DNA from: Candidatus Omnitrophota bacterium
GTDB lineage: Bacteria > Omnitrophota > Gorgyraeia > JABMRN01 > RBG-13-46-9
Length of the DNA stretch: 59,618 nucleotides
NCBI GenBank assembly: GCA_020346285.1
Contig: CP070780.1
Span: 164,265 to 223,882 of the forward strand
Direction of reading: 5' to 3'
Shown: positions 1 through 59,618 of the stretch, piece by piece
Layout of the letters: each line of letters opens with the position of its first letter
How positions within the stretch are numbered: the first letter of the stretch is position 1
Notes under the pieces: model-generated
Databases searched by the model: none
Seen by the model: only the letters and a program-made list of their open reading frames with translations
Told to the model about the DNA's origin: nothing
Program-made: the position numbers and the translations under genes

Positions 1-735
1 AGCATTAAAGGCGCGGAAATCGTAAAGCATGCCGCAAACGCATTCCTTGCTACAAAAATCTCATTTATTAACGCAATAAGCAATATCTGCGAGCATATGG
101 ATATAGGCGCAGATGTCATTAAGGTGGCCAAGGGTATTGGAATGGATAGGAGAATAAATGAGAATTTTTTTGAGGCAGGCGTTGGCTTCGGCGGTTCATG
201 TTTTCCCAAGGATGTATCGGCGTTTATACATATCTGTGAGAAATTAGGCTATAATTTTAATTTATTAAAGGATGTAAAACGCATTAACGAGCACCAGAAA
301 ATAATATTTACCGGTAAAATCCATAAGATTCTGGACGGAAAACTCAAACGCAGGACAATCGGCATACTCGGCCTTTCATTTAAACCTAACACGGACGATA
401 TAAGAAATGCCCCTTCGCTCGATATCATAAGAAGATTGCTGGATGAAAAAGCTTTTATAAAAGCGTATGACCCCAGGGCAATGGAAAAAGCCAGGGAAGA
501 GCTGGGAGACAAGAGAATAGAATTTTGCAGCGATGCGTACGCCGTCGCAAAAGGAAGCGATTGCCTGGCTATTATTACAGAATGGAATGAGTTCAAAAGA
601 TTAAATCTTAAAAAGGTAAAAAGGCTCCTCAAGCGCCCCATAATTGTAGACGGGCGCAATATCTATGACCCGCGGATAATGAAGAAACTCGGGTTTAAGT
701 ATTGGGGAGTGGGGAGAGGAAAATTTCATGATTGA
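1..735 (+). CDS. ugd: UDP-glucose/GDP-mannose 6-dehydrogenase family, C-terminal part (5' end cut by window edge)
   Basis: Frame 1 is open from nt 1 (SIKGAEIVKHAANAFLATKISFINAISNICEH precedes the listed Met). Catalytic-Cys motif GFGGSCFPKD. C-terminal domain pattern GLSFKPNTDDIRNAPS ... IVDGRNIYD. Confidence 0.85.
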   Translation, partial: SIKGAEIVKHAANAFLATKISFINAISNICEHMDIGADVIKVAKGIGMDRRINENFFEAGVGFGGSCFPKDVSAFIHICEKLGYNFNLLKDVKRINEHQKIIFTGKIHKILDGKLKRRTIGILGLSFKPNTDDIRNAPSLDIIRRLLDEKAFIKAYDPRAMEKAREELGDKRIEFCSDAYAVAKGSDCLAIITEWNEFKRLNLKKVKRLLKRPIIVDGRNIYDPRIMKKLGFKYWGVGRGKFHD

Positions 736-1174
736 AGGTGTAAAAATAAAGAAACTGAAAATTATACCGGATGAACGGGGCAGACTCATGGAGATACTGC
801 GTTCCGACGATGAGCTTTTCGAAAAGTTCGGGCAGGTTTACATGACAACCGTAAAGCCGGGTGTTGTGAAGGCCTGGCATTACCATCAATTACAGCGTGA
901 TAACTTTTGTTGCGTTAGAGGAAAGATCCGGCTCGGTTTGTATGACGCGAGAAAGCAGTCTCCTACTTTCAAAAAAACGATGGATATAGTTATAAGCATG
1001 AATGAGCCGAAACTGGTTTCGATTCCCATGAATGTTTATCACGGTTTCAAGGGAATAGCCGATGAAGAATCCATCATAATAAACACGCCGACGGAGATGT
1101 ATAACCACGCGAAGCCGGACGAATACAGGATTGACGCGTATGATAACGATATACCCTTTGATTGGAGGAAATAG
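728..1174 (+). CDS. rmlC: dTDP-4-dehydrorhamnose 3,5-epimerase family cupin (short form)
   Basis: RmlC-like pattern PDERGRLMEI ... WHYHQLQRDNFCCVRGKIRLGLYDARKQSPTF ... VYHGF. The start overlaps the ugd stop and a purine-rich RBS (ggggagagga) lies upstream. At 148 aa it is shorter than canonical RmlC. Confidence 0.65.
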   Translation: MIEGVKIKKLKIIPDERGRLMEILRSDDELFEKFGQVYMTTVKPGVVKAWHYHQLQRDNFCCVRGKIRLGLYDARKQSPTFKKTMDIVISMNEPKLVSIPMNVYHGFKGIADEESIIINTPTEMYNHAKPDEYRIDAYDNDIPFDWRK

Positions 1175-1909
1175 ATGAAAGGCATAATCTTAGCAGGGGG
1201 CCTGGGAAAAAGGCTTTACCCGCTTACCAAAATCAGTAATAAGCATTTACTGCCGGTTTACAATAAGCCGATGATATATTATCCGATACAGACCCTTGTT
1301 GATGCAGGCATAAAAGATATTCTTGTCGTTACCGGCGGAAATCACGCAGGGGAGTTTCTACGCCTTTTAGGAAACGGGCATCAGTTCGGCCTTAAACACA
1401 TAAATTACACCTACCAGGAGGGAGAGGGCGGCATAGCCCAGGCCCTTGGTTTGGCAGAGCATTTTGCGGACAACGGAAAGGTAGTTGTGATTTTGGGGGA
1501 TAATATCATCGAGGAAGATATTAAAAAAGCGGTGGAAGATTTTAAGAAGCAACCCGCAGGCGCAAAGATATTGATAAAAAAGGTTCCGGACCCCGAACGC
1601 TTTGGCGTTGTCGAATTCGGCAGGAGGGGCCGCATATCCAAAATCGTGGAAAAGCCAAAAAAACCAAAATCAGATTTTATCGTTACAGGTATATATATGT
1701 ACGACAACAAGGTCTTCGACATAATAAAAACGCTCAAACCCTCCGGACGGGGAGAACTCGAGATAACAGACGTAAATAATGCTTATTTGGAAAAAAGAGA
1801 ACTTACATTTAGTGTCCTGAAGGGCTGGTGGACGGATTCAGGAACCTTCGATTCGCTTCTGCGGGCAACTAATCTCGTCGCAAAGAAACTAAAAAAAATT
1901 AAAAACTGA
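1175..1909 (+). CDS. rmlA: glucose-1-phosphate nucleotidylyl(thymidylyl)transferase-like
   Basis: N-terminal sugar-nucleotidyltransferase motif GIILAGGLGKRLYPLT. RBS ggagga upstream. Sits between the rmlC-like gene and rmlB. At 244 aa it is shorter than classical RmlA, so nucleotide specificity is uncertain. Confidence 0.65.
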   Translation: MKGIILAGGLGKRLYPLTKISNKHLLPVYNKPMIYYPIQTLVDAGIKDILVVTGGNHAGEFLRLLGNGHQFGLKHINYTYQEGEGGIAQALGLAEHFADNGKVVVILGDNIIEEDIKKAVEDFKKQPAGAKILIKKVPDPERFGVVEFGRRGRISKIVEKPKKPKSDFIVTGIYMYDNKVFDIIKTLKPSGRGELEITDVNNAYLEKRELTFSVLKGWWTDSGTFDSLLRATNLVAKKLKKIKN

Positions 1910-1922
1910 AAATGCAAAATTT

Positions 1923-2912
1923 ATGTATAAATCGATATTAGTAACAGGCGGGGCCGGGTTTATCGGGTCTAACTTCGTGAGATATCTTTTGCGTGCTACG
2001 CGCGACATGGGACATGTAACGAAGGTTATAAACCTTGATAAATTGACTTATTCAGCGAATCTGGAAAATTTGAGAGATGTTGAAAGAGACGAGAGGTACA
2101 GATTTGTAAAAGGCGATATCTGTAACAGGAGGGTTGTTTTTAAATTAGTTAAAGAATGCGATGGCATAATAAATTTCGCCGCCGAATCACACGTCGACCG
2201 CTCGATTAGGGATTCCACAGAATTTATCAGAACAAACGTTTTTGGCACGCAGGTTTTGCTGGATGCGGCAAAGGAATACAAGGTTAAACGCTTCCTTCAA
2301 ATCAGTACCGATGAATGTTACGGTAGCATTGCACGCGGATATTTCAATGAGAATTCACCGCTTATGCCCAATTCGCCTTATGCCGCCAGTAAGGCAGCGG
2401 CGGATCTTTTGGCGCGTTCTTATTTTACGACATATAAACTACCGATAATTATTGCCAGGAGTTCCAACAATTTCGGCGCCTATCAGTATCCGGAGAAAAT
2501 CATCCCGCTATTTATTACAAATGCGCTGGAAAATAAAAAAGTGCCGCTTTATGCCGACGGGAAAAACATAAGAGAGTGGTTATATGTTCTGGATAATTGC
2601 GACGCCATAAACTTTATATTCAATTGCGGTAAAGTGGGTGAGATTTACAATGTTGGCAGCGGAAACGAAATAAGAAATATCGACCTCACAAAAAAATTAT
2701 TGAATATACTGGGAAAAGATAGCAGCTTGATAAAGTTTGTCAAAGATAGGCCGGGACACGATAAACGATACGCCTTGAATTTCAATAAGCTCAAACGGCT
2801 TGGATGGAGGCCAAAACATAAATTTGAAAACGCGCTGGAACAAACAGTTCTTTGGTATAAAGAAAATACCAACTGGTGGAAGAAATTAAAGAAAAAAGAG
2901 AAATTTTGGTAA
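1923..2912 (+). CDS. rmlB: dTDP-glucose 4,6-dehydratase
   Basis: Extended SDR: [19 protein letters not shown], catalytic YAASKAAAD (YxxxK). 329 aa, and rml gene context. Confidence 0.85.
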   Translation: MYKSILVTGGAGFIGSNFVRYLLRATRDMGHVTKVINLDKLTYSANLENLRDVERDERYRFVKGDICNRRVVFKLVKECDGIINFAAESHVDRSIRDSTEFIRTNVFGTQVLLDAAKEYKVKRFLQISTDECYGSIARGYFNENSPLMPNSPYAASKAAADLLARSYFTTYKLPIIIARSSNNFGAYQYPEKIIPLFITNALENKKVPLYADGKNIREWLYVLDNCDAINFIFNCGKVGEIYNVGSGNEIRNIDLTKKLLNILGKDSSLIKFVKDRPGHDKRYALNFNKLKRLGWRPKHKFENALEQTVLWYKENTNWWKKLKKKEKFW

Positions 2913-2969
2913 TTTATTAATCCTCTATCAACCTGCCACAATCCGCCTTGATTCAAACCCGAATTTTCC

Positions 2970-2998
2970 TTGACATTAAGCCGTAAAAGGCATAAAAT
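2970..2998 (+). promoter_or_regulatory. candidate sigma70-type promoter (TTGACA, 17-nt spacer, TAAAAT)
   Basis: TTGACA at 2970-2975, exactly 17 nt of spacer, TAAAAT at 2993-2998. It lies in the 153-nt gap upstream of the regulator gene starting at 3066. Sequence match only. Confidence 0.5.
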
Positions 2999-3065
2999 GA
3001 TATCGTTCATTTTTAGAACACTAGCCATAATAACTATATTTTAATAAGCCCATAAATAGAATTAT

Positions 3066-3686
3066 ATGTCAGAATTAGAAAATAAATTCTTAAAACCCAC
3101 CGAACACTTGCGAAACCTCCAATTATTGGAAGAAATCTCCAAGAATGCCTCTCTTTCTCAGCGAAAACTTTCCCAAAGCCTGGGCCTGGCCCTGGGCATG
3201 ACCAATGCTTGCCTGAAAAAGATGATCAACAAAGGATTAGTCAAAGCCAAAGGTATAAACCATAAAAGGATTGCCTATTATCTTACCCCCGAGGGCTTCA
3301 GCGAGAAAACCAAACTCACCTATCATTTTCTTGAACACACCATCAAATACTATTCCAGGTTGAAGAATAATATAAGCGCAAAACTTGCTTTGCTTTCCGA
3401 GATCGGGCACAGACGAATAGTATGTTATGGCGCAGGCGAAGTAATGGAGGTGGCCTTTATTATTTTAAACAGTTTTAATTTTGAATTTTTAGTATTAGGC
3501 ATAGTAGATGACGACATAAATAAACATAGCAAGAAGATATTTGGGTTTCAGGTGCAACATCCGCGCGCCATAAAGGAATTGAAACCGGATGCAGTACTGA
3601 TTACTTCCATAGACTATAAGGATAAGATTATGCGCAGCCTGAATGGCAATAAGGATTTGACAGGAATTAATTTTTATACACTATAG
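3066..3686 (+). CDS. winged-helix (MarR/EPS-associated-like) transcriptional regulator fused to a C-terminal Rossmann-like domain (Rex-like architecture)
   Basis: N-terminal HTH-like segment SQRKLSQSLGLALGMTNACLKKMINKGLV. C-terminal RRIVCYGAGEVMEVAFII...LGIVDDDINKHSKKIFGFQVQHP...PDAVLITS resembles the Rex or NeuD-type nucleotide-binding domain. 206 aa. Confidence 0.6.
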   Translation: MSELENKFLKPTEHLRNLQLLEEISKNASLSQRKLSQSLGLALGMTNACLKKMINKGLVKAKGINHKRIAYYLTPEGFSEKTKLTYHFLEHTIKYYSRLKNNISAKLALLSEIGHRRIVCYGAGEVMEVAFIILNSFNFEFLVLGIVDDDINKHSKKIFGFQVQHPRAIKELKPDAVLITSIDYKDKIMRSLNGNKDLTGINFYTL

Positions 3687-3695
3687 GTATAAGAA

Positions 3696-3732
3696 ATCGA
3701 GGTTCGACCTCCGGAGGAGGTCGAACCTCGAT
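3696..3732 (+). promoter_or_regulatory. perfect 17-bp inverted repeat with a 3-nt loop (strong RNA hairpin or DNA palindrome)
   Basis: atcgaggttcgacctcc-gga-ggaggtcgaacctcgat, read directly. No T-run follows, so it is not a canonical intrinsic terminator. It ends 12 nt before the ATG at 3745, immediately upstream of the RBS aagggga. Confidence 0.75.
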
Positions 3733-3744
3733 CAATAAGGGGAT

Positions 3745-4743
3745 ATGAGCAAAAAAAAGGTCTTGGTTACCGGCGGAGCGGGTTTTATCGGCAGTCATTT
3801 AGTTAGCCGTCTTCTTGAGGACGGGCACGACGTGACGGTTATCGATAATTTCTCTACCGGCAGGCCGGAGAACCTCACGCATCAAAAAAACAACAGGAAC
3901 CTCCGGCTTATTGAAAAAGATATATCGGATTTTAATGCCATGAAACAATATTTCGATGGCATTAAAATCGTATTCCATCTAGCAGCATTGGCCGACATAG
4001 TTCCTTCGATTGTTAACCCGGCAGGGTATTACAGGTCTAATGTTACCGGGACATTTTGCGTTGCCGAGGCCTGCCGCCTGTCAGGGGTTGAAAAGCTCCT
4101 TTACGCCGCGTCTTCCTCTTGCTACGGAATGCCTCGCACGTATCCGACTGCCGAGGCCTCCGAAATCAATCCGCAATACCCTTACGCGCTTACGAAATAT
4201 TTAGGCGAGGAAACCCTCTTACATTGGGGCAAGGTATATAAGTTGCCGGTTATTTCCCTCAGGCTGTTTAATGTTTATGGTCCCCGTTCCCGCACCTCAG
4301 GGACATACGGGGCGGTTTTCGGGGTATTCCTGGCACAACAGCTTAACAATAAGCCATTTACCATTGTGGGTGACGGTAACCAAACGAGGGATTTTATCTA
4401 TGTTTCCGATGTAGTCGAGGCCTTTATTAAAGCTGCATTTTCAGATGTAAAAAATGAGATTTTTAATGTGGGCTCGGGAAATCCCCAGAGCATAAATAAG
4501 CTGGTTTCTCTTTTACGGGGGGATAAGATTCACATTCCTAAAAGGCCGGGCGAGCCGGACTCGACCTGGGCCGATATCAGCAAGATACAAAAGGTGCTCG
4601 ATTGGCAGCCAAAGGTCTCATTTTGCGAAGGTATAAAGAAGATGCTGAAAAATATAGATTATTGGCAGGATGCCCCTGTATGGACTCCTGAAAAAATACA
4701 AGAGGCTACCAGGGATTGGTTTGAATATTTAGCAAAGGAGTAA
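3745..4743 (+). CDS. NAD-dependent sugar epimerase/dehydratase (extended SDR)
   Basis: [12 protein letters not shown], catalytic YALTKYLGE (YxxxK), LRLFNVYGPR. 332 aa. Substrate not assignable. Confidence 0.75.
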   Translation: MSKKKVLVTGGAGFIGSHLVSRLLEDGHDVTVIDNFSTGRPENLTHQKNNRNLRLIEKDISDFNAMKQYFDGIKIVFHLAALADIVPSIVNPAGYYRSNVTGTFCVAEACRLSGVEKLLYAASSSCYGMPRTYPTAEASEINPQYPYALTKYLGEETLLHWGKVYKLPVISLRLFNVYGPRSRTSGTYGAVFGVFLAQQLNNKPFTIVGDGNQTRDFIYVSDVVEAFIKAAFSDVKNEIFNVGSGNPQSINKLVSLLRGDKIHIPKRPGEPDSTWADISKIQKVLDWQPKVSFCEGIKKMLKNIDYWQDAPVWTPEKIQEATRDWFEYLAKE

Positions 4744-4745
4744 CG

Positions 4746-6278
4746 ATGGATCCGAAAATAACAAAAAAAATAAAAACACTGAATGCGCTAACAAAAATTA
4801 TATCCGACTTTAAGAAAAAAGGAAAAAGGGTCGTCCAGTGCCACGGTGTATTTGACCTTGTCCATCTTGGACACATAAGGCATTTTAATTTAGCGAAAAA
4901 AGAAGGCGATGTCCTTGTTGTTACGATTACAAAGAATAAGTATGTTAAAAGGGGCCCCGGCAGACCTATTTTTAATGAGCATTTACGGGCGGAGACGCTA
5001 GCGAGTTTGGCTATTACCGATTATGTGTGTATTATTGATGCGCCTACCGCTACCGAATCTATCAAGGCCTTGAAACCCGATATTTACGCCAAGGGTATTG
5101 ATTATAAGAGAAAGGAAAAAGACATAACTGGTAAAATTTACGAAGAAGAAGAAGCGGTAAAAACGGTCGGGGGGCGGCTCGTATTCACCGACGATATTAC
5201 GTTTAGTTCTTCTAAATTAATCAGCGATTATCTCGACGTGTACCCTCCCAGGACCATTAAATATTTAAAGGCAATCGCAAAGCGCTATCCGATAGATTTC
5301 ATAACCGACAAATTACATTCGCTTAAGAGCTTGAAAGCCTTAGTCATAGGGGATGCCATTGTCGACCAATATCATTACTGTGTACCCATGGGCAAATCCT
5401 CCAAAGAGCATCTGATTGCAAATCGTTATTTATCAGAAGAATCCTTCGCCGGCGGCAGCCTGGCAACAGCAAACAATATAGCCAACCTTTGCGGAAAAGC
5501 CGATTTATTGACAGTGTTGGGGAAGGAAGCTTCCTTTCAAGATTTTATTAAAAGCAAATTAAGCCCTAACATCAAGCCTCTGTTTTTCTACCGACCTGAA
5601 GAGAACACTATTGTGAAGAGAAGATTTGTTGCCAAAGATACAAACCGGAAACTCTTCGAAATCTGCTATATGAAAGGCGAGGATATTTCCGGGCAGGAAG
5701 AGGCAAAAATATTGAATCAGCTTAAAAAAACAATCAAGAACTATGACTTGGTTGTTGTTTCAGATTTTGGACACGGGCTTTTAACAAAACCGATAATTAA
5801 ACTTATCTGCCAAAAAGCGAAATATCTTGCTTTAAACGTGCAGACGAATAGTGCGAACATAGGTTTTAACCTTGTAACAAAATACCCGCGCGCAAATTGC
5901 GTATGTATTGACCAAATGGAACTACGTTTCGCCGCACATGACAGATCTAACAATTTACGAACGCAGGCTAAGAAAATATATAAAGAGCTTAAATGTCAAC
6001 ATATTATTACTACCTGCGGCGCATATGGTTCCCTCTGCTATTCAAAATCGGGCGGTTTTCACGAGACGCCGGCTTTTTCCTATCGCGTTGTTGACGCAAT
6101 AGGTGCAGGGGACGCATTTTTCGCTTTTGTGGCACCTTGTTTTGCAAAAGGTATGCCGCAGGATTTGGTTTCTTTTATAGGCAATGCCGTGGGTTCTCTG
6201 GCGGTCCAGATAGTATGTAACAGGGAGCCGATTGAATTTGTTGACCTGATTAAATTTATTACAAGGTTGTTAAAATGA
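4746..6278 (+). CDS. bifunctional cytidylyltransferase-fold nucleotidyltransferase (N-terminal) / PfkB sugar kinase (C-terminal); HldE-like with reversed domain order
   Basis: N-terminal HxGH motif CHGVFDLVHLGHIRHF. C-terminal PfkB signature DAIGAGDAFFA. RBS aaggag. Followed, with an ATGA overlap, by a GmhA-like gene. Confidence 0.75.
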   Translation: MDPKITKKIKTLNALTKIISDFKKKGKRVVQCHGVFDLVHLGHIRHFNLAKKEGDVLVVTITKNKYVKRGPGRPIFNEHLRAETLASLAITDYVCIIDAPTATESIKALKPDIYAKGIDYKRKEKDITGKIYEEEEAVKTVGGRLVFTDDITFSSSKLISDYLDVYPPRTIKYLKAIAKRYPIDFITDKLHSLKSLKALVIGDAIVDQYHYCVPMGKSSKEHLIANRYLSEESFAGGSLATANNIANLCGKADLLTVLGKEASFQDFIKSKLSPNIKPLFFYRPEENTIVKRRFVAKDTNRKLFEICYMKGEDISGQEEAKILNQLKKTIKNYDLVVVSDFGHGLLTKPIIKLICQKAKYLALNVQTNSANIGFNLVTKYPRANCVCIDQMELRFAAHDRSNNLRTQAKKIYKELKCQHIITTCGAYGSLCYSKSGGFHETPAFSYRVVDAIGAGDAFFAFVAPCFAKGMPQDLVSFIGNAVGSLAVQIVCNREPIEFVDLIKFITRLLK

Positions 6279-6850
6279 GGGATGTTATCAGAGAAAATCG
6301 CCGGAGATTGAAAGAATTGTTTGACGGTGTTATTGCAACCAATGCCGAAGATACTGCTTTTGCCCTGGATGAGGCCATACATAACTCAATAAAGATGATT
6401 ATTGAACAGGCCGCCGCCGGCGGGAAGCTTCTTTTTATCGGCAATGGTGCAAGTGCTTCTATTGCAAGCCACATGGCGGTCGATTTCTGGAAAAATGCCT
6501 GTATACGGGCAATTGCCTTTAATGACAGTTCTCTGCTTACCTGTATTAGTAACGATTACGGCTATGAGCATGTGTTCGAGAAGCCGATTGAGATGTTTGC
6601 CGGGCCGGCCGATACCCTGATTGCGATTAGCAGTTCAGGTCAGTCAAAGAATATCCTCTGCGGGGTGTCCGCAGCGAAGAAAAAAGGCCTAAAGGTCCTG
6701 AGCCTTTCAGGGTTTAATAAGGATAACCCCTTAAGGGAGGCGGGGGATATAAATTTTTATGTGCCGTCTAAAAGCTATGGCCATGTGGAGGTAGTCCATC
6801 TTTCCATTTGCCACTTGCTTGTTGATATGATTATAGAGAAGAATGGATAA
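6275..6850 (+). CDS. gmhA: SIS-domain sugar-phosphate isomerase (GmhA-like phosphoheptose isomerase)
   Basis: LLFIGNGASASIASHMAVDF and AISSSGQSKNIL resemble the GmhA motifs GNGGS...H and ISTSGNS. 191 aa. ATGA overlap with the kinase/nucleotidyltransferase gene. Confidence 0.7.
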   Translation: MRDVIRENRRRLKELFDGVIATNAEDTAFALDEAIHNSIKMIIEQAAAGGKLLFIGNGASASIASHMAVDFWKNACIRAIAFNDSSLLTCISNDYGYEHVFEKPIEMFAGPADTLIAISSSGQSKNILCGVSAAKKKGLKVLSLSGFNKDNPLREAGDINFYVPSKSYGHVEVVHLSICHLLVDMIIEKNG

Positions 6851-7910
6851 ATACAAAATCGATAGCCAAAAACTTATCTACCATGTTCCCAGGGTACAAG
6901 AATGGCTGGAAGGCGAGGCTATCTATCCAATATATATGGAGATAAGTCCAACCGGGACATGTAACCACAGGTGCACGTATTGCGGTTTAGATTTTATGGA
7001 ATACCAGCCCCGATATTTAGAGACCGACATATTAAAGGAGAGGCTCTCAGAATTAGGGAAGCTGGGTTTAAAAAGTATTATGTACGCCGGGGAAGGGGAG
7101 CCGCTTTTACATAAGGATATAAAAGATATAATTAAGTATACAAAAAATTCAGGGATCGATACGGCAGTAACTACAAATGGGGTATTATTTAAAAGGGAAA
7201 TCGCCGATAATACCCTTGGCTATATGGAATGGATTAAGGTAGGCCTTGATGGAGCGACCCGGGAGACCCACGCAAAAATACACCGGTGTAGCGGCGATGA
7301 TTTTGATAAAACCCTTAGTAATATAATATATGCCGCTCGATTAAAGAGAAAAGAAAAGTATGCCTGCGCCCTCGGTATGCAGTTTTTATTGTTACCCGAG
7401 AATAGCCACGAAGTAGTTGCTTTAGCCAAGATGGCCAGGGATATGGGCCTCGATTACCTGGTGGTAAAACCTTATTCACAGCATATTCAAAGTAAGACGA
7501 CAATGTACTCATCTCTTAAATATAGCGATTATGCGTATCTTGCCGATGAGTTGGCGAAATTCAGTACGGCTGATTTCAACATTATATTCAGGATACATAC
7601 GATGAAAAAATGGGACGAGAAACGCCGAAATTATAAGCATTGCCTTGCGCTTCCGTTCTGGTCGTATATCGACGCCGGAGGCAATGTCTGGGGATGCAGC
7701 GTGTATCTTGGCGATAAAAAGTTTCTATACGGCAATATTTATGAGGAATCTTTTCAAAAGATCTGGGAGGGCAAAAAACGCTCACAGTCGCTTCGTTGGA
7801 TTGAAGAAGGGCTTGATATCTCCGGTTGCAGAGTCAACTGTAGGATGGATGAGATAAACGAGTATCTTTGGGAATTAAAAAATTTACCCGAACACGTGAA
7901 TTTTATATAA
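6843..7910 (+). CDS. radical SAM enzyme with Cys-rich C-terminal region
   Basis: CNHRCTYCG (CxxxCxxC) near the N-terminus. GEGEPLL glycine-rich SAM motif. C-terminal cysteines GCSVY...GCRVNCRMDE. Confidence 0.8.
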   Translation: MDKYKIDSQKLIYHVPRVQEWLEGEAIYPIYMEISPTGTCNHRCTYCGLDFMEYQPRYLETDILKERLSELGKLGLKSIMYAGEGEPLLHKDIKDIIKYTKNSGIDTAVTTNGVLFKREIADNTLGYMEWIKVGLDGATRETHAKIHRCSGDDFDKTLSNIIYAARLKRKEKYACALGMQFLLLPENSHEVVALAKMARDMGLDYLVVKPYSQHIQSKTTMYSSLKYSDYAYLADELAKFSTADFNIIFRIHTMKKWDEKRRNYKHCLALPFWSYIDAGGNVWGCSVYLGDKKFLYGNIYEESFQKIWEGKKRSQSLRWIEEGLDISGCRVNCRMDEINEYLWELKNLPEHVNFI

Positions 7911-7915
7911 TCATA

Positions 7916-8740
7916 ATGAAAAAAATGTTAGATTTAGAAAAGAAAACCAAGGAATTAAGAAAAGTGATATTGAAAACAATTTGTAAAGGAAGGGGAGGAC
8001 ATATTTCTGCTTCACTTTCGATCGTAGAGATCTTAGCTGTCCTTTACTACAATATTTTGAAAGTAGACCCTGGCAATCCTAAAGACCCCGAGAGGGATAG
8101 ATTCATATTAAGTAAAGGCCATGCCGCGGTTACGTTGTATGCTGTTCTTGCAGATAAAGCTTTTTTTGACAGAAAACACCTTGATACTTTTGGCCAAAGA
8201 GGGACGATTTTAGGCGGACATCCGGATATGCATAAGGTTCCCGGCGTGGAGGCATCCACAGGGGCATTGGGGCATGGGTTTCCTTTTGGAGTAGGAATGG
8301 CCCTGGCCGGAAAACTGGATAAAAAGGACTATCGTGTATTTATTCTTTTAGGGGACGGGGAATGTCAGGAGGGTTCTGTCTGGGAGGCCGCTCTTTTTGC
8401 TCCCCAGCATAAGTTAGACAATGTCATCGCTATCATAGATTACAATAAATACCAGGCATTGGATAGGCTGGATAAGATTGTATCTCTGGACCCCTTAGCT
8501 GATAAATGGAAGGCGTTTGGATGGGAGGTAAGGGAAGTCGACGGACATGACACTTCCGAACTGCTGAATGTTTTTAAAGACACCCCTTTTGTTAAGGATA
8601 AACCCAGTTTAATAATCGCAAATACAACCAAGGGTAAAGGCATCTCCTATATGGAAAATGCAGCTATCTGGCATTATCGGTCGCCTAATGAAGAAGAAAT
8701 AAAAGTAGTATGCGATGAATTAGACATGGAAAGTTTTTAA
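7916..8740 (+). CDS. transketolase, N-terminal (ThDP-binding) subunit
   Basis: GGHISASLSIVEILAVLYY, SKGHAAVTLYAVL, TGALGHGFPFGVGMALA, LLGDGECQEGSVWEAA. I chose the ATG at 7916 (MKKMLDLEKK); the listed 7868 start would overlap the upstream gene. Confidence 0.9.
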   Translation: MKKMLDLEKKTKELRKVILKTICKGRGGHISASLSIVEILAVLYYNILKVDPGNPKDPERDRFILSKGHAAVTLYAVLADKAFFDRKHLDTFGQRGTILGGHPDMHKVPGVEASTGALGHGFPFGVGMALAGKLDKKDYRVFILLGDGECQEGSVWEAALFAPQHKLDNVIAIIDYNKYQALDRLDKIVSLDPLADKWKAFGWEVREVDGHDTSELLNVFKDTPFVKDKPSLIIANTTKGKGISYMENAAIWHYRSPNEEEIKVVCDELDMESF

Positions 8741-8750
8741 GAAGGCTATA

Positions 8751-9695
8751 ATGAGAAACGCATATGTATCAGCTTTATATAATTTAGCTAAACACGACAA
8801 GCGGATTTTTGCTTTGGTGGCAGATAACGGCGCGATCGTTTATGATAAATACCGCCAGGATTTTCCGGAAAGATTTTTTAATTTTGGCATTTCTGAGGCT
8901 AATATGATAAGCGTTACAGCGGGACTGGCGGCCTGCGGTAAAATCCCTTTTGCCTATACTATCTCGTGTTTTATTACCATGAGGGCTTTTGAGCAGGTGA
9001 GAAACGATGTATGCCTGCAGAACATGAATGTCAAACTCGCTGGTACAGGTGCTGGTTTTGTGTATAGCAATCTGGGGCCCACTCATCACGGTACCGAAGA
9101 CCTGGCCCTTATGCTGGCCCTGCCGAATATGACGGTATTTTCTCCCGCAGACGCCTTAGAATCAGAAAAAGTTACATTAAAAGCAGCCGAGATTAACGGC
9201 CCTGTATATATACGCCTTGCGACAGGAAAAACCCCTGAAGTTTATGAGAAGGACTATGATTTTCAAGTAGGTAGGGGTGTAATCTTAAGGGAAGGGAGCG
9301 ATGTTTCAGTTATTACAACCAGCAGTATAACCCATGAAGTTATGAAGGCCGTGGATGAGGTGAGAAATTCAGGCATATCGGTCAGATTAATTAACATGCA
9401 TACATTAAAGCCGATCGATAAAGAAATTATTCTTGAGTCTGCATCTCGAACAGGGGCTGTTTTAACTGTTGAAGAGCATACCATTCATGGCGGTTTGGGT
9501 AGTTCCGTTGCAGGGATTATACTTGAGGGCAATAATGGATCCGTCAGGTTCAAGCGGTTAGGCTTAAACAGCGTGTTTGCTTCAGGATACGGCTCATATC
9601 AGGATATAAAGGAGGAAAATGGGTTCTCAAAAGGAGACATCACGAGAGAAATAATAAATCTCTACGAAGGCAAGAAAGGCAAATCCCATGGGTAA
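8751..9695 (+). CDS. transketolase, C-terminal (pyrimidine-binding plus C-terminal domain) subunit
   Basis: FNFGISEANMISVTAGLAACGKIPF and RAFEQVRNDV. 314 aa. Directly follows the N-terminal subunit. Confidence 0.9.
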   Translation: MRNAYVSALYNLAKHDKRIFALVADNGAIVYDKYRQDFPERFFNFGISEANMISVTAGLAACGKIPFAYTISCFITMRAFEQVRNDVCLQNMNVKLAGTGAGFVYSNLGPTHHGTEDLALMLALPNMTVFSPADALESEKVTLKAAEINGPVYIRLATGKTPEVYEKDYDFQVGRGVILREGSDVSVITTSSITHEVMKAVDEVRNSGISVRLINMHTLKPIDKEIILESASRTGAVLTVEEHTIHGGLGSSVAGIILEGNNGSVRFKRLGLNSVFASGYGSYQDIKEENGFSKGDITREIINLYEGKKGKSHG

Positions 9696-10350
9696 GCTAT
9701 TGAGTATTATCACCTCTTTACATAAAAATACAAAAAGAGATTATATAAAGAGAATGCTGGATGAAAAGGCAGCATGCTCAAGGGTAGCAAGAAGGTATGG
9801 CAGGAATTACTGGGACGGGAATAGGAGATACGGTTACGGCGGCTATAAATACGACGGACGCTGGGAAGTTGTGGCAAAGAAACTCATAGAAGTATACCGC
9901 CTTAAAAATAATGCCAAAATTTTAGATGTAGGCTGTGGAAAAGGCTTTTTATTATATGAATTTAAAAAACTCCTGCCCCAAGCAATATTAAAAGGTTTTG
10001 ATATATCACAGTATGCCATAGAGAATGCAAAGGAAGAGATTCGCGATAATCTCTTCATTCACCGGGCACAGGATCCTTATCTCTTCAAAGATAAGGAGTT
10101 TGATCTTGTTCTATCATTAACGACCCTTTATAACATCTGCATAGATGACTTGAAGTCCGCATTGCAGGAAGTGGAGAGGGTCGGCAAAAATAAATATGTA
10201 ACTATGGAAAGCTACCGGAACGAGAGAGAATTGTTTAACTTGCAGTGCTGGGCACTGACATGTGAGTTATTTTTCAGGCCGGAAGAGTGGAGATGGTTAT
10301 TTGACGTATTTGGCTATACCGGAGACTACGAGTTTATATTTTTTGAATAA
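9688..10350 (+). CDS. class I SAM-dependent methyltransferase
   Basis: Motif I ILDVGCGKGFLL. 220 aa. 8-nt overlap with the transketolase C-subunit gene. Confidence 0.75.
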   Translation: MGKLLSIITSLHKNTKRDYIKRMLDEKAACSRVARRYGRNYWDGNRRYGYGGYKYDGRWEVVAKKLIEVYRLKNNAKILDVGCGKGFLLYEFKKLLPQAILKGFDISQYAIENAKEEIRDNLFIHRAQDPYLFKDKEFDLVLSLTTLYNICIDDLKSALQEVERVGKNKYVTMESYRNERELFNLQCWALTCELFFRPEEWRWLFDVFGYTGDYEFIFFE

Positions 10351-10368
10351 AAATAAAGGGAGAACCTA

Positions 10369-11445
10369 ATGGAGCTTCTATATACAAAAATGAAAATATT
10401 CCATTTTAAAGATAAACTGGATTCATTGCCCATAACCAGAGATACGATATTGCCACCCATACATATAAGAATCAAGCCGACAAATGTATGTAATCACAAT
10501 TGTTCGTATTGCGCTTATAGAGTGGGTCACTTACAGCTGGGAAAGGATATGGTGACAAAAGATTTTATTCCCAGAGAAAAGATGATGGAGATAATAGAAG
10601 ATTTAAAAGATATGGGGGTAAAATCTGTAAGCTTTAGCGGGGGAGGGGAACCTTTTTGTTACCCTTATTTGTTAGAAGCCGTTAAAAGATTATCCGAGAC
10701 GTCTGTTAAGTTTGCAAGTTTAACGAATGGCTCAAGATTAGACGGAGAACTGGCAGAGGTCTTCGCCCACAAGGCCACATGGCTCAGGATTTCCATAGAT
10801 GGGTGGGATGACGAAAGCTATTCTGCCTACAGGGGTGTGCCCAAGGGGGAATTCACGAAGGTAATCAGAAACATAGAGAATTTTAAAAAATATAAAGGAA
10901 AGTGTTATTTAGGAGGCTATATAATTGCCGATAAGAAAAACGCTTCTCATCTATATGAATTGATACTACAATTAAAGAATAGCGGCCTTGACAGTGTCAA
11001 GATTTCACCGTGTATCGTCAGTAACAGCTGGGCAGAAAACGATGTATATCACAAACCGATATTTAAGCAGGTTAAAGATGAGATTGTTAAGGCGTCAGAT
11101 GAACTTTCAGAGGAAAATTTTGAGATATACGACGCATATGATGACCAGCTTGAAAGCTTTGAAAAAGGGTTTAACCGGCATTGGTGCCCCTATCTTCAGA
11201 TATTGCCTGTCATCGGTGCGGATCTCAATATATATCCCTGCCAGGACAAGGCATATAACCTTGATGAAGGCCTACTCGGCTCAATAAAGAATACGAGATT
11301 TAAAGATTTCTGGTTTTCGGAGAAGGAAAAATTTTTTAAGATCAACCCTTCTGTACATTGCAATCATCATTGCGTGGCAAATACAAAAAATAAACTTATT
11401 TTGGACTATCTAAATGCGGATAAAGAGCATTTAAGCTTTGTTTAA
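10369..11445 (+). CDS. radical SAM enzyme with Cys-rich C-terminal region
   Basis: CNHNCSYCAY cluster and SGGGEPF motif. C-terminal CPYL...YPCQD...HCNHHC. Its N-terminal layout resembles the 6843 protein. RBS agggag. Confidence 0.8.
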   Translation: MELLYTKMKIFHFKDKLDSLPITRDTILPPIHIRIKPTNVCNHNCSYCAYRVGHLQLGKDMVTKDFIPREKMMEIIEDLKDMGVKSVSFSGGGEPFCYPYLLEAVKRLSETSVKFASLTNGSRLDGELAEVFAHKATWLRISIDGWDDESYSAYRGVPKGEFTKVIRNIENFKKYKGKCYLGGYIIADKKNASHLYELILQLKNSGLDSVKISPCIVSNSWAENDVYHKPIFKQVKDEIVKASDELSEENFEIYDAYDDQLESFEKGFNRHWCPYLQILPVIGADLNIYPCQDKAYNLDEGLLGSIKNTRFKDFWFSEKEKFFKINPSVHCNHHCVANTKNKLILDYLNADKEHLSFV

Positions 11446-11462
11446 TAATGCGAACCCGATAA

Positions 11463-12554
11463 ATGAAGATTCCTTATCGCGACCTTAGTATAAAAAATCT
11501 CATTTTGAGAAAAGAATTACTACAGGCGGTAAATAGGGTTTTATCGCATGGCAGGATAATTCTTGGGCCTGAGGTTAGGCAGTTTGAGAAACAGCTTATG
11601 CAATTTTGTCAAAAAAAGTATGCAATTGGAGTAAATTCTGGAACCGATGCATTGTATTTGGCTTTACGTAGTTTAAACATCGGACCTGGCGATGAGGTAA
11701 TTACGACTCCGCTTTCATGGATTGCGACAGTTAATGCCATTGCAGTATGTGGAGCAACACCGGTATTTGTAGACATATCGGAAGATTTGAATATTAATGT
11801 TGATTTGATTGAGGCGGCGATAACCCCAAAGACAAAGGTTATACTTCCTGTACATTTTACGGGAAAGTTATGTAACATTTTGCGAATTATGGAGATTGCG
11901 GCAAAACATGACATTTTCGTGGTTGAAGATTCGGCACAATCTTTTGGTGCACATATTAACGGTGCGATGGCAGGTTCATTCGGGCATATCAATTGTTTCA
12001 GTATGAATCCAATGAAGGTGTTATGTTCATATGGTGAGTCCGGAGCAGTTGTAACCGACGATGAACACCTATATCAAAAAATTATGTCACTAAGATATGC
12101 AGGAACAGTAAATAAAGAGAATTGTTATTATCCCAGCTTGAACGATAGAATTGATACCATTCAGGCCGCTATGATACTTGTAAATCTGAAATATTTAACT
12201 AAAAAGATTGAATTACGGCGTAAAATTGCAAAGTTTTATACTCAAGCCCTTAAAGATGTAGTAATCTGTCCTGAGGAAGATGATTCTTCTCATGTTTATT
12301 ATTCATACACTATTATTGCCGAAAAGAGAGACGAGTTGAAGGAGTATTTATGTTCGAAAGGGATTGAAACAAAGATTCAACACCCGATTTTAATGCCTTA
12401 TCATACCGCTTATCGTCATTTATCTAAGTTTTCTATACCTGTTGCTGAAAGTCTGGTCAATAAGATTCTATGCGTTCCCAATGAAGAAAACTTAACTTTT
12501 AAACAAGCTAATTACGTCGTAAACTGCATCAAGGAATTTTATGGGGCTTGTTGA
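11463..12554 (+). CDS. DegT/DnrJ/EryC1/StrS-family PLP-dependent sugar aminotransferase
   Basis: GVNSGTDALYLALR. Candidate PLP lysine in FSMNPMKVLCSYGESGAVVTDD. 363 aa. Confidence 0.85.
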   Translation: MKIPYRDLSIKNLILRKELLQAVNRVLSHGRIILGPEVRQFEKQLMQFCQKKYAIGVNSGTDALYLALRSLNIGPGDEVITTPLSWIATVNAIAVCGATPVFVDISEDLNINVDLIEAAITPKTKVILPVHFTGKLCNILRIMEIAAKHDIFVVEDSAQSFGAHINGAMAGSFGHINCFSMNPMKVLCSYGESGAVVTDDEHLYQKIMSLRYAGTVNKENCYYPSLNDRIDTIQAAMILVNLKYLTKKIELRRKIAKFYTQALKDVVICPEEDDSSHVYYSYTIIAEKRDELKEYLCSKGIETKIQHPILMPYHTAYRHLSKFSIPVAESLVNKILCVPNEENLTFKQANYVVNCIKEFYGAC

Positions 12555-12557
12555 ATT

Positions 12558-13082
12558 ATGAATATCAAGAAAATTAATGACGAAGTTTTCTATTCTTCTA
12601 ATGCAGTTACAAAAATTAGTAAAGAGGATATAGCGTGGCTCAGGGCTCGTGCAGCTGAAAACCCCAGAAAGCGGGTGCGTCTTTGCGGCCACAGAAATAT
12701 TGAAGATTTAATACATGAAATGCTCATTATTCACGCTAAGGGGATTTATGTTCGGCCACATAAACACCTAAAAAAAATTGAGTCATTCCACACAATTGAG
12801 GGTAATCTTAAAGTTGTGGTGTTTGATGAGTCTGGAGGTATCTTAGAGGTAATCCGTATGGGAGATTATCTTTCGGGAGAGATATTTTACTATAGACTTT
12901 CCGAGAGCTATTTTCATACTGTAATACCCTTATCTGATTTTGTGGTTTTCCATGAAATAACAGAAGGACCGTTTCAGCGCAAAGATACTGTCTTTGCACC
13001 CTGGGCTCCTGCAGATGATGAATATGAATCCCAGAAGCTCTATTTAAATAAATTAAAGACAGAGATAACGAGGAAAGGATGA
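12558..13082 (+). CDS. WbuC-like cupin-fold protein
   Basis: RKRVRLCGH...EMLIIHAKGIYVRPHKH...ESFHTIEG matches my recollection of the WbuC cupin family. 174 aa. Function unknown. Confidence 0.55.
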   Translation: MNIKKINDEVFYSSNAVTKISKEDIAWLRARAAENPRKRVRLCGHRNIEDLIHEMLIIHAKGIYVRPHKHLKKIESFHTIEGNLKVVVFDESGGILEVIRMGDYLSGEIFYYRLSESYFHTVIPLSDFVVFHEITEGPFQRKDTVFAPWAPADDEYESQKLYLNKLKTEITRKG

Positions 13083-14044
13083 ATTACCATCTAAAGGGCT
13101 CAAAAGCTATCAAATATGTTGAAAAAACACTAGGATACCCCTTAGAGACTTTGCTTCTTTTTCCTAAATTCTTTTTAATAGAGACAATTAATGTATGTAA
13201 TACACGATGTATTATGTGTGGAATCGACTTTGACAAAAAGAAAAAAGCTGCTATGACAGATAATCTCTTTGATAAAATAACAAATGAAATAACGCAGTAT
13301 AGTAATCATGTGGAAAAAGTGATACTTTATCTTGATGGCGAACCACTTTTAGATAGGAAACTTCCTTCAAGAATCCGAAAGTTGAAAGAGGGGGGTATTA
13401 AAAAAATCAATATTGCCAGCAATGCAAGTCTTCTTGATTGTGCAAAGGCAAGGCAAATTATTGACGCGGGCTTAGATGAGATTTATATTACTCTCGATTC
13501 TTTAAAAAAGGATGTCTTTGAAACCGTTCGTCCCAGACTAAAGTTTGAAACTGTGTATAAAAATATTATTGATTTTGTTAAATTGAGAAACCAGCTTAAT
13601 CCAAAACTTACTATTCGCATCCAAATGATTCTACAGAAGTTGAACTATCATGAGGTCGATTCTTTTAGCCACCATTGGGTTCCTCGGTTGAACCCTAATG
13701 ACCAGGTGATTGTACAGAAAGCCCATAACTGGGGTTCAACAGTAGAAGTTATGGAGTTTGGTGACGAAGATACGATTAACTATGTCCCTTGTATTGCCTT
13801 ATGGGGGACCCTCTGTATTCATGTGGACGGGCAGGTAGGACTCTGTTGTATGGATACCAAAAGCACATTACCTCTTGGTAAGGTTACTTCACAAACCATT
13901 GCTGAAATATGGTCTGGTAAGCCTTTGAGAACTATAAGAGAAAAGCATATAGAGGGGTGCAGATACCAAATTTCGCTCTGTAATAAATGCACTGTTTGGA
14001 GGGAAACTAAACACGAAAGGGAGAAAGTTTTAAAAACTGCTTGA
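13079..14044 (+). CDS. radical SAM / SPASM-like domain protein
   Basis: CNTRCIMCG cluster and LDGEPLL motif. C-terminal CIALWGTLCIHVDGQVGLCCMD ... LCNKCTVW. ATGA overlap with the upstream gene. Confidence 0.8.
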   Translation: MNYHLKGSKAIKYVEKTLGYPLETLLLFPKFFLIETINVCNTRCIMCGIDFDKKKKAAMTDNLFDKITNEITQYSNHVEKVILYLDGEPLLDRKLPSRIRKLKEGGIKKINIASNASLLDCAKARQIIDAGLDEIYITLDSLKKDVFETVRPRLKFETVYKNIIDFVKLRNQLNPKLTIRIQMILQKLNYHEVDSFSHHWVPRLNPNDQVIVQKAHNWGSTVEVMEFGDEDTINYVPCIALWGTLCIHVDGQVGLCCMDTKSTLPLGKVTSQTIAEIWSGKPLRTIREKHIEGCRYQISLCNKCTVWRETKHEREKVLKTA

Positions 14045-14045
14045 G

Positions 14046-15923
14046 ATGGATACCGCAATTATAAATTCCAAGGAATTTACACTATCGGACAATTTATCTT
14101 TAATAGAATATTGCAAGTCGCTAAGATCAAGATACAAACCGAACAAGAAGGTATTGCTTGTACAAATCCCCCAATTTATTTTTAAATCGTTTAATTCCGA
14201 GATTGCAAAAAGGAAAGGATATTACATTTTCCCTCCGACGGGACTGCAGTATTTATACGAGTCTTTAAAAAATAGGGATTTAGATATAAAAATTCTTGAC
14301 TTAAATTTTATGCTTTTAAAAAAAGTGTGTGAAGACGAAATATTTGACGACACGCAGTGGTTAATAAGCCTTAAAAATAGCCTTAAGTCATTTAAGCCCT
14401 TTATTATGGGGGTATCCTGTATGTATGATTCCGGCATACCGTCTTTGATGCAAATACTTGAATTTCTAAAAAGAGAGGGTCAATCTGTTATAATAGCAGG
14501 AGGGGTAATCGCGACATACGAATGGGAAAATTTGCTTTCACGGAAATTGTGCCATTTTGTAGTCAAAGGAGAGGGCGAAAATAAGATTAATTATCTTTTT
14601 GACCACTTGACAGAAGAAAATCAAAATTTCGCCCCAATTCCCGGAATCTGCTATAACTACCAGGACAATGATTTTGCTACAAATGGCAAACAGGACAAGA
14701 TTACGCTAGCTACCGATTTAATAGATAGTTATTCTTTAATTGAAATTGAGAAATATCACGAATACGGTTCTTTAAATCCTTTTTCGAGAATATCCGGGAT
14801 TTCTGACCATCCCTTTGCGGCCATTCAGATGAATAGGGGGTGCCGGGGGGCGTGTACCTTTTGCTCCGTCCACGATTTTATAGGAAGCGATATCCACAAA
14901 AGGCCCGTTGATAAAGTATTGGACGAGATGGAATTTCTAATTAATAGACGAGGAGTGAGACACTTTGAATGGCTAGACGATGATTTACTTTTTTTTAAAA
15001 AAGATTTTCAACTTTTGTTGAAAACAATTATAAAACGCAAATGGAGAATTAGCTGGTCAGCAAACAATGGTCTGATCGCCTCATCCATAGACGATGAGAT
15101 GATGCGATTGATGAGAGATTCCGGCTGCATAGGTTTTAAAGTAGGAATAGAAACCGGCAACGCTGAAATGCTAAAGAAAATTAAAAAGCCCGTTACATTA
15201 GATACATTTAGAAGAGTTTCTCGTATATTTAAACACTATCCCGAGATTTTTGTTGGAGGTAACTTTATGTTGGGATTTCCTCACGAGAGATTTTGCCAGA
15301 TGATGGATTCTTTTTGGTTTTTTCTGGAGCTAGATTTAGACTGGGGCGCTTTTACCATATGTCAAGCTATCAGAGGCGCAACGGCTTTTAGCGATTTTGA
15401 GGATCATTTTAGCACACAAATAAGTTTAAACGATGAAAATATAAAGAATTTTATTCCAACAAGGGAATCTCCAAAAGGACAGCTTTCTAACAAGCTCGGT
15501 ATTTTTAAAAGCATGGATGTTTTTAAAATAAATCCCGAAACTGTTCCCAGCGAAGAACAGGTTAAGGAAATATGGTTTACGTTCAATCTTGTCGGAAATT
15601 TTATTAATAATAAAAATTTAAAACCAGAAGGCAAGGTAGAGAAATTTATTTCCTGGGTTGAAATGGCTCAAATTGCCTATCCCACAAATGCATATATGAG
15701 TCTTTTTTTATCTCTTGCCTATATCATTAAAGGTGATCAAAAGAATTCTCGGAATTATTATAATAAAGCAGTGTTATGCCACCAGTCTGATTATTGGCGT
15801 GAAAGATTTTCTTCTTTCGGGTTAACGGGAGTATTAAATAACTTACCGAGAAATGCAGAGACGGCATGGAAAACTATGGAAACATTGCGAGAATATTGTT
15901 CGTTGCATTACCGTGTTGGATAA
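14046..15923 (+). CDS. B12-binding-domain radical SAM protein (class B type)
   Basis: N-terminal B12-binding-like region (VLLVQIPQ...IMGVSCMYDS...VIIAGGVIAT...VVKGEGE) followed by NRGCRGACTFCSV. 625 aa with a long C-terminal extension. Confidence 0.8.
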   Translation: MDTAIINSKEFTLSDNLSLIEYCKSLRSRYKPNKKVLLVQIPQFIFKSFNSEIAKRKGYYIFPPTGLQYLYESLKNRDLDIKILDLNFMLLKKVCEDEIFDDTQWLISLKNSLKSFKPFIMGVSCMYDSGIPSLMQILEFLKREGQSVIIAGGVIATYEWENLLSRKLCHFVVKGEGENKINYLFDHLTEENQNFAPIPGICYNYQDNDFATNGKQDKITLATDLIDSYSLIEIEKYHEYGSLNPFSRISGISDHPFAAIQMNRGCRGACTFCSVHDFIGSDIHKRPVDKVLDEMEFLINRRGVRHFEWLDDDLLFFKKDFQLLLKTIIKRKWRISWSANNGLIASSIDDEMMRLMRDSGCIGFKVGIETGNAEMLKKIKKPVTLDTFRRVSRIFKHYPEIFVGGNFMLGFPHERFCQMMDSFWFFLELDLDWGAFTICQAIRGATAFSDFEDHFSTQISLNDENIKNFIPTRESPKGQLSNKLGIFKSMDVFKINPETVPSEEQVKEIWFTFNLVGNFINNKNLKPEGKVEKFISWVEMAQIAYPTNAYMSLFLSLAYIIKGDQKNSRNYYNKAVLCHQSDYWRERFSSFGLTGVLNNLPRNAETAWKTMETLREYCSLHYRVG

Positions 15924-15924
15924 A

Positions 15925-17124
15925 ATGTCAAATTGCGAAAACAAATTAAAGCCATCTCTTCTTAAATATTATCAGGATTATTGTTTTAATCCTGTACCGA
16001 TCAATGTTGAGGATAAAAACGTATGGGAATTACATATGGTTAAACGCCGTAATCTTTATGAAAGACATTTGAAAATTCCACTTTCTTTGTTTAATGGGCG
16101 TTCAGTGATTGAATTTGGTTGTAATTCAGGAGAAAATGCTTTACATCTCGCAGCTTGTGGTGCAAGGTTAACACTGGTAGAACCTAACGACCAAGTATTG
16201 CCTCGATTGAAGACTTTATTTAAAAACTTTGGGTTTGAACAAAGCATAGTAGCCCTGGTGAACAAAGATATAGCTGGATTCGAATCTCAGAACTTCTATG
16301 ATGTAGTGTTAGCTGAAGGATTTTTGAACGCGCTTTCAAATCGGGATGAGATGTTTTTAAAAATCTGTAGATTTCTGGTACCAAATGGATTAGGTGTTAT
16401 TTCATTTGATGATCGATACGGTTCTTTACTTGAAGTTACGAAACAGTTGATTCTAAAACGGGCATGTTGCTTGAAAAAAATTGACGATATCCACAGCCAG
16501 ATTTCCTTAGAACTGGCTAAAACTCTATTCGGAGAGGATTTCGCACGACTGAATGCTTCACGGTCTTTTGAAGTTTGGTGGAAAGACGTGTTGCTAAATC
16601 CATTTGTGGCATGGAAGCATCTTTGGACTTATCAAGAATTTATTCCCCTTCTTGAGAAGGCTGGCTGTGAATTTTATTCTTCTTCTCCTAAATGGACTCG
16701 GGTCGATCATTTTTTGTGGTATAAAGATGTACCAAACAGCGAAGACCGGCATCAACGTCTTCTAAGCGATTGGCACAGAGCTTTTCCTTCTTTTTTGACA
16801 GGACTACCTTTCTTTGATGAAAAAATTGAGCTTGCCCCTTTTGATGTAGTAGAAGCTACCTCTGAGTTGATAGAAAAAATTTCTGAATACGTGTCATCAG
16901 AGAATTTGTCTATAGATTCGGTCTCTTATCCATCCGAACTCGATAATTATCTTAATAAGAGTGAAATTGCAGAATTACAAGTATTTAATGACGAGATGAA
17001 GAGAATATTTGATGTTGTAAAATCTTCTCAATTTGATGAGTTAATTTCCAATTACCACGATACAAAATATATAAGGATGTTTTGGGGGACCCCTTGTCAC
17101 TATATTTGTTTTATCAAACGATGA
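15925..17124 (+). CDS. class I SAM-dependent methyltransferase with a long C-terminal extension
   Basis: Motif I VIEFGCNSGENALHLA ... LVEPN. ATG at 15925 lies directly after the upstream stop (15921-15923); the listed 15853 start would overlap the upstream gene. Confidence 0.7.
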   Translation: MSNCENKLKPSLLKYYQDYCFNPVPINVEDKNVWELHMVKRRNLYERHLKIPLSLFNGRSVIEFGCNSGENALHLAACGARLTLVEPNDQVLPRLKTLFKNFGFEQSIVALVNKDIAGFESQNFYDVVLAEGFLNALSNRDEMFLKICRFLVPNGLGVISFDDRYGSLLEVTKQLILKRACCLKKIDDIHSQISLELAKTLFGEDFARLNASRSFEVWWKDVLLNPFVAWKHLWTYQEFIPLLEKAGCEFYSSSPKWTRVDHFLWYKDVPNSEDRHQRLLSDWHRAFPSFLTGLPFFDEKIELAPFDVVEATSELIEKISEYVSSENLSIDSVSYPSELDNYLNKSEIAELQVFNDEMKRIFDVVKSSQFDELISNYHDTKYIRMFWGTPCHYICFIKR

Positions 17125-18386
17125 ATCAATTAAAGAGAAAAAGTAACCCATTTATTAATTTTTTGCGCAGGCCAATCAGAGAGACTTGCCAAAAAGGCTT
17201 ATCTGTGCTGTTCAGAAAATGCCGAACACTTCTATTAATAGTGTTAGCAATACCGGTTGTTGTTCTGGTGCGTGCGTTACAGCCACTGGTATTAATACGG
17301 TTTGGGCGTTTAGAAAGTAGAAGGATTGGTCATTTCATTGAGAATACGGAGATATATCTGTCTGAACGTGATGGAGGGATGCACGATCATCGGACTTTTG
17401 ACATATTTTACCACTACTTACCAATTTCTAATTATCAGGTGAAGAAGATGTGGGAGAGGACAGGGAGGCTATGCATCTCGCCATTCACCGCTTTTACGCA
17501 AGCAATAGATAGGTTTAACCGTCTACTGCCAGGTGGCCAGCGACATACGATTTCACCATCAGCTAGGGACGTCTATGGCCTTCGTGCACACACTAAGCCA
17601 TACCTTTCTTTTACGCCCGAAGAGGAACGTTTAGGACGCCGAGAACTCCAGAAACTGGGCATATTTGATGGAGCTCCTTTTGTCTGTTTTCATGCGCGAG
17701 ACTCAGCCTATTTGGATACCACCTATCTGAACTATAGGTGGCGCTACCAGGATTTTAGGGATTCGAGCATTCATAACTATATCTCCGCCGCGGAAGAATT
17801 GGCACACAGGGGTTATTTCATGTTTAGAATGGGTACAGTAGTAAAGAAAGCGCTGCATAGCAACAACCCCAGAATTATCGATTATGCCACAAATGCCAGA
17901 ACAGACTTTCTGGATATATATTTGAGTGCTAAATGTCGATTCTTTATCTGCGATACCGCCGGTATCTCTTCTGCACCTACAGCCTTTAAACGGCCGATAG
18001 CCTGGGTAAACTATATTCGGCTTGGATATATCCCTAGCGGTGTTGTAAAGAATTTGCTTATTCCTAAGAAACTTTGGTTGTGCAAAGAACATCGTTTCCT
18101 GACTTTTCGTGAAATCTTAGATTCAGACATAGGCCGTTTTAATAAGGCTGAAGAATACGAACAGGTTGGAATAGAACCCGTAGAAAACACTCCAGAGGAG
18201 ATTGTTGCTCTGGCTGTAGAAATGGATGAGCGGTTGAAAGGCAAGTGGCAGACGACTGAAGAGGATGAAGAATTACAACGGCGCTTCTACGCACTTCTTA
18301 ATCCATGCAATTTGAATTTGAAGCAGATTGTTATACCACGGATTGGCGCAGAATTTTTGCGTCAAAACCCCGGGTTTTTAGAATAA
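17121..18386 (+). CDS. membrane-anchored protein of unknown function, paralog A (possibly a glycosyltransferase-like family)
   Basis: ATGA overlap with the upstream stop. N-terminal hydrophobic anchor LLLIVLAIPVVVLV. Strongly similar along almost its full length to 22252..23427. No catalytic motif recognised. Confidence 0.45.
   Translation: MNQLKRKSNPFINFLRRPIRETCQKGLSVLFRKCRTLLLIVLAIPVVVLVRALQPLVLIRFGRLESRRIGHFIENTEIYLSERDGGMHDHRTFDIFYHYLPISNYQVKKMWERTGRLCISPFTAFTQAIDRFNRLLPGGQRHTISPSARDVYGLRAHTKPYLSFTPEEERLGRRELQKLGIFDGAPFVCFHARDSAYLDTTYLNYRWRYQDFRDSSIHNYISAAEELAHRGYFMFRMGTVVKKALHSNNPRIIDYATNARTDFLDIYLSAKCRFFICDTAGISSAPTAFKRPIAWVNYIRLGYIPSGVVKNLLIPKKLWLCKEHRFLTFREILDSDIGRFNKAEEYEQVGIEPVENTPEEIVALAVEMDERLKGKWQTTEEDEELQRRFYALLNPCNLNLKQIVIPRIGAEFLRQNPGFLE
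17229..18386 (+). repeat. diverged direct repeat, copy 1 (paired with 22277..23427); boundaries approximate
   Basis: Nucleotide similarity is visible across the gene body. Exact shared runs include gggattcgagcattcataactatatc at 17758-17783 and 22808-22833, and ctttcttttacgcccgaagagga in both copies. Confidence 0.8.
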
Positions 18387-18388
18387 GA

Positions 18389-18448
18389 ATGAAAAAGATG
18401 TTAGATTTAGAAAAGAAAACCAAGGAATTAAGAAAGGATAGGCTGTGA
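18389..18448 (+). pseudogene. remnant copy of the 5' end of the transketolase N-subunit gene (19-codon ORF)
   Basis: 18389-18436 matches 7916-7963 at 46 of 48 nt, with two A/G third-position differences. It encodes MKKMLDLEKKTKELRK, identical to the real gene's N-terminus, then diverges and stops at a TGA overlapping the GTG start at 18445. Confidence 0.85.
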
Positions 18449-19686
18449 GTAAAACTTTTTTCCAGCGTCAGAGCTGTCGTTTATGCGGGGGAAATGATTT
18501 AAAGAATGTTTTACCGCTTACGCCAACGGCACTTTGCGATGCATTTGTTTCTCCAGAGAACATTAACCAGGAACAGGAAATCTATCCGCTGGATCTCTTT
18601 ATGTGTTCCGATTGCGGATATGTGCATTTGCCTTACGTGGTTAACCCTGAGATCATATACCGTGATTATATTTACAGCACTACGAGCTCGCTGGGATTAT
18701 CCGAGCACTTTCAGAGCTATTCTGAGGAAGTGATGCACCGTATAAATCCTTCTAAAGGTGCCTTGGTGGTGGATATCGGCAGTAATGACGGCACATTGCT
18801 AAAATTTTTCAAAAAGAGGGGTATGCGTATATTGGGAGTTGAGCCAGCCAATGAAATTGCTCGAAAAGCAACGACATCAGGCATTGAGACCCTGCCGGAT
18901 TTCTTTAGCTCTGAGTTGGCCGACAAAATCGTAAAGGATTTCGGCCCTACCACGATAGTTACAGTTAATAACCTGTTTGCCAATATTGATGATTTGGAGG
19001 GATTCACCAAGGCTATTTGTAAACTTCTTACGCCTGAAGGTGTTTTTGTTGTCGAATCCTCCTACTTGGGCGACATGATGCAAAACATGGTTTTTGACTT
19101 TATTTACCATGAACACCTGTCTTATTTTTTGATAAAGCCTCTAATAGGCTTCTTCCGTCGTTTTAACATGGAGTTGATCGATGTCGAGCATGTGCCCACT
19201 AAAGGAGGTTCCCTGCGTTACTATTTCCAGTTAAAAGGCGGACCTAGATATATCTTGCCATCTGTTGCCAAGATGATAGCACATGAAGATTCTCTTGGTC
19301 TGGATCGGCCTGAAACCTTTAAAGCCTTTTCTGACAAAATCGACAGTAGAAAATCCCAACTTATGAACAAGTTAGGCGAGCTTAATTCGCAGAAAAAAAC
19401 TATTGCAGGTTACGGTGGCTCGGCAACTACTACTACGCTGATACATCATTTTGGTCTGGGTAAGATGATGGACTATATTGTTGATGATAATCCAGCGAAA
19501 CAAGGCACATTTAGCCCTGGTTACCACATCCCTGTATTTCCATCAGGGCTCTTATATAAGCGAAAACCCGACTATGTGCTTATTCTGGCCTGGAGATACG
19601 CCAAGCCGATTATGAAGAAACACCGGGCATTTTTGGAACAGGGCGGGCATTTCATTGTGCCTTTGCCTGAACTTGAGGTGATTTAG
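18445..19686 (+). CDS. NDP-sugar C-methyltransferase family (Zn-ribbon, class I MT, C-methyltransferase C-terminal domain; TylC3-like architecture)
   Basis: N-terminal CRLCGG...CSDCGY zinc ribbon. Motif I VVDIGSNDGTLL. Long C-terminal domain ending IAGYGGSATTTT...PGYHIPV. GTG start. Confidence 0.7.
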   Translation: MSKTFFQRQSCRLCGGNDLKNVLPLTPTALCDAFVSPENINQEQEIYPLDLFMCSDCGYVHLPYVVNPEIIYRDYIYSTTSSLGLSEHFQSYSEEVMHRINPSKGALVVDIGSNDGTLLKFFKKRGMRILGVEPANEIARKATTSGIETLPDFFSSELADKIVKDFGPTTIVTVNNLFANIDDLEGFTKAICKLLTPEGVFVVESSYLGDMMQNMVFDFIYHEHLSYFLIKPLIGFFRRFNMELIDVEHVPTKGGSLRYYFQLKGGPRYILPSVAKMIAHEDSLGLDRPETFKAFSDKIDSRKSQLMNKLGELNSQKKTIAGYGGSATTTTLIHHFGLGKMMDYIVDDNPAKQGTFSPGYHIPVFPSGLLYKRKPDYVLILAWRYAKPIMKKHRAFLEQGGHFIVPLPELEVI

Positions 19687-19687
19687 G

Positions 19688-20773
19688 ATGAATAAGATTT
19701 CTTGGTGGCGGACAGATTTCGGTAAAGACGAGGTACGCAAAATAAGAGAGTCAATTCTCCATGAGCATGTGAGCCAGGGGCCTGTCACGGCTGAGTTCGA
19801 GGCATCCCTTGCCGAGGTTCTCGGGGTTCCGTATGTCGTCGCAACCACGAGCGGAAGTATGGCGCTGTTGATGGCTTTGCTTGCCGCAGGGATCGGCCCC
19901 GGCGATGAGGTTGTCGTTCCAAATCGAACATGGATTGCTACAGCTCATGCACCGCTGCTTTTGGGTGCAAAAGTAGCGCTGGTAGATGTTGAATCCGAGT
20001 ATCCAATTATGGATGTAACCCAACTTGAGAGAAAGATTACCCCGCGAACCAAGGTGATAATGCCGGTTCATTTGAATGGTCGGGCAGCGGGGATGGAAGA
20101 GGTAAGTAAAATTGCAGCTTGCCACCAGCTGCGAATAATCGAGGATGCGACTCAAGCATTTTGTTCAAGGAATACAAAAGGTTTGCTCGGCACCCAATCC
20201 GACGCAGGCTGTTTTTCACTGGCAATTGCCAAACTCATTTCTACCGGCCAGGGCGGGTTTGTTGTTACTAGAGATAAACAGGTTTACAAAAGGCTGAAGA
20301 TGATGCGTACCCATGGCGTGGACGATGTGATTGACGTTTCATACACTGATATGGGGTTTAACTTCAGGTTTACCGATATCCAGGCATCAATAGGAATTGC
20401 TCAACTTAGCAACCTTCCGAAAAGGATTGCAAAGATAAAGGCTATCTATACAAGATATAGAGATGCGATGCATGAATTTCCTTTCCTGAAGTTTATCCCT
20501 GTTGATATTGTCAGGGGTGAGTTGCCGATTTACATCGAGGTTCTATGCCCCGAACGTAAAAAGCTTATGCAATTTTTAGCTGACCGCGATATTCAAACAA
20601 GACCTTTTTACCCTGATTTGAATCATGCAGCGTATTTCGGAAGTAAAGAGCGCTTTCCGAACTCAGAGGTTTTCGGTGAGCAGGGCCTTTTCCTTCCGTG
20701 TGGTCCGGGCCAGCCGCTGGAGAATGTGGACAGGGTAATCGAAGCCCTGCGTGCGTTTGGAGATAGTCTATGA
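19688..20773 (+). CDS. DegT/DnrJ/EryC1/StrS-family PLP-dependent sugar aminotransferase
   Basis: ATTSGSMALLMALLAAG. Candidate PLP lysine in CFSLAIAKLISTGQGGFVV. 361 aa. RBS gaggtga. Confidence 0.85.
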   Translation: MNKISWWRTDFGKDEVRKIRESILHEHVSQGPVTAEFEASLAEVLGVPYVVATTSGSMALLMALLAAGIGPGDEVVVPNRTWIATAHAPLLLGAKVALVDVESEYPIMDVTQLERKITPRTKVIMPVHLNGRAAGMEEVSKIAACHQLRIIEDATQAFCSRNTKGLLGTQSDAGCFSLAIAKLISTGQGGFVVTRDKQVYKRLKMMRTHGVDDVIDVSYTDMGFNFRFTDIQASIGIAQLSNLPKRIAKIKAIYTRYRDAMHEFPFLKFIPVDIVRGELPIYIEVLCPERKKLMQFLADRDIQTRPFYPDLNHAAYFGSKERFPNSEVFGEQGLFLPCGPGQPLENVDRVIEALRAFGDSL

Positions 20774-22239
20774 AATCAAATACAATCAGAAAGATTATGC
20801 TTACAGTTCCTAACGGCCTCTGGTTCCGCAATAGGACGTTCAAGCTTATTCCCTATAATCTCGCACTCCTGCAAGCGGTTATCCCTCGGGAATATGAAGT
20901 TTGTATCCTTGACCCTAATCTTGAAAATCTTAGTATTGAACAAGTAGGCGAAAAAATTAATGCTTTTCGCCCTGATATGGTTGGAATAACTGCAAGTTCC
21001 TTGGAGTTTTCAAAGAGCGTGCATAAAATGGCAGAGCTTACTAAAACAATAAGCCCTACTACGTTAGTTATACTAGGTGGTGCCTACGCTACCGTGACGC
21101 CTGAGTTTCCAATGGAAGATACGAATATTGATTTTGCCATTCTTGGTGAGGGAGAAGAGCGATTTCCCATGCTTCTGGAAATGTTGAAAAAAGGAGACAA
21201 AGATTTTACTAAATTTGACGGTCTCGCTTACAGAAAAAACAGTAAAGTTATCATAAATTCAATGAAGAGTTTTATTGAAAATCTGGATAAACTGCCCTTC
21301 CCGGCTTATGACAAGTTTAATTACCGTACCTATGCCAATAGACCCGATAAGTATGCCAATACGCTCCTTCCCAAATATTACCCTTATGCGGTTACCTCTA
21401 CGTCAAGAGGATGTCCCTTTGATTGTATATACTGCCATACATGGGCGAAGGATGGCAAGAAGACGAGGTTCAAGTCGGCCGAGAGGGTGTTGGAGGAGAT
21501 AGATTGGCTGGTAAATGATTACGGCACCAAAGAGCTAATTTTTCTGGACGACAATTTCAACCTGAATAGGCCGCGGTTCGTGAAAATATTAAAGGGTTTA
21601 ATTAAAAAGAATTATAATCTGCATTGGAAGTCCATCAACATCACGGCATTTCTGCTGGATGAAGAGTTGCTGGAATTAATGAAGGCAAGCAAGTTGTATC
21701 AATTAATCCTTCCGATTGAATCCGGCAACCAGTACGTTTTAGACAAGATACTGCGTAAGCCCTTGAAACTGGAGAAGATGCTTGCGATAATTAAAAAAGC
21801 CAAGGAGCTCGATTTTGAAATAGCTGCTGATTTTATAATTGGAATTCCCGGCGAAACGTGGGATCAGATACGGGATACCACGCGCTTTGCCGACGTGATT
21901 GACGTTGACCTTGTCCTCTTTCACATCGCTACGCCTATTCCCAAGACAGAACTCTACGATATAGCGAAGCGGAATAACTATCTTGGTAAGGATTTCGACT
22001 TTAGGTCACATAAGTTTTTCGGATTCGGGCGCGGCTATATTACAACCGATGAGTTTAGTCCTTATGATTTACATAGATTAAGGGCTTTTGAATGGGACAG
22101 GATAAATTTTAAGACCCAGCGAAAAAAAGAGCGTTATGCAATGATGGCAGGGATTAGTTTGGAGGAATTAGACAAGTGGCGGAAAGAGACGATAAAGAAT
22201 GCCGGGCTATATTTTCCCGAACATACCCATGTGGCGTGA
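20770..22239 (+). CDS. B12-binding-domain radical SAM protein (class B type)
   Basis: N-terminal B12-binding-like region (MVGITASS...VILGGAYAT...AILGEGE) followed by SRGCPFDCIYCHTW. ATGA overlap with the upstream aminotransferase gene. Confidence 0.85.
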   Translation: MKSNTIRKIMLTVPNGLWFRNRTFKLIPYNLALLQAVIPREYEVCILDPNLENLSIEQVGEKINAFRPDMVGITASSLEFSKSVHKMAELTKTISPTTLVILGGAYATVTPEFPMEDTNIDFAILGEGEERFPMLLEMLKKGDKDFTKFDGLAYRKNSKVIINSMKSFIENLDKLPFPAYDKFNYRTYANRPDKYANTLLPKYYPYAVTSTSRGCPFDCIYCHTWAKDGKKTRFKSAERVLEEIDWLVNDYGTKELIFLDDNFNLNRPRFVKILKGLIKKNYNLHWKSINITAFLLDEELLELMKASKLYQLILPIESGNQYVLDKILRKPLKLEKMLAIIKKAKELDFEIAADFIIGIPGETWDQIRDTTRFADVIDVDLVLFHIATPIPKTELYDIAKRNNYLGKDFDFRSHKFFGFGRGYITTDEFSPYDLHRLRAFEWDRINFKTQRKKERYAMMAGISLEELDKWRKETIKNAGLYFPEHTHVA

Positions 22240-22251
22240 GATTCTGACGCG

Positions 22252-23427
22252 ATGAAGTTGTTACGGAAAAGCCTAACTTTGCTTTTGATGGTGCTGATGC
22301 TGCCGGTGGTTTTTCTTATGCGCGTGTTACGGCCACTAGTGACAATACGCATTGGGCCTCTACTCTCGAGAAGAATCGGCCATTTCATAGATAATACGGA
22401 GATATATCTGTGTGAACGTGACCGAGGGATACACAATAGTCGGACATTCGACATTTTCTACCACTATCTCCCGATTTCTAATCAGCAGGTAAAGAAAATG
22501 TGGGAGAGGACAGGAAAATTACGCATCTCTCCTTTTGCTAAGTTTACGCATACCCTGGACAGAGTTAATCGTCTGCTACCGGGCGGTAAGCCGCATACGA
22601 TTTTAACACCGGACATGGATTTCTACGGCCTCCGTGCAGCTACGAAACCGTATCTTTCTTTTACGCCCGAAGAGGAGCGTCTGGGCCGCGAGGAACTCCG
22701 GAAACTGGGCATATCTGGTGGCAGGCCTTTTATCTGTTTTCATGCCCGAGATTCAGCCTACCTGCGTGACGCGTATCCTGATTATAACTGGCGCTATCAG
22801 GATTGTAGGGATTCGAGCATTCATAACTATATCCCTGCAGCGGAGGAGTTGGCGCGCGAGGGGTATTTTATGGTTAGGATGGGTGCTATAGTAAAGGAGG
22901 CGTTGAAGACCAAAAACCCCATGATTATTGATTATGCCGTAAAAGGCAGAACAGATTTTCTAGATATATACCTGGGCGCTAAATGCCGATTTTTTATCTG
23001 TGACGGCAGTGGTGCTTCCAGCATACCCATGGCTTTTAGGCGGCCAATAGTTTGGGTAAATTATGTTCAGCTTGAATTTATACCTATTTGGGGGATACAG
23101 GATTTATTTATTCCCAGGAAGCTTTGGCTGCGGAAAGAGCGTCGGTTTTTGACCCTTAGCGAAATCATAAATTCGGATATAAAAAGATTTTTCAGTGAAC
23201 AGTATGAACAATTGGGAATAGAAGTTGTGGAAAACACCCCGGAAGAAATCAGGGTTGTGGCTCTGGAAATGGATGAACGACTAAAGGGAACATACAAGAC
23301 CACCGGGGAAGATGAGGAATTGCAACGGCGTTTCTGGTCAGTTTATAAAGAGCGCTGGCCACATAGAAAAATTCTATCGCGGATTGGCGCTGAATTTTTG
23401 CGTCAAAACCTGGAATTTTTGGAATAG
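22252..23427 (+). CDS. membrane-anchored protein of unknown function, paralog B of 17121..18386
   Basis: Same architecture, with long identical peptide runs (RRIGHFI.NTEIYL, TFDIFYHYLPISN, KPYLSFTPEEERLGR, DSSIHNYI, RTDFLDIYL.AKCRFFICD, VENTPEEI, RIGAEFLRQN). Confidence 0.45.
   Translation: MKLLRKSLTLLLMVLMLPVVFLMRVLRPLVTIRIGPLLSRRIGHFIDNTEIYLCERDRGIHNSRTFDIFYHYLPISNQQVKKMWERTGKLRISPFAKFTHTLDRVNRLLPGGKPHTILTPDMDFYGLRAATKPYLSFTPEEERLGREELRKLGISGGRPFICFHARDSAYLRDAYPDYNWRYQDCRDSSIHNYIPAAEELAREGYFMVRMGAIVKEALKTKNPMIIDYAVKGRTDFLDIYLGAKCRFFICDGSGASSIPMAFRRPIVWVNYVQLEFIPIWGIQDLFIPRKLWLRKERRFLTLSEIINSDIKRFFSEQYEQLGIEVVENTPEEIRVVALEMDERLKGTYKTTGEDEELQRRFWSVYKERWPHRKILSRIGAEFLRQNLEFLE
22277..23427 (+). 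repeat. diverged direct repeat, copy 2 (paired with 17229..18386); boundaries approximate
   Basis: See copy 1. The similarity continues a few nt past both stop codons (tttt.gaata.ga...atgaaa). Confidence 0.8.
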
Positions 23428-23435
23428 GAGGCAGA

Positions 23436-24674
23436 ATGAAATCTGACAATAAACACATCTCTGTCCATCATATAGGCGCGAGGTCCGGAAGTAGAGCCTT
23501 TCCCATCCTTAACAGGTTTGAAAAGGATATTATAAATGTGCTCTATGATATGGACCCTGACTGCCTTCGGCAAATTCGGGAAAGAAATCAAAATCTTAAG
23601 TCAGAACTTCATGTTTTACCATATTGCTTGGGTGATACTTGTAAAAAGACTTATGTCAATATCAACTATGATCCGTATACCAGCTCACTCTACGAATTGA
23701 ATCCTAACTATAACGAATACTATGAGTTTAATTGCGACCATGATTATCTTTTATCAGAAGCTTGCAGGACAATGGAAAAGCGCCCCGTTGAATTGGTGAC
23801 TATAGACCATATTTTTCAGTCAAAAGGTACCGGGATGCCTCCCCCTGATTTTCTCTCTATCGATACTGAGGGTTCAGAATACGAAATACTATTAGGTGCA
23901 AGAGAAACTTTAAAATCGGATATTGTAGCAGTAGTCCTGGAAGCCGAGTTTCACCCGTTCCGTAAAGGACGAAAACTTTTTGGAGACCAGGTTAAACTTT
24001 TGTCCGATCAGGGGTTTGAGTTTGCGAGATTTCTTAACATACAGGAAGCATCTCCATTTAGGGCCCCGATTGGTCTTCGTGCCGAAGGATTCCACGCGGC
24101 TTCCGATGTTCTTTTTTTAAGACGGCCGGATAATATAGATGTTGAGAGAAACAAGCTTAAAAATTATCTTATGTTACGAAAGTTAGCTTTCATAGCCATT
24201 GCATTTAGTCAGTTTGAATATGGGATAGAATGTTTACGCCGGAGTAAAGATTTAATTGGTCATCATCGCCCGGATAGACAAGAAGAACCTGTTTATATGA
24301 GGTTCCTGAGAGAACTCGAGCAACATATAGAGAGAATGCCGCAGATTTTTCCTCCTACATTTGCTACGAAATATCCGTCATTCGCTGCGAGTAAATCGCG
24401 TTTTGAAAATTCCACTACCAATAAAATGAGAAATCCGACCGGGACGGCGCACCGGATTAAACAACTATTGAGACAGATTTCCGTATTGTATCCATTATTA
24501 AAACGCATTAAATGTATTTTTGATAAACTTTTTTCTAAAGTAGTTTTTTCTATAAAATTGATGTTGACGCGAAAGACTGGTATCGAGGCCCTCCTTATTC
24601 AATACGGTCTGAAGGCCCATGCGAATATACTCAGGAGAAACAGGATTATCCAAACGCAATTTCTCAAGAAATAA
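23436..24674 (+). CDS. FkbM-family methyltransferase with a ~180-aa C-terminal extension
   Basis: VHHIGARSGSRAF and FLSIDTEGSEYEILLGA match FkbM-family hallmarks. RBS aggagg. I did not recognise the C-terminal half. Confidence 0.65.
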   Translation: MKSDNKHISVHHIGARSGSRAFPILNRFEKDIINVLYDMDPDCLRQIRERNQNLKSELHVLPYCLGDTCKKTYVNINYDPYTSSLYELNPNYNEYYEFNCDHDYLLSEACRTMEKRPVELVTIDHIFQSKGTGMPPPDFLSIDTEGSEYEILLGARETLKSDIVAVVLEAEFHPFRKGRKLFGDQVKLLSDQGFEFARFLNIQEASPFRAPIGLRAEGFHAASDVLFLRRPDNIDVERNKLKNYLMLRKLAFIAIAFSQFEYGIECLRRSKDLIGHHRPDRQEEPVYMRFLRELEQHIERMPQIFPPTFATKYPSFAASKSRFENSTTNKMRNPTGTAHRIKQLLRQISVLYPLLKRIKCIFDKLFSKVVFSIKLMLTRKTGIEALLIQYGLKAHANILRRNRIIQTQFLKK

Positions 24675-24691
24675 GAGAGAAGGATTATTAA

Positions 24692-26464
24692 ATGAAAGCG
24701 ATAGATTTTGTCTACAAAATTTTTAGAAAATTTCCTTTTTTACTCATTGCCAATACGGCGCTCTTAATTGCCGTGAGTTTGTTTGGTGCCTGCTCCCTCT
24801 TGACCATAAGCCCGGTTATCGACCTTTTAATTCATCCGGACCTTCAGGGGGTTAGCCCTCTTACCAGTAGAGCAATTGGGATACTTGAGTTTTTCGGCCT
24901 GCCTGTAACCTTGCGGAATTGGATGATCATTTTTACAATTTTTGTAAGTCTTAGCAGCATATTTTATGTTTTTGCCAGGCGCTCGATTTTAAGAACTGTA
25001 TACGCAGTATTACGAGAAATAATGATGGGGACGTTTGAAGATTTTTTTAATGCCCGCTGGTACTTCTTTAGCAGTAGCAAGCAAGGAATGCTTTTAAATA
25101 CCTTTACTCGTGAACTTACTGTTGTCAGCCTGGCCTTTGGCGCGATAGCGTATCTTTTTGCCTGCACAACGCAGCTGATTTTGTTTCTGGTGATACCTTT
25201 TTATCTTTCCTGGCAGGTAGCCACTATCAGCTTAAGCGCTGCCTTGGTATTTACCCTGCCGTTTATCTTGCTGGGGAAATATAGTTACCGGTGGGGCACC
25301 TTGAATACCAGAACGGCCAATCAGATGACTTCGGTTGTCCAGGAAAATTTTAGTTTGGCTAAGCTTATAACGGGATTCGGCAATCAGCACAAAAGTATTG
25401 AGAGCCTTGGCAGGGCTTTTGACGCTCATCGCTGCGTCACTATTAAATCACAGGTTCTCAACAGCGCCGTTCCGGTACTCTATCGTCCGTTTGGCGTGAT
25501 TATGATTGGTATTGCGTTGTTCAGCGCGCGCAGGTTTAATGTTCCTTTATCGGAAACAACTGTGCTACTCTTATCTTTAACGCAAGTCGCCGTTGCCATC
25601 AGTAATGTGACAATGCATAAAAACTCTTTAGAGAACTTTTCTCCCAGCTATGAACAGATCGAAGCCTTAAGACATCGGGCCCAACAGCTAAAGCAGGTTT
25701 CAGGGTCCAGGCAATTTAGGGGTTTCGACCACGAACTACTTATCGAGGGACTTTCTTTTGCCTATCCTGAGCACAAACCAGTTTTGCTTGATATCAATGT
25801 GCGCGTTCCCAAAGGGAAAATGGTAGCTTTCGTGGGAGAATCAGGGTCAGGCAAATCAACGTTTATTGATATAATACTGGGGTTTTATCAACCGACGAAG
25901 GGCACAGTCCTGATTGATGAAGTTCCCTTGCAGAATTTTGATATAAAGTCATATAGGCATCGGGTTGGTTATGTACCACAGGAAAGCGTCTTATTCAATA
26001 CGAGTATTCGAGACAACCTCCTCTGGTCCAAAGAAAATGCTACCGAAAGAGAGATTAAAGAAGCCTGTCAACAGGCGCATGCGGATGAATTTATCGAAAG
26101 ATTGTCTCAAAGATACGATACCTTGGTGGGGAATCGTGGCATTCGACTGTCAGGGGGGCAGGTTCAGCGGATTGCCTTGGCAAGAGCGATACTACGAAAG
26201 CCGGATATTTTAATTCTAGATGAAGCTACCAGTTCTCTGGATACACATTCTGAACGGCTGATTCAGCAGGCTATCGAAAACATTGCAAAAAAAACCACCA
26301 TCATAATCGTTGCCCACCGGCTTTCCACGATTGTGAACGCGAATTTTATATATGTTTTTAAAAAAGGGCGTATTATAGAGGAGGGAACCTACGCCGAACT
26401 TATCCGGATGGACGGCGAATTCCACCGGATGACTAAGTTGCAGGTTTTGGAGACAGTTAGTTAA
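24692..26464 (+). CDS. ABC exporter, fused permease and ATPase (MsbA/PglK-like half-transporter)
   Basis: Hydrophobic N-terminal half. Walker A GESGSGKST, signature LSGGQVQRIALARA, Walker B ILILDEATSSLD. 590 aa. Confidence 0.9.
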   Translation: MKAIDFVYKIFRKFPFLLIANTALLIAVSLFGACSLLTISPVIDLLIHPDLQGVSPLTSRAIGILEFFGLPVTLRNWMIIFTIFVSLSSIFYVFARRSILRTVYAVLREIMMGTFEDFFNARWYFFSSSKQGMLLNTFTRELTVVSLAFGAIAYLFACTTQLILFLVIPFYLSWQVATISLSAALVFTLPFILLGKYSYRWGTLNTRTANQMTSVVQENFSLAKLITGFGNQHKSIESLGRAFDAHRCVTIKSQVLNSAVPVLYRPFGVIMIGIALFSARRFNVPLSETTVLLLSLTQVAVAISNVTMHKNSLENFSPSYEQIEALRHRAQQLKQVSGSRQFRGFDHELLIEGLSFAYPEHKPVLLDINVRVPKGKMVAFVGESGSGKSTFIDIILGFYQPTKGTVLIDEVPLQNFDIKSYRHRVGYVPQESVLFNTSIRDNLLWSKENATEREIKEACQQAHADEFIERLSQRYDTLVGNRGIRLSGGQVQRIALARAILRKPDILILDEATSSLDTHSERLIQQAIENIAKKTTIIIVAHRLSTIVNANFIYVFKKGRIIEEGTYAELIRMDGEFHRMTKLQVLETVS

Positions 26465-26473
26465 TAAAGATAA

Positions 26474-27376
26474 ATGATGATTAGTAAAAGAAACATCTTG
26501 ATAACCGGCTCCTCCGGCATGTTGGGCGTTGATCTCGGCAGCGAACTCGCGAGAGATTATAATATTATTGGTATGGATGTTAAGCCATCAGCCGTCAACC
26601 ATCAGCTTTCAGCTTTTATAAAATGTGACATAACGGACAAGGATAGGATCATAAAATCTGCGAGAGATGCAAAACCGGATTTAATAATTCACACAGCTGC
26701 CTGGACGGATGTTGATGGGTGCGAGGAAGAACCTGAAAAGGCAAAAAAGATAAATCAGAAAGGTACGGAAAATGTTGCAATTTCGACTTCAGAATTGAGC
26801 ATTCCTTTAATATATATAAGCACTGATTTTGTATTTGACGGAAATAAAAAAGCCCTCTATACCGAAAACGATCTGCCTAACCCTGTAAATATTTACGGCA
26901 AATCCAAATTAGAAGGAGAAAAAAAAGTCGCAGCGTTGAATAAATATATTATATTGAGGACAGGCTGGATGTTTGGTGTGAATGGAAAGAATTTTGTTGA
27001 TACAATACTGGATAAAGCTAAAGCCAAGAAAGAGATAAAAGTTGTAGATGACCAAATCGGATGTCCCACATATACGAAAGACTTTGCAACGGCAATTGGC
27101 AAGTTGCTTTCGGTAGTCCCCATACGAGACACACGAGAAATATATCACATAACAAACAAGGGAGCGGTTACATGGTTTGATTACACGAAAGAAATAATAA
27201 AAATACGAGGGGTAGATAATATACAATTGGTGCCGATAAAAAGCGACCAACTTAATAGACCAGCTAAAAGACCCGCCTTTTCGGTATTGGATAACAGTAA
27301 GTTTGAAAAGGCAACAGGTTTCGTCATGAGACCATGGCGAGATGCACTTAGGGAGTATATAAATGCGAAAAAATAA
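26474..27376 (+). CDS. rmlD: dTDP-4-dehydrorhamnose reductase
   Basis: ILITGSSGMLG, YGKSKLEGE (YxxxK), RTGWMFG, and the C-terminal RPAFSVLDNSK pattern typical of RmlD. 300 aa. Confidence 0.8.
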   Translation: MMISKRNILITGSSGMLGVDLGSELARDYNIIGMDVKPSAVNHQLSAFIKCDITDKDRIIKSARDAKPDLIIHTAAWTDVDGCEEEPEKAKKINQKGTENVAISTSELSIPLIYISTDFVFDGNKKALYTENDLPNPVNIYGKSKLEGEKKVAALNKYIILRTGWMFGVNGKNFVDTILDKAKAKKEIKVVDDQIGCPTYTKDFATAIGKLLSVVPIRDTREIYHITNKGAVTWFDYTKEIIKIRGVDNIQLVPIKSDQLNRPAKRPAFSVLDNSKFEKATGFVMRPWRDALREYINAKK

Positions 27377-28683
27377 TATCAGAAATTTAAAGCAGAAAAT
27401 AGAATGTAAGAAAGCAACTGTAGGTATAATAGGATTGGGCTATGTAGGGTTTCCGCTTGCTTTAACGTTTGCCAAGAATGGTTTTGGTGTTATCGGGATC
27501 GATATAGATAAAGATAGAATAAAAAAAATAAAGAAAGGTATTTCTTATATTACAGATGTTCCTAATACCGAGCTTAAGAATACCCTAAAGAAGAAAAAAT
27601 TTAAGGTCACCCAGGATGTTAAATCCATAAAGAAATTAGATGCCGTAATTATCTGCGTTCCGACACCGTTAGGTAAAGATAGAACACCCGATATTTCTTA
27701 TATAAGAGAAGCCGTTAGTAAAGTTAAAGACAATATACGGAAGGGACAAAATAGTTGTTCTCGAATCGACAACATATCCGGGAACGACAAAGGAGATACT
27801 TTTGCCGATATTGGAATCGACCGGTCTTAAAGAAGGAAAAGATTTTTATCTCGCTTTTTCTCCCGAAAGGATAGACCCAGGCAATGAAGTTTACAAGACA
27901 GAAAATACCCCGAAAATCATAGGCGGCCTTTCCAAAAAATCAACCCAGATTGCCAAGCTTCTTTACGATCAGGTTATAGAAGAGGTTATTCCCGTTTCCT
28001 CGGCAAACGCAGCAGAAATGGTAAAATTACTGGAGAATACGTTTCGAGTCGTAAACATCGCTCTTGTTAATGAAATAGCGACGCTATGCGATAAGCTTAA
28101 CATTGACATCTGGGAGATTATAAATGCGGCAAAAACCAAACCCTATGGCTTTATGCCTTTTTATCCGGGACCAGGGGTGGGGGGACATTGTATCCCGATT
28201 GACCCCTTGTATTTATCCTGGAAGGCGAAAGAACACGGATTTGAAACAAAATTTATAGATTTAGCCTCTTCTGTAAATGAATCCATGCCGCAATATATGA
28301 TAGAAAGATTAGAAAAGATATTATCTAATAGAAGAAAAATAATAGATAAATCGAAAATACTCATAATTGGAGTAGCTTATAAAAAAGATGTAATGGATTT
28401 GAGGGAATCGCCGGCTATAGCCGTTATAAATCTTTTGCAGAAAAGGGAAGCAAACATTTCTTACTTCGATCCTTATTTTCCTTTTCTCAAAATCAACAGT
28501 ATCGATATGAAACCCATAAGATTAAACGCCAATAACTTGAAAAAATATGACTGCGCACTGGTTATGACAGACCATTCAAACGTGGATTATAAATTTTTAG
28601 TGGATAACCTGAAACTTATTTTTGACACAAGAAATATCTTTGGCAAGCTGGGAATAAAGTCGAGAAATATAATTAAACTATAA
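27363..28683 (+). pseudogene. UDP-N-acetyl-hexosamine 6-dehydrogenase family (TviB/WbpA/WecC-like) interrupted by a 1-nt frameshift
   Basis: ORFs 27363..27830 and 27802..28683 together encode one enzyme (VGIIGLGYVGFPLAL; PGPGVGGHCIPIDP). At A-run 27748-27751 the first frame reads RKGQ-NSCS. The other frame carries the conserved continuation IVVLESTTYPGTTKEILLPILESTGL. One fewer A would restore the reading frame. Confidence 0.8.
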
Positions 28684-28701
28684 ATCCAAGGAGATTCTAG
28701 C

Positions 28702-29247
28702 GTGAAAAAAACTTTAAGGACAACTCTGTGGTTTACGGGGCTTCCTTGTTCCGGGAAGACAACTTTGGCAAAAAGGTTAAAGGACCAGCTGGATAGGAAG
28801 GGGTTCGATACTACGCATCTTGATGGGGATGAAATAAGAGAGTCCTTAAATAAAGATTTAGGATTTTCCGAAGAGGACAGAAAAGAAAATTTAAGGCGGG
28901 TAGCTCATATCGCCAAACTTTTTAACCGGAGCGGTATATTTGTTATCGCGTCTTTTGTATCACCGACTAATGACTTAAGGAAAATGGTGAAGAAAATCAT
29001 AGGCGATTTTAAGCTGGTATATGTTAAATGCGACATAGACGAATGTAAAAAAAGAGACACCAAGGGAATGTATAAACGCGCGAGGCTCGGTGAAATTCCT
29101 GAATTTACAGGAATTTCCGCGCCTTTTGAAGAGCCGGACAGTGCCGATATGGTCGTTGATACTCGGAGAAACAATATAGAAGAGTGTGTAAAAATGGTTC
29201 TTGATAAATTAAATATCGGAAGCCAAAAAAGGATTTTAACAACATGA
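28702..29247 (+). CDS. cysC: adenylyl-sulfate (APS) kinase family P-loop kinase
   Basis: LWFTGLPCSGKTTLAKRL P-loop, LDGDEIR, FSEEDRKENLRRVAHIAKLF. GTG start 8 nt after the RBS aaggag. 181 aa. The true substrate could differ (see findings). Confidence 0.75.
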   Translation: MKKTLRTTLWFTGLPCSGKTTLAKRLKDQLDRKGFDTTHLDGDEIRESLNKDLGFSEEDRKENLRRVAHIAKLFNRSGIFVIASFVSPTNDLRKMVKKIIGDFKLVYVKCDIDECKKRDTKGMYKRARLGEIPEFTGISAPFEEPDSADMVVDTRRNNIEECVKMVLDKLNIGSQKRILTT

Positions 29248-30182
29248 ATACTTATTTAGTTACAGGTGGCGCCGGTTTCATTGGTTCCAACATTGTGGAA
29301 AGGCTGGTTCAAAAAGGCGAGAAAGTGATGGTTTTAGACAATCTAAGAGAAGGCAAGCTTGAGAATTTAGACACCGTAATGGATAAAATTACTTTTATAA
29401 AAGGCGATATCAGAAATGAAAAAGATCTCGATAAAGCCCTGAAGGAAGTGGACTTTGTGCTCCATCAGGCCGCCTTGAGGTCTGTACCCAAATCCATGGA
29501 ACGTCCCCTTGAATATAATGATGTAAATGTAAGCGGGACCTTAAAGCTTTTAATAAAAGCCAGAGAAAAGAAAATAAAAAGGCTTGTTTTTGCGTCTTCA
29601 AGTTCGGTCTACGGAGAAAGGGACAACTTCCCGGAAAGCGAAGAAGACAGCACAAACCCGATTTCTCCATATGCCTCTACCAAGTTAATGGGGGAGTATT
29701 ACTGCAGGCTATTTTCGAATGCATTTGGGCTTGAAACAGTGTGCTTAAGGTATTTTAACGTATTCGGTCCGAGGCAATCACTGGATAATCAATACGCAGT
29801 AGTTATCCCTAAATTTATTACGTGTATTTTAAATAACGAAAGCCCCCCGGTTCACGGAGACGGTTTGCAGGAGAGGGACTTTACTTTTGTGGCAAATGTT
29901 GTTGAGGCAAACATTAAAGCCGCAACCACAAAAAATATATCAGGCGAGGTATTTAACGTTGCCTGTGGCAACGCCACTTCTGTTTTAAGCATCGTGGACG
30001 CGGTGAATACAATTCTTGACAAAGATATTAAACCCCTATTTGAACCCAAAAGATCAGGCGATGTCAGAAAGACACTGGCGGATATAACAAGATTAAAGGC
30101 GAAATTAGATATAAACAACTTCGTGCAGTTTGACGAAGGATTTAGGCGGACCGTGGAGTGGTTTAAAAAAAGTTATAAGTGA
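29244..30182 (+). CDS. NAD-dependent UDP-sugar 4-epimerase (TviC/WbpP-like extended SDR)
   Basis: [31 protein letters not shown] (YxxxK), LRYFNVFGPRQ. ATGA overlap with the upstream gene. Confidence 0.65.
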   Translation: MNTYLVTGGAGFIGSNIVERLVQKGEKVMVLDNLREGKLENLDTVMDKITFIKGDIRNEKDLDKALKEVDFVLHQAALRSVPKSMERPLEYNDVNVSGTLKLLIKAREKKIKRLVFASSSSVYGERDNFPESEEDSTNPISPYASTKLMGEYYCRLFSNAFGLETVCLRYFNVFGPRQSLDNQYAVVIPKFITCILNNESPPVHGDGLQERDFTFVANVVEANIKAATTKNISGEVFNVACGNATSVLSIVDAVNTILDKDIKPLFEPKRSGDVRKTLADITRLKAKLDINNFVQFDEGFRRTVEWFKKSYK

Positions 30183-30193
30183 ACAATTAATAC

Positions 30194-31129
30194 ATGAAAA
30201 AGAAACTAATATTAATAACAGGCGGAGCAGGTTTTATTGGGTCGCATCTCTCTAGCTTCTTGATTAAAAAAGGGTATTTTGTGATATGCATGGATAATTT
30301 AATAACTGGCTCCAAGAATAATATCAAACATTTACTAAAACATAAAAACTTTAGATTCGTAAAACACGACGTGTCAAAATATATAAATATAAAAGGCAAA
30401 ATAGATTACGTTTTACACTTTGCTTCTCCTGCCAGCCCCGTTGATTATTTAAAATATCCGATAAAAACACTAAAGGTAGGTTCCTTGGGAACACATAATG
30501 CACTGGGAGTGGCCAAGAGAAAAAGTGCAAAATTTTTATTGGCTTCAACAAGCGAGGTATATGGAGATCCGCTTGTAAATCCTCAATCCGAAAAATATTG
30601 GGGCAACGTTAATCCTATAGGCGTGCGCGGTTGTTATGACGAATCGAAGAGATTTGCGGAAGCCATTACTATGGCTTATCACCGCACTCATAAGATAAAC
30701 ACAAAAATTGTACGTATATTCAATACATACGGCGAAAGGATGAGGAAAGAAGACGGTAGGGCAATACCTAATTTTATAAATCAGGTGCTAGAAAATAAAC
30801 CCATAACAGTTTATGGCAGTGGAACACAAACAAGAAGTTTCTGCTATATAAGAGATATGATAAATGGTATTTATAAGCTTATGTCTTCAGATTTAAATCA
30901 GCCTGTAAATATCGGAAATCAAAACGAAACCTCTATTCTAAAACTCGCAAATATAATCATAAAATTAACCGAATCCAAAAGCAAAATCGTGTATAAGCCT
31001 CTCCCAATAGATGATCCAAAAGTAAGAAAGCCCGATATAAGGTTGGCAAAATCTAGATTAAAATGGAGACCGAAAGTGTCCTTAAAGCAGGGATTGGTAG
31101 AAACTATCGAATATTTTAAAAAACTATGA
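30194..31129 (+). CDS. UDP-glucuronate decarboxylase (UDP-xylose synthase family)
   Basis: [31 protein letters not shown] (YxxxK), [10 protein letters not shown], as in UXS-type enzymes. 311 aa. Confidence 0.75.
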
Positions 31130-32274
31130 TACCGATACTCGATTTAAAAAGACAATATAAAACAATCGAAGACAAAGTAAAAGATATGCTACAGGAAATA
31201 GTAGAGAGTCAGTCGTTTGTATTGGGGAAGGAAGTAGAAAAGATCGAAGAAAACATCTCCCGGTACTGTGGCACAAAATTTGCAGTTGGCGTTGCCTCAG
31301 GCACAGATGCTTTGATTTTATCCTTGGCGGCGATGGGTATAGGGAAGGGCGACGAGGTAATCACGACACCCTTTACTTTTACGGCAACGGCCGAAGCTAT
31401 AGTGCACGCTGGCGCGAAACCGGTTTTTGTAGATATAGACCCAAAAACATATAACATAAACCCTGCACTTATCGAGAAGAAAATCACGAAAAGAACCAAA
31501 GCTATACTACCGGTCCATTTATACGGGCTATGTGCGGATATGGATCCTATCTTAAAAATAAGAGAGAAGCACGGTTTGAAAGTGCTTGAAGATTGCGCGC
31601 AGGCGATAGGCTCGAAATATAAAGGAAGAGCTACCGGCAGCATGGGCGATGGGGGCGCCATAAGCTTCTATCCAGGGAAGAACCTGGGATGTTTCGGTGA
31701 CGGCGGAATGGTAGTAACCAATGATAAAAAGATTTATGATAACATGAGGCTCCTTCGAAATCATGGCTCAGATAAAAGATATTACCACAAAGCTATCGGT
31801 TATAACAGCCGCCTGGACAACCTTCAGGCAGCTATATTAAATATAAAATTATCTCATCTTGATGGTTGGATAGAAAACCGCATTAAAATCGCGGAGTTCT
31901 TCACTAAAGAATTAAAGAATTTTCCTATTCAAACACCCTACACCCCTCCCGATTATAAACATTCTTTTCATCTCTATGTGTTAAGGACATCGCCGGCCGT
32001 AGAGATTATAAATTATTTAGCCGCAAAAGGCATAGAATCCAGAACTTATTATCCTGTGTCTTTACACCTTCAGGAGTGCTTTAATTTTTTAGGATACAAA
32101 AGAGGTGACTTCCCGGAGTCGGAAAAATTATCCCAAGGTAGCTTCGCCATTCCGATTTATCCTGAACTAACCTTGAAAGAAAAAACCTATATCGTAGATA
32201 CTATTAAGCAATTCCTTAATAAAACGTTTACAACGCTAAAAATAAAAAATGAAAATCACTTTTTTATACGTTAA
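31126..32274 (+). CDS. DegT/DnrJ/EryC1/StrS-family sugar aminotransferase (candidate PseC-equivalent by position only)
   Basis: [23 protein letters not shown]. Candidate PLP lysine in [25 protein letters not shown] overlap with the upstream gene. Confidence 0.8.
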
Positions 32275-33670
32275 TCCTAATAGATACACAGGCATCCCTG
32301 TAGGCCTCTCGTATCTTATCTCAATTTTGAAAAACGAAGGACACGAGCTTTCACTTTTTGATACGACTTTCTATGATTTCAATTACACCGATTTTAACCT
32401 TAGCGGAAACCTGCCACAAGCGGGTAAGGAAATAATCAACGGTTTTAAGCTTTTGGTAAAAAAGAAAAATCCGGATCTCGTAGGCGTAAGCTGTACCTCT
32501 GTGTGTTTAAATTTTGCTATTAAAATGCTGGAATCGCTAGAAAATAGACCTATAACTATTTTTGGTGGGGTCGGAGCCACGGTAGATTATACCGAATTAA
32601 TTAAAAAAGAAGTAGTTGATTATGTCTGCGTTGGATTTGGAGAGAAAACTTTGCCTATCTTCGTGAAAAATCTCGAAAATAAAAAAAGTGTCGAAGGTAT
32701 ACAAAACTTGGTTTATAAGAAGGAAAAGCAAGTAAAAATAAATGAGTTTTCTCAAATAGTGGATTTATCAAAAATTCCGATTCCCGATTGGAGCCTTTTT
32801 GACAAAAGACATTTTAAGAGAATTTTCAAGGGCAGGATTAAAAGATGGGGAAGCTTTCAACTCGTAAGAGGGTGTCCATTTAATTGCGCCTATTGTGTAA
32901 ACAATTATTATCACAAGACCCTGGGGATAAAAATAAACAGACTTCCCATTGAGAAGAGTATAGAGGAAATCAAAGTATTATCACAAAAATACCGACTCGA
33001 TATCATAAGGCTTTGCGATGAATGTTTCGGCTTCGGAAACCCGGAATATTACAGAAAATTTGCCAGGGCATATAAGAGGGAAGTAGGTCCGCCGACGATA
33101 GTAGCCACGAGGCCGGAAGCGATAACGCCGGAAACCATAGAAATATTGAAAGACCTAAAATGTATTTCTGTTTCTATCGGAATAGAGGCGGGTGACGAAG
33201 CCCAGAGGAAATGGATGCTGGATAGGAGAGTTTCCAACGAGATTATAAAAAGGGCATTTGATTTATTGTACAAAGCAGGGATTCGAACCTCGTCGTATAA
33301 TATAATCGGTTTTCCCGAAGACACAAGAAAGAAAATATTTGAAACAATAAAACTGAATAGGGAATGTAAGCCCGGCCATATAAATGTCTTTATATTCTCG
33401 CCCCTACCCAAAACCAAACTAAGGGATTATTGCCTGAAAAATGGTTTATTGGATACGACATCCGCAGTAGATTTTATAAAGAAAAGCATAGTTAAAAACA
33501 AAAACCTTACTAAGCAAGAACTATACGGGTTATTCCGCACTTTTGAATATTATATTAAACTGCCCGAATATGTATATCCTCTAATCAAGAGGGCCGAAAA
33601 GGGAGATAAAATCGGAAATATTATCTTTAACTTACTGAAGAAAGTGGCTATTTTGAGGTACGGTTACTAA
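32249..33670 (+). CDS. B12-binding-domain radical SAM protein (class B type)
   Basis: N-terminal B12-binding-like region (LVGVSCTS...TIFGGVGAT...VCVGFGE) followed by VRGCPFNCAYCVN. 26-nt overlap with the aminotransferase gene. Confidence 0.85.
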   Translation: MKITFLYVNPNRYTGIPVGLSYLISILKNEGHELSLFDTTFYDFNYTDFNLSGNLPQAGKEIINGFKLLVKKKNPDLVGVSCTSVCLNFAIKMLESLENRPITIFGGVGATVDYTELIKKEVVDYVCVGFGEKTLPIFVKNLENKKSVEGIQNLVYKKEKQVKINEFSQIVDLSKIPIPDWSLFDKRHFKRIFKGRIKRWGSFQLVRGCPFNCAYCVNNYYHKTLGIKINRLPIEKSIEEIKVLSQKYRLDIIRLCDECFGFGNPEYYRKFARAYKREVGPPTIVATRPEAITPETIEILKDLKCISVSIGIEAGDEAQRKWMLDRRVSNEIIKRAFDLLYKAGIRTSSYNIIGFPEDTRKKIFETIKLNRECKPGHINVFIFSPLPKTKLRDYCLKNGLLDTTSAVDFIKKSIVKNKNLTKQELYGLFRTFEYYIKLPEYVYPLIKRAEKGDKIGNIIFNLLKKVAILRYGY

Positions 33671-33699
33671 CCAGCATAAACAATAAATAGGGGGACACA

Positions 33700-34728
33700 A
33701 TGTTAGACAATAAAACCATTCTTATAACGGGTGGGACGGGTTCTTTTGGAAAGAAATTTACCGAAATAGCGTTTAAAGATTATAAACCGAAAAAGATAAT
33801 AATATTTAGCCGCGACGAATTTAAACAACACAAAATGGCAAAGAAATTTCCAACCTCAAAATTTAACATAAGGTATTTCATAGGGGATGTAAGAGACAGG
33901 GAAAGGCTTGAAAGAGCGTTTGAGAATATTGATTACGTTATACACGCCGCCGCGTTAAAACAAGTTCCTGCCCTTGAGTACAATCCGATTGAAGCGGTTA
34001 AAACAAACATTTTGGGGGCAAATAATATCGTTAACGCAGCCCTCGATAAAGGTATTGAGAAAGTAATCGCCCTATCAAGCGATAAGGCCGTGAATCCCGT
34101 AAATTTGTACGGCGCGACAAAATTAGTGGCGGAAAAAATATTTGTGGATGCCAATGCCTACGGCGGCAACCGTGTCAGGTTTTCTGTGGTGCGGTACGGC
34201 AATGTATTGGGTTCAAGGGGCAGCGTCATAGAACATTTCCTGAACCTTAAAAGCAAGAATATAAAAGAGTTCCCGATTACTGACCTGGAGATGACGCGTT
34301 TCTGGATGACGTTGGACGAGAGTGCCAAACTTGTAATCAGGGCGTTGCAAGAGACTGCGGGTGGTGAAATTTTCATTCCCAACATTCCTTCCATGAAACT
34401 CGTGGATTTAGCGAAGGCGACTGTGCCTGACTGTACCTTTAAGGTAATAGGGGTAAGGCCCGGAGAAAAAATTCATGAAAGTCTAATTTCCAGTGACGAA
34501 TCACGCAACACAAAGATATTTAACGGGCTATACGTGATTTTGCCACCATTTTTTCATACAAATGTTATCCCGAAGAAATATGAGAAGTTTTCTTCCGTGC
34601 CGAAGAACTTTATTTTCAGGAGTGATACAAACGATAGGTGGCTTACGGTGGAGGAAGTGCGCAAAATGATTTCAGGAGAGACTAAAGCTGCGGAGGTTAA
34701 AGAATGCCTGAAGACACCGCTCAATTAA
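33700..34728 (+). CDS. pseB: UDP-N-acetylglucosamine 4,6-dehydratase (inverting), PseB/FlaA1 type
   Basis: ILITGGTGSFGKKF, FIGDVRD, HAAALKQVP, YGATKLVAEK, VRYGNVLGSRGSV. 342 aa. The related FnlA/CapE enzymes cannot be fully excluded. Confidence 0.8.
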   Translation: MLDNKTILITGGTGSFGKKFTEIAFKDYKPKKIIIFSRDEFKQHKMAKKFPTSKFNIRYFIGDVRDRERLERAFENIDYVIHAAALKQVPALEYNPIEAVKTNILGANNIVNAALDKGIEKVIALSSDKAVNPVNLYGATKLVAEKIFVDANAYGGNRVRFSVVRYGNVLGSRGSVIEHFLNLKSKNIKEFPITDLEMTRFWMTLDESAKLVIRALQETAGGEIFIPNIPSMKLVDLAKATVPDCTFKVIGVRPGEKIHESLISSDESRNTKIFNGLYVILPPFFHTNVIPKKYEKFSSVPKNFIFRSDTNDRWLTVEEVRKMISGETKAAEVKECLKTPLN

Positions 34729-35348
34729 AAATATGGACCGGTAAATTCGGTAGGGAATACACGAACCGAAACACCCTTTCCCCGGATAAACTAGAAAAGC
34801 TTTACAGAGATAATTACGGCATAACAAGGACTGCCTTAAACAAGATGTTTCTGGATAAGCTGGATCGCTCTATGCGGATCCTTGAAGTAGGCTCGAACAT
34901 CGGGTTACAACTGGTGTGTCTTCAAAGGATGGGCTTTAAAAATTTGTACGGCATTGAATCGCAAGACTATGCGGTAGAGTTATGCAAAAAAAATACCAGA
35001 AACATTAAGATTATTAAGGGAAATGCCCTTAACCTGCCGTTTAAAGACGGGTATTTTGACCTTGTTTTTACCTCGGGGGTGCTTATACACATCAATCCAA
35101 GAGATATAAGAAAAGCAATGAAGGAAATACACCGCTCAAGCAATAAATATATATGGGGTTTTGAATATTATTCTAAAAAATATGAAGAAATTATCTATAG
35201 AGAGAAGAAAAACTTACTCTGGAAGGCAGACTTCCAGAAACTATACCTTGAGTCATTTAGTGATTTACGTTTAATAAAGAAAAAGCGCCTGAAATACCTG
35301 AAGAATCAAAATGTAGATATGATGTTTCTTCTCAAAAAAGGTAAATAA
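34704..35348 (+). CDS. class I SAM methyltransferase (resembles the pseudaminic-acid-cluster-associated methylase family)
   Basis: WTGKFGREYTNRN N-terminus and motif I ILEVGSNIGLQL. RBS ggaggt. Overlaps the pseB 3' end by 25 nt. Confidence 0.6.
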   Translation: MPEDTAQLKIWTGKFGREYTNRNTLSPDKLEKLYRDNYGITRTALNKMFLDKLDRSMRILEVGSNIGLQLVCLQRMGFKNLYGIESQDYAVELCKKNTRNIKIIKGNALNLPFKDGYFDLVFTSGVLIHINPRDIRKAMKEIHRSSNKYIWGFEYYSKKYEEIIYREKKNLLWKADFQKLYLESFSDLRLIKKKRLKYLKNQNVDMMFLLKKGK

Positions 35349-35351
35349 GCA

Positions 35352-36098
35352 ATGAAGATAGGTGCAATAGTTCAGGCAAGATATTCCTCGACAAGATTGC
35401 CGGGCAAGATTTTGAAGGAACTACCCTCTGGAAGTGGGATTACCGTATTGGATCAGGTTATTCGCCGGCTAAAAAGGTCTAAAAAAATAAATGAAATTAT
35501 TGTCAGCACAAGCCTTGAGAAAAGTGCCGATAGGATTCTTGCCGTAGCGAAACGGGAAGGCGTGGGGTATTTTAGGGGAAGCAAAGAAAATGTCCTATCG
35601 CGGTATTATTTGAGCGCCAAACGTAATAACTTAGACCTTATCGTAAGAATATGCAGCGACTGCCCGTGCATCGATCCGGGGGTGATAGATTCAGTTATAG
35701 AAAAACATATAAAGAAAAACGCGGATTACACCTCAAATACACTCGAGAGAACCTATCCGCGGGGACTCGACACAGAGGTTTTTAATTTTGATATTCTGGA
35801 GAAAACTTACAAGAATGCGAAAAAAAAATATGAAAAAGAACACGTTACGCCTTATATATGCGAAAACCCAACCCTTTTTAAAATCAGCCCCGTTACGGCG
35901 CCAAAAAAACTTTACGGGCCAGACATAAGAATTACATTAGATACGAATGAAGACTATGCGCTGCTTTGCGCGGTGTACAGCTTCTTATATACGCGAAATA
36001 AGTATTTTACCGCTTCTGATATTATCAGACTTTTTAAGAAAAAACCATGGCTTAAATTGATAAACAAAAACGTAATCCAAAAGAAAGTATCGGATTAA
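35352..36098 (+). CDS. SpsF/acylneuraminate-type cytidylyltransferase (candidate CMP-pseudaminic acid synthetase)
   Basis: GAIVQARYSSTRLPGKIL, FRGSKENVLSRYY, RICSDCPCIDP, YTSNT...YPRGLDTEVF. Confidence 0.6.
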   Translation: MKIGAIVQARYSSTRLPGKILKELPSGSGITVLDQVIRRLKRSKKINEIIVSTSLEKSADRILAVAKREGVGYFRGSKENVLSRYYLSAKRNNLDLIVRICSDCPCIDPGVIDSVIEKHIKKNADYTSNTLERTYPRGLDTEVFNFDILEKTYKNAKKKYEKEHVTPYICENPTLFKISPVTAPKKLYGPDIRITLDTNEDYALLCAVYSFLYTRNKYFTASDIIRLFKKKPWLKLINKNVIQKKVSD

Positions 36099-36246
36099 TG
36101 CGCCGTGAAAATATCTTTTCTCTATGATCAAAGGGGATGAATACGAGGTAATAAATTTTGGACTACCATTTAAGTCCAAAGAGTAATAGAGTACTAGCTG
36201 AAATTATGGCTGAGGAAATATTAAAAGCAAGGAATGTTCAGAACAA

Positions 36247-37128
36247 ATGAAAAAGCTTCTTATTACGGGCAGTTCCGGGATGCTGGGTAGTAGTTTGGTA
36301 TACGAAATCGGCGAGAAGTATAATATATACGGTATATATAGGAACCATCGGAATCCGGATTTAAAAAATCAATTTAAGGCCGACATAACCGATCGTAAAA
36401 AATTGGAAGACATCATTGGCGCCGTCAGGCCGGATTTTCTAATACACACCGCTGCATTAACTAACGTAGATACTTGCGAGAAAAATTTCGAATTAGCGCG
36501 TGCTACAAATTCACTGGCCACGCGAGATCTTGCGTCTATTCTTAAGTCATTAGGTACAAGGTTTATCTACATTTCAACGGAGTCTGTTTTTGACGGCAAA
36601 AAGGGAAATTACGATGAAACCGATGCGCCGTGCCCCATAAATAATTATGCAAAAACCAAACATGAAGGCGAAATATTTGTCGAACAATTATGCGATAATT
36701 TTGTTATTATTCGCACAACGATATTCGGCTGGAATCGCGTAAAAGAACCGGGGTCTTTCGCTGAATGGGTATACAAGAGTCTCCGAGATAAGCAAACAAT
36801 AAAGATGTTTACCGATGTAATATTCTCTCCAATTACCGTTAATACACTATCTTTATTAATAGACAGACTATTGCAAGCGGATTTTACGGGTACATTAAAT
36901 ATAGGTAGCAGGGATTCGGTAAGCAAGTGCAAATTCGGTATTTTTCTTGCCGAACTTTTCGGTTTTGATAAATCTTCCATAACACCCATTTCTGTAGATG
37001 GTTTCAAATTTGCCGCAAAAAGACCGAAGAATGTCAGCCTAAATGTGTCAAGGGCAGAGGGTATACTCGGCCCATTGCCGACGGTAGAAGATGAACTCGG
37101 GGTATTTCATGAGAAAAGAAGGCTCTAA
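36247..37128 (+). CDS. RmlD-like NAD(P)-dependent sugar reductase (SDR)
   Basis: LLITGSSGMLGS, YAKTKHEGE (YxxxK), IIRTTIFGWN. 293 aa. Confidence 0.65.
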   Translation: MKKLLITGSSGMLGSSLVYEIGEKYNIYGIYRNHRNPDLKNQFKADITDRKKLEDIIGAVRPDFLIHTAALTNVDTCEKNFELARATNSLATRDLASILKSLGTRFIYISTESVFDGKKGNYDETDAPCPINNYAKTKHEGEIFVEQLCDNFVIIRTTIFGWNRVKEPGSFAEWVYKSLRDKQTIKMFTDVIFSPITVNTLSLLIDRLLQADFTGTLNIGSRDSVSKCKFGIFLAELFGFDKSSITPISVDGFKFAAKRPKNVSLNVSRAEGILGPLPTVEDELGVFHEKRRL

Positions 37129-38143
37129 TAAAACAAGGGCATTGATATTGACCGAAGGCGGTAAAGATATCGGCTTGGGGCACATAACAAGGTGTATCTC
37201 GCTATGTCAGGCATTAGATGAGAGGAACATCGTACCCGAACTTATAATAAACGGAAAGGGCATAGTTTCGGACCTATTAAGGAATTGGAGATTTCAAATT
37301 TTCGACTGGCTTAAACTGAAGAGTAAAACATTCAAGATGGTAAGCGGGGCAGATATTGTTATTTGTGATTCTTTTCTGGCAGACATAAATTTTTATGAAA
37401 CCTTATCTAATCTGGTGAAGACACCGGTTTACATGGATGATAACAAACGGCTCGACTATCCCCGCGGCATAGTCGTAAATGTCTCCATCTACTCGGAAGA
37501 GTTCGATTATCCCGAGAAAGAAGATACTGTTTACCTGCTTGGTACTAAATATACGATTTTGAGAAAGGAATTTTGGAACATTCCGGAAAAAAAGATAAGA
37601 AGTAATGCCGAAAACATAATGGTTACTTTTGGCGGCGGCGACAGGAAAAGTATAACCCCCAGAATTATGGAATTTCTAAGAGATAAATACAGTGGATATA
37701 CAAAGAATATTATAGTTGGCAGAGGGTTTGGGTGCAAAAAAATGATTGAAAACCTGAAGGACAAAAAGACAAACTTAATATATGACCCCGATGCCGACCA
37801 AATGAAAAAGGTCATGCTAGAATCAGATATTGCCATTTCTGCTGGGGGTCAGACATTGTATGAGCTGGCACGGGTAGGAGTGCCTGTTGTAGGCATCTCG
37901 GCAGCGGAAAACCAATTAAGAAATCTTTATGGCTGGAAGAGGATCGGATTTTTGGAGTATGCCGGAAGTCACGATAGCAAAAATATTTTTTCGAATCTCA
38001 AATACGCCATTGATAAAATTCAACCGCATAAAGTAAGAATAAATCGCTCTATGATAGGAAGGAATATTGTCGATGGCAGAGGCTCACGCAGGGTGTGCAA
38101 TCAATTATTACAGAGGCAAGCCATATCTCGAGGTGCTAAATGA
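37109..38143 (+). CDS. PseG-like UDP-sugar hydrolase / GT28-type C-terminal domain protein
   Basis: N-terminal GGKDIGLGHITRCISLCQAL matches the PseG hallmark G.GH..R. C-terminal SAGGQTLYELARVGVP. The start could be 37091 or 37109. Confidence 0.6.
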   Translation: MRKEGSNKTRALILTEGGKDIGLGHITRCISLCQALDERNIVPELIINGKGIVSDLLRNWRFQIFDWLKLKSKTFKMVSGADIVICDSFLADINFYETLSNLVKTPVYMDDNKRLDYPRGIVVNVSIYSEEFDYPEKEDTVYLLGTKYTILRKEFWNIPEKKIRSNAENIMVTFGGGDRKSITPRIMEFLRDKYSGYTKNIIVGRGFGCKKMIENLKDKKTNLIYDPDADQMKKVMLESDIAISAGGQTLYELARVGVPVVGISAAENQLRNLYGWKRIGFLEYAGSHDSKNIFSNLKYAIDKIQPHKVRINRSMIGRNIVDGRGSRRVCNQLLQRQAISRGAK

Positions 38144-39936
38144 TTATTTTGGGTGTAAGTTATCTGGCAGACGCAGGCGCATGTGTCGTTAAAGACGGTG
38201 TTCTAAAAAGCGTTATTAACGAAGAACGGCTGAACAGAATAAAGTTATTCTACGGAATCCCTGAGATGTCTATCAAATGGTGTCTCAAAGATGCCGGCCT
38301 AAAAATGGAGGATGTCGATGTCATCGTAACCCAAGGATATTGTTCGGATGAACCCCGCATTGAATTTATCGATCATGGCTTGAAGAATGAAGCTGGCCGG
38401 AGAGAAGAAGCATTCGAATATGTATATGATAAAATAAGGCATTCCCGCCTATCGCCGAAAGATAAAAGACAGAAGATTGACGAGGTAAAAATGCGCTATG
38501 GGCACGAAAATACCGTCATGTTTAGTCGCAATATAACCATAGTCCGGCAGCTTAGAAAGTTCAAAAAGCCCATTAAGGTTGTCGAACATCATATCTCGCA
38601 CGCCGCAGGCGCCTATTTTGCCAGCGGATGGAATAGCGCTTATGTTATAACCAGTGACGGTTGGGGCGAGGTAGAATCCAATATTTTTTGCAGGGCTCGC
38701 GACGGTAAATTAGAAAAAATATATTACTCCCATTCGTTTGACTCATTGGGTTATTTTTACGGCGGCATAACCAGGGCATTGGGATTTACCCCTAAACGAC
38801 ATGAGGGTAAAGTGCTGAGCCTTGCCGCATGCGGAAGACCCCAAAAAGCCATGCCGTGGATGAAAAAGATGATTTATTACAATCCGAAAGAGAAAAGATT
38901 CGAAGCCGGGTTTGAAAGCGGCATTTATACCGCTAAATTTGAGAATGCAGTACTTGAAAGACTCGTAAAGAGACATAAGAAAGAAGATGTAGCGGCCGCC
39001 GCACAAAAAGTATTGGAAAAAACGGTATGTGAATATGTTGAAGATGTGGTCCCCGCGAATTCCAAGCTTGTGGTGGCGGGAGGCATATTTGCCAATGTGC
39101 GTTTAAACCAGAAAATATCGGAACTTCCCAATATCCGGGATATCTTCGTATATCCGCAAATGACGGACGGCGGATTAGCGGCAGGCAGTGCTTTATATCT
39201 TTATTCGAGACAGAAGAAATTAAGATCTGTCGCGATTGATTCCCTTTACAAAGGACCGGCCTTTGACAATGCCAGCGTGCTTAAAGAGATTAAACGATTC
39301 GGTTATGCGCACAGATACCATGAAGATATCGAGAAGAAAATCGCAGAGTTACTTACACAGAATAATGTGGTTATGCGTTTTACAGGAAGAATGGAATACG
39401 GACCCAGGGCTTTGGGAAATAGGTCTATTCTCTTTACTACAATGGATAGAACAGTTAACGGTTGGCTGAATGCGGCGCTTGGAAGAAGCAAATTTATGCC
39501 GTTTGCCCCCGTTACTTTAAAAGAAAAAGCGCAAGATTGCTATAAGAATATAAGAAATTGTTGGAGAAGGGCGCTGTATATGACGATCACATTCGATTGC
39601 ACTGATTGGATGAAGAAAATATCGCCTGGTGTTGTCCACATAGACGGAACGGCAAGGCCGCAGCTGGTCACCAAGGATTCAAATCCATCGCTTTATAAGA
39701 TTTTGAAACATTATTATAGATTGTCAGGCATTCCAAGCCTGATCAATACAAGTTTTAATATGCATGAGGAACCGATAGTATGTTCACCGCAGGATGCACT
39801 GCACGCGTTTCATGAAAGCAAATTAAAATACCTCGCTATCGAAAATTATTTAGTAAGCCTTGAACGCGATGACATTTTATTTCAGGCCAACAATTGTAAG
39901 AAGGGCTATGGCCAAGATTGTAAGGCTCGGGAATAA
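38140..39936 (+). CDS. NodU/CmcH-family carbamoyltransferase
   Basis: N-terminal ILGVSYLADAGACVVKDG...NEERLNRIK. C-terminal GPRALGNRSIL, FMPFAPV, VHIDGTARPQ, INTSFNMHEEPIVCSP. 598 aa. Confidence 0.85.
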   Translation: MIILGVSYLADAGACVVKDGVLKSVINEERLNRIKLFYGIPEMSIKWCLKDAGLKMEDVDVIVTQGYCSDEPRIEFIDHGLKNEAGRREEAFEYVYDKIRHSRLSPKDKRQKIDEVKMRYGHENTVMFSRNITIVRQLRKFKKPIKVVEHHISHAAGAYFASGWNSAYVITSDGWGEVESNIFCRARDGKLEKIYYSHSFDSLGYFYGGITRALGFTPKRHEGKVLSLAACGRPQKAMPWMKKMIYYNPKEKRFEAGFESGIYTAKFENAVLERLVKRHKKEDVAAAAQKVLEKTVCEYVEDVVPANSKLVVAGGIFANVRLNQKISELPNIRDIFVYPQMTDGGLAAGSALYLYSRQKKLRSVAIDSLYKGPAFDNASVLKEIKRFGYAHRYHEDIEKKIAELLTQNNVVMRFTGRMEYGPRALGNRSILFTTMDRTVNGWLNAALGRSKFMPFAPVTLKEKAQDCYKNIRNCWRRALYMTITFDCTDWMKKISPGVVHIDGTARPQLVTKDSNPSLYKILKHYYRLSGIPSLINTSFNMHEEPIVCSPQDALHAFHESKLKYLAIENYLVSLERDDILFQANNCKKGYGQDCKARE

Positions 39937-39985
39937 AAAAATAGGCGAAGGATTTCCGACTTTTAGGGCAGAAGCTGGAGGATAA

Positions 39986-40555
39986 ATGGGAATTTACAAA
40001 AAGAAGACATGTAGGAACAGAGACCAGTTGAGGAAGACCGCAATAGTCGGAAAATCTCCGAAGATTGTAGGTCCAATTGTTCTAAACAATGTAAAGAGAG
40101 GGCAACTCGTCATAGGCGATTATGCTATCTTGAGATATAGCAAACTCTTTTGCTTTGGCAAGGGTAAGCTGACAATAGGGAATTATTGTTACCTGGGGGA
40201 TTTTACGCAAATAGATGCTGCAGAAGAGGTAACAATCGGCAATTACTGCATGTTGTCTAATAGAATCGTGATACAAGATCATACAAGCCATCCGTTATGT
40301 CCGAGAAAAAGGAGGAAACAGTTGATCGGCCTGCAGAAAACCCCGACGAATGTATATGATACTGTAATCAAAAAGGTTGCGATAGAGGACGATGTCTGGA
40401 TCGGTATGGATGCCCTTATTCTGAAAGGGGTCACTATAGGTAGGGGCTCCATCGTGGCTGCGAGGGCTGTAGTTACGAGTGACGTTCCTTCCTATTCTAT
40501 AGTTGCAGGCAATCCAGCACGGGTCGTTAAAACTATCAAGGAAGGCTTGAAATGA
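39986..40555 (+). CDS. hexapeptide-repeat (left-handed beta-helix) acetyltransferase
   Basis: VWIGMDALILKGVTIGRGSIVAARAVVTSDVPSYSIVAGNPARVV. RBS ggagga. Confidence 0.8.
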   Translation: MGIYKKKTCRNRDQLRKTAIVGKSPKIVGPIVLNNVKRGQLVIGDYAILRYSKLFCFGKGKLTIGNYCYLGDFTQIDAAEEVTIGNYCMLSNRIVIQDHTSHPLCPRKRRKQLIGLQKTPTNVYDTVIKKVAIEDDVWIGMDALILKGVTIGRGSIVAARAVVTSDVPSYSIVAGNPARVVKTIKEGLK

Positions 40556-41616
40556 AGAACAAAGTAAGAGTAAAAATTGACCGAGAGAGATGTATTGGTG
40601 ATAATCAGCCTTGTTTTATAGTCGCAGAGATCTCGGCAAATCACGGACAAAATTTTAATAGGGCAATCTCGCTTGTTAAAGAGGCAAAGATAAGGGGCGC
40701 AGATGCAGTGAAATTCCAGACATATACAGCCGATACCTTAACCATAAACAGCAGAAAAAAATATTTTGCAATTAAACACCCTAAGTGGGGAGGGCAAACT
40801 TTATACGAATTATATGAAAAAGCATATACCCCCTGGAAGTGGTTTAAAAAATTGAAGAGGATAGCCGAAGACATGGGGCTAATATTTTTTTCCACCGCCT
40901 TTGACAGAACTGCTATTGATTTTTTGGAAGAATTAGGGGTTCCGATGCATAAGATATCCTCTTTTGAACTCGTGGATTTGCCGCTCATTGAATACGCAGC
41001 AAAGACCAATAAGCCCCTGATACTATCGACGGGAATGTCAACGATTCTTGAGGTCAAAGAGGCAGTTAGAACTGCGAAAATGGCAGGTGCAAAAGATATA
41101 ATTCTATTGAAGTGTGTCAGTAGTTACCCTGCAAATCCCAAAGAGATGGATTTGAATACCATAGCGCATATGAGAAAGCTATTCCGTTGCCCGATAGGCC
41201 TTTCCGATCATACGATGGACATAGGGGCTTCTGTCGCAGCCGTTTCACTTGGGGCAAAGATGGTCGAAAAGCATTTTGCGCTATCTCGTAAGTTCCAGAC
41301 ACCTGATAGCTTCTTTTCGCTTGAGCCCCGGGAATTCGAAAATCTTGCAAAAAATATAAGAATTGCAGAACAGGCACTGGGCCATATCCGCTCCGGATTG
41401 ACCGATGAAGAAAAGAAGAATCGGATTTTCAGAAGATCCCTTTTTGCGGTTAAAGATATTAAAAAGGGAGAAGTATTTAGCAAAGAAAATATTAAATCCA
41501 TAAGACCCGGGCATGGTCTACCGCCCAAGTATTTGAATTCGATATTAAACAAAAAAGCAAGGAGAAATATTTCTAAAGGGGTCCCCTTAACATTGGGTTT
41601 ACTTAAACCCAAATAA
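40552..41616 (+). CDS. pseI: pseudaminic acid synthase (NeuB family)
   Basis: CFIVAEISANHGQ, GADAVKFQTYTADTLTI, WGGQTLYELYEKAYTPWKW, KISSFELVDLPLIEY, STGMS, and a C-terminal SAF-like domain (FAVKDIKKGEVF). Confidence 0.85.
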   Translation: MKNKVRVKIDRERCIGDNQPCFIVAEISANHGQNFNRAISLVKEAKIRGADAVKFQTYTADTLTINSRKKYFAIKHPKWGGQTLYELYEKAYTPWKWFKKLKRIAEDMGLIFFSTAFDRTAIDFLEELGVPMHKISSFELVDLPLIEYAAKTNKPLILSTGMSTILEVKEAVRTAKMAGAKDIILLKCVSSYPANPKEMDLNTIAHMRKLFRCPIGLSDHTMDIGASVAAVSLGAKMVEKHFALSRKFQTPDSFFSLEPREFENLAKNIRIAEQALGHIRSGLTDEEKKNRIFRRSLFAVKDIKKGEVFSKENIKSIRPGHGLPPKYLNSILNKKARRNISKGVPLTLGLLKPK

Positions 41617-41622
41617 GAAAAT

Positions 41623-43068
41623 ATGCATATTTTATTAGTTCATCCACCATGCAGAACAGCGACTATTATTCCGCTCGGTTTGGGCTATATAGCCAGCGCA
41701 CTAAGAGAAAACGGACATAAGGTGTCGCTTATGGATTTGAATTTCGAGAATAAATCCTTTTCTGCTATTGAAAAAGACCTCGCTCGCCTGGAATATGACA
41801 TTATCGGGATAGGGGGCCTTAGCACGACATATAATTTTGTAAAAGATTTTTCTAATTTAGCCAAGAAGATAAAGCCGAAAGTAAAAATAATAGCGGGAAA
41901 TATGGTCTCTACCGCTAGTCCGGAACTTCTGCTTCAAAATTCGCAAGTGGACATATGCGTAATCAACGAGGGCGAAGAAACCCTAAAGGAATTAGTGTAT
42001 AGAATAAAGAATTTTCCGGATATAGAAGGCGTCAAAGGAATAGTTTTTAAAAAAAATGAACAAATTATCGTGACTAATCCCAGAGAAAGAATAAAGAATT
42101 TGGATAAGTTACCACTTCCGGCATGGGACCTTTTTTCAATGGAATATTATGTTAATGAGCCCATTCTCAATGAATATGGCAGAAAAAGCATCTCTGTCTC
42201 AACTGCAAGGGGTTGTCCCTTTCAATGTATTTATTGCTCGCGACCCTTTGGTTCGCTTGTATATAAGCGCTCTGTCGAGAATATTATCGCAGAGATAAAA
42301 ACATTAATAAAACGCTATAAAATAAAGTTTGTGGCCTTTTCCGACAATCTATTTGTAATGGATAAAAATTGGGTCAGGGAATTTTGCGATGCTCTCCTCC
42401 GAGAAAAAATTAAGATTGGCTGGACGGCGTCCGCAAGATTGAACCTGGTGGATATGCCGTTACTCAGGAAAATGAAAAAAGCCGGTTGCGAGGCCTTGGG
42501 TTACGGCTTTGAATCAGGAAGCCAGAAAATATTAGATAATATGAAAAAAGGCATCAATGTAGCCCAGGCAGAAAGAGCGGTTGCTCTCACCAGAAAAGCC
42601 GGTATTAGCGTAGACGGTTCGTTTATGATAGGCATGATCGGGGAGACGAAAGAAACCGTTAATGAAAGCGTTGATTTTATAAAAAGAACAGGTTTAACGC
42701 TACACAGGTTTTTCTATACGACGCCATACCCTAAAACAGCGCTCTATGAAATGGCAAGAAAAATGAATAGAATTCCAGACGATGAAGATAAATATGTCGG
42801 CTCTTTAGGCGAGATGTACAATACGCCCCTGGTTAATTTAACCGACATGACGGATGAGGAGCTTAAGAGCTTGAAGGAAAAGGCAGAAAGAAAAATCAGG
42901 GAGAATTTCAGCCTGAGGACCAGAATGGAGATTCTGCATGAAGACCTAAGACGAATTTCCGCAAATATTAAAAAGCGCATAAAGACGAAAGGTATTCTAG
43001 CAACCCTCAGTTGGTCTTTAGGCAAGATAAGCCAGAGATTAAAGATAAAAGAGAGAATAAGGCATTGA
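41623..43068 (+). CDS. B12-binding-domain radical SAM protein (class B type)
   Basis: HILLVHPP...IIGIGGLSTT...IIAGNMVST...CVINEGE followed by ARGCPFQCIYCSRPF. 481 aa. Confidence 0.85.
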   Translation: MHILLVHPPCRTATIIPLGLGYIASALRENGHKVSLMDLNFENKSFSAIEKDLARLEYDIIGIGGLSTTYNFVKDFSNLAKKIKPKVKIIAGNMVSTASPELLLQNSQVDICVINEGEETLKELVYRIKNFPDIEGVKGIVFKKNEQIIVTNPRERIKNLDKLPLPAWDLFSMEYYVNEPILNEYGRKSISVSTARGCPFQCIYCSRPFGSLVYKRSVENIIAEIKTLIKRYKIKFVAFSDNLFVMDKNWVREFCDALLREKIKIGWTASARLNLVDMPLLRKMKKAGCEALGYGFESGSQKILDNMKKGINVAQAERAVALTRKAGISVDGSFMIGMIGETKETVNESVDFIKRTGLTLHRFFYTTPYPKTALYEMARKMNRIPDDEDKYVGSLGEMYNTPLVNLTDMTDEELKSLKEKAERKIRENFSLRTRMEILHEDLRRISANIKKRIKTKGILATLSWSLGKISQRLKIKERIRH

Positions 43069-44930
43069 GCAAAATACGGTTTTTAATCTTTTTAAAGAAT
43101 AGATTAATACGGTTCCTGAAAAAGAACGCCTCTCAAAAGAAAGTTATAATCATAAATAACTATGATAAAACCGATGTATTGGCGGAAGCGATAAGACATT
43201 CTTTAGCTTATTTTGGAACTAATACCAATATTTTATGCTTTAAATCGAGAATTCCCGAGGAATTTAGCGCTTTTCAAGATAAGATTACCCTGTCAGAGGA
43301 TTACCCGGCTTATGAGGATTATCTAAAAATAGACGATTACGTTTTTAATTCTATTTCGAAGAATTGGGATGGTGGGGTGAAAGAAAAATTCAAGGACACT
43401 TTTATTTATCGTGGTATCGAGTTGGCAAGAATAGCGGAGTATGATTTGCAGCTTTTTTTAGTTCCAAGAATCAAGGCATTAATCGTTGTCGGTCGGGCAA
43501 TGAAAAAAGAAGATTATAAAGCAGCCTTTATTATCGATTGTAACAATGAATTTGGTAATTTTGACAAACTTTTGCAGCAGCATTATCGTGTTCCGACCGA
43601 TTATCTCAAGATACATGAAAAATGCGCATTACAAGATGTAATAAGACGAAGGATGTCTTCTGTCCTATCGAGTTTAACCGATATTATAGCCCCTCTATTT
43701 ATTCCTATTATCCAAAGGAAGAAAGAAGCAAAATTTATTGATGCCAGGCTCTTTTATCAACTTGGCGCAAAGAAGCCAGATAATTTTCTTCTGATTCCTT
43801 TTGAAAAAGGCCTGAAATTACGTTTGAGGAGCCTTTTCCAGAATGGCGGATATATCCCTTTTAATTTAGTCTCTGACGTAGAGAAGAAAAGAAAGAACGA
43901 TTTAAAGAAATTTGATGTCCGCAACCTAGAGAACCGGTTCGTTTTTGAAGATATGCCTTATTGGGAAGTGGTAGAAGATAAAATAAAAACACTGATTTAC
44001 AGAGATTTCGCTAAATTCAGGAAAAATATAGATATCTTGGCTGGTGCGCATAAGAGATATAATATAAAATCCATAATCCTTAAAAACGATGTAAAGACAT
44101 TGGCGAAAACTATGGTGCTCTCATCAAAAAGGCTTAATATACCAACCCTTGTGATTCAACATGGGATACTGGCAGAACCCAATGGGCATGATCTTATTTT
44201 GGCAGATAAAGTTGCTGTATGGGGGAATCGCGCCGTTCGTTGGTATAAGAATTTTGGCAATGATTCAAATAAGATGGTAGTAACAGGAAATCATACCTTA
44301 AATAAGGCATCTCATTATATGGATCTAAATGAAAATAAAAGTTTTCTCAAGCAATTGGGTATTATAAAAAAAGGGCATGTAGTAACATTTTTCACAACAA
44401 GCGGAGGGGGCACGTCTCGATTGTCGGCTTTCGAAAATCATGATATAAGCTTTAATTTAATCCGGGATATGATTAAAGCAGTTAGATCGATTGGCAATAC
44501 CAACTTGATTATCAAGCTGCATCCAAACGAGAGTATAAGAACTTTTGCAAAATTGCTTAACCGAGAAAGCAGGACTACCATGGTTATCAAGGATAGTATA
44601 GATACGCGTAAGCTTATGGCAATATCAGATTTAGTGGTGATAGGAGGCGGTGGCTCTACACTCGGCTTAGAGGCAATAATGATGAAAAAGCCGCTTATCG
44701 TGATAAACCTATATAAAAGACAGGATTTAGTTCCATATGTAGAAAAGAATGTAGCTATCGGCGCTTATACGAGAGATGACATCGAAAGGGCTATTAAAAA
44801 TGGCCTATATGACGATAATGTGAAAAGTAAAATGGATTCGGCAAGAGACGATTTTATAAACGATTTTGTTTACAAAGCCGATGGCAAGGCCGGAGAGCGG
44901 ATAGTAAAGTTAATAGAAAACCTTCAATAG
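43011..44930 (+). CDS. unknown protein with a C-terminal GT-B-like (TagF/KpsS-like?) region; candidate glycosyl- or nonulosonate-transferase
   Basis: Long ORF with C-terminal patterns VIQHGILAEP...KVAVWGN...VVTGN, LIIKLHPNES and VVIGGGGSTLGLEAIMMKKPLIV. Start uncertain: ATG 43011 overlaps the upstream gene by 58 nt, and TTG 43065 is the alternative. Confidence 0.35.
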   Translation: MVFRQDKPEIKDKRENKALSKIRFLIFLKNRLIRFLKKNASQKKVIIINNYDKTDVLAEAIRHSLAYFGTNTNILCFKSRIPEEFSAFQDKITLSEDYPAYEDYLKIDDYVFNSISKNWDGGVKEKFKDTFIYRGIELARIAEYDLQLFLVPRIKALIVVGRAMKKEDYKAAFIIDCNNEFGNFDKLLQQHYRVPTDYLKIHEKCALQDVIRRRMSSVLSSLTDIIAPLFIPIIQRKKEAKFIDARLFYQLGAKKPDNFLLIPFEKGLKLRLRSLFQNGGYIPFNLVSDVEKKRKNDLKKFDVRNLENRFVFEDMPYWEVVEDKIKTLIYRDFAKFRKNIDILAGAHKRYNIKSIILKNDVKTLAKTMVLSSKRLNIPTLVIQHGILAEPNGHDLILADKVAVWGNRAVRWYKNFGNDSNKMVVTGNHTLNKASHYMDLNENKSFLKQLGIIKKGHVVTFFTTSGGGTSRLSAFENHDISFNLIRDMIKAVRSIGNTNLIIKLHPNESIRTFAKLLNRESRTTMVIKDSIDTRKLMAISDLVVIGGGGSTLGLEAIMMKKPLIVINLYKRQDLVPYVEKNVAIGAYTRDDIERAIKNGLYDDNVKSKMDSARDDFINDFVYKADGKAGERIVKLIENLQ

Positions 44931-44937
44931 GTATGTG

Positions 44938-46305
44938 ATGAGGATGTCAGACGATTGTCATTACGAGAAAGAACCCCGAGCTAAACGAGGAGGGCCGACG
45001 AAGCAATCTCAAAAGAAGTTACTTCGACAGATTATAAAGTGGACAGTTATTGGATTACTGATCCGGTTCACGTTAATGCCCTTTACAATGCATAGCCGGG
45101 ATTTAGTTTTCATAAATTATTTTCCTTTTATTTTTGTCGAAAAAGGCATCTGGGATCCATACGGTTTTATCACTTCTAATTCCCAGTATTTTGGAATGGT
45201 CTACTACGGGCCGGTTTTATTTTTCATTATGTCGATAGCGAATTTCATAATTATTAAACTCTTTAACCCCACAACACTGATTACAATATTGGAACTTTCG
45301 GGTAGAATGATGTCCGAGAGCCTCACCACGCTTGATTACGTGCATGCTTTTTCAAACCTGGATTTCTTTAAAAATCTATTTTTAATGAAAAGCCCCTATC
45401 TTATATTTGATTTTTTTATAGGCTGGATGCTGTTAAAACTGGCGTTGTCAAAAGATTTAGCCTTGAAGAGTTATAAGCTCTGGATGCTCAACATTGTCGT
45501 TCTGCATAGCGCATATATGGTCGGGCAGGCTGATTTAATTCCGGCTCTTTTCATTACGGCGGCCTTATACGTTGCTTGGGTGAAAAGGCCGTACTTCTCG
45601 GTCGTTCTTTTAAGCCTGGCCGGCGCTACAAAGTTATTCCCGTATATCCTGGTGTTGCCTGCGTGTCTCTTGTTGGGTGAGGGGTGGAAAAAGAAGTTTT
45701 CCCTGATGTTTACGGCCGCCGCGACAACGGTTTTTTCTTATCTCCCTTTTTACTTATCATCGGGAAATTCCGTTTTTACATTTTTTATATCATCCCGTAT
45801 TGCACAATACGCAGGGATTACAAAGTGGATACTGCCGGGAATATCCATGGTGTTGTATTCTTTGGTATGCACAAGTGCCGCGAAAGATTCCCGAAAACCG
45901 AACCCCGAAGGAAGCCTCGTATATTATTTCGCCGTAGTCATGTTTCTGGGTTATATGACATTTCCGGCGAAACTCAGATATTTTGTGTATATAACCCCGG
46001 CCTTGGCTTTGATTATTCCGCAATATAAGAAATTCAGCATATTTACCTTATCGGTTATATTGATGATCATGTTCCAGTCCTTAACCCATAGGGGGGTGCA
46101 ATTGGGCTTATTTACGCCGCTTAACCCGGCATATTTTTCAAATTTGCCTACTATCCAAGAGATTATGGGACGTTTTGTTAATATTGAAATATGTTATAAA
46201 GTTGTGGCCAGGATTTTATTATTGATTTTCTTAACAGGAGCATGGTGGGTTTGGCGCATTGGCGTGAAGGCAGGCGCTTGTGCGAAGAAAGAGGCATTAT
46301 GCTAA
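44938..46305 (+). CDS. polytopic membrane protein (about 11-12 hydrophobic segments); candidate GT-C-type transferase or polymerase
   Basis: Hydrophobicity pattern only. GTG 44935, ATG 44938 or ATG 44944 are possible starts. Confidence 0.4.
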   Translation: MRMSDDCHYEKEPRAKRGGPTKQSQKKLLRQIIKWTVIGLLIRFTLMPFTMHSRDLVFINYFPFIFVEKGIWDPYGFITSNSQYFGMVYYGPVLFFIMSIANFIIIKLFNPTTLITILELSGRMMSESLTTLDYVHAFSNLDFFKNLFLMKSPYLIFDFFIGWMLLKLALSKDLALKSYKLWMLNIVVLHSAYMVGQADLIPALFITAALYVAWVKRPYFSVVLLSLAGATKLFPYILVLPACLLLGEGWKKKFSLMFTAAATTVFSYLPFYLSSGNSVFTFFISSRIAQYAGITKWILPGISMVLYSLVCTSAAKDSRKPNPEGSLVYYFAVVMFLGYMTFPAKLRYFVYITPALALIIPQYKKFSIFTLSVILMIMFQSLTHRGVQLGLFTPLNPAYFSNLPTIQEIMGRFVNIEICYKVVARILLLIFLTGAWWVWRIGVKAGACAKKEALC

Positions 46306-47264
46306 ATGAATTGCGTAAATACCTGAACGAAAATAAAAATTTGATAAATATCTTTTTGGTTTATTTTTTCCTTACCTTTGCAATAGGGTACATTGATTTT
46401 GACAGAAGGGTAAAGAGTTTTGAACAAGCTACTGAAAACTTAAGAAAAGTGGCTGAAGGAGGCGCCTATCTTCCTATGGCGCGCCGCATACTAATTCCTT
46501 ATACGCTATATTTTATGCATAAAACCTTCCGTATCCCCTTGGCGCATATCTACGCCTTTTTCAGATTTCTCTTTTTCTTTTTGGCATTCTGCCTCTTTCA
46601 CATATACCTTAAAAAATGGTTTGATGACAAATTAGCCATGATTGGCACATTGTCTGTGATTGCCTCTTTGCCCCTGACCCTGACTAACTGGTACTCTATT
46701 CCCACGGATATACCGGAACTCATAACTTTTATACTCGGAGCAATGTGGATCAGGGATAACAGGTATAAACTTCTATTTTTATTGATACCGTTGGCAACCT
46801 TAAACAAGGAAACAACAATCGCACTGGTCTTAATTTATTTTCTATATGGCATTGGTAGAGAAAGACCGCTTGTTTTAATAAAAAGAACCGCTATATACTC
46901 TTTATTGTGGGCTATTCCGTACATCTCCCTAATTTATATCTTCGGCTATAAGTATGGAGATTATTCCAAATTTTGCACTTTACAGCATAATTGGACAGGA
47001 CTTGCGCAAATGTTTAAAACCCCCAACCCTTATAACCATTATTATTTTCTTATCTATTTATGCGGCTTCTACTGGATATTGGCTTTCAGGAATTTTCGCA
47101 GGAAAGATATATTCCTGAAAAGATCCATGCCGGTTGTGATACTTTTTTTCCTTTATGTATTTTTTTGGCAAGCCGCTATAAATGAAGTAAGGGTGTTTAT
47201 ATCATTTTATGTGTTTGTAATTCCGTTGGGACTATTTAGTTTATTTAAAGAAAAGAAAACATGA
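46299..47264 (+). CDS. polytopic membrane protein (about 9-10 hydrophobic segments), function unknown
   Basis: ATG at 46299 overlaps the upstream stop; the listed 46242 start lies inside the upstream gene. Hydrophobicity pattern only. Confidence 0.4.
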   Translation: MLNELRKYLNENKNLINIFLVYFFLTFAIGYIDFDRRVKSFEQATENLRKVAEGGAYLPMARRILIPYTLYFMHKTFRIPLAHIYAFFRFLFFFLAFCLFHIYLKKWFDDKLAMIGTLSVIASLPLTLTNWYSIPTDIPELITFILGAMWIRDNRYKLLFLLIPLATLNKETTIALVLIYFLYGIGRERPLVLIKRTAIYSLLWAIPYISLIYIFGYKYGDYSKFCTLQHNWTGLAQMFKTPNPYNHYYFLIYLCGFYWILAFRNFRRKDIFLKRSMPVVILFFLYVFFWQAAINEVRVFISFYVFVIPLGLFSLFKEKKT

Positions 47265-47971
47265 AGCTATCAGTTGTTATCCCTTGCTACAATGAGGCTG
47301 AAGGCGTAACTCAACTTGCTTCCAAGCTTAAAGAATTCGAACAGAACTTTACCGACCGCTATGAGCTTATTTTTGTAGATGATGGGAGCTCGGATTCTAC
47401 ATACGAAGAGTTGACTCGACTTTACAAAGATAGAAGTGGTAAAGACGTTAAAGTTATAAAACATCTCGAAAATAGAGGAGTCGGCGCAGCGCTTAAGCTA
47501 GGCATTCTGAGCTCCGAAGGAGATTATGTAGCAGCAATCGATAGCGACTGTACATATGAACCGGTTTATTTAGTTGAGATGTTCGATATCATAAGGAGAG
47601 AAAAAGCCGACATTGTTACCACTTCGCCTTACCATCCGGAAGGCTCAACCATCGGCGTGCCCGGCTACAGGTTATTTTTAAGCAGGAATCTCTCAAACCT
47701 CTATAGCTTCCTATTAAAAAGCAAGTTTTATACCTATACAAGCATGTTCAGGATTTATCGAAGAGACACTATCAAGAATATAGATTTTAAATCAGACAGC
47801 TTCCTGGCTATGGCTGAAATATTAATAAAGGCGCACAAAAAGGGATTTAAGGTAATAGAACACCCCGCTACTCTGAAAAGCAGAGAGTTTGGTGCCTCTA
47901 ACGCGAAAACGTTAAAGATGATAAAAGAGCATCTCTGTTTTATTTTTAAGTTGCTTGTGGGAAAAGAATAG
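47261..47971 (+). CDS. GT2-family glycosyltransferase (polyprenol-phosphate sugar synthase-like, DPM1/GtrB type)
   Basis: LSVVIPCYNEAEGV, FVDDGSSDST, IDSDCTYEP. 236 aa and soluble-sized. ATGA overlap with the upstream gene. Confidence 0.75.
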   Translation: MKLSVVIPCYNEAEGVTQLASKLKEFEQNFTDRYELIFVDDGSSDSTYEELTRLYKDRSGKDVKVIKHLENRGVGAALKLGILSSEGDYVAAIDSDCTYEPVYLVEMFDIIRREKADIVTTSPYHPEGSTIGVPGYRLFLSRNLSNLYSFLLKSKFYTYTSMFRIYRRDTIKNIDFKSDSFLAMAEILIKAHKKGFKVIEHPATLKSREFGASNAKTLKMIKEHLCFIFKLLVGKE

Positions 47972-49093
47972 ATGAAGAACGCCTCAAAAAATATAGCCCT
48001 GTTCATATTTAGTATGTTTTTATGCTTCATAGTCCTTGAGGTATCTTTAAGGATATACAACCCATTTCAATGGAGGATTAAGAGGAATAAAATTATCTTG
48101 CCGGTAAATAGAGTTTATGTTTTCGATAATATCAAAATAGATAAGCTTGACAAAAAAATCACCCACACCAAAAACTCACTTGGATTTAGAGGAGAGAATC
48201 CCCCAAAGGATTTGAATGATTATTTATCCATAATTATAGTAGGCGGAAGTACCGCTGAATGCTTTTATCTATCAGATAATAAAGCTTGGCCTTATTTAAC
48301 AAGTCAGAAACTCAAAAAGACATATGAACCCATCTGGTTAAATAATGCGGGGTTAGCCGGACATTCAACTTTTGGGCATTTAATCTTACTAAAGGATTAT
48401 TTAACAGAATTAAAACCTAAAATTATAATTTTCATGATAGGGGCTAATGATATAGCGAGAGATGACCTGAATCGATATGATAAAGTTACACTCAGAGGTC
48501 GTTATTCTTCTTTGAAAAACTTTATCGTTAAAAATAGCGAGGTAGCATTTGCTACAGCTAATGTTGTGAGAGTATTTAAGGCGCAAAAAATGGGGGTTAC
48601 CCATCGAAGTTTAAATATCGCGGAATCGGATAAACTGGAAATTTCGAAAGAAAAAATAGAAAGTGAGCTAAAACGGCATAAGAAAGAATATGTAGACGCT
48701 TATAAAAAAAGGCTTCTGCAAATAATTAGTACATCGCGGGAAAATGGAATAGAGCCAATTTTTGTTACCCAACCTATGTTATGTGGAGATGAGGTGGATA
48801 ATTTTACAGGGGTTTATTTAGGAAACGTTAAGATATCCGATTCGATAAACGGAAAATTATATTGGAAAGTTACGGAATTATATAATAATGCCACAGAAGA
48901 AATCGCAAATCGCACCGGCACTTTCGTTATCGATTTAGCCAATAAGATGCCAAAAAATTCTCTTTATTTCTACGATAATTGGCATTATACTAACGAGGGC
49001 GCGGAAAAGGCATCAAAAATAGTATATGCTGAATTGAACAAATATTTAGATAGAAACTACGAGGTATTTAAAAAGAAAAACTTAAGGAGATGA
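47972..49093 (+). CDS. membrane-anchored SGNH/GDSL-type hydrolase or acyl-transfer protein
   Basis: N-terminal hydrophobic anchor. SGNH-like blocks IVGGSTAECF, NAGLAGHST, MIGANDI, DNWHYTNEGAE. Confidence 0.65.
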   Translation: MKNASKNIALFIFSMFLCFIVLEVSLRIYNPFQWRIKRNKIILPVNRVYVFDNIKIDKLDKKITHTKNSLGFRGENPPKDLNDYLSIIIVGGSTAECFYLSDNKAWPYLTSQKLKKTYEPIWLNNAGLAGHSTFGHLILLKDYLTELKPKIIIFMIGANDIARDDLNRYDKVTLRGRYSSLKNFIVKNSEVAFATANVVRVFKAQKMGVTHRSLNIAESDKLEISKEKIESELKRHKKEYVDAYKKRLLQIISTSRENGIEPIFVTQPMLCGDEVDNFTGVYLGNVKISDSINGKLYWKVTELYNNATEEIANRTGTFVIDLANKMPKNSLYFYDNWHYTNEGAEKASKIVYAELNKYLDRNYEVFKKKNLRR

Positions 49094-49096
49094 AAC

Positions 49097-50326
49097 ATGA
49101 AATTACCGGCAGATTCTAATGCTACAGGAAGGGATTTGGGCCGAGAAGAAATTGCTTTATTAAAAGAAGTTATTGAATCCGGCACGCTCAATGCTACAAA
49201 GGGAACGATGGTCAAGAGGTTTGTTAAGGGGTTTGCCGAAATGTACGGGGTGCCCTTTGCCCACGCGGTTACTTCCGGAACAGCATCTCTCCATACGGCG
49301 CTCGCTGCCATAAACCCGGATCCAGGAGACGAGATTATTACCACCCCCATAACGGACATGGGTGGTATAGCGCCTATACTCTATCAGAACGCGATACCTG
49401 TTTTCGCCGACGTGGACCCGGTGACGCTTAATATTACCGCAGAAGCCATAGGGCCGAAAATTACAAAACGCACCAAGGCCATAATGGTCGTGCACCTATT
49501 CGGAAAACCGGCCGATATGGACCCTATCATGGCCATATCTAAAGAGCATAACATTCCTGTAATAGAGGACTGTTGCCAGGCCTATTTTGCCCAATATAAG
49601 GGCAAAAACGTAGGTACCATAGGCGATATAGGATGTTTTAGTCTTCAGCAGGGTAAGCATATGACTACAGGAGAGGGGGGTATAATAATTACCAAGGACC
49701 CGGAACTGGAAAGAAGGATAAGGCTCTTTATAGATAAGGCATGGGGATATGGGGATCCTAAACCAGATCATTATTTTCTGGCATTAAACTATAGGATGAC
49801 GGAATTACAGGGTGCCGCAGCCCTGGCTCAGCTTGCGAAAGTAAAAAACGTCGTAAAAAGACGCAGGGAAACGGCCTTGATGCTTACCGAGCGCCTGAAA
49901 GATACACCCGGCATAGCATTGCCCGAGTCAACGAGAAAAAGCGTTCATGTGTTCTGGAAGTATCCTCTTATTGTAGATACGGGTTTATTCGGCGTGGATG
50001 TGGTTCGGTTTTCGGCTATGCTTAAAGAAAGAGATATTTTCTCCGCGCCCCGGTATATTCAGAAACCGGCATTTATGTGCGAGGTATTGAGAGATAAGAG
50101 GACATACGGGAAGAGCCGGTGTCCGTATAATTGCCCTAGCAGGAAAAATGAAAAAGAGATAGTTTATGATATAGACGAGTACCCGGGTACTATGAAAGCA
50201 TTAGAAAGGGTTTTGGTTTTACCCTGGAACGAATTTTATACAGGGGAACATGTCGATTACATCGCAGAAAATATAAAGGAAGTCGCAAAATTTTATCTCT
50301 CAAGGAAAGAAAAAGAAAGGGTGTGA
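49097..50326 (+). CDS. DegT/DnrJ/EryC1/StrS-family sugar aminotransferase (WbpE-equivalent by context)
   Basis: VTSGTASLHTALAA. Candidate PLP lysine in CFSLQQGKHMTTGEGGIIITKD. RBS aaggag. Confidence 0.8.
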   Translation: MKLPADSNATGRDLGREEIALLKEVIESGTLNATKGTMVKRFVKGFAEMYGVPFAHAVTSGTASLHTALAAINPDPGDEIITTPITDMGGIAPILYQNAIPVFADVDPVTLNITAEAIGPKITKRTKAIMVVHLFGKPADMDPIMAISKEHNIPVIEDCCQAYFAQYKGKNVGTIGDIGCFSLQQGKHMTTGEGGIIITKDPELERRIRLFIDKAWGYGDPKPDHYFLALNYRMTELQGAAALAQLAKVKNVVKRRRETALMLTERLKDTPGIALPESTRKSVHVFWKYPLIVDTGLFGVDVVRFSAMLKERDIFSAPRYIQKPAFMCEVLRDKRTYGKSRCPYNCPSRKNEKEIVYDIDEYPGTMKALERVLVLPWNEFYTGEHVDYIAENIKEVAKFYLSRKEKERV

Positions 50327-51306
50327 TGAAAAAAATCAACATAGCGCTCATAGGTTGCGGGAGAATAGCGCAGGAACATTTAAAGGCTTTTACAAAGATT
50401 AAGAACACAAGAATACAATCGGTTTCGGATAATATGCGGGAAAAGGCGGAAAGTTTTGCAGAGCAGTATGGGTGTAGTGCCTATACCGATTATAGGGATA
50501 TGATAAGGTCTGAGAAGCTCGACGCCGTTATCATATGTACTCCTCCGAATGTCCATTCAAAAATATCAATCCTTGCAATGTCTAGAGGGCTTCATGTTCT
50601 TTGCGAGAAACCATTTGCATTAAATGAGAGAGAAGCCGAAAACATGTGCCGTTCCGCTAAAAAGAATAAAGTAGTGCTTATGATGGCGTCGAAATTCAGG
50701 TTTACAAACGACGTGGTAAAGGCGAAAGCCATAATAGAGTCAGGGTTTCTGGGGAGGCCCCTCCTTTTTGAAAATGTTTTTTGCAGCAAAGTCAACATGA
50801 CAGAACGCTGGAATTCCAAAAGAAGAATTTCTGGAGGCGGCGTTTTAATTGATAATGGAACACATTCCGTTGATATTGCCAGATTCCTTTTGGGGCCCAT
50901 AATCTTTATACAGGCCCAGTTTGGCTGCCAGGTTCAGAAGATACCGGTAGAGGATACAGCACGCATATATTTTCAGGGCAAATCAAAGATTATGGGTACA
51001 ATAGATTTAAGCTGGAGTCTGAATAAAGACGCGCCCAATTATATGAGTATTTACGGAACAGAAGGGACGCTTTTAATAGGGTGGAAGTCATCAAAATATA
51101 AATTGCACGAAAAGAATAAATGGAAAATATTTGGAACGGGCTATGATAAACAGAAGGCCTTTCTTAACCAGGGCAGGCATTTTATAGACTGTATAACCCA
51201 TAAAGCAAAACCCATAATCACGCCTATCGACGGATTGGAATCCGTTAAAGTTATTGAAAAGGTTTATGAATCCAGCAGAATGAACAAGTGGATAAAGGTG
51301 GGTTAG
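50326..51306 (+). CDS. Gfo/Idh/MocA-family NAD-dependent oxidoreductase (WbpB-equivalent by context)
   Basis: INIALIGCGRIAQEHL Rossmann motif, VLCEKPFAL, GGGVLIDNGTHSVD. The start is GTG 50323 or ATG 50326. Confidence 0.8.
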   Translation: MKKINIALIGCGRIAQEHLKAFTKIKNTRIQSVSDNMREKAESFAEQYGCSAYTDYRDMIRSEKLDAVIICTPPNVHSKISILAMSRGLHVLCEKPFALNEREAENMCRSAKKNKVVLMMASKFRFTNDVVKAKAIIESGFLGRPLLFENVFCSKVNMTERWNSKRRISGGGVLIDNGTHSVDIARFLLGPIIFIQAQFGCQVQKIPVEDTARIYFQGKSKIMGTIDLSWSLNKDAPNYMSIYGTEGTLLIGWKSSKYKLHEKNKWKIFGTGYDKQKAFLNQGRHFIDCITHKAKPIITPIDGLESVKVIEKVYESSRMNKWIKVG

Positions 51307-51320
51307 AAAGGGAGGACGGA

Positions 51321-51944
51321 GTGAAAAATGCTTCTGTGCACAAGAGAGCCATAATAGAGAAGTGCGTAAAAATTGGCCGTGGTACCAAGGTGTGGGACAA
51401 TGTCCATATAAGAGAAAAAGCCGAGATAGGCAAAAATTGCATTATAGGAGGCAAGACCTATATTGCCTATAATGTTAAAATCGGTAACCTTGTAAAAATA
51501 AATTCATTTGTTTATGTATGCACCGGAGTCACAATAAAAGACAAGGTCATGATATCAGCAGGGACAGTTTTCACGAACGACAAATTTCCGCGTGCAGTCA
51601 GGGGGAATTCAGAAAAACTTTTTACATCAGATCCCACCAAAGAAACGGAAGAGACCACCGTCGAAGAAGGCGTTACTATAGGCGCAGGGGCGGTCATAGG
51701 TTGCGGAATAACATTGGGCAAATATTGCATGGTGGGCATGGGCTCTGTCGTAACGAAAAATGTTTTACCGTATAGCCTTGTTTACGGCGTGCCGGCGAAG
51801 ATAAGGGGGTACGTTTGCCGATGCGGATACCCCCTCGGGATAAAGAAAAATTCGGCGATTTGCAACAATTGCGAAAATAGATATTTTGTTTCCAGAACAA
51901 AAAGCGGCATAAAGGTAGAGCCACAAAAGAAAACCCGAAAATAG
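51321..51944 (+). CDS. hexapeptide-repeat N-acetyltransferase (WbpD-equivalent by context) with a 4-Cys C-terminal tail
   Basis: Beta-helix repeats (IGRGTKVWDNVHIREKAEIGKNCIIGG...). Tail CRCGYPLGIKKNSAICNNC. I chose GTG 51321 because gggagg lies 6 nt upstream; ATG 51288 is the alternative. Confidence 0.7.
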   Translation: MKNASVHKRAIIEKCVKIGRGTKVWDNVHIREKAEIGKNCIIGGKTYIAYNVKIGNLVKINSFVYVCTGVTIKDKVMISAGTVFTNDKFPRAVRGNSEKLFTSDPTKETEETTVEEGVTIGAGAVIGCGITLGKYCMVGMGSVVTKNVLPYSLVYGVPAKIRGYVCRCGYPLGIKKNSAICNNCENRYFVSRTKSGIKVEPQKKTRK

Positions 51945-52068
51945 GATATTAATATATGAAAACCGACAACAAAACAAAAACATATTTTGAAGGGAAAACG
52001 GCGATTTCGATACTTCCTACGATAGTCCCCAGAAGCTTACGGATATTGTAAGGAGATTGTCCTGAGGG

Positions 52069-52082
52069 TTTCCTATAGGAAA
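52069..52082. promoter_or_regulatory. 14-nt perfect palindrome TTTCCTATAGGAAA overlapping the presumed RBS of the 2-epimerase gene
   Basis: Read directly. It lies 9 nt upstream of the ATG at 52091, in a 146-nt gap that is one of the few real gaps in the locus. Confidence 0.4.
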
Positions 52083-52090
52083 GAATAAAA

Positions 52091-53212
52091 ATGGCAAAAA
52101 AGATTATGTTTGTTTTCGGTACGCGGCCGGAAGTTATAAAGATGGCTCCGGTTATAGCGCTTGCAAAAAAATCCGGAAAGTTAGAACCGATCGTTTGCGT
52201 TACGGCTCAGCACCGTTATCTGCTGGATCAGGCGCTGGCCGAATTTGATATTAAGCCTGATATTGACCTCGACCTGATGAGGCCCAATCAGACCCTGGGC
52301 GGGATTATATCGCGCGTTATGCGCGGAATGAGGGATGTCTATCGCAATGTCCGGCCTGATTTGGTTCTCGTGCAGGGTGATACCACCACGGTTTTTGCCG
52401 CCTCTTTAGCGGCGTATTACGAAAATATAGACGTAGGCCACATAGAAGCGGGGCTGCGTTCCGGCGATGACCGGAATCCGTTTCCCGAAGAGATAAATCG
52501 GCGTTTCGTTTCGCTTATCGCAAGATATAATTTTTGCCCGACATCGGGCGCAAAAGAGAATCTATTAAAGGAGTCCGTAGATCCCAAAAAAATATTTGTA
52601 ACAGGTAATACCGTGATAGATGCTCTGGAGGTAATTCTTAAAGATATCAGAGATAGGAAACCGGCCGTGAATGGCATTAAGCCCAAATTTTTGCAAAAAC
52701 CATACGCCCTTATTACCGGCCACCGGAGGGAGAATTTTAACGGGGGAATAAAAAATGTATGCACGACTATCAGATCCCTTGCAAAAAGATATGCAGATTT
52801 TCACTGGTTATGGGCGGTGCACCTCAATCCGAATGCGAGAGACATTGTATTCCAGACGCTCGATGGTTTGTCAAATGTCAGATTGATAGAACCTGTACCA
52901 TATAGAGAATTTATATATTTGATGGAACATGCTAAATTTATCGTCTCGGATTCGGGGGGCGTGCAGGAGGAAGCGCCGTCTTTGGGAAAAACTGTTTTTG
53001 TAACAAGGGTTTGCACGGAACGGCCGGAAGCTCTTGAGTCGGGAACATCGGTTCTGGTCGGAACGGATCCGGATAATATGACAAAGCACGTGGAAGAGTT
53101 ACTAGAGGGCGCTCGCTCGCGCAAAGTGGCAAAAAATCCTTTTGGCGATGGAAAAGCCGCTGAAAAAATCATAGATGTTATCGTTAGAGGGAGTTGTAAG
53201 GAATTTAAATAA
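52091..53212 (+). CDS. UDP-N-acetylglucosamine(uronate) 2-epimerase, non-hydrolysing (WecB/WbpI family)
   Basis: MFVFGTRPEVIKMAPV, VQGDTTT, HIEAGLRS, SDSGGVQEEAPSLGK. 373 aa. Confidence 0.85.
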   Translation: MAKKIMFVFGTRPEVIKMAPVIALAKKSGKLEPIVCVTAQHRYLLDQALAEFDIKPDIDLDLMRPNQTLGGIISRVMRGMRDVYRNVRPDLVLVQGDTTTVFAASLAAYYENIDVGHIEAGLRSGDDRNPFPEEINRRFVSLIARYNFCPTSGAKENLLKESVDPKKIFVTGNTVIDALEVILKDIRDRKPAVNGIKPKFLQKPYALITGHRRENFNGGIKNVCTTIRSLAKRYADFHWLWAVHLNPNARDIVFQTLDGLSNVRLIEPVPYREFIYLMEHAKFIVSDSGGVQEEAPSLGKTVFVTRVCTERPEALESGTSVLVGTDPDNMTKHVEELLEGARSRKVAKNPFGDGKAAEKIIDVIVRGSCKEFK

Positions 53213-53242
53213 TGATTACACGGATTAAAAAAGATTACACAG

Positions 53243-53965
53243 ATGGATAGCAACATAGTAGTCGTCATACCGACATATAATGAGAAAGATAACATTGTAA
53301 GATTGATAGAAGAAATCAATCTACTTAAATTACCCATTGATATCCTTATCGTGGACGATAATTCACCTGATGGGACAGGGGACCTTGTGGCGTCGGCCAA
53401 AAAGACAAAGCCAAATTTGAATATCATACATAGAAAAAGAAAAGAAGGCTTAGGGCCTGCCTATATCGAAGCTTTTCGTTATATACTTAATAAAAAAAAC
53501 TATGATTATGTTGTCCAAATGGATGCGGATTTTTCACATGACCCAAAAGACATTCCTCGGTTACTGGAAGCGATTGAAGGATGCGGTGTTGTCGTAGGTT
53601 CGAGATATACAAAAGGAGGAAAGGTATCTGACACATGGAACCGTTTAAGAAAGTTTATATCAAAAAGTGGCAACCTTTATGCAAGGTGCATTACCGGCTT
53701 AAGGGTCAATGATTGCACTGCCGGATTCAAATGCTATAGAAAAGGAGCCCTGGAGTCATTAGATTTGAACAGGATGTTTTTGAATGGTTACGGATTCCAG
53801 GTGCAGATATTATATGAATTGAAAAAAAATAATTGCACGTTATGTGAGATACCTATCTTTTTTGATGACAGAAGAAGAGGCACCTCTAAAATGACTTTTA
53901 ACATTGTGTTGGAAGCATTTTTTTCTTTAGCGCTGATGAGGCTAAAAGAGAAATTTTTTGCCTAA
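53243..53965 (+). CDS. GT2-family polyprenol-phosphate sugar synthase (DPM1/Ppm1-like)
   Basis: VVVIPTYNEKDNI, VDDNSPDGTG, MDADFSHDP, GSRY. 240 aa. Confidence 0.8.
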   Translation: MDSNIVVVIPTYNEKDNIVRLIEEINLLKLPIDILIVDDNSPDGTGDLVASAKKTKPNLNIIHRKRKEGLGPAYIEAFRYILNKKNYDYVVQMDADFSHDPKDIPRLLEAIEGCGVVVGSRYTKGGKVSDTWNRLRKFISKSGNLYARCITGLRVNDCTAGFKCYRKGALESLDLNRMFLNGYGFQVQILYELKKNNCTLCEIPIFFDDRRRGTSKMTFNIVLEAFFSLALMRLKEKFFA

Positions 53966-54990
53966 TGAGGATACTATTTTTAACCATAGGTGATGAAACC
54001 ATCGCCAGTAGCAGGGTAAGGGTATATGGATATCTGCCGTTTTTGGCAGGGGAGGGTATCGGATATAGAATTCTCATCTTTACATCCAAGGCTAAGTGCA
54101 GACGAATACTTACATTAAAAAAGGATAATTTTCTACAACACATTTTTGAAATTTTCTATAAAATTTATATAATCGCAAAACTTCTTGTTCTGTCAAAAAA
54201 ATACGAAATAGTGTATGTACAGAAAGTAATATTGCCGAAAGCACTCTGGAAGATATTGCGAAAGCTTAACAAAAGAGTCATATTTGATTTTGATGATGCT
54301 ATTTATATTTATAAGGATATAAGTTATTTATTGAAAGACGCCGCGTGCGTTGTGGTTTCAAACAAAATCCTGAAGGAACGCGCCCTTGGATACAATAAAA
54401 GGATTTATGAATTGATAAGCCCGGTCAGCGTAAATAAACGCTTTCCAGCGCCCAAAGACGGTTCCGTTACGCTGGGATGGATCGGTTCGCCCGAGACGTC
54501 GAGATATCTTTTACCTCTAATGCCCGTATTTAGAGACTTGAAGGAAAAATTTGAAAATCTTGAAATAGAGTTTATGGGCGTAGCCCCTAATAAAGATTTT
54601 GCGTTATTGAACATAGGCATAAAAGATTGGTCGCTGGAAGCGGAGAAGGAATACCTAAAGAGACTTGCTGTCGGGATAATGCCTCTTAAGGACGATGAAT
54701 GGTCTCGGTCAAAGGCCGGCTATAAATTACTTCTTTACATGTCCAGAGGTATAGCCTGTGTGGCAAGCCCCGTAGGGATAAATATGAAAATTATAGAAAA
54801 CGGAAAAAGCGGTTTTTTCGCTACATCCAAAGATGAATGGTTTGAGAGATTATCAGTGTTGCTCAAGGACGCGAAGTTAAGAGGAAAAATAGCTGAAAGG
54901 GGAAGGATTCGCGCAAAAGAGCACTTTTCTTACGATAAAGTATTTCCCAAATTTTTGGAAATTCTCTATTTAACTGAAAATAGCACGTAA
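53965..54990 (+). CDS. GT-B glycosyltransferase (GT1/GT4-like)
   Basis: C-terminal pattern GIMPLKDDEWSRSKAGYKLLLYMSRGIACVASPVGINMKIIENGKSGFF. TAATG overlap with the upstream gene. Confidence 0.7.
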   Translation: MRILFLTIGDETIASSRVRVYGYLPFLAGEGIGYRILIFTSKAKCRRILTLKKDNFLQHIFEIFYKIYIIAKLLVLSKKYEIVYVQKVILPKALWKILRKLNKRVIFDFDDAIYIYKDISYLLKDAACVVVSNKILKERALGYNKRIYELISPVSVNKRFPAPKDGSVTLGWIGSPETSRYLLPLMPVFRDLKEKFENLEIEFMGVAPNKDFALLNIGIKDWSLEAEKEYLKRLAVGIMPLKDDEWSRSKAGYKLLLYMSRGIACVASPVGINMKIIENGKSGFFATSKDEWFERLSVLLKDAKLRGKIAERGRIRAKEHFSYDKVFPKFLEILYLTENST

Positions 54991-54991
54991 T

Positions 54992-56287
54992 ATGAAGAAA
55001 TTCTTAATCCTGCTATTTATTTTTGCACTGGCATTTTCCATACGGTTTGCTTATCTGTCTGCGAATCAGAGACAAATAGAATCAGATGAATGCTTATATG
55101 ACAGCCTAGCTATAAAACTGATAGAATTAAAGGGGTATGTAGGTTCAGAGGGTGTTCCTACCTCAAACAGACCGCCATTATACGCGGTTTTTCTGGCGCT
55201 CGTATATACAATATGCGGCCATGATTATTTTGCTGTGTGCCTCGTGCAGGCATTTTTGGGTTCCCTTGCCGTATGCTTCTTTTATTTAATAGCGGAGAAA
55301 ATTTTTAATGAACCCACTGCTATTCTCACCGGCATTTTTTCCTCCTTTTATATGGGTTATGTTTTCTATACGAATTTTTTATTAACGGAAACATTTTTTT
55401 CATTTATTCTAGCCGCAATAATACTCATAATAGTTAACATAAAACAGTCAAACGTAATTAGATTCTCGCTCCTCGGTTTGCTCTGTGGTCTTTTGACGCT
55501 TACTAAGTCAAGCGGTTTTTTCGTTTTTCTCATAGCACCTGTCGCGTTATGGGTTAAAACCAAGCGTGAAAAAGATTTTTTAAAAAAGATATTTTCTTCC
55601 TCCTTAGCATTGCTCTTATGTTTTGGACTTGTAATCCTTTCGTGGACTGTAAGAAACTACAAGGTACATGGCAAAATTATACCTATTTCTACAAATGGCG
55701 GGTTAAATATGTATCAAGCGGTAAGGCCGGCATATGGGAAAATACCTGAAATGGGACCTCGGGGAGACTCGATAGCGGAAAAAGGATTTGTGATCTCGAA
55801 TGAAACGGAAAGAAATGATTACTTCTTTAATATGGCACTGCAGGCATACAGGGAGGATGGCCTGGCAAGGATTTTAAAATCTTTTATTATCAGATTTTTG
55901 TTTTTCTGGGGTGCAATCGACTGGAATGTCACAGAAGGGGATATTATAAACTACCATTATGTTTTTATATTACCTTTTGCCCTTTTGGGAACTATATTTT
56001 CGTTTAAAAATAGAAAAGAAATTTTTGTCATATTACTTGTCATTTTATATTTTACATCGCTTATTTTATTATTTCAGGGTTGCGCCCGTTTTAGAATGCC
56101 CATAGACGGGTATATAATAATACTCGGATGTTACGGGATTTATGAATTGATAAACAGGCAGAGGGAAAAAATATATCTGGTTGCTTTAGTAGGGATTTAT
56201 TTTTTCTTTACATATATGTTATATCGACATTCATTGTATATTAAATATTTCATAAAAAGTGTAATGGAAAAAATAGGTTTATGGTAG
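54992..56287 (+). CDS. GT-C-type membrane glycosyltransferase (ArnT/PMT_2-like)
   Basis: About 11-12 hydrophobic segments. The first loop carries an acidic motif (ESDECLYD). Positioned after a polyprenol-P sugar synthase-like gene. Confidence 0.55.
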   Translation: MKKFLILLFIFALAFSIRFAYLSANQRQIESDECLYDSLAIKLIELKGYVGSEGVPTSNRPPLYAVFLALVYTICGHDYFAVCLVQAFLGSLAVCFFYLIAEKIFNEPTAILTGIFSSFYMGYVFYTNFLLTETFFSFILAAIILIIVNIKQSNVIRFSLLGLLCGLLTLTKSSGFFVFLIAPVALWVKTKREKDFLKKIFSSSLALLLCFGLVILSWTVRNYKVHGKIIPISTNGGLNMYQAVRPAYGKIPEMGPRGDSIAEKGFVISNETERNDYFFNMALQAYREDGLARILKSFIIRFLFFWGAIDWNVTEGDIINYHYVFILPFALLGTIFSFKNRKEIFVILLVILYFTSLILLFQGCARFRMPIDGYIIILGCYGIYELINRQREKIYLVALVGIYFFFTYMLYRHSLYIKYFIKSVMEKIGLW

Positions 56288-57484
56288 GATGAGTCTCTCG
56301 TCAATAATTTTTTCGGCGATTATCTCCGCTAATGTTTCTGCCCCACGTTCTGTATAATGGACATCGTCGCGAAAATTCCGTAAATCCTTGCTGACGGCGT
56401 TGTCAGCATCAATAAGGATGACGCCTTCTTTTGAAGATACCTCTTTTACGGTTTTATTAAAAAGTTTCATAGCCTGGCAGAAGGATTGGGGAGAAGGATA
56501 TTCTCTTTGAATAAAATTGAGTCGCATATTACTAATGGTCCTGCCGAAATAGAGTAGCCGCAGTTCATCTTCCCGCATGTCTTCCTTATATAAAGACGGC
56601 TGGGTTACCAGAATTATATCAGATTTGTTATTTTTGATATATTTTACAAGTTTTGTAAGATTTTTCTTAAATGCCGGTAAGGATATGTACCTTTTTACGG
56701 AATAATCTCTTTCCAAAAATCTTAGTTTGCTATACCAGGCATTTAACGGCGTTTCAAAATATCGCAGGATATGTTGCTCAAAAGTAGGGGATTTTGCCGC
56801 GTTTATTGCCGAGCCATAGAAGTGCGTCCAGAGATCGTTATATTCGCCCATGGCGAAATCAACCGGCGAGAAAGACCTTGCCAGATCGTTTATAGCGTGC
56901 ATTACTATAATCAAATCCGGATTCCAGTCTTCGTAATATGTTACATAGCTTATCAGGGAATGCTTGGTAGTATACCAGTTTGTGCCAGCATTCAGGACTT
57001 CAATATCAACCGATGGATAATAATTCTGTAAGATTCTATGTAGCGTGTTGGGATAACGCTTTTCCACGGGCAAAGCGAAGTTTCCTGTCGTGGAGCCACC
57101 GAGGCATATTATGCGGAATGTATTATCATTTTTGTCAATCGATTGATTTTTAAATTGTTTAAACTGATTTTGAAGAAACGGGTCAAATAGATATTCCCGG
57201 GTGTAATAATAACGTAACGAAAAAACAAAATACAGAAAAACAATCAAGATAAAAAAAGGAATTATGGAAAACAAAAATTTTTTCCATCCGATCCGCTTAA
57301 CGCATACACATATAATTATAGGCAGGAAAAAAAACGAAGCCATTATAGCGAGAAATATAAAATATTTTACAGAATACCGAAATATTATCGGAGGGAAAGA
57401 CCTGTGGAATAACCAGCCCGCATAAATGAACGCATAAACCAGATAATATACTAAGAGAAAAAGGCGTTTATAGAGATGTTTCAT
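56279..57484 (-). CDS. membrane-anchored SGNH/GDSL-type hydrolase or acyl-transfer protein (same motif set as 47972..49093)
   Basis: Several N-terminal hydrophobic segments. SGNH-like blocks ICLGGSTTGNF, LNAGTNWYTT, MHAINDL, DDVHYTERGAE. Its 3' end overlaps the convergent + gene by 9 nt. Confidence 0.65.
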   Translation of the reverse strand: MKHLYKRLFLLVYYLVYAFIYAGWLFHRSFPPIIFRYSVKYFIFLAIMASFFFLPIIICVCVKRIGWKKFLFSIIPFFILIVFLYFVFSLRYYYTREYLFDPFLQNQFKQFKNQSIDKNDNTFRIICLGGSTTGNFALPVEKRYPNTLHRILQNYYPSVDIEVLNAGTNWYTTKHSLISYVTYYEDWNPDLIIVMHAINDLARSFSPVDFAMGEYNDLWTHFYGSAINAAKSPTFEQHILRYFETPLNAWYSKLRFLERDYSVKRYISLPAFKKNLTKLVKYIKNNKSDIILVTQPSLYKEDMREDELRLLYFGRTISNMRLNFIQREYPSPQSFCQAMKLFNKTVKEVSSKEGVILIDADNAVSKDLRNFRDDVHYTERGAETLAEIIAEKIIDERLILP

Positions 57485-59495
57485 TTTTAATCCACAAAGG
57501 CCAAAAATCTTTTATATGTCCGTCACGATAAAGAATTTGTAAAGAGAATTGTCTATCTTTTTTTATCTGACTGAAATTTCTTATTCGATTGCGGATATAA
57601 TCGGTTATAACTACCAAATATGGAAATACGCCCTTATGCTCTTCAAGTAAAAATTCATCGTTTTCAGACAAAATCCACCTTGGTATATCATAATGCAGGC
57701 TTACATTTTGAGACATATCTTTCGTTTCGCCCTCTCCGAATATATGTGCCACATCCCTCGTTTCCAGATAAAGTTTTAAATCCAGCATAAAAATATCAAG
57801 TTCCTTTGGGGTAAAATAGTTTTTTATCATTATCCTTAGCTCATCGAGAGCAATCTTAATAGATTCTTTGTAATGGTTAGAAAGTACCAATGTTTTATAT
57901 TTCCTAAGAAGATTATCTCCCAATTTACCCGTGCATAATAAATTGTAATTTTCCTGCTTGTTAAAAAAATTAACTAATTCATTCCTAGAGGAAAATAACT
58001 CATCTTCTGTCTCCTGTAAAAATGATTTATATATGGCATAAAAAGAGGGATAACAAGAAACTTTATCGTGTATATTAAAAATCCATCGTGCAACATCTAA
58101 ATTATGATCGGTAAGAAACTTTCTTATTGGAAACATCTCAATTGAGTTGGCAAAGACAGTAATTATCAAAGCAAGCCCCCGTAAATTTACGTAATCTTCA
58201 TACGGCATATTTTTTGTACCGACAACAACCTCCTCAATCTCAAATATTTTAGTATCATTTATTTGGGAAAAACATCTTTGAACAATTCGATGCTTAATAA
58301 TATATTGATACTTTTTAGCGGTTTCTTGGGAAGCTATCGGCGCGCCTCTTAAGGCCATCAGCGTATATATTACCGTATCTTGTACGCCTGAATTTAATAC
58401 ACGGGATACCGTATCAAGAAAACTCTCTTTGGTTTCTTCTGGTAGATTAAGAATAAGTTCTGTAGCGGTACTTTCATTTATTCCCTTTATAACTTTTTTT
58501 TGAAACTTAACAAAATCTTCAAATGGTATATTTATACGTTTAATATTTTTTAGTACTTTAGGAGTGAGCGTTTGCAAGGCAATGGCCGGCGTAAAGTTAT
58601 ATTTTAAAATGGAAAGCAACTCCAGGAGCTTACCGGTATTTTTCCCGGAATTTACATTAACGATCTTAGGCCAATCATATTTATCCTGCATACCTCTTAT
58701 TACCCTGGCGATTTCAAAGTCTTCTTTGAAAAGGCTAAAGTTGGTATTTGCCATAACTAAAATAATATTATGCTGGCCTGCAAAACGTTTACCTAAATAT
58801 TCCATGTCTTTTTTGAAATTGTCCACAGATTGAAAAATTACTTTAGAGAAATAATCATTACTTGTATGGCAATAGGTACATTTAAAAGGACATCCCCTTT
58901 GGGTCTGCACGTAAGGATGAAATCCCTCGTTGAGAAACTGATTAAAGAATCCTTCAGCATATATAGCGCCAAAAGCATTTAAAGAGTCTAATTTTGGCAA
59001 CGGGTCTTTTGTTTCAATTAGCATATCCTGCTTTTCGCTAATAGAATAGGTGCCAGCCGAAGGGTTTCTTTTTATATCTTCTATTTTCTCTCCTTTGATA
59101 AAACGCGATACTATCTCGGTAAAGGGGATCTCGCCGTCAAAACTAACGCACACATCGATAAAGTTATTCTTTTTGAGATATGCAAACCTTTCTTCCGAAG
59201 ATAAATAAAGATTTGGCCCTCCGGCAACAATAAGGCATTCCGGATTAGCCGTTTTTACGCGTTGTGCCATATAAAGATTCATCTCGCTATTCCAGACATA
59301 TTGGGTTATACCCAATATGTCTGGTTTCCATTTCTTAACCTTCAGAAATTTGAGAGGGTCCTTAAATATCCTTATGTCAAATTTATTCCCTAACCTGTTT
59401 TTAAGATAATATGCTATAAGGCCGATACCCAGGGGAACAGTATTGGTATGAACTCCCATAGTCATGTGGTTTAAATCTATTAATGCTATCTTCAT
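57468..59495 (-). CDS. B12-binding-domain radical SAM protein (class B type), long form
   Basis: KIALIDLN...ILGITQYVW...IVAGGPNL followed by QRGCPFKCTYCHTS. 675 aa. Overlaps the downstream SGNH gene start by 17 nt. Confidence 0.8.
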   Translation of the reverse strand: MKIALIDLNHMTMGVHTNTVPLGIGLIAYYLKNRLGNKFDIRIFKDPLKFLKVKKWKPDILGITQYVWNSEMNLYMAQRVKTANPECLIVAGGPNLYLSSEERFAYLKKNNFIDVCVSFDGEIPFTEIVSRFIKGEKIEDIKRNPSAGTYSISEKQDMLIETKDPLPKLDSLNAFGAIYAEGFFNQFLNEGFHPYVQTQRGCPFKCTYCHTSNDYFSKVIFQSVDNFKKDMEYLGKRFAGQHNIILVMANTNFSLFKEDFEIARVIRGMQDKYDWPKIVNVNSGKNTGKLLELLSILKYNFTPAIALQTLTPKVLKNIKRINIPFEDFVKFQKKVIKGINESTATELILNLPEETKESFLDTVSRVLNSGVQDTVIYTLMALRGAPIASQETAKKYQYIIKHRIVQRCFSQINDTKIFEIEEVVVGTKNMPYEDYVNLRGLALIITVFANSIEMFPIRKFLTDHNLDVARWIFNIHDKVSCYPSFYAIYKSFLQETEDELFSSRNELVNFFNKQENYNLLCTGKLGDNLLRKYKTLVLSNHYKESIKIALDELRIMIKNYFTPKELDIFMLDLKLYLETRDVAHIFGEGETKDMSQNVSLHYDIPRWILSENDEFLLEEHKGVFPYLVVITDYIRNRIRNFSQIKKDRQFSLQILYRDGHIKDFWPLWIKNETSL

Positions 59496-59617
59496 TTTTT
59501 ACACAAGATAAACCCCAGATAATAAAGGATACTCTTAAATCTCAAAAGCGTTCCCATATTTCCTTGGGTAAGAGCCAATAGGATAAGCCATGCGCCGAAA
59601 ATCATTGTTATTAACAA
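59492..59617 (-). CDS. 3' end of a hydrophobic (membrane) protein gene; the remainder lies beyond the window
   Basis: My own reverse-strand translation gives LLITMIFGAWLILLALTQGNMGTLLRFKSILYYLGFILCKK*. Its TGA overlaps the ATG of the rSAM gene (ATGA). Not in the supplied ORF track because it is under 60 aa. Confidence 0.4.
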   Translation of the reverse strand: MLITMIFGAWLILLALTQGNMGTLLRFKSILYYLGFILCKK

Positions 59618-59618
59618 C

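Follow-up and report, generated by a model that had tools for sequence, protein, structure and literature searches.

A cell-envelope glycan locus of an uncultured Omnitrophota bacterium with eight radical SAM enzymes predicted to tailor sugars

Why do eight radical SAM genes lie among the nucleotide-sugar genes of one stretch of an Omnitrophota genome, and what would their products do there? The window, by which we mean the whole stretch of 59,618 nucleotides that was analysed, holds 56 genes, is ~99% coding and almost gap-free, and its widest plus-strand intergenic gap is 153 nt. We consider it probable that these genes form a single, contiguous cell-envelope glycan supercluster of an uncultured anaerobe, in which the radical SAM enzymes serve in nucleotide-sugar or glycan tailoring. 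What we observed are the identities of the genes, the cluster motifs, the predicted folds, the synteny and the domain fusions; the substrates, reaction types and step order given below are inferred from them.

Extent and gene content of the locus

An earlier note described positions 3745-59495 as a surface-glycan locus. The identity was borne out by equivalog-level matches (RmlB, RmlD, PseB, PseI and a WecB-type 2-epimerase), two TIGR04372 glycosyltransferases, GT2, GT1 and GT-C genes and a HepA/MsbA/PglK-like exporter, but the limits were drawn too narrowly: the genes begin upstream of 3745 with a sugar dehydrogenase and rml genes (1-2912), and the locus continues past the right edge of the window. 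The leftmost genes are:

1-735, plus: UDP-glucose/GDP-mannose dehydrogenase family, 3′ part only since the window start truncates the gene; frame open from base 1 (Pfam central and C-terminal domains)
728-1174, plus: rmlC-like isomerase (Pfam)
1175-1909, plus: rmlA-like thymidylyltransferase (Pfam; RmlA 264 bits, cut-off 361)
1923-2912, plus: rmlB dTDP-glucose 4,6-dehydratase (443 bits, cut-off 365)

The modules comprise dTDP-rhamnose, ADP-heptose-like, pseudaminic acid and 2,3-diamino-uronic-acid-like genes, glycosyltransferases and an ABC exporter. The five methyltransferases (class I or FkbM) and four DegT aminotransferases counted earlier were recovered with Pfam. GmhA-like, HldE-like, PseC-like and PseG-like proteins fell below their own equivalog cut-offs, and a GmhB phosphatase is absent from the window. 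No initiating phosphoglycosyltransferase, Wzx, Wzy or ligase is encoded there either, and the acceptor could be LPS, capsule or protein.

The eight radical SAM enzymes

The eight radical SAM ORFs listed in the earlier note are all present, with their CxxxCxxC motifs:

6843-7910, plus: rSAM1, CNHRCTYC at residue 40; one twitch-like auxiliary cluster, DesII-like predicted fold
10369-11445, plus: rSAM2, CNHNCSYC at residue 41; second twitch-like enzyme of the heptose cassette
13079-14044, plus: rSAM3, CNTRCIMC at residue 40; seven-Cys SPASM domain
14046-15923, plus: rSAM4, CRGACTFC at residue 266; 625-aa B12-binding enzyme
20770-22239, plus: rSAM5, CPFDCIYC at residue 215; B12-binding
32249-33670, plus: rSAM6, CPFNCAYC at residue 209; B12-binding, between PseC-like and PseB genes
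41623-43068, plus: rSAM7, CPFQCIYC at residue 198; B12-binding, linked to nonulosonic acid genes
57468-59495, minus: rSAM8, CPFKCTYC at residue 202; 675-aa TokK/CysS-like B12-type enzyme

No further CxxxCxxC motif occurred in window ORFs of at least 80 aa in all frames. All eight proteins, rSAM3 included, exceeded the PF04055 Radical_SAM gathering score (53.8-97.3 bits, threshold 29.5). The B12-binding domain proposed for five of them was confirmed by PF02310 in four (42.7-77.7 bits, threshold 32.1); rSAM8 scored below (27.2 bits), yet an alignment with TokK, a cobalamin enzyme, spans its residues 21-472 (E = 1.3e-30). The SPASM assignment of rSAM3 stood (Pfam, 47.9 bits) but not as the sole case, because rSAM1 was also called (27.9 bits). 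A four-Cys layout for a single auxiliary cluster is common to rSAM1 and rSAM2. Since the eight proteins share only 21-29% pairwise identity, the genes are not recent duplicates.

None of the eight fell in lipid-, cofactor- or peptide-modifying radical SAM families, an outcome that would have spoken against the earlier reading. NCBIfam matches were all far below cut-off, so that no function can be transferred by homology. In three B12-type enzymes the AprD4 match was about equal to, or better than, the methylase match; AprD4 is a dehydratase that does not methylate and works without cobalamin.

Radical SAM genes make up 8 of the 56 window genes (14%), far above a genome-wide share estimated at a few percent at most, and the junctions flanking them are tight. 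Coincidence is ruled out by conserved synteny in other genomes. Orthologues of rSAM1, rSAM2, rSAM4, rSAM5 and rSAM7 lie within syntenic sugar cassettes of other phyla, and evidence from outside the window links seven of the eight genes to glycans, rSAM6 being the exception. Their place as integral parts of the locus is upheld by orthologues that retain these sugar-gene neighbours in distant phyla and by rSAM3 relatives with a fused GT2 or RmlC domain. The density, which had been thought exceptional, is not unique: of the related loci, L003 packs five radical SAM genes of the B12 type into 21 kb, and L085 packs six radical SAM genes into the same length. The cassettes occur widely.

The heptose-type cassette around rSAM1 and rSAM2

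Besides rSAM1 and rSAM2, module 1 (3066-13082) contains:

3066-3686, plus: MarR-type EPS-associated regulator-like gene (HTH_24; TIGR04176 77 bits, cut-off 88)
3745-4743, plus: SDR sugar epimerase/dehydratase, GalE/HldD-like (Pfam Epimerase; NCBIfam all sub-threshold)
4746-6278, plus: HldE-like bifunctional heptose-1-phosphate adenylyltransferase and heptose-7-phosphate kinase
6275-6850, plus: GmhA-like SIS-domain sugar-phosphate isomerase (SIS_2; gmhA 115 bits, cut-off 209)
7868-9695, plus: split transketolase-like ThDP enzyme (N subunit 7868-8740, C subunit 8751-9695; Pfam)
9688-10350, plus: class I SAM methyltransferase MT1 (Pfam)
11463-12554, plus: DegT-family sugar aminotransferase 1 (PF01041, 336 bits)
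12558-13082, plus: WbuC-family cupin (TIGR04366 136 bits, cut-off 42)

The regulator-like gene heads the cassette, a position kept in L091, L122 and L143. The SDR gene is the first conserved cassette gene, and in many loci an orthologue of it (480-558 bits) precedes an HldE-like gene. The HldE-like protein has a reversed domain order, with CTP_transf_like at residues 33-137 and PfkB at 199-488; rfaE_dom_II (residues 19-159) and rfaE_dom_I (190-489) both scored below cut-off.

Cysteines 40, 44, 47, 267, 285, 329 and 333 of rSAM1 are invariant across 120 homologues. Its 120 best hits are 65-83% identical, 355-364 aa long, and belong to MAGs of Omnitrophota, Planctomycetota/Brocadiaceae, Elusimicrobia, Nitrospinota and Actinobacteria. 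An AF2 model of rSAM1 (pLDDT 86.4) had DesII as its top PDB fold match (E = 1.4e-16, TM 0.70), followed by SuiB and BlsE. Cysteines 273, 291, 331 and 335 of rSAM2 follow the rSAM1 layout.

We counted rSAM1 neighbours in 43 metagenome loci, taking as denominators the loci with enough flanking room. In 19 of 27 loci a GmhA- or HldE-like gene preceded rSAM1 by no more than 2.5 kb. The transketolase pair followed rSAM1 directly, with its subunits inside 3 kb, in 21 of 32, and a second twitch-type radical SAM gene was present in 18 of the 20 loci with at least 5 kb downstream. The order SDR, HldE, GmhA, rSAM1, split transketolase, methyltransferase, rSAM2, aminotransferase recurs in Planctomycetota, Nitrospinota and Nitrospirota and is the most striking unit of the locus. 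The cassette is the same in L084, L086, L091 and L143, and is rearranged in Ca. Magnetomonas (L141) and on plasmid pDCAR1 of the cultured Solidesulfovibrio carbinolicus (L144). Orthologues of rSAM2 (488-596 bits) and MT1 (311-408 bits) were found in L084, L086, L091, L117, L122 and L143, and GT9 heptosyltransferase genes adjoin rSAM1 in L085 and L086. In L085 a PDH-E1-type ThDP enzyme stands where the transketolase would be, and in L143 the DegT position is taken by a class III aminotransferase, indicating that the slot is conserved although the family changes.

The GmhA-like, HldE-like and SDR genes would yield an ADP-heptose-type sugar. DesII, BtrN and AprD4 oxidize CHOH to a carbonyl or dehydrate diols, and rSAM1 and rSAM2, with one BtrN-like auxiliary cluster each, may likewise abstract a carbinol hydrogen and convert an unactivated CHOH to a carbonyl or dehydrate a diol. 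The carbonyl would then serve the adjacent transketolase-like pair, for the addition of a two-carbon unit, and also the adjacent aminotransferase; MT1 would methylate the product. The two halves of the pair together score like a genuine transketolase (NF004559, 283 + 240 bits; full-length cut-off 488), and the pair may instead just supply sedoheptulose-7-phosphate. Two-carbon addition is the role assigned to the pair in the proposed pathway.

The remaining modules and the proposed product

Module 2 (13079-24674), with the exporter, adds to rSAM3, rSAM4 and rSAM5:

15853-17124, plus: class I methyltransferase MT2 (Pfam), true start probably near 15925
17082-18386, plus: TIGR04372-family glycosyltransferase a (222.6 bits, cut-off 45)
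18445-19686, plus: NDP-hexose C-methyltransferase type, TylC3-like (Methyltransf_13/14; Pfam 171 + 73 bits)
19688-20773, plus: DegT-family aminotransferase 2 (Pfam)
22252-23427, plus: TIGR04372-family glycosyltransferase b (215 bits, cut-off 45)
23436-24674, plus: FkbM-family methyltransferase (Pfam)
24692-26464, plus: fused TMD-NBD ABC exporter (Pfam; HepA 373, MsbA 309, PglK 233 bits, all sub-threshold)

The C-terminus of rSAM3 aligns with the auxiliary-cluster domain of BtrN. The best PDB matches of rSAM4 were MgmA and AprD4; its orthologues (894 bits in L091, 1010 bits in L143) lie inside a block of WbuC, rSAM4, MT2 and glycosyltransferase genes, and MT2 has orthologues in L091 (577 bits) and L122 (414 bits). 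rSAM5 matched MgmA, TokK and AprD4, and its homologues at 53-58% identity include Ca. Magnetomonas and the Magnetococcales. Its orthologues (contexts L140, L141 and L142) adjoin DegT, C-methyltransferase and ABC exporter genes, among them orthologues of aminotransferase 2 (515-526 bits; L141 and L142) and of the exporter (871 bits; L142). This module would contribute the SPASM enzyme rSAM3, the B12-type rSAM4 and rSAM5, the TylC3-type C-methyltransferase along with two further methyltransferases, another aminotransferase and the two TIGR04372 glycosyltransferases, ending at the exporter.

Nucleotide-sugar genes and the pseudaminic acid module (31126-44930) follow:

26474-27376, plus: RmlD dTDP-4-dehydrorhamnose reductase (304 bits, cut-off 224)
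27363-28683, plus: NDP-sugar 6-dehydrogenase, gene disrupted by a +1 frameshift at a run of A residues near 27747-27752
28702-29247, plus: APS kinase, predicted PAPS supply for sulfation (PF01583, 192 bits)
29244-31129, plus: two SDR nucleotide-sugar epimerases/dehydratases (TviC-like; decarboxylase- or dehydratase-like)
31126-32274, plus: PseC-like DegT aminotransferase 3 (PF01041 411 bits; PseC 265 bits, cut-off 423)
33700-34728, plus: PseB, inverting UDP-GlcNAc 4,6-dehydratase (469 bits, cut-off 408)
34704-35348, plus: class I methyltransferase MT3 (Pfam)
35352-36098, plus: CMP-nonulosonic acid synthetase, PseF-like (CTP_transf_3)
36247-37128, plus: RmlD-like reductase
37091-38143, plus: PseG-like UDP-sugar hydrolase (141.5 bits, cut-off 153.6)
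38140-39936, plus: carbamoyltransferase
39986-40555, plus: hexapeptide acyltransferase
40552-41616, plus: PseI pseudaminic acid synthase (457 bits, cut-off 340)
43011-44930, plus: putative nonulosonic acid transferase (BFO_1060/Capsule_synth-like; 75 bits, cut-off 200)

In L001-L003 and in many genome loci, orthologues of rSAM7 adjoin PseF, PseI and a NulO transferase-like gene; sugar genes lay within 10 kb in 53 of 80 genome loci, and nonulosonic acid genes within 10 kb in 10 of the 22 closest. Its AF2 model (pLDDT 91.4) matched TsrM, MgmA, AprD4, CysS, OxsB and TokK. The best PDB match of rSAM6 was AprD4 (9.7e-15), and both rSAM6 and rSAM7 matched AprD4 as well as, or better than, methylases. 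A glycan role for rSAM6 is weakly suggested by its position between the PseC and PseB genes and by one weak homologue that adjoins PseF and PseG in L044. In module 3, a pseudaminic acid pathway, decoration of the nine-carbon acid, or of its UDP/CMP intermediates, would fall to rSAM6, rSAM7, the methyltransferase and the carbamoyltransferase, and the decorated acid would be used by the dedicated transferase.

The right part of the window contains, besides rSAM8:

44935-46305, plus: GT87-like membrane protein (Pfam; L001 orthologue 590 bits)
46242-47264, plus: conserved unknown protein (L001 orthologue 596 bits)
47261-47971, plus: GT2 glycosyltransferase (Pfam)
47972-49093, plus: GDSL/SGNH protein (Pfam)
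49097-53212, plus: DegT aminotransferase 4, GFO/IDH/MocA oxidoreductase, hexapeptide acetyltransferase, WecB-type UDP-GlcNAc 2-epimerase
53243-56287, plus: short GT2 (polyprenyl-phosphate sugar synthase-like), GT1, PMT_2 GT-C glycosyltransferase
56279-57484, minus: GDSL/SGNH protein, co-directional with rSAM8 (17-nt overlap)

The four genes at 49097-53212 resemble the WbpB/E/D/I pattern; the 2-epimerase scored 431 bits (cut-off 210) and the other three were Pfam-level or sub-threshold only. rSAM8 also matched CysS (E = 1e-26), the alignments with both TokK and CysS being reported as full-length; these two enzymes are iterative cobalamin C-methylases. One rSAM8 homologue (388 bits) adjoins a heptose cassette in L127 and another (274 bits) occurs in L058. 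The convergent pair of rSAM8 and the SGNH protein would add further decoration.

Taken as a whole, the proposal is that all eight radical SAM enzymes would tailor nucleotide sugars or the glycan, each in a mobile, conserved pathway cassette. To our knowledge, from a partial check of the literature, nobody has worked out the chemistry of these cassettes, which are found in many oxygen-avoiding microbes. The product may be a multiply C-methylated, branched or chain-extended glycan.

Composition of the surface-glycan locus

The window contained 56 ORFs and was ~99% coding, with 54 of the ORFs arranged head-to-tail on the plus strand and a widest plus-strand gap of 153 nt. Equivalog-level matches were obtained for RmlB, RmlD, PseB, PseI and a WecB-type UDP-GlcNAc 2-epimerase, and curated cut-offs were also passed by two TIGR04372 glycosyltransferases and a WbuC cupin. 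Within the dTDP-L-rhamnose set, RmlB (443 bits, cut-off 365) and RmlD (304 bits, cut-off 224) exceeded their thresholds, RmlA scored 264 bits against 361, and the RmlC-like protein was a Pfam match only. Together with the genes listed below, these form a composite glycan gene set, supporting the assignment of the region to surface-glycan synthesis in the earlier note. The locus start at 3745 proposed there had to be given up, as rml genes are already present at 728-2912 and the locus exceeds the window at both ends. A frameshift at the window start was ruled out; the first gene simply continues past the edge. The closest named relatives of the window proteins were from Candidatus Omnitrophota MAGs, and Rfam and tRNA scans of the window detected no cobalamin riboswitch, tRNA or other RNA family.

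Genes of the window recognised by Pfam or sub-threshold matches
RmlA-like and RmlC-like proteins
GmhA-like isomerase
HldE-like kinase/adenylyltransferase, domain order reversed
Split transketolase
TylC3-type C-methyltransferase; FkbM methyltransferase
28702-29247, APS kinase
PseC-, PseG- and PseF-like genes
38140-39936, carbamoyltransferase
Putative nonulosonic acid (NulO) transferase
WbpB/E/D-like trio
Two short GT2, one GT1 and one PMT_2 GT-C enzyme
Two SGNH proteins
HepA/MsbA/PglK-like ABC exporter
MarR EPS-type regulator

Radical SAM enzymes and partner proteins referred to by handle
6843-7910, plus strand, rSAM1, radical SAM enzyme
7868-9695, TktN/TktC, split transketolase
9688-10350, MT1, class I methyltransferase
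10369-11445, plus strand, rSAM2, radical SAM enzyme
11463-12554, DegT1, aminotransferase
13079-14044, plus strand, rSAM3, radical SAM enzyme
14046-15923, plus strand, rSAM4, B12-type radical SAM enzyme
15853-17124, MT2, class I methyltransferase
19688-20773, DegT2, aminotransferase
20770-22239, plus strand, rSAM5, B12-type radical SAM enzyme
32249-33670, plus strand, rSAM6, B12-type radical SAM enzyme
41623-43068, plus strand, rSAM7, B12-type radical SAM enzyme
57468-59495, minus strand, rSAM8, B12-type radical SAM enzyme

Pfam searches also recovered the five methyltransferases and four DegT aminotransferases that had been read from the sequence. Gene-wise GC content formed a mosaic from 34% to 48% around an overall value of 40%, with ~36% in rSAM3, rSAM4 and MT2, 37% in rSAM6, 34% in rSAM8 and 48% in DegT2. 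This mosaic is consistent with modules taken from different sources. One surplus A in 'caaaat' near 27747-27752 breaks the NDP-sugar 6-dehydrogenase gene (27363-28683) into two ORFs that overlap, and deleting one A there restores ...RKGQIVVLESTTYPGTT.... The frameshift is either a long-read homopolymer error or a real slip-strand off-switch. The APS kinase would supply PAPS, and no recognisable sulfotransferase was found in the locus. APS kinase/ATP-sulfurylase genes recur in related radical-SAM-rich loci of other genomes (L141, 9285-9893; L084, 4283-6466), which may point to sulfated sugars and to a sulfotransferase that escaped recognition, perhaps encoded by an unknown ORF such as 46242-47264.

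Radical SAM families and their genomic contexts

Each of the eight radical SAM ORFs carries one CxxxCxxC motif, as the earlier note had reported, and no further ORF of at least 80 aa in the window has one. In this superfamily the motif is the binding site of the [4Fe-4S] cluster that cleaves SAM. All eight scored above the PF04055 gathering score (53.8-97.3 bits versus 29.5), and the motif was invariant among 120 homologues each of rSAM1, rSAM5 and rSAM7. Of the five B12-binding domains claimed previously, those of rSAM4-rSAM7 exceeded the PF02310 threshold of 32.1 bits, whereas that of rSAM8 was sub-threshold at 27.2 bits. Residues 21-472 of rSAM8 (~450 residues) aligned with the cobalamin enzyme TokK (E 1.3e-30), and CysS also aligned. 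The SPASM profile PF13186 (21.5 bits) matched rSAM3 (47.9 bits), for which a SPASM-like tail had been suggested, as well as rSAM1 (27.9 bits); no Pfam SPASM match to this profile was found in rSAM2. A twitch domain houses one auxiliary cluster and a SPASM domain two. Four cysteines with BtrN-like spacing are conserved in rSAM1 and rSAM2; rSAM3 has seven cysteines, and its C-terminal region aligned with the BtrN C-terminus. Pairwise identity among the eight proteins was 21-29%, indicating that they are eight separate families rather than a recent expansion; recent paralogy as the source of the high gene count was thereby ruled out.

None of the eight reached an NCBIfam cut-off, including those of BchE, HpnJ, HpnR, ladderane B12 radical SAM, tungsten-cofactor maturase and RiPP maturases; lipid, cofactor and peptide families are the kinds that the earlier note had considered contrary to a glycan role. 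The nearest lipid and cofactor scores were BchE 195 bits against 481, HpnJ 182 against 578, ladderane B12 radical SAM 156 against 360 and tungsten-cofactor maturase 93 against 380. Because every cut-off was missed, no function can be transferred by NCBIfam naming. The named sugar equivalogs were missed as well (BlsE TIGR04466, 47 bits versus 400; AprD4 NF033070, 49-100 versus 500; viperin NF038283, 43-68 versus 180). In their mode of action the eight enzymes probably resemble the radical SAM enzymes that tailor sugars in antibiotic biosynthesis (DesII, BtrN, BlsE, AprD4, GenK, GenD1 and Fom3), yet they belong to none of these families, since all curated cut-offs were missed widely.

Homologues in other genomes and metagenomes, by their contexts or domain fusions, linked seven of the eight radical SAM genes to glycans; a comparison of neighbourhoods had been proposed in the earlier note. 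The best 120 homologues of rSAM1 (355-364 aa, 65-83% identity) span Omnitrophota, Planctomycetota/Brocadiaceae, Elusimicrobia, Nitrospinota and Actinobacteria. Neighbours were counted in 43 metagenome loci with an rSAM1 orthologue, taking as denominators those loci with enough flanking sequence. GmhA- or HldE-like genes lay just upstream of rSAM1 in 19 of 27 loci, transketolase subunits just downstream in 21 of 32, and a second twitch-type radical SAM gene followed in 18 of 20. The entire order HTH-HldE-GmhA-rSAM1-TktN-TktC-MT1-rSAM2-(aminotransferase)-WbuC-rSAM4-MT2-GT recurs in two loci (L091, L143), and most of it is shared by L084, from a Brocadiaceae MAG, and by L086, a contig of Planctomycetota on which the cassette is flanked by a GT9 heptosyltransferase and a pseudaminic acid (Pse) operon. 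The slot after rSAM1 is occupied by a two-subunit ThDP enzyme, usually of the transketolase type and in a Nitrospinota locus a pyruvate-dehydrogenase (PDH)-E1 alpha/beta pair (L085, 12971-15017). The slot after rSAM2 holds a DegT aminotransferase or, in L143 (9893-11206), a class III enzyme. Cassette slots are thus kept in L085 and L143 while the enzyme families swap.

Most of the cassette also occurs, with its genes in another arrangement, in Ca. Magnetomonas plexicatena, whose genome is complete (L141; CP049016.1, 1327801-1349270). There the gene set of window positions 3745-22239 is scattered over both strands and interleaved with PemK/MazE, HicAB, PIN and ParE toxin-antitoxin genes and a resolvase, a layout that suggests a mobile or recombination-prone glycan island. 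Solidesulfovibrio carbinolicus DSM 3852, a sulfate reducer in culture, has a comparable locus on its 133-kb plasmid pDCAR1 (L144; NZ_CP026539.1, 66846-97907). An orthologue of rSAM1 with 55% identity is accompanied there by HldE-like and SIS genes, a split transketolase, pseB, pseC and pseF, and the radical SAM genes number four or more within 31 kb.

From its sequence relationships, the heptose module probably works like the ADP-heptose pathway (GmhA, HldE, GmhB, HldD), of which it may not be a strict member. GmhA scored 115 bits against 209, HldE 163 against 521 and the heptose epimerase model 137 against 275, and GmhB was not found within the window, so that not all four enzymes are present there. 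In the HldE-like protein (4746-6278) the adenylyltransferase is N-terminal and the PfkB kinase C-terminal, the reverse of E. coli HldE, and a separate small CTP_transf_like gene lies upstream in several related loci (L084, L143).

The invariant cysteines 267, 285, 329 and 333 of rSAM1 are spaced x17, x43 and x3, close to the x17, x44 and x2 of the single BtrN auxiliary cluster (C169, C187, C232, C235), and both proteins share a GNV..C...GNI....IW motif around these residues. The rSAM1 AlphaFold model (pLDDT 86.4) was closest to DesII, followed by SuiB, BlsE, SkfB, anSME and viperin. Like DesII and BtrN, rSAM1 and rSAM2 combine CxxxCxxC with four conserved C-terminal cysteines, and their genes lie among nucleotide-sugar genes with an aminotransferase adjoining. 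The sequence identity is just 12-17%, the curated family cut-offs were missed, and the setting is a surface-glycan locus of anaerobes rather than an actinomycete antibiotic cluster. DesII acts on TDP-4-amino-4,6-dideoxyglucose or TDP-quinovose and BtrN on 2-deoxy-scyllo-inosamine. In place of a TDP-hexose or an aminocyclitol, rSAM1 and rSAM2 presumably act on a sugar of the ADP-heptose type, and their partner, unlike that of DesII and BtrN, is a transketolase-like ThDP enzyme.

Close relatives of rSAM3 were few. Three of the closest (41-46% identity) carry a fused N-terminal GT2 glycosyltransferase, and one more distant relative a fused RmlC domain. Across five relatives (P0363, P0365, P0366, P0506, P0456) the natural fusions were GT2+radical SAM+SPASM, RmlC+radical SAM+SPASM and radical SAM+SPASM+class I methyltransferase. 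Such architectures appear to be undescribed and tie SPASM enzymes directly to glycan synthesis. Orthologues of rSAM5 adjoin DegT2, a C-methyltransferase and the ABC exporter (L141, L142), and rSAM8 homologues were found beside a heptose cassette in L127 and also in L058. In Magnetofaba australis (L140; LVJN01000019.1, 71892-93457), an rSAM5 homologue with 54% identity adjoins an MptE-like/TPR protein (a Maf-type putative flagellin glycosyltransferase); a dehydratase of the Polysacc_synt_2 family and a radical SAM gene with a SPASM domain are further neighbours. Flagellin may be the target in magnetotactic bacteria.

In the Pse block, PseB (469 bits versus 408) and PseI (457 versus 340) reached equivalog level. 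PseC scored 265 bits against 423.5 and PseG 141.5 against 153.6, and PseF was a Pfam CTP_transf_3 match only. Compared with the Campylobacter/Helicobacter PseB,C,H,G,I,F pathway, the window thus has true relatives of PseB and PseI together with PseC-, PseG- and PseF-like genes in one block, from which a GNAT PseH is absent and a hexapeptide acyltransferase is present instead. Five tailoring genes go beyond the canonical pathway: two B12-type radical SAM genes, a methyltransferase, a carbamoyltransferase and an RmlD-like reductase. Orthologues of rSAM7 (69% and 53% identity) lie between PseF or PseI and a putative NulO transferase. All 80 rSAM7-homologue loci came from MAGs of anaerobic lineages in both domains; 53 had sugar genes within 10 kb, and NulO genes lay within 10 kb in 10 of the 22 closest. 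The glycan link of rSAM6 is its position between the PseC-like gene and PseB, together with one weak homologue context (L044). The carbamoyltransferase (38140-39936) is of the NodU/CmcH type, and such genes recur near rSAM5 and rSAM7 homologues (L027, L061, L084, L142). We know of no description of a carbamoylated nonulosonic acid.

Candidate chemistry and competing explanations

DesII, BtrN and BlsE begin with H abstraction from a sugar carbon, and DesII and BtrN give keto products. The conserved heptose cassette has the order SDR-HldE-GmhA-twitch rSAM-ThDP ketolase-methyltransferase-twitch rSAM-aminotransferase. In the pathway that we propose for it, a radical SAM enzyme would turn an unactivated carbinol of ADP-heptose into a carbonyl, onto which a transketolase-type enzyme would place a two-carbon ketol, giving a nine-carbon skeleton without a NeuB-type synthase. 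The new keto group would then be aminated and methylated, and the B12-type enzymes would add C-methyl groups to the cassette sugar and to pseudaminic acid. A carbonyl made by each radical SAM enzyme would suit its ThDP-enzyme or aminotransferase neighbour. The data thus favour, without proving it, a route on which an ADP-heptose-type sugar gains a two-carbon extension or branch and is aminated and methylated. The whole proposal, an undescribed O2-independent route to a higher-carbon or C2-branched amino sugar together with a radical glyco-tailoring toolkit in anaerobic bacteria and archaea of more than 10 phyla, is offered tentatively, and we think it unlikely to hold in full. The hyper-modified glycan of the earlier note is supported in part: its genes are real and glycan-embedded, and the multiply methylated or branched structure of its product is a prediction.

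C-methylation would be the default expectation for rSAM4-rSAM8, by analogy with class B C-methyltransferases (GenK, GenD1, Fom3; TokK, CysS, TsrM, MgmA), with which they share the order of N-terminal B12 Rossmann domain followed by radical SAM domain. GenK and GenD1 methylate sugar carbons, and the Fom3 substrate is CMP-activated. Class B family scores were far under the cut-offs (KedN5, for example, 112 bits versus 700), and the predicted substrates differ in being surface-glycan precursors. MgmA was the best PDB match of rSAM4 and rSAM5, and rSAM8 resembles the iterative methylases TokK and CysS. In Foldseek searches the rSAM7 model matched TsrM, MgmA, AprD4, CysS, OxsB and TokK, all with E between 1e-25 and 1e-18, so that structure prediction did not discriminate a methylase from a dehydratase for this protein. 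Nor is any sequence motif diagnostic of bound cobalamin and methyl transfer.

Two of the competing explanations accept the glycan context and change the chemistry. The split transketolase may be ordinary and feed sedoheptulose-7-phosphate to GmhA, with no C2 branching or extension, while rSAM1 and rSAM2 merely epimerise, oxidise or deoxygenate an ordinary heptose. We regard this as a serious possibility, if one we lean against. It stays live because both halves together score like a genuine transketolase (NF004559: 283 bits for the N half and 240 for the C half, full-length cut-off 488), and other sources of sedoheptulose-7-phosphate could be missing in organisms with small genomes. Against it, the transketolase pair is placed after rSAM1 rather than ahead of GmhA, many cassettes carry a far more divergent pair (~200 and ~90 bits), and the E1-type pair in the same slot of L085 is incapable of making sedoheptulose-7-phosphate. 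E1-like ThDP enzymes put C2 branches on keto sugars in the yersiniose, aldgarose and avilamycin pathways, which also counts against a mere supply role. The window pair resembles YerE and the avilamycin-aldgarose E1 alpha/beta-like pairs in being a two-subunit ThDP enzyme inside a nucleotide-sugar tailoring cassette; it is of the transketolase type (ketol donor, aldehyde acceptor) rather than the pyruvate-dependent YerE/E1 type, and may be a plain transketolase. For the B12-type enzymes, at least rSAM6 and rSAM7 might not be methylases and might instead perform AprD4-like diol dehydration or deoxygenation, or HpnJ/OxsB-like ring contraction, giving a deoxygenated or rearranged product. AprD4, the 1,2-diol dehydratase of apramycin synthesis that acts on an amino sugar, was the top PDB sequence match of rSAM6 (9.7e-15) and rSAM7 (2.2e-22) at ~20% identity, and gave the highest TM-score (0.72) among the best rSAM7-model matches; HpnJ was the second-best NCBIfam match of rSAM5 and rSAM7. 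Because AprD4 matches at least as well as the methylases, deoxygenation or rearrangement of pseudaminic acid intermediates is a live alternative for rSAM6 and rSAM7. AprD4 has a B12 domain, yet uses no cobalamin, and is partnered by AprD3; the RmlD-like reductase inside the Pse module could likewise partner a dehydratase, an equivalence that is conjectural. The near-equal E-values of TsrM, MgmA, CysS and TokK, the full-length alignment of rSAM8 with TokK and CysS, the MgmA matches of rSAM4 and rSAM5, and the fact that characterised class B enzymes are mostly methylases make this reading doubtful.

The other two explanations remove the enzymes from the glycan. That positions 3745-26464 direct the synthesis of a secreted small molecule of aminoglycoside or nucleoside type, which leaves the cell through the ABC transporter, with the glycan genes as mere neighbours, would agree with the antibiotic pathways of all the characterised relatives (DesII, BtrN, BlsE, AprD4, TokK, CysS), with the MDR-type ABC exporter at the end of this block and with the lack of an initiating transferase in the window. 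It is very unlikely, given that the block contains two TIGR04372 glycosyltransferases, has a MarR EPS-type regulator at its head and is joined to the rhamnose, Pse and uronic-acid genes with no gap wider than 153 nt. The best matches of the exporter were polysaccharide or lipid-linked glycan exporters (HepA, MsbA, PglK), rSAM1 orthologues elsewhere are flanked by GT9 heptosyltransferase, GT2 and PMT_2 genes, and the heptose cassette occurs in more than five phyla at 65-83% identity, tiny-genome lineages included. Nor do we find it credible, beyond a very slight chance, that some radical SAM genes are passengers with unrelated tasks, for example in maturing cofactors, lipids or peptides, which landed by chance in a locus prone to recombination. 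The best sub-threshold NCBIfam names do include tungsten-cofactor maturase, BchE, HpnJ and P-methyltransferases, and the low GC of rSAM3, rSAM4, rSAM6 and rSAM8 (34-37% versus 40% overall) would suit insertion. These matches are two- to ten-fold under their cut-offs, all radical SAM genes overlap or abut same-strand sugar genes, precursor peptide or lipid genes are not present, and synteny or fusion gives seven of the eight an independent glycan link.

Density, precedents and significance

The density of radical SAM genes, which the earlier note had considered exceptional, is equalled or exceeded in related loci: five B12-type radical SAM genes per 21 kb in an Omnitrophota locus (L003) and six radical SAM genes per 21 kb in the Nitrospinota locus L085. 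In L001, the locus most closely related to the Pse-side region, 21 kb contain just one. Since content ranges from these dense loci to a single gene, it varies between strains, as expected of surface-glycan cassettes.

To our knowledge, radical SAM sugar chemistry has been characterised in antibiotic pathways only. The reactions known there include methylation at unactivated carbons, oxidation without oxygen, deoxygenation and C-C coupling. Literature searches on radical-SAM-rich or radical SAM surface-glycan loci (Omnitrophota, O-antigen with B12-binding, pseudaminic acid) returned no such report, nor did we find any combining radical SAM with nonulosonic acid; coverage was incomplete and prior art is possible. 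Annotated radical SAM genes do occur in glycan-type regions of bacteria in culture, and we know of none that has been characterised. Several uncharacterised NCBIfam surface-carbohydrate families (TIGR04372, TIGR04396, LA_3751/LA_3752 and spiro-SPASM TIGR04321), which we take to be associated with Leptospira loci, are relevant here. Two TIGR04372 members are in the window, rSAM3 matches the SPASM half of TIGR04321 (81 bits, cut-off 250) and PseF its cytidylyltransferase half, although rSAM3, unlike spiro-SPASM, has no fused cytidylyltransferase domain. From these families it is evident that the radical SAM genes which cultured bacteria carry in glycan loci have been annotated and left unstudied, TIGR04372 and spiro-SPASM being two examples. 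In Campylobacter fetus, a pair of phase-variable MoaA/NifB/PqqE/SkfB-family genes has locus tags adjacent to those of methyltransferase, SDR and formyltransferase genes (PMC6321876).

The added value of this work is in the cross-phylum cassettes, especially heptose-rSAM1-transketolase-rSAM2, the SPASM-glycosyltransferase fusions and a cultured test organism. S. carbinolicus DSM 3852 is a cultured carrier usable for experiments, and the rSAM1 family, with 65-83% identity across phyla and a fixed heptose-transketolase context, is a well-defined target. The chemistry is plausibly new for surface glycans. These results indicate that radical SAM sugar chemistry is routinely built into the surface glycans of anaerobic, mostly uncultured lineages, among them Omnitrophota, Planctomycetota/anammox bacteria, Nitrospirota, Desulfobacterota, CPR bacteria and DPANN archaea. 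If this is true, the surface sugars of these organisms would include structures outside present glycan databases and MS search spaces, with a bearing on phage and host recognition in episymbionts and on the B12 and iron-sulfur demand of tiny genomes, and the enzymes would be new tools for glycoengineering.

Follow-up and report, generated by a model that had tools for sequence, protein, structure and literature searches.

Introduction

In enterobacteria, transketolase mutants produce a heptose-deficient LPS. The split transketolase-like proteins QncN/QncL and NapB/NapD move glycolaldehyde from ketose phosphates to a carrier protein, and LmbN is a GmhA homologue that acts on an octulose phosphate. 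Here we describe a locus of a Candidatus Omnitrophota bacterium, found in a stretch of 59,618 nucleotides (contig CP070780.1; below, the window), in which genes of heptose type adjoin a split transketolase within a 56-kb run of glycan genes on one strand. We know of no characterised pathway for the sugar of this cassette. In our estimate there is an even chance that 3066-11445 is a copy of a cassette that is widespread and makes a modified, nucleotide-activated heptose.

Results

Gene arrangement and conservation

Every gene and domain named in the original prediction was located in the window by Pfam/NCBIfam searches of the ORFs (Table 1), and the HMM domain assignment proposed there, once run, matched its gene list. 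Domain searches and direct reading bore out the reversed HldE fusion, the GmhA-like gene with its ATGA overlap, the split transketolase and the four radical SAM genes. The absence of a GmhB-type HAD phosphatase from the window also held, as none was found anywhere in it by Pfam on all ORFs or by phmmer with GmhB. The genes listed in 4746-17124 adjoin each other with overlaps or with gaps of at most ~20 nt.

Table 1. Features of the cassette and its flanks
Feature	Position	Strand	Remarks
Sigma-70-like promoter match, TTGACA-17-TAAAAT	2970..2998	+	Best site; within the ~154-nt gap before the cassette; consensus match only
Winged-helix HTH_24 protein, possible regulator	3066..3686	+	First cassette gene; Pfam HTH_24, E=2e-10
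GalE/UXS-type SDR (SDRe), epimerase or C4-oxidoreductase type	3745..4743	+	Pfam Epimerase; directly upstream of fusion
Reversed HldE-type fusion, 510 aa	4746..6278	+	N-terminal nucleotidyltransferase (HxGH, TFSSS), C-terminal PfkB kinase (GAGD)
GmhA-like SIS phosphosugar isomerase	6275..6850	+	TIGR00441, 115 bits; in 59/84 loci
Radical SAM/SPASM-twitch enzyme rSAM1	6843..7910	+	In slot of second SDR of most relatives
Transketolase-like N-terminal subunit TK_N (ThDP/Mg-binding)	7916..8740	+	Transketolase_N; ORF as listed from TTG 7868
Transketolase-like C-terminal subunit TK_C (pyrimidine-binding)	8751..9695	+	Transket_pyr and Transketolase_C; rebuilt acceptor site
Class I SAM methyltransferase MT1	9688..10350	+	Pfam; partner of ThDP enzyme
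Radical SAM enzyme rSAM2	10369..11445	+	Always adjoins MT1
DegT/PseC-type sugar aminotransferase	11463..12554	+	Pfam/NCBIfam; variable tail
WbuC-family cupin	12558..13082	+	TIGR04366, 136 bits vs cut-off 42
Radical SAM/SPASM enzyme rSAM3	13079..14044	+	Window-specific tail
B12-binding radical SAM enzyme	14046..15923	+	Variable tail
Methyltransferase MT2	15853..17124	+	Window-specific tail
TIGR04372-family glycosyltransferase, candidate transferase for product	17082..18386	+	223 bits vs cut-off 45; beyond the cassette and tail

The block had been described as a single unit, and comparison of related loci showed it to consist of two parts. The core at 3066-11445 (HTH protein, GalE-like SDR, fusion, GmhA-like isomerase, radical SAM, TK_N, TK_C, methyltransferase and radical SAM) is conserved and recurs in Omnitrophota, Patescibacteria, Margulisiibacteriota, Elusimicrobia and Chloroflexota, whereas the tail at 11463-17124 is not conserved, as seen for rSAM3, the B12-binding enzyme and MT2. 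The conserved unit begins one gene earlier than noted, at the HTH gene; in 22 related loci, too, the SDR-fusion pair has an HTH homologue upstream. In the window this gene directly follows the largest intergenic gap of the first 22 kb (2913-3065), which contains the best promoter-like site, the overall count of such sites not being above the shuffled expectation. In a set of 38 non-duplicate loci covering 8 kb or more on each side, the SDR was present in 38, a ThDP enzyme in 35, the SIS isomerase in 29 and MT1 in 21; the fusion served to select the 81 loci compared, which are not independent of each other phylogenetically.

In the tail, DegT genes are frequent in cassettes generally, with close homologues of the window's own gene infrequent, and the WbuC cupin was found in eight related loci, downstream of MT1, rSAM2 or a Zn-ADH. 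The B12-binding radical SAM enzyme, a probable methylase, has a homologue (72% identity) in one locus only, L022. In the 84 loci there was no close homologue of rSAM3 and no homologue of MT2. A TIGR04372 homologue with 54% identity lies ~2.5 kb downstream of rSAM2 in L005, where it is the next recognised window homologue.

The front end resembles heptose biosynthesis

The fusion carries a CTP_transf_like domain (residues 33-137) followed by a PfkB domain (residues 199-488), with the motifs FDLVHLGHIRHF and GAGDAFFA, an order opposite to that of E. coli HldE. Its best NCBIfam matches were HldE domain II for the N-terminal half (100 bits) and HldE domain I for the C-terminal half (123 bits), against at most 38 and 44 bits, respectively, for any other nucleotidyltransferase or kinase family. 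The best PDB matches were HldA (4E84, 53 bits, low identity) and the Thermoplasma RfaE-II-like 3GLV. The fusion was found in 365 species-representative genomes, with 70-87% identity in over 100 protein clusters. The GmhA-like gene is translationally coupled to it through the ATGA overlap. All 13 best PDB matches of the GmhA-like protein were phosphoheptose isomerases, and it keeps the catalytic His, the acid and the SSSGQS phosphate loop.

The SDR encoded directly upstream had as top PDB matches the GalE-type 7YS8 and 4ZRM, and also WbgU and UXS. It exhibits SSSCYG and YALTK motifs and has no Asp-Glu pair. An HldD function was rejected on these GalE-like matches, and a 4,6-dehydratase was ruled out on the motifs. 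Any match to this SDR was found in 82 of 84 loci, 65 of them having a homologue of at least 40% identity (median identity 65%).

A heptose-like module had been proposed, and this assignment is supported by the GmhA and HldE matches and by genomic context, a GmhB-like HAD phosphatase gene adjoining the cassette in five related loci (L071, L050, L054, L044 and L042). All scores were below the curated equivalog cut-offs (GmhA 115 against 209 bits, kinase 123 against 345, nucleotidyltransferase 100 against 181, and likewise the SDR), so the predicted sugar need not be D-glycero-D-manno-heptose.

rSAM1, MT1 and rSAM2

The homologues of rSAM1 are 65-83% identical and always 355 aa long. Its best sequence match was BlsE (40 bits), and its structural model had DesII, SuiB, BlsE and viperin as top fold matches, at low confidence (pLDDT 68.7, TM ~0.55); DesII, BlsE and viperin are nucleotide-sugar or nucleotide enzymes. 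The presence of rSAM1 was anti-correlated with that of the second SDR (Fisher p=1.9e-5), for which it stands in within the cassette. MT1 was found in 31 loci (median 61% identity), where it either immediately follows TK_C or immediately precedes E1alpha. In loci without rSAM2 a Zn-ADH usually occupies its position, although mutual exclusivity of the two is a trend only (overlap in 1/8 loci, p=0.14, not significant).

The transketolase-like pair has an altered acceptor site

TK_N, for which a start at ATG 7916 is more likely than at TTG 7868, matched 6YAK with 272 bits, and TK_C matched 6YAJ with 256 bits; against the transketolase model NF004559 the pair scored 283 and 240 bits. TK_N keeps the equivalents of human H37, H77, H110, D155, N185 and H258, and TK_C keeps R2 (R318), E49 (E366) and H112. 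In TK_C, however, four residues are replaced (human numbering first): S345 by I29, H416 by G100, D424 by L108 and R474 by T158. Three of the four residues that bind phosphate in true transketolases are thus missing, as is the Asp that orients the acceptor, whereas the human enzyme and the characterised split transketolase 6YAJ keep all four of the replaced positions. The retained R318 implies that some phosphate-type ligand is still bound.

The same four positions are replaced in all cassette-linked homologues (~37), and the altered site was seen in 129 of the 150 nearest representatives. In phylogenetic placement, the cassette clade (127 tips) contained no canonical transketolase. The possibility that the split transketolase is a housekeeping enzyme was not borne out, and the substitutions and placement indicate a repurposed enzyme.

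The ThDP enzyme was TK-like in 45 loci, E1alpha/beta-like in 16 and of acetolactate synthase (ALS)/YerE type in 10, the latter two occupying the place of the transketolase, and the three types are interchangeable in the cassette. Relatives of TK_C are found as fusion proteins, with a Zn-ADH in P0181 and with a methyltransferase in P0235 and P0252. Altered-site pairs also occur in NDP-sugar clusters without heptose genes (L085, L091 and L092), next to NDP-sugar SDRs, an NTP-transferase, DegT, AKRs and TylF, and NDP-sugar SDRs are their most frequent neighbours overall. Others are found with FkbH/ACP or aldolase genes (L089, L093 and L004), suggesting that the two-carbon unit could go to a non-sugar target.

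Discussion

We are evenly divided on whether the cassette carries out NDP-heptose synthesis, then ThDP-dependent transfer of a two-carbon unit onto the oxidised sugar, and then methylation and redox tailoring; the functional links are predicted from which genes lie together, which proteins are fused and which residues are substituted. By homology, the GmhA-like isomerase would convert sedoheptulose-7-P to heptose-7-P, the PfkB half of the fusion would phosphorylate C1, a GmhB-type phosphatase encoded elsewhere would strip the 7-phosphate, and the N-terminal half would form the NDP-heptose. Context and the active-site changes suggest that the GalE-like SDR and/or rSAM1 may oxidise this sugar to a ketone or an aldehyde. 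The split transketolase-like enzyme, with the ThDP chemistry for a dihydroxyethyl (glycolaldehyde) unit kept and the sugar-phosphate acceptor site lost, might then place the two-carbon unit on the oxidised NDP-sugar to give a branched or chain-extended (C9) sugar. Gene context further suggests methylation of the product by MT1 and adjustment of its redox state by rSAM2, in whose place most relatives have a Zn-ADH. The tail enzymes (DegT, WbuC cupin, rSAM3, B12-binding radical SAM and MT2) may contribute amination, a probable epimerisation and more methylation before the TIGR04372 glycosyltransferase consumes the product. Transfer of a two-carbon unit onto a sugar by the ThDP enzyme, in the manner of YerE, was one of two original readings and is favoured only by context; against it, transketolases normally attack aldehydes and not the ketones of 4-keto sugars, and R318 is retained.

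It is highly improbable that the genes share no pathway and came together by chance in a hypervariable island of surface-glycan genes. The one-strand run of glycan genes and the lack of conservation of rSAM3, MT2 and the B12-binding enzyme with the fusion would fit such packing, which is a fair description of the tail, but for the core it is already contradicted by a gene order that recurs over several phyla, by a ThDP enzyme adjoining the fusion in 35 of the 38 full-length loci, by translational coupling and by the fusions of TK_C to methyltransferase and ADH. It is unlikely that the front end handles another ketose phosphate, such as octulose-8-P as in lincosamide biosynthesis, or a different C6-C8 sugar: scores well below the cut-offs, low PDB identities and an SDR that is GalE-like and not HldD-like are consistent with this, but no other family matches nearly as well as GmhA and HldE, GmhB-like HAD genes occur in five loci, and the cassette has no conserved aldolase or transaldolase able to make a longer ketose phosphate. 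We also regard as rather unlikely a separate sub-pathway in which the TK-like pair, MT1 and rSAM2 (with u223, an APH-like kinase and a Zn-ADH in relatives) would take two carbons from a ketose and make of them either a small substituent or a unit bound to a carrier, joined later to the heptose or to an amino group and not by a C-C bond on the NDP-sugar. These genes (TKn-TKc-MT1-ZnADH/rSAM2) do move as a block, which is sometimes encoded on the other strand or ahead of the fusion (L048, L075, L076 and L004), and are often preceded by the kinase and an unannotated 223-aa protein; altered-site pairs are also accompanied by FkbH, a carrier protein and MaoC in L089, and by an HMGL-like aldolase and further ThDP enzymes in L093. 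However, domain searches found no carrier protein, lipoyl domain or acyltransferase in the window core, ketose-phosphate donors would still need the lost phosphate site, and the most frequent neighbours of such pairs belong to NDP-sugar metabolism.

The other original reading was that the transketolase, dedicated or housekeeping, makes sedoheptulose-7-P for the adjacent GmhA/HldE route while other enzymes do the later chemistry. This would fit the bit scores against NF004559, 6YAK and 6YAJ and the intact ThDP, Mg and donor histidine sites, and the idea is sound in general, as the heptose operon L087 encodes TK_N, a TK_C-GmhA fusion, GmhA, a PfkB-NTase-HAD fusion and a GT9 heptosyltransferase. 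For the window enzyme it is unsupported and quite improbable, given the acceptor and phosphate residues replaced in every cassette-linked homologue, a clade without a canonical member, the E1-type and ALS-type enzymes, incapable of sedoheptulose-7-P synthesis, that fill the same place elsewhere, and the methyltransferase and Zn-ADH fusions, which point to a tailoring role.

If two-carbon transfer onto the oxidised NDP-sugar is correct, the cassette would be an NDP-heptose route that uses, for this addition, a transketolase relative without the usual sugar-phosphate site. In L087, the sole heptose operon found with a transketolase-GmhA fusion, the transketolase is canonical and keeps the residues that the cassette enzymes have lost.

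Gene content of the block and its surroundings

Every substantial ORF from 97 to 56287 lies on the + strand, and nearly all encode sugar-nucleotide or glycan enzymes. ORF calls and a domain search placed all the genes named in the original prediction within its heptose-like module, and the four radical SAM genes, the split transketolase, the two methyltransferases, the DegT aminotransferase, and the WbuC cupin were each confirmed. The reported lack of GmhB also held, since no HAD phosphatase was found anywhere in the window by Pfam searches of the ORFs or by phmmer with E. coli GmhB. The Radical_SAM domain (PF04055) scored 76, 90.5, 54, and 65.5 bits in the four genes against a Pfam cutoff of 29.5, which assigns them to the superfamily, and CxxxCxxC-type motifs (CNHRCTYC and CNHNCSYC) could be read directly. 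The cupin scored 136 bits against TIGR04366 (cutoff, 42), in agreement with the WbuC family.

Features of the window (positions are those of the whole stretch)
Feature	Position	Strand	Remark
UDP-glucose dehydrogenase-family ORF	97-735	+	end of central domain and C-terminal domain only
RmlC/FdtA-like cupin, RmlA-like nucleotidyltransferase, true 4,6-dehydratase	728-1174 and 1175-2912	+	just upstream of cassette; dehydratase motif TDECYG
Cassette core	3066-11445	+	begins with HTH gene
GalE-like SDR	3745-4743	+	
Fusion	4746-6278	+	nucleotidyltransferase, then PfkB
GmhA-like (SIS)	6275-6850	+	
rSAM1	6843-7910	+	radical SAM
TK_N	7916-8740	+	transketolase-like, N subunit
TK_C	8751-9695	+	transketolase-like, C subunit
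MT1	9688-10350	+	methyltransferase
rSAM2	10369-11445	+	radical SAM
Cassette tail	11463-17124	+	
DegT	11463-12554	+	aminotransferase
WbuC cupin	12558-13082	+	
rSAM3	13079-14044	+	radical SAM
B12-rSAM	14046-15923	+	B12-type radical SAM
MT2	15853-17124	+	methyltransferase
TIGR04372 glycosyltransferase	17082-18386	+	profile match; gene next after tail
B12-binding radical SAM	20770-22239	+	domain search
UDP-glucose/GDP-mannose dehydrogenase	27363-28683	+	two overlapping ORFs, different frames
NAD-binding domain of the same	27363-27830	+	
Central and C-terminal domains of the same	27802-28683	+	
Adenylylsulfate kinase	28702-29247	+	
B12-binding radical SAM	32249-33670	+	domain search
Nonulosonic-acid module	33700-41616	+	PseB-like dehydratase, methyltransferase, CMP-sugar synthetase-type cytidylyltransferase, RmlD-like reductase, carbamoyltransferase, hexapeptide acetyltransferase, NeuB
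B12-binding radical SAM	41623-43068	+	domain search
B12-binding radical SAM	57468-59495	-	domain search

The density of radical SAM genes in this 59.6-kb glycan region is unusually high, with eight in all, five of them of the B12 type. The UDP-glucose/GDP-mannose dehydrogenase may be split by a frameshift or a sequencing error, or may be a pseudogene; the junction of its two ORFs showed no obvious homopolymer. The other dehydrogenase-family ORF has no N-terminal part, which would be in a different frame or upstream of the window. No recognizable sulfotransferase was found near the adenylylsulfate kinase. The RmlA-dehydratase pair also precedes the cassette in the related loci L051, L060, L067, L073, and L077, suggesting that a 4-keto-6-deoxyhexose is made next door to the cassette.

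Distribution and conserved unit

The fusion protein was 70 to 87% identical to more than 100 protein clusters, the named ones being Candidatus Omnitrophota MAGs, and a scan of one genome per species found its relatives encoded at 365 loci, labeled in the database as Omnitrophota, Auribacterota, Margulisiibacteriota, Patescibacteria (Andersenbacteria and Gottesmanbacteria), Elusimicrobia, Chloroflexota, and Oligoflexia. Some of the phyla so labeled, Patescibacteria and Chloroflexota among them, make no LPS, and several of the lineages lack an outer membrane; the pathway is therefore not one of the LPS core. Labels such as uncultured Planctomycetia, Pirellulales, Actinomycetota, and even archaeon were attached to many loci with 66 to 76% identity to the Omnitrophota fusion and probably reflect mislabeled bins rather than true taxonomic spread.

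The window proteins were compared with all ORFs of 84 fetched loci, and the same ORFs were clustered de novo. The recurrent gene order starts with the HTH gene, the GalE-like SDR, the fusion, and the GmhA-like gene, followed by a second SDR or rSAM1, then sometimes by two DegT genes or by an unannotated 223-aa protein and an APH-like kinase; it ends with TK_N, TK_C, MT1, and either a Zn-ADH or rSAM2, sometimes with WbuC. Among the 38 nonduplicate loci with at least 8 kb on either side of the fusion, an SDR was present in all, any ThDP enzyme in 35, the GmhA-like gene in 29, and MT1 in 21, these being counts from loci picked via the fusion and not phylogenetically independent. The block had been presented as a single module, and this was borne out for the core, which recurs across loci, but not for the tail, which is lineage-specific: rSAM3 and MT2 had no close homologue among the 84 loci, and B12-rSAM had one, in L022. 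In L005, the next recognized window homologue after rSAM2 is that of the TIGR04372 glycosyltransferase, some 2.5 kb farther downstream.

Pfam, NCBIfam, and the PDB gave no match for the protein of about 223 aa (L024, 11509-12177; L032, 13695-14792; and 19 to 23 other loci), which was always paired with the APH-fold kinase-like protein. The window lacks these two genes; in many relatives they sit immediately upstream of the TK-like pair. L001 (CP070797.1), from a complete Omnitrophota genome, has a stand-alone 160-aa cytidylyltransferase-fold gene (9499-9981) directly upstream of the fusion; its cassette is minimal, with the fusion, SIS, SDR, TK_N, TK_C, and a methyltransferase fragment followed by housekeeping genes.

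A heptose-like front end

In the 510-aa fusion, CTP_transf_like spans residues 33 to 137 and PfkB residues 199 to 488, so that the order is, as first described, the reverse of the kinase-N, adenylyltransferase-C arrangement of E. coli HldE; its stop overlaps the start of the GmhA-like gene in ATGA. The kinase half scored 123 bits with TIGR02198 (HldE domain I; cutoff, 345; next family, 44 bits) and the nucleotidyltransferase half 100 bits with TIGR02199 (HldE domain II; cutoff, 181; next family, 38 bits). The GAGD motif of the former and the HLGH and TFSSS motifs of the latter are invariant. The GmhA-like assignment was upheld, the 13 best solved homologues all being phosphoheptose isomerases. 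Alignment to E. coli GmhA (2I22) recovered the SIS fold, the His/acid pair, and the Ser-rich phosphate loop, with equivalents of H61 and H180 kept, E65 replaced by D, and ISSSGQS in place of ISTSGNS; the TIGR00441 score of 115 bits does not reach the equivalog cutoff of 209. The accompanying SDR is GalE/UXS-like (motifs SSSCYG and YALTK), and PDB matches and motif reading revealed neither a dehydratase Asp-Glu pair nor likeness to HldD.

GmhB-like HAD genes, detected with the same phmmer query, adjoin the cassette in five relatives, and in L071 one is immediately upstream of the fusion. The most economical reading of these sequences is that a ketose phosphate would pass through an isomerase, a kinase, a phosphatase encoded elsewhere in the genome, and a nucleotidyltransferase, giving a putative nucleotide-heptose. 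A phosphate-free route from an unphosphorylated ketose to an aldose-1-P was also considered, as it could account at once for the absence of GmhB and for the phosphate site that the TK-like pair has lost. It was rejected because the isomerase keeps its phosphate loop and GmhB-like genes adjoin the cassette in those relatives.

The transketolase-like pair has an altered substrate site

The closest solved structure to the pair was the split transketolase of Carboxydothermus hydrogenoformans (6YAK/6YAJ; 272 and 256 bits). With residue numbering checked against the human transketolase sequence, TK_N was found to keep all cofactor and donor-side residues (equivalents of H37, H77, H110, D155, N185, and H258), and TK_C keeps R318 and the cofactor-activating E366; the ThDP/Mg-binding GDG...N motif, the activating Glu, and the donor-side histidines of a transketolase are thus all present. 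In the family, the substrate phosphate is bound and the acceptor hydroxyl positioned by S345, H416, D424, and R474. At these positions TK_C has Ile29, Gly100, Leu108, and Thr158, respectively, leaving only R318 of the phosphate-binding set R318, S345, H416, and R474 and no equivalent of the acceptor-orienting D424.

The altered pattern was present in all of the approximately 37 cassette-linked homologues, down to 37% identity, while the Carboxydothermus and human enzymes are canonical. Of the 150 nearest representatives in a library of 1.8 billion proteins, 129 had the altered site, and 23 of 152 aligned sequences were canonical. TK_C did not group with characterized transketolases in an NJ tree (a distance tree, with no support values), where the smallest clade holding all cassette-linked TK_C proteins had 127 tips and no canonical member. 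Judged by these residues, the predicted enzyme is not a transketolase in the usual sense. To our knowledge, the members of this clade have no assigned reaction.

Gene swaps, fusions, and other contexts of the pair

Among 81 nonduplicate loci, the TK-like pair was found in 45, a pyruvate-dehydrogenase-E1alpha/beta-like pair in 16, and an acetolactate-synthase (ALS)-type enzyme in 10, often at the same place in the cassette. Sedoheptulose-7-P cannot come from an E1 or ALS enzyme, but all three ThDP types can deliver a two-carbon unit. Altered-site TK_C relatives are also fused naturally to a Zn-dependent dehydrogenase (P0181) and to methyltransferases (P0235 and P0252), partners that match the gene neighbors Zn-ADH and MT1. 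In three loci the altered-site pair occurs without heptose genes: in a Wzy-type cluster, preceded by an NTP-transferase and two SDRs (L085); between SDRs, aldo-keto reductases, and a TylF-like methyltransferase (L091); and in front of an SDR (L092). The interchange of ThDP enzymes, the fusions, and these heptose-free contexts together point to a tailoring role.

TK-like cleavage of the side chain of a 6-keto-heptose was set aside, as C5 carries the ring oxygen and presumably no aldehyde could form. In L004 (670-7175) and L093 (1508-7930), several ThDP enzymes (ALS-type, DXS-like, and the TK-like pair) are stacked and adjoin HMGL-like or HpcH aldolases and an acetaldehyde dehydrogenase-like gene; such stacks may serve to supply the two-carbon donor.

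Radical SAM enzymes of the core

rSAM1 is as conserved as the fusion (65 to 83% identity, always 355 aa). It occupies the slot of the second SDR of most relatives, and the two are anticorrelated among ThDP-bearing loci (Fisher P = 1.9e-5, for loci that are not phylogenetically independent). Of the solved structures, BlsE matched its sequence best. The AlphaFold model was mediocre (pLDDT, 68.7), its best fold matches being DesII, SuiB, BlsE, and viperin (TM, ~0.55), and left unmodeled the C-terminal cluster domain, a four-Cys domain of its own. These matches hint, weakly, that rSAM1 may act on a nucleotide-linked sugar. rSAM2 always adjoins MT1 and tends to exclude the Zn-ADH, although not significantly (P = 0.14).

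Proposed pathway and its alternatives

From homology, the GmhA-like enzyme would convert sedoheptulose-7-P to heptose-7-P, the PfkB half of the fusion would phosphorylate this to the 1,7-bisphosphate, a GmhB encoded elsewhere would release heptose-1-P, and the N-terminal half of the fusion would form NDP-heptose. From gene context, the GalE-like SDR and/or rSAM1 would oxidize the sugar, the TK-like enzyme would transfer a dihydroxyethyl unit to give a branched or chain-extended sugar, MT1 would methylate the product, and rSAM2 would adjust its redox state. The window-specific DegT, WbuC, rSAM3, B12-rSAM, and MT2 may decorate the sugar further, and the TIGR04372 glycosyltransferase may use it. 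We give this sequence-based scheme as a whole, from NDP-heptose synthesis through oxidation, C2 transfer, and methylation to tailoring, about an even chance of being correct.

The original prediction had offered, as one reading, that the split transketolase supplies sedoheptulose-7-P. A transketolase dedicated to heptose feeding does appear to exist: L087 (9177-14112; GCA_041643015.1) encodes a canonical TK_N and TK_C, the latter carrying a fused GmhA-like SIS domain (P0161), as well as another GmhA/SIS protein and a 672-aa PfkB-nucleotidyltransferase-HAD triple fusion in the normal HldE order, with a GT9 heptosyltransferase upstream. This operon resembles a complete heptose pathway that also makes its own sedoheptulose-7-P. 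That enzyme, however, keeps the canonical site, unlike the window pair with its altered phosphate/acceptor site, and we regard supply by the latter as very improbable.

It seems unlikely that the ThDP enzyme instead belongs to a two-carbon side pathway of its own, with the product attached at a later stage. A front end working on a nonheptose substrate, for which the subequivalog scores would leave room, is distinctly unlikely given the uniformly phosphoheptose isomerase matches. Chance adjacency of the genes is barely credible beside the recurrence of the core. Building on the preferred scheme of C2 transfer to an NDP-heptose, we suggest, quite tentatively and as a possibility we would not favor, that the altered-site pair extends or branches the NDP-heptose by a glycolaldehyde unit; the product would be a neutral sugar of nine carbons, made without any relation to aldolase-type (NeuB) nonulosonic acid synthesis. 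Such chemistry would be common in surface glycans of uncultivated, often ultrasmall bacteria (Omnitrophota, Patescibacteria, and Margulisiibacteriota), with radical SAM enzymes replacing NAD-dependent redox steps in strict anaerobes.

Significance and comparison with known systems

The members of a large clade, annotated "transketolase," have no transketolase substrate site and occur in sugar-nucleotide clusters; once their reaction is assigned, many annotations would be corrected, and a ThDP carboligase of new acceptor range might be gained. The cassette, found in 365 species-level genomes mostly from phyla without cultured members, is among the few well-defined routes into Omnitrophota/CPR surface chemistry. 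The apparent replacement of NAD-dependent sugar oxidoreductases by radical SAM enzymes is a directly testable case of enzyme replacement. The cassette proteins are all small and soluble-looking, and sedoheptulose-7-P, with which the pathway would start, is available.

The front end shares its isomerase, kinase, and nucleotidyltransferase families with the E. coli ADP-L-glycero-beta-D-manno-heptose pathway (GmhA, HldE, GmhB, and HldD), as well as the joining of kinase and nucleotidyltransferase in one protein and, in some relatives, an adjacent GmhB-like phosphatase. It differs in domain order, in scores that all fall below the equivalog cutoffs, in the lack of GmhB in the window, and in a GalE/UXS-like SDR instead of HldD. 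In the Campylobacter jejuni capsule, GDP-heptose is oxidized by a GalE-like SDR (C4 dehydrogenase) and then processed by cupin epimerases and reductases; the window likewise has a GalE-like SDR and the WbuC cupin, but the C. jejuni route uses a separate kinase (HddA) and guanylyltransferase (HddC) and is not known to involve ThDP or radical SAM enzymes. DesII, which acts on a TDP-sugar, and BlsE, which acts on a nucleoside sugar, are radical SAM enzymes that abstract hydrogen from a sugar carbinol carbon. This chemistry would fit an enzyme that replaces an SDR, as proposed for rSAM1, although its identity to them is just 14 to 18%.

With 6YAK/6YAJ the window pair shares its two-subunit architecture, ThDP/Mg site, and donor-side histidines, but 6YAJ keeps the equivalents of S345, H416, D424, and R474, whereas the window enzyme has lost them and falls in a separate clade of altered sites only. 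QncN/QncL and NapB/NapD are split transketolase-like enzymes that divert a glycolaldehyde unit from ketose phosphates, via a lipoyl or carrier protein acceptor, to an NRPS line. They resemble the window pair as split transketolase homologues that move a two-carbon unit outside central metabolism, a putative role for the latter, which has neither a carrier protein in the window nor an intact phosphate site. A two-carbon branch is installed on an NDP-keto-sugar by the ThDP enzymes YerE (yersiniose) and AviB1/AviB2 (eurekanate of avilamycin). The cassette would follow the same logic, with an SDR making the keto-sugar, a ThDP enzyme adding C2, and a reductase next, and the gene context agrees, with an SDR in 38/38 full-length loci and a Zn-ADH or rSAM2 after MT1. 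ALS/YerE-type enzymes in 10 related loci and E1alpha/beta-type enzymes in 16 stand in place of the TK-like pair, but homology to YerE or AviB1/AviB2 is confined to those loci; the window enzyme is of the transketolase type, with dihydroxyethyl-ThDP rather than hydroxyethyl-ThDP as its natural intermediate, and the proposed sugar is a heptose rather than a 3,6-dideoxyhexose. The front end resembles GmhA/HldE/GmhB, the ThDP step resembles YerE or AviB1/AviB2 with another ThDP family, and the pair resembles a repurposed QncN/QncL-type split transketolase minus its carrier protein partner. The cassette would join nucleotide-heptose synthesis and ThDP-dependent sugar modification, both of known kinds, around a widespread and apparently uncharacterized enzyme clade.

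Follow-up and report, generated by a model that had tools for sequence, protein, structure and literature searches.

Two old paralogs of the TIGR04372 putative glycosyltransferase family flank a sugar-tailoring cassette in an Omnitrophota surface-glycan island

The locus and its paired genes

The window, by which we mean the whole stretch of DNA analysed, comprises 59,618 nt of a Candidatus Omnitrophota bacterium (GCA_020346285.1, contig CP070780.1, positions 164,265-223,882, forward strand). Within it, two genes for putative TIGR04372-family glycosyltransferases (T genes), T1 (17121..18386, 421 aa when read from its ATG; an extended open reading frame starts with TTG at 17082) and T2 (22252..23427, 391 aa), lie on the + strand, as does every gene described here between 15853 and 26464. 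Upstream of T1 is a class I SAM methyltransferase gene (15853..17124, 423 aa; Pfam Methyltransf_23/12/11/25) whose stop codon and the start codon of T1 overlap (ATGA). This gene closes a low-GC3 block (0.30 vs. 0.41 for T1), and in loci L019, L020, L033 and L079 of the survey described below an orthologue immediately precedes the only T gene. T1 is followed by a 19-codon open reading frame (18389..18448), the first 48 nt of which copy the start of a transketolase N-subunit gene on the same strand (7916..7963): 46/48 nt are identical between 18389-18436 and 7916-7963 by direct reading, and BLASTN gives 91.8% identity over 61 nt. This copied segment indicates that a rearrangement took place at the boundary between T1 and the genes that follow.

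The TGA of the short frame overlaps the GTG start of an NDP-sugar C-methyltransferase gene (18445..19686; PF08421, 1.8e-20; PF08484, 2.1e-50; Methyltransf_13/14) encoding a zinc-binding N-terminus, a methyltransferase core and a C-terminal domain. Next come a DegT/DnrJ/EryC1-type PLP sugar aminotransferase gene (19688..20773; PF01041, 1.9e-85) and, its start overlapping the DegT stop, a gene for a B12-binding radical SAM enzyme (20770..22239; PF02310, PF04055). The latter probably encodes a B12-radical-SAM methyltransferase, judging by its best NCBIfam matches, which are enzymes of that kind, every one scoring far below its cut-off. T2 begins 12 nt past the radical SAM stop, and is followed by an FkbM-family methyltransferase gene (23436..24674; PF05050, TIGR01444) and by a fused TMD-NBD ABC exporter gene of the MsbA/PglK type (24692..26464). 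The exporter is 57.9% identical over 586 aa to one in a second island of the same genome, which carries ABC_membrane and ABC_tran, as do the homologues of 24692..26464 in loci L017, L018 and L068. Open reading frames and Pfam domains therefore bear out the original prediction that the T pair flanks a C-methyltransferase/DegT/B12-radical-SAM cassette. Its further claim, that the locus is too poor in recognisable transferases, goes too far: the locus also encodes a GT2 protein (47261-47971), a GT87-like protein (44935-46305; weak match at cut-off) and a protein of 639 aa (43011-44930) whose C-terminal half is weakly GT-B-like, and five GT9 genes lie 5-11 kb past the window end.

No other paralog pair in the window comes near T1 and T2 in similarity (all ≤37%): these two share 256/373 identical residues (69%; 79% positives, E 1e-178, BLASTP), in agreement with an estimate by eye of two-thirds or more. 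At the DNA level, identity is 71.7% in a codon alignment (75.8/82.9/56.4% at codon positions 1/2/3) and 72.7% over 1141 nt by BLASTN. The exact runs of 23-26 nt noted earlier are real, and the 26-nt example proved to sit inside a run of 28 nt (17756-17783 = 22806-22833), the longest that the two genes share, followed by runs of 23 nt (17604/22654) and of 19, 19 and 17 nt. A run of at least 28 nt has a chance of ~0.04 under uniform 72.7% identity; because this one covers the conserved motif RDSSIHNYI, we read it as reflecting constraint and not as evidence of gene conversion. T2 is without a ~27-residue N-terminal tail that is found in T1 and in the family consensus.

Family membership, predicted fold and gene neighbourhoods

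We found that T1 and T2 match NCBIfam TIGR04372 (207 model positions, curated cut-off 45 bits) at about five times the cut-off (222.7 bits over model positions 1-207 and 215.3 bits over 2-206, respectively). The model leaves the N-terminal half uncovered; nonetheless, both proteins can be aligned end to end with 91 homologues, and in the resulting 94-sequence alignment they retain all 17 invariant columns and deviate at just 8 each of the 117 columns with a conservation of 90% or more. By these sequence measures both are clearly plain members of TIGR04372 'family glycosyltransferase', a computational family whose name, the PGAP product name, is a prediction. A Pfam search at E≤10 returned no match for T1, T2, the further copy T3 described below or three additional members, PDB searches by sequence gave no match, and a literature search found neither a study of the family nor an assayed member. 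The earlier view of a family with no assigned activity thus stands for experimental assignment, but not for the name, which exists. The proteins were also described as membrane-anchored, consistent with a single predicted N-terminal hydrophobic helix in 91/94 aligned members (Kyte-Doolittle 19-residue mean 2.4-2.6; residues 36-54 in T1). The family is large (8257 clusters at 50% identity for E≤1e-3, and 3360 for E≤1e-30) and spread over many phyla, including monoderm bacteria and an archaeon, both without LPS; some members are fused to GT2 domains, RmlD-like reductases, B12-radical SAM domains or TPR repeats.

The AlphaFold2 model of T2 (pLDDT 94.5, pTM 0.91) has a GT-B fold behind one N-terminal membrane helix, with strands and helices alternating in two blocks, in keeping with the two Rossmann-like domains, cleft and back-crossing C-terminal helices that define this superfamily. 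Foldseek assigned probabilities of 0.99-1.00 to GT9, UDP-GlcNAc 2-epimerase and TibC chains, and the whole-chain PDB ranking was headed by WaaF (1psw, E 9e-7), Veillonella GT9 (3tov), TibC and WaaC, followed by other GT-B proteins. When the donor-binding (C-terminal) domain was modelled alone (pLDDT 95.5), its top 22 matches were all GT9 or TibC (TMq 0.56 for 1psw). Together with the family scores, these predictions support the idea that the two proteins are transferases, the nearest folds being those of GT9 heptosyltransferases.

The LPS heptosyltransferases WaaC and WaaF (2h1h, 1psw) and TibC, an autotransporter heptosyltransferase related to them (4rap/4rb4; eLife 2014, PMC4358343), the best structural matches, share the GT-B fold of the T model, and genes of an ADP-heptose-type pathway (HldE-like, GmhA-like) occur in the T1/T2 island. 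T differs from these enzymes in that its family extends to LPS-free organisms and in that the genome holds its five ordinary GT9 genes elsewhere. It differs also in its membrane helix, which WaaC and WaaF are not known to have. We rejected sequence membership in CAZy GT9/PF01075, given the Pfam result and an hhalign probability of 2.3% (E 0.02) against a profile of 18 GT9 proteins. In that alignment the C-terminal domain of GT9 is matched by T2 residues 132-266, with 'FFICDGSG' falling against the GT9 'VISNDSGPMH' block, and the TIGR04372 HMM cross-matches true PF01075 GT9 genes in relatives weakly (5/8 weak hits).

We surveyed 82 loci from many phyla, 41 of them having at least 8 kb on both sides. 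One copy is present in 69/82 loci and two or more in 13/82; loci with several copies, three at most in this survey, turn up repeatedly in phyla that are unrelated. An MsbA/PglK-like ABC exporter is the commonest immediate downstream gene (24/85 T genes), and the order T-FkbM-ABC is found again in L018 and L024. Among the 41 loci with full flanks, an ABC exporter was present in 24, DegT in 27, NeuB or a CMP-sugar synthetase in 20 and an HldE-like gene in 11, so that the context suggestive of an ADP-heptose donor is less common than that of NeuB/CMP-sugar synthesis. The second island of the same genome repeats the arrangement, with a third copy (T3; 52% identical) beside the 58%-identical exporter and the same enzyme types.

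Could these proteins be something other than glycosyltransferases? A GT-B-like scaffold could serve TagF-type phosphotransfer, nucleotide-sugar 2-epimerisation or hydrolysis, or a non-catalytic scaffolding of the methyltransferases and radical SAM enzymes nearby. GT-B folds house epimerases and phosphotransferases too, and UDP-GlcNAc 2-epimerases and TagF do appear among the matches after GT9; we count this, the low whole-chain TM-scores to GT9 (0.41-0.47), the low hhalign probability and a literature in which we found no published activity against a transferase role. GT9 and TibC nevertheless head the matches of the entire chain and of the donor domain alike, the membrane anchor and the adjoining lipid-type ABC exporter fit a transferase whose acceptor is membrane-bound, and relatives joined to GT2 or to enzymes that tailor nucleotide sugars are in keeping with a protein that uses such sugars. 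We therefore regard a non-transferase function as improbable.

Age of the duplication and alternative histories

The original prediction held the duplication to be recent. Instead, T1 and T2 differ by dN 0.215-0.23 and dS 0.9-1.2 (dN/dS ~0.18-0.25), and homologues on other contigs (P0002, P0004-P0008) are as near to each copy as T1 is to T2. With metagenome contigs included, T1 and T2 fall in a 9-member clade (support 100/99) and were sisters in 0/200 bootstrap trees, with the limit that an AU test does not reject their sisterhood (p=0.097); among species-representative genomes they are mutual nearest relatives with 99% support. A dN/dS of ~0.2 over a dS of ~1 indicates purifying selection on both copies since the split, and from their sequences both look functional and non-redundant. 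An old and stable duplication points to an ordinary paralog pair and not to a recombination switch.

Such a switch had been proposed, in which T1 and T2, as direct repeats, recombine to delete or re-insert 18.4-22.3 kb, leaving one hybrid gene and letting strains alternate between two glycans. The geometry resembles recombination-driven surface-glycan switching, in that direct-repeat homologues bracket a self-contained three-gene sugar-modification module in a horizontally mobile island. The copied 48-nt segment, moreover, marks a past rearrangement at one edge of the module, L018 and L019 share the gene order with one T and no cassette, and Omnitrophota hypervariable loci commonly carry cell-surface genes (bioRxiv 10.64898/2026.06.07.730766). 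Such a switch would, however, call for long near-identical repeats. T1 and T2, only 72-73% identical in DNA and sharing no exact run beyond 28 nt, make a very poor substrate for homologous recombination. For RecA-dependent recombination, 28 nt is at the minimum processing length, and such divergence cuts the rate by orders of magnitude. A dS of ~1 further implies that the copies have long coexisted without homogenisation. Across 122 sites that distinguish T1 from T2, relatives with a single copy match both equally and in interleaved fashion (44 vs. 44 for P0002), and the block pattern of a hybrid (N-terminal T1, C-terminal T2) was not found in them. L018 and L019 are themselves different organisms (~62-67% protein identity) and not strain variants; a metagenome scan for a close strain returned nothing above 50% identity, and no close strain was present in the collections searched. 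We consider switching at this locus very unlikely.

As to origin alone, T2 may not be a product of duplication in place: a closely related locus may have supplied it together with the cassette, through recombination or horizontal transfer, a possibility to which we give somewhat less than even weight. The 0/200 bootstrap result favours it, as do the mosaic nature of these loci (the same gene set in varying orders), the GC3 of T2 (0.47), which is nearer to that of the cassette (0.45-0.47) than T1's is, and the absence of the T1/T2 region from the same-genus genome that we checked, which indicates that the island is horizontally mobile. Against it stand the AU test and the 99% support among species-representative genomes, and also the behaviour of the cassette's relatives: in L027, L028, L030, L048, L065, L067, L068 and L092 a DegT orthologue (55-63% identity) stands upstream of a T gene, but T genes with such an upstream neighbour in other phyla show no grouping with T2. 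We thus see no evidence of co-evolution between particular T genes and particular sugar modules, and that T1 and T2 differ in specificity is accordingly something that we infer. The copies might also be doing the same job (as dosage or back-up), or one of them might be drifting to loss, as could be argued from the 69/82 loci in which one T suffices and from the missing N-terminal tail of T2. The purifying selection on both copies and the retention of 17/17 invariant residues in each argue otherwise, short N-termini are common among members of 369-395 aa, and multi-copy loci recur across unrelated phyla; redundancy or decay has, in our judgement, only a small chance of being correct.

A proposed role in surface-glycan assembly

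The reading that we favour, and think probable, is that T1 and T2 are two intact TIGR04372 members acting as non-redundant transferases that add tailored sugars before export, both copies going back, inside a shallow clade, to an ancient duplication or to exchange between near relatives. Each would transfer a nucleotide-activated, heavily tailored sugar, supplied by the neighbouring enzymes (the radical SAM and B12-radical-SAM methylases, the C-methyltransferase, the aminotransferases and the island's heptose-type and nonulosonic-acid modules), to a membrane-bound acceptor, most likely a polyprenyl-linked glycan, although TPR-fused relatives may use a protein acceptor. Flipping of the product would fall to the neighbouring MsbA/PglK-like exporter. 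That purifying selection kept both copies argues for different jobs, which might lie in the donor sugar, the acceptor position or the linkage. On this reading the three-gene cassette is a mobile sub-module, found again in other phyla, that a rearrangement placed between the copies; orthologues of its C-methyltransferase (40-62% identity) recur in loci of those phyla. The scheme resembles lipid-linked glycan assembly of the PglK/MsbA kind, in which cytoplasmic glycosyltransferases are followed by an ABC flippase, as T is followed by a fused TMD-NBD exporter in both islands; it differs in that no initiating phosphoglycosyltransferase, oligosaccharyltransferase or ligase is tied to T at the T1/T2 locus.

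T1 and T2 as such are unremarkable, being long-separated paralogs from a family that already has a name, in a mobile island for surface glycans. Of some value is the family: thousands of sequence clusters in bacteria and some archaea, with neither a Pfam model nor a solved structure, whose genes show a consistent linkage with an MsbA/PglK-type exporter and with unusually rich sugar tailoring (radical SAM, B12-radical SAM, C-methylation, amination). We tentatively suggest, while holding it to be on the doubtful side, that TIGR04372 is an unrecognised family of membrane-anchored glycosyltransferases with a remote GT9 ancestry, dedicated to a widespread glycan-assembly route that depends on an ABC exporter and in which multi-copy loci would carry one transferase per tailored sugar. 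If true, the products of this route would be surface glycans made of heptose- and nonulosonic-type sugars with radical-SAM tailoring, in Omnitrophota as well as in many other, mostly uncultured phyla. A function for one TIGR04372 member would annotate many 'hypothetical' genes, and would open a route to the glycan structures of uncultured bacteria.

The paralogous pair and its age

The window's genes form a long co-directional array in which two open reading frames with TIGR04372 matches, T1 (17121-18386, 421 aa) and T2 (22252-23427, 391 aa), bracket a Methyltransf_13/14 sugar C-methyltransferase (18445-19686), a DegT aminotransferase (19688-20773) and a B12-binding radical SAM protein (20770-22239), confirming the gene order of the original prediction. 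The paralogy, put at roughly two-thirds or more protein identity, was borne out by alignment: 256 of 373 residues are identical (69%, E 1e-178, BLASTP), and the DNA is 71.7% identical in a codon alignment (56% at third positions) and 72.7% identical over 1141 nt by BLASTN, while no other paralog pair within the window exceeds 37% identity. The exact run cited as an example in that prediction lies within a 28-nt run that is the longest shared by the two genes (17756-17783 and 22806-22833); the next are 23, 19, 19 and 17 nt long. Because a run of 28 nt or longer has a chance of ~0.04 under uniform identity and this one sits on a conserved motif, it needs no special explanation, and gene conversion is unnecessary to account for it.

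Junctions in this part of the array are tight, with ATGA overlaps at 17121 and 20770, 12 nt between the radical SAM stop and the T2 start, and 8 nt after T2; a promoter and terminator scan of 15.5-27 kb found no excess over shuffles, consistent with a single long co-directional array. T2 is without the ~27-residue N-terminal cytoplasmic tail found in T1 and in the family consensus; short N-termini are common among TIGR04372 family members.

The duplication had been proposed to be recent, which the substitution rates contradict (dN 0.215-0.23, dS 0.9-1.2, dN/dS 0.18-0.25): synonymous sites are near saturation and the duplication is therefore not recent. Homologues on other contigs are, moreover, as distant from either gene as T1 and T2 are from one another (dS 0.96 for T1-P0004 and 0.93 for T2-P0006 vs. 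1.2 for T1-T2). Both genes are under purifying selection, and the idea of two non-redundant copies is supported as far as computation goes. In a 26-sequence tree, T1 and T2 fell within a nine-member clade (support 100/99) and were sisters in 0/200 bootstraps, with an AU test not rejecting sisterhood (p 0.097); in a tree limited to species-representative genomes they were sisters with support 99. An old duplication fits these data, as does acquisition from a close relative.

Cassette switching, rearrangement and genomic context

The original prediction treated the pair as direct repeats through which the three-gene cassette might be lost or gained. We compared the architecture of 82 related loci, of which 69 carry one TIGR04372 gene, 12 carry two and one carries three, with directly tandem copies in five. 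Two of them, L018 (DegT - DUF6016 - rSAM/SPASM - B12-rSAM - small gene - TIGR04372 - FkbM - ABC) and L019 (... B12-rSAM - MT423 - TIGR04372 - ABC), have the window's gene order with a single TIGR04372 gene and without the cassette; the window's counterparts are MT423, a class I SAM methyltransferase (15853-17124), an FkbM-family methyltransferase (23436-24674) and an MsbA/PglK-like ABC exporter (24692-26464). Both loci come from other organisms, at ~62-67% protein identity. At 122 diagnostic sites, no single-copy gene showed T1-like and T2-like blocks (P0002, a homologue on another contig, scored 44 vs. 44, interleaved), and L018 was rejected as a T1/T2 deletion hybrid on this interleaved 44 vs. 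44 pattern. We thus find no support in the available sequences for cassette switching.

At least eight loci from other phyla also contain the C-methyltransferase-DegT sub-module, at 40-63% identity, and in them it usually lies shortly upstream of a TIGR04372 gene; these adjacent genes do not group with T2, and the transferase gene is therefore not co-travelling with the module. The broader proposal that each transferase travels with its own sugar module was also rejected as stated, since genes downstream of DegT or MT423 orthologues were not clustered on the tree and a test of transferase genes by module gave 2 changes for 4 rows and did not outperform shuffles.

A rearrangement did leave what looks like a mark beside T1. 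A 19-codon open reading frame (18389-18448), whose TGA overlaps the C-methyltransferase GTG start, holds a 48-nt copy (46/48 identical) of the start of the transketolase N-subunit gene (7916-7963), sitting exactly between the T1 stop and the C-methyltransferase start, and it resembles a rearrangement junction, filler or scar. A single tandem duplication of 7916-18388 could in principle have produced both this scar and T2; however, the scar shares 96% identity with its source vs. 72% between T1 and T2, so the events differ in age, and the junction is much younger than the T1/T2 split. At 22240-22330, where T2 starts without the N-terminal tail, the rearrangement may have had its right-hand limit within the 5' part of the ancestral TIGR04372 gene, although such short N-termini are frequent in the family. 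Composition also shifts, with GC3 stepping from 0.30-0.35 at 11.4-17.1 kb to 0.41-0.47 across T1 through T2; the GC content of the upstream DegT-DUF6016-rSAM/SPASM-B12-rSAM-MT423 block (11463-17124) falls within the bottom 5% for this genome, and the step suggests that it arrived separately. The T1/T2 locus is a mosaic.

The source genome (1.43 Mb, single contig, 91% complete, GC 42.2%) belongs to a group in which TIGR04372 is patchy, passing the cut-off in 4/41 related genomes. A same-genus genome has no match above the cut-off and aligns to the window only at an RmlD-like gene and the 3' end of the ABC gene, and a metagenome scan with T2 for close strains returned nothing above 50% identity. 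In a preprint covering 223 Omnitrophota chromosomes, hypervariable loci are listed as carrying, among other cargo, polysaccharide genes and genes for LPS/capsule glycosyltransferases (10.64898/2026.06.07.730766). The source genome has a second glycan island (G000:C1:1146000-1165999), which holds a third family member, T3, that is 52% identical and adjoins an ABC exporter 58% identical to the window's; the island also carries a split transketolase, a DegT aminotransferase, a methyltransferase, a CMP-sugar synthetase and rSAM/SPASM enzymes, with a radical SAM gene 78% identical to window 10369-11445.

A named family with a GT9-like fold

The original prediction described membrane-anchored proteins of a family with no assigned activity. 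The anchor is upheld by an N-terminal hydrophobic helix in 91/94 family members; the second point is right experimentally, but the family already has a name, as T1 and T2 score 222.7 and 215.3 bits against the NCBIfam model TIGR04372 'family glycosyltransferase' (cut-off 45 bits) and are plain new members of it. There was no Pfam match even at E<=10, no match to PDB chains by sequence or profile search, and a literature search found no publication mentioning TIGR04372 and none joining nonulosonic acid, radical SAM, ABC transporter and glycosyltransferase. The family is large, with >2000 passing matches among 8000 candidates scored in a 90%-identity collection, and 8257 50%-identity clusters at E<=1e-3 (3360 at E<=1e-30); carriers include Omnitrophota, Planctomycetota, Chloroflexota/Dehalococcoidia, Aminicenantes, Nitrospirota, Desulfobacterota, Proteobacteria, Bacteroidota, Chlorobi, Patescibacteria, Leptospiraceae and one Methanoregula archaeon. 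This analysis adds the finding that the donor domain modelled in isolation is GT9-like, values for T1/T2 divergence and selection, comparator loci with a single copy together with the negative hybrid test, and neighbour and fusion statistics across the whole family.

An AlphaFold2 model of T2 (94-sequence alignment; pLDDT 94.5, pTM 0.91) has a single N-terminal helix and, after it, two alpha/beta domains, and a Foldseek search of the PDB with the whole chain ranked GT9 heptosyltransferases first (WaaF 1psw, E 9e-7; Veillonella GT9 3tov; then TibC and WaaC), ahead of UDP-GlcNAc 2-epimerases and TagF, which are likewise GT-B folds. Whole-chain TM-scores were low (0.41-0.47), as a different angle between the two domains would produce, and for this reason the C-terminal donor-binding domain was also modelled by itself (residues 153-350, pLDDT 95.5). 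Its top 22 PDB matches were all GT9/TibC chains (1psw TMq 0.56), with no sialyl- or Kdo-transferase in the top 50. The predicted donor site comprises the invariant residues R166, R209, D238, R298, E339 and R343 together with the FFIxDxxG block. Hints at the sequence level agree with the predicted fold: 5/8 weak TIGR04372 HMM matches in related genomes lie inside true PF01075 GT9 genes, and hhalign against a profile built from 18 GT9 proteins paired T2 132-266 with the GT9 C-domain in a topologically sensible way, 'FFICDGSG' opposite 'VISNDSGPMH', at a probability of only 2.3%. The modelled fold is thus GT-B with GT9 as the nearest known family by structure, although T1 and T2 do not belong to GT9 by sequence, and family membership and model together favour the transferase idea as far as computation goes.

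Gene partners and a predicted role in glycan assembly

The locus had been thought short of recognisable transferases, but it has other transferase candidates. A 639-aa protein (43011-44930), encoded after NeuB and B12-rSAM genes, weakly matches Epimerase_2, Glyphos_transf and DUF354 (GT-B-like) in its C-terminal half and may be a transferase for nonulosonic acids or phospho-sugars; a related locus, L017, has a 621-aa protein without a Pfam match in a similar position. Ordinary GT9 (PF01075) matches occur five times in the genome, as a cluster of four 5-11 kb past the window end (G000:C1:229204-234931) and one at G000:C1:1018876-1019625; the organism therefore probably makes a heptose-containing LPS core, and these enzymes may draw on the heptose-type genes of the island as well. 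Elsewhere in the window, a UDP-sugar 6-dehydrogenase is split over two overlapping open reading frames, the N-terminal NAD domain in the first (27363-27830) and the central and C-terminal domains in the second (27802-28683), consistent with a frameshift or a homopolymer sequencing error.

Unbiased ORF clustering across 79 genome loci identified as partners of TIGR04372 genes a DegT aminotransferase (37/79), an MsbA-like ABC exporter (36/79), an SDR epimerase/dehydratase (33/79), a 220-aa methyltransferase (29/79), NeuB (25/79), an HldE-like kinase/nucleotidyltransferase fusion (21/79), NTP_transferase (19/79), CMP-sugar synthetase (17/79), and the C-methyltransferase and transketolase N-subunit (16/79 each). 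The gene directly downstream was the ABC exporter in 24/85 cases, and the commonest named gene directly upstream was NTP_transferase (9 cases). Long family members join the core to a GT2 domain, to a B12-radical SAM or to an RmlD-like reductase, and TPR repeats precede it in 4/10 long members tested (fusion-bearing members: P0183, P0227, P0256, P0264, P0191, P0184 and P0169).

These associations, together with the predicted fold and the anchor, fit a role in which the transferase would act on the cytoplasmic face, consuming tailored nucleotide sugars and feeding the exporter. The GT9-like donor domain and the heptose genes would favour a heptose-type donor; nonulosonic-acid genes are more frequent neighbours than heptose genes. 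A polyprenyl-linked glycan acceptor would match the exporter and the fact that monoderms and an archaeon also carry the family, and the TPR fusions suggest that some members may act on proteins.
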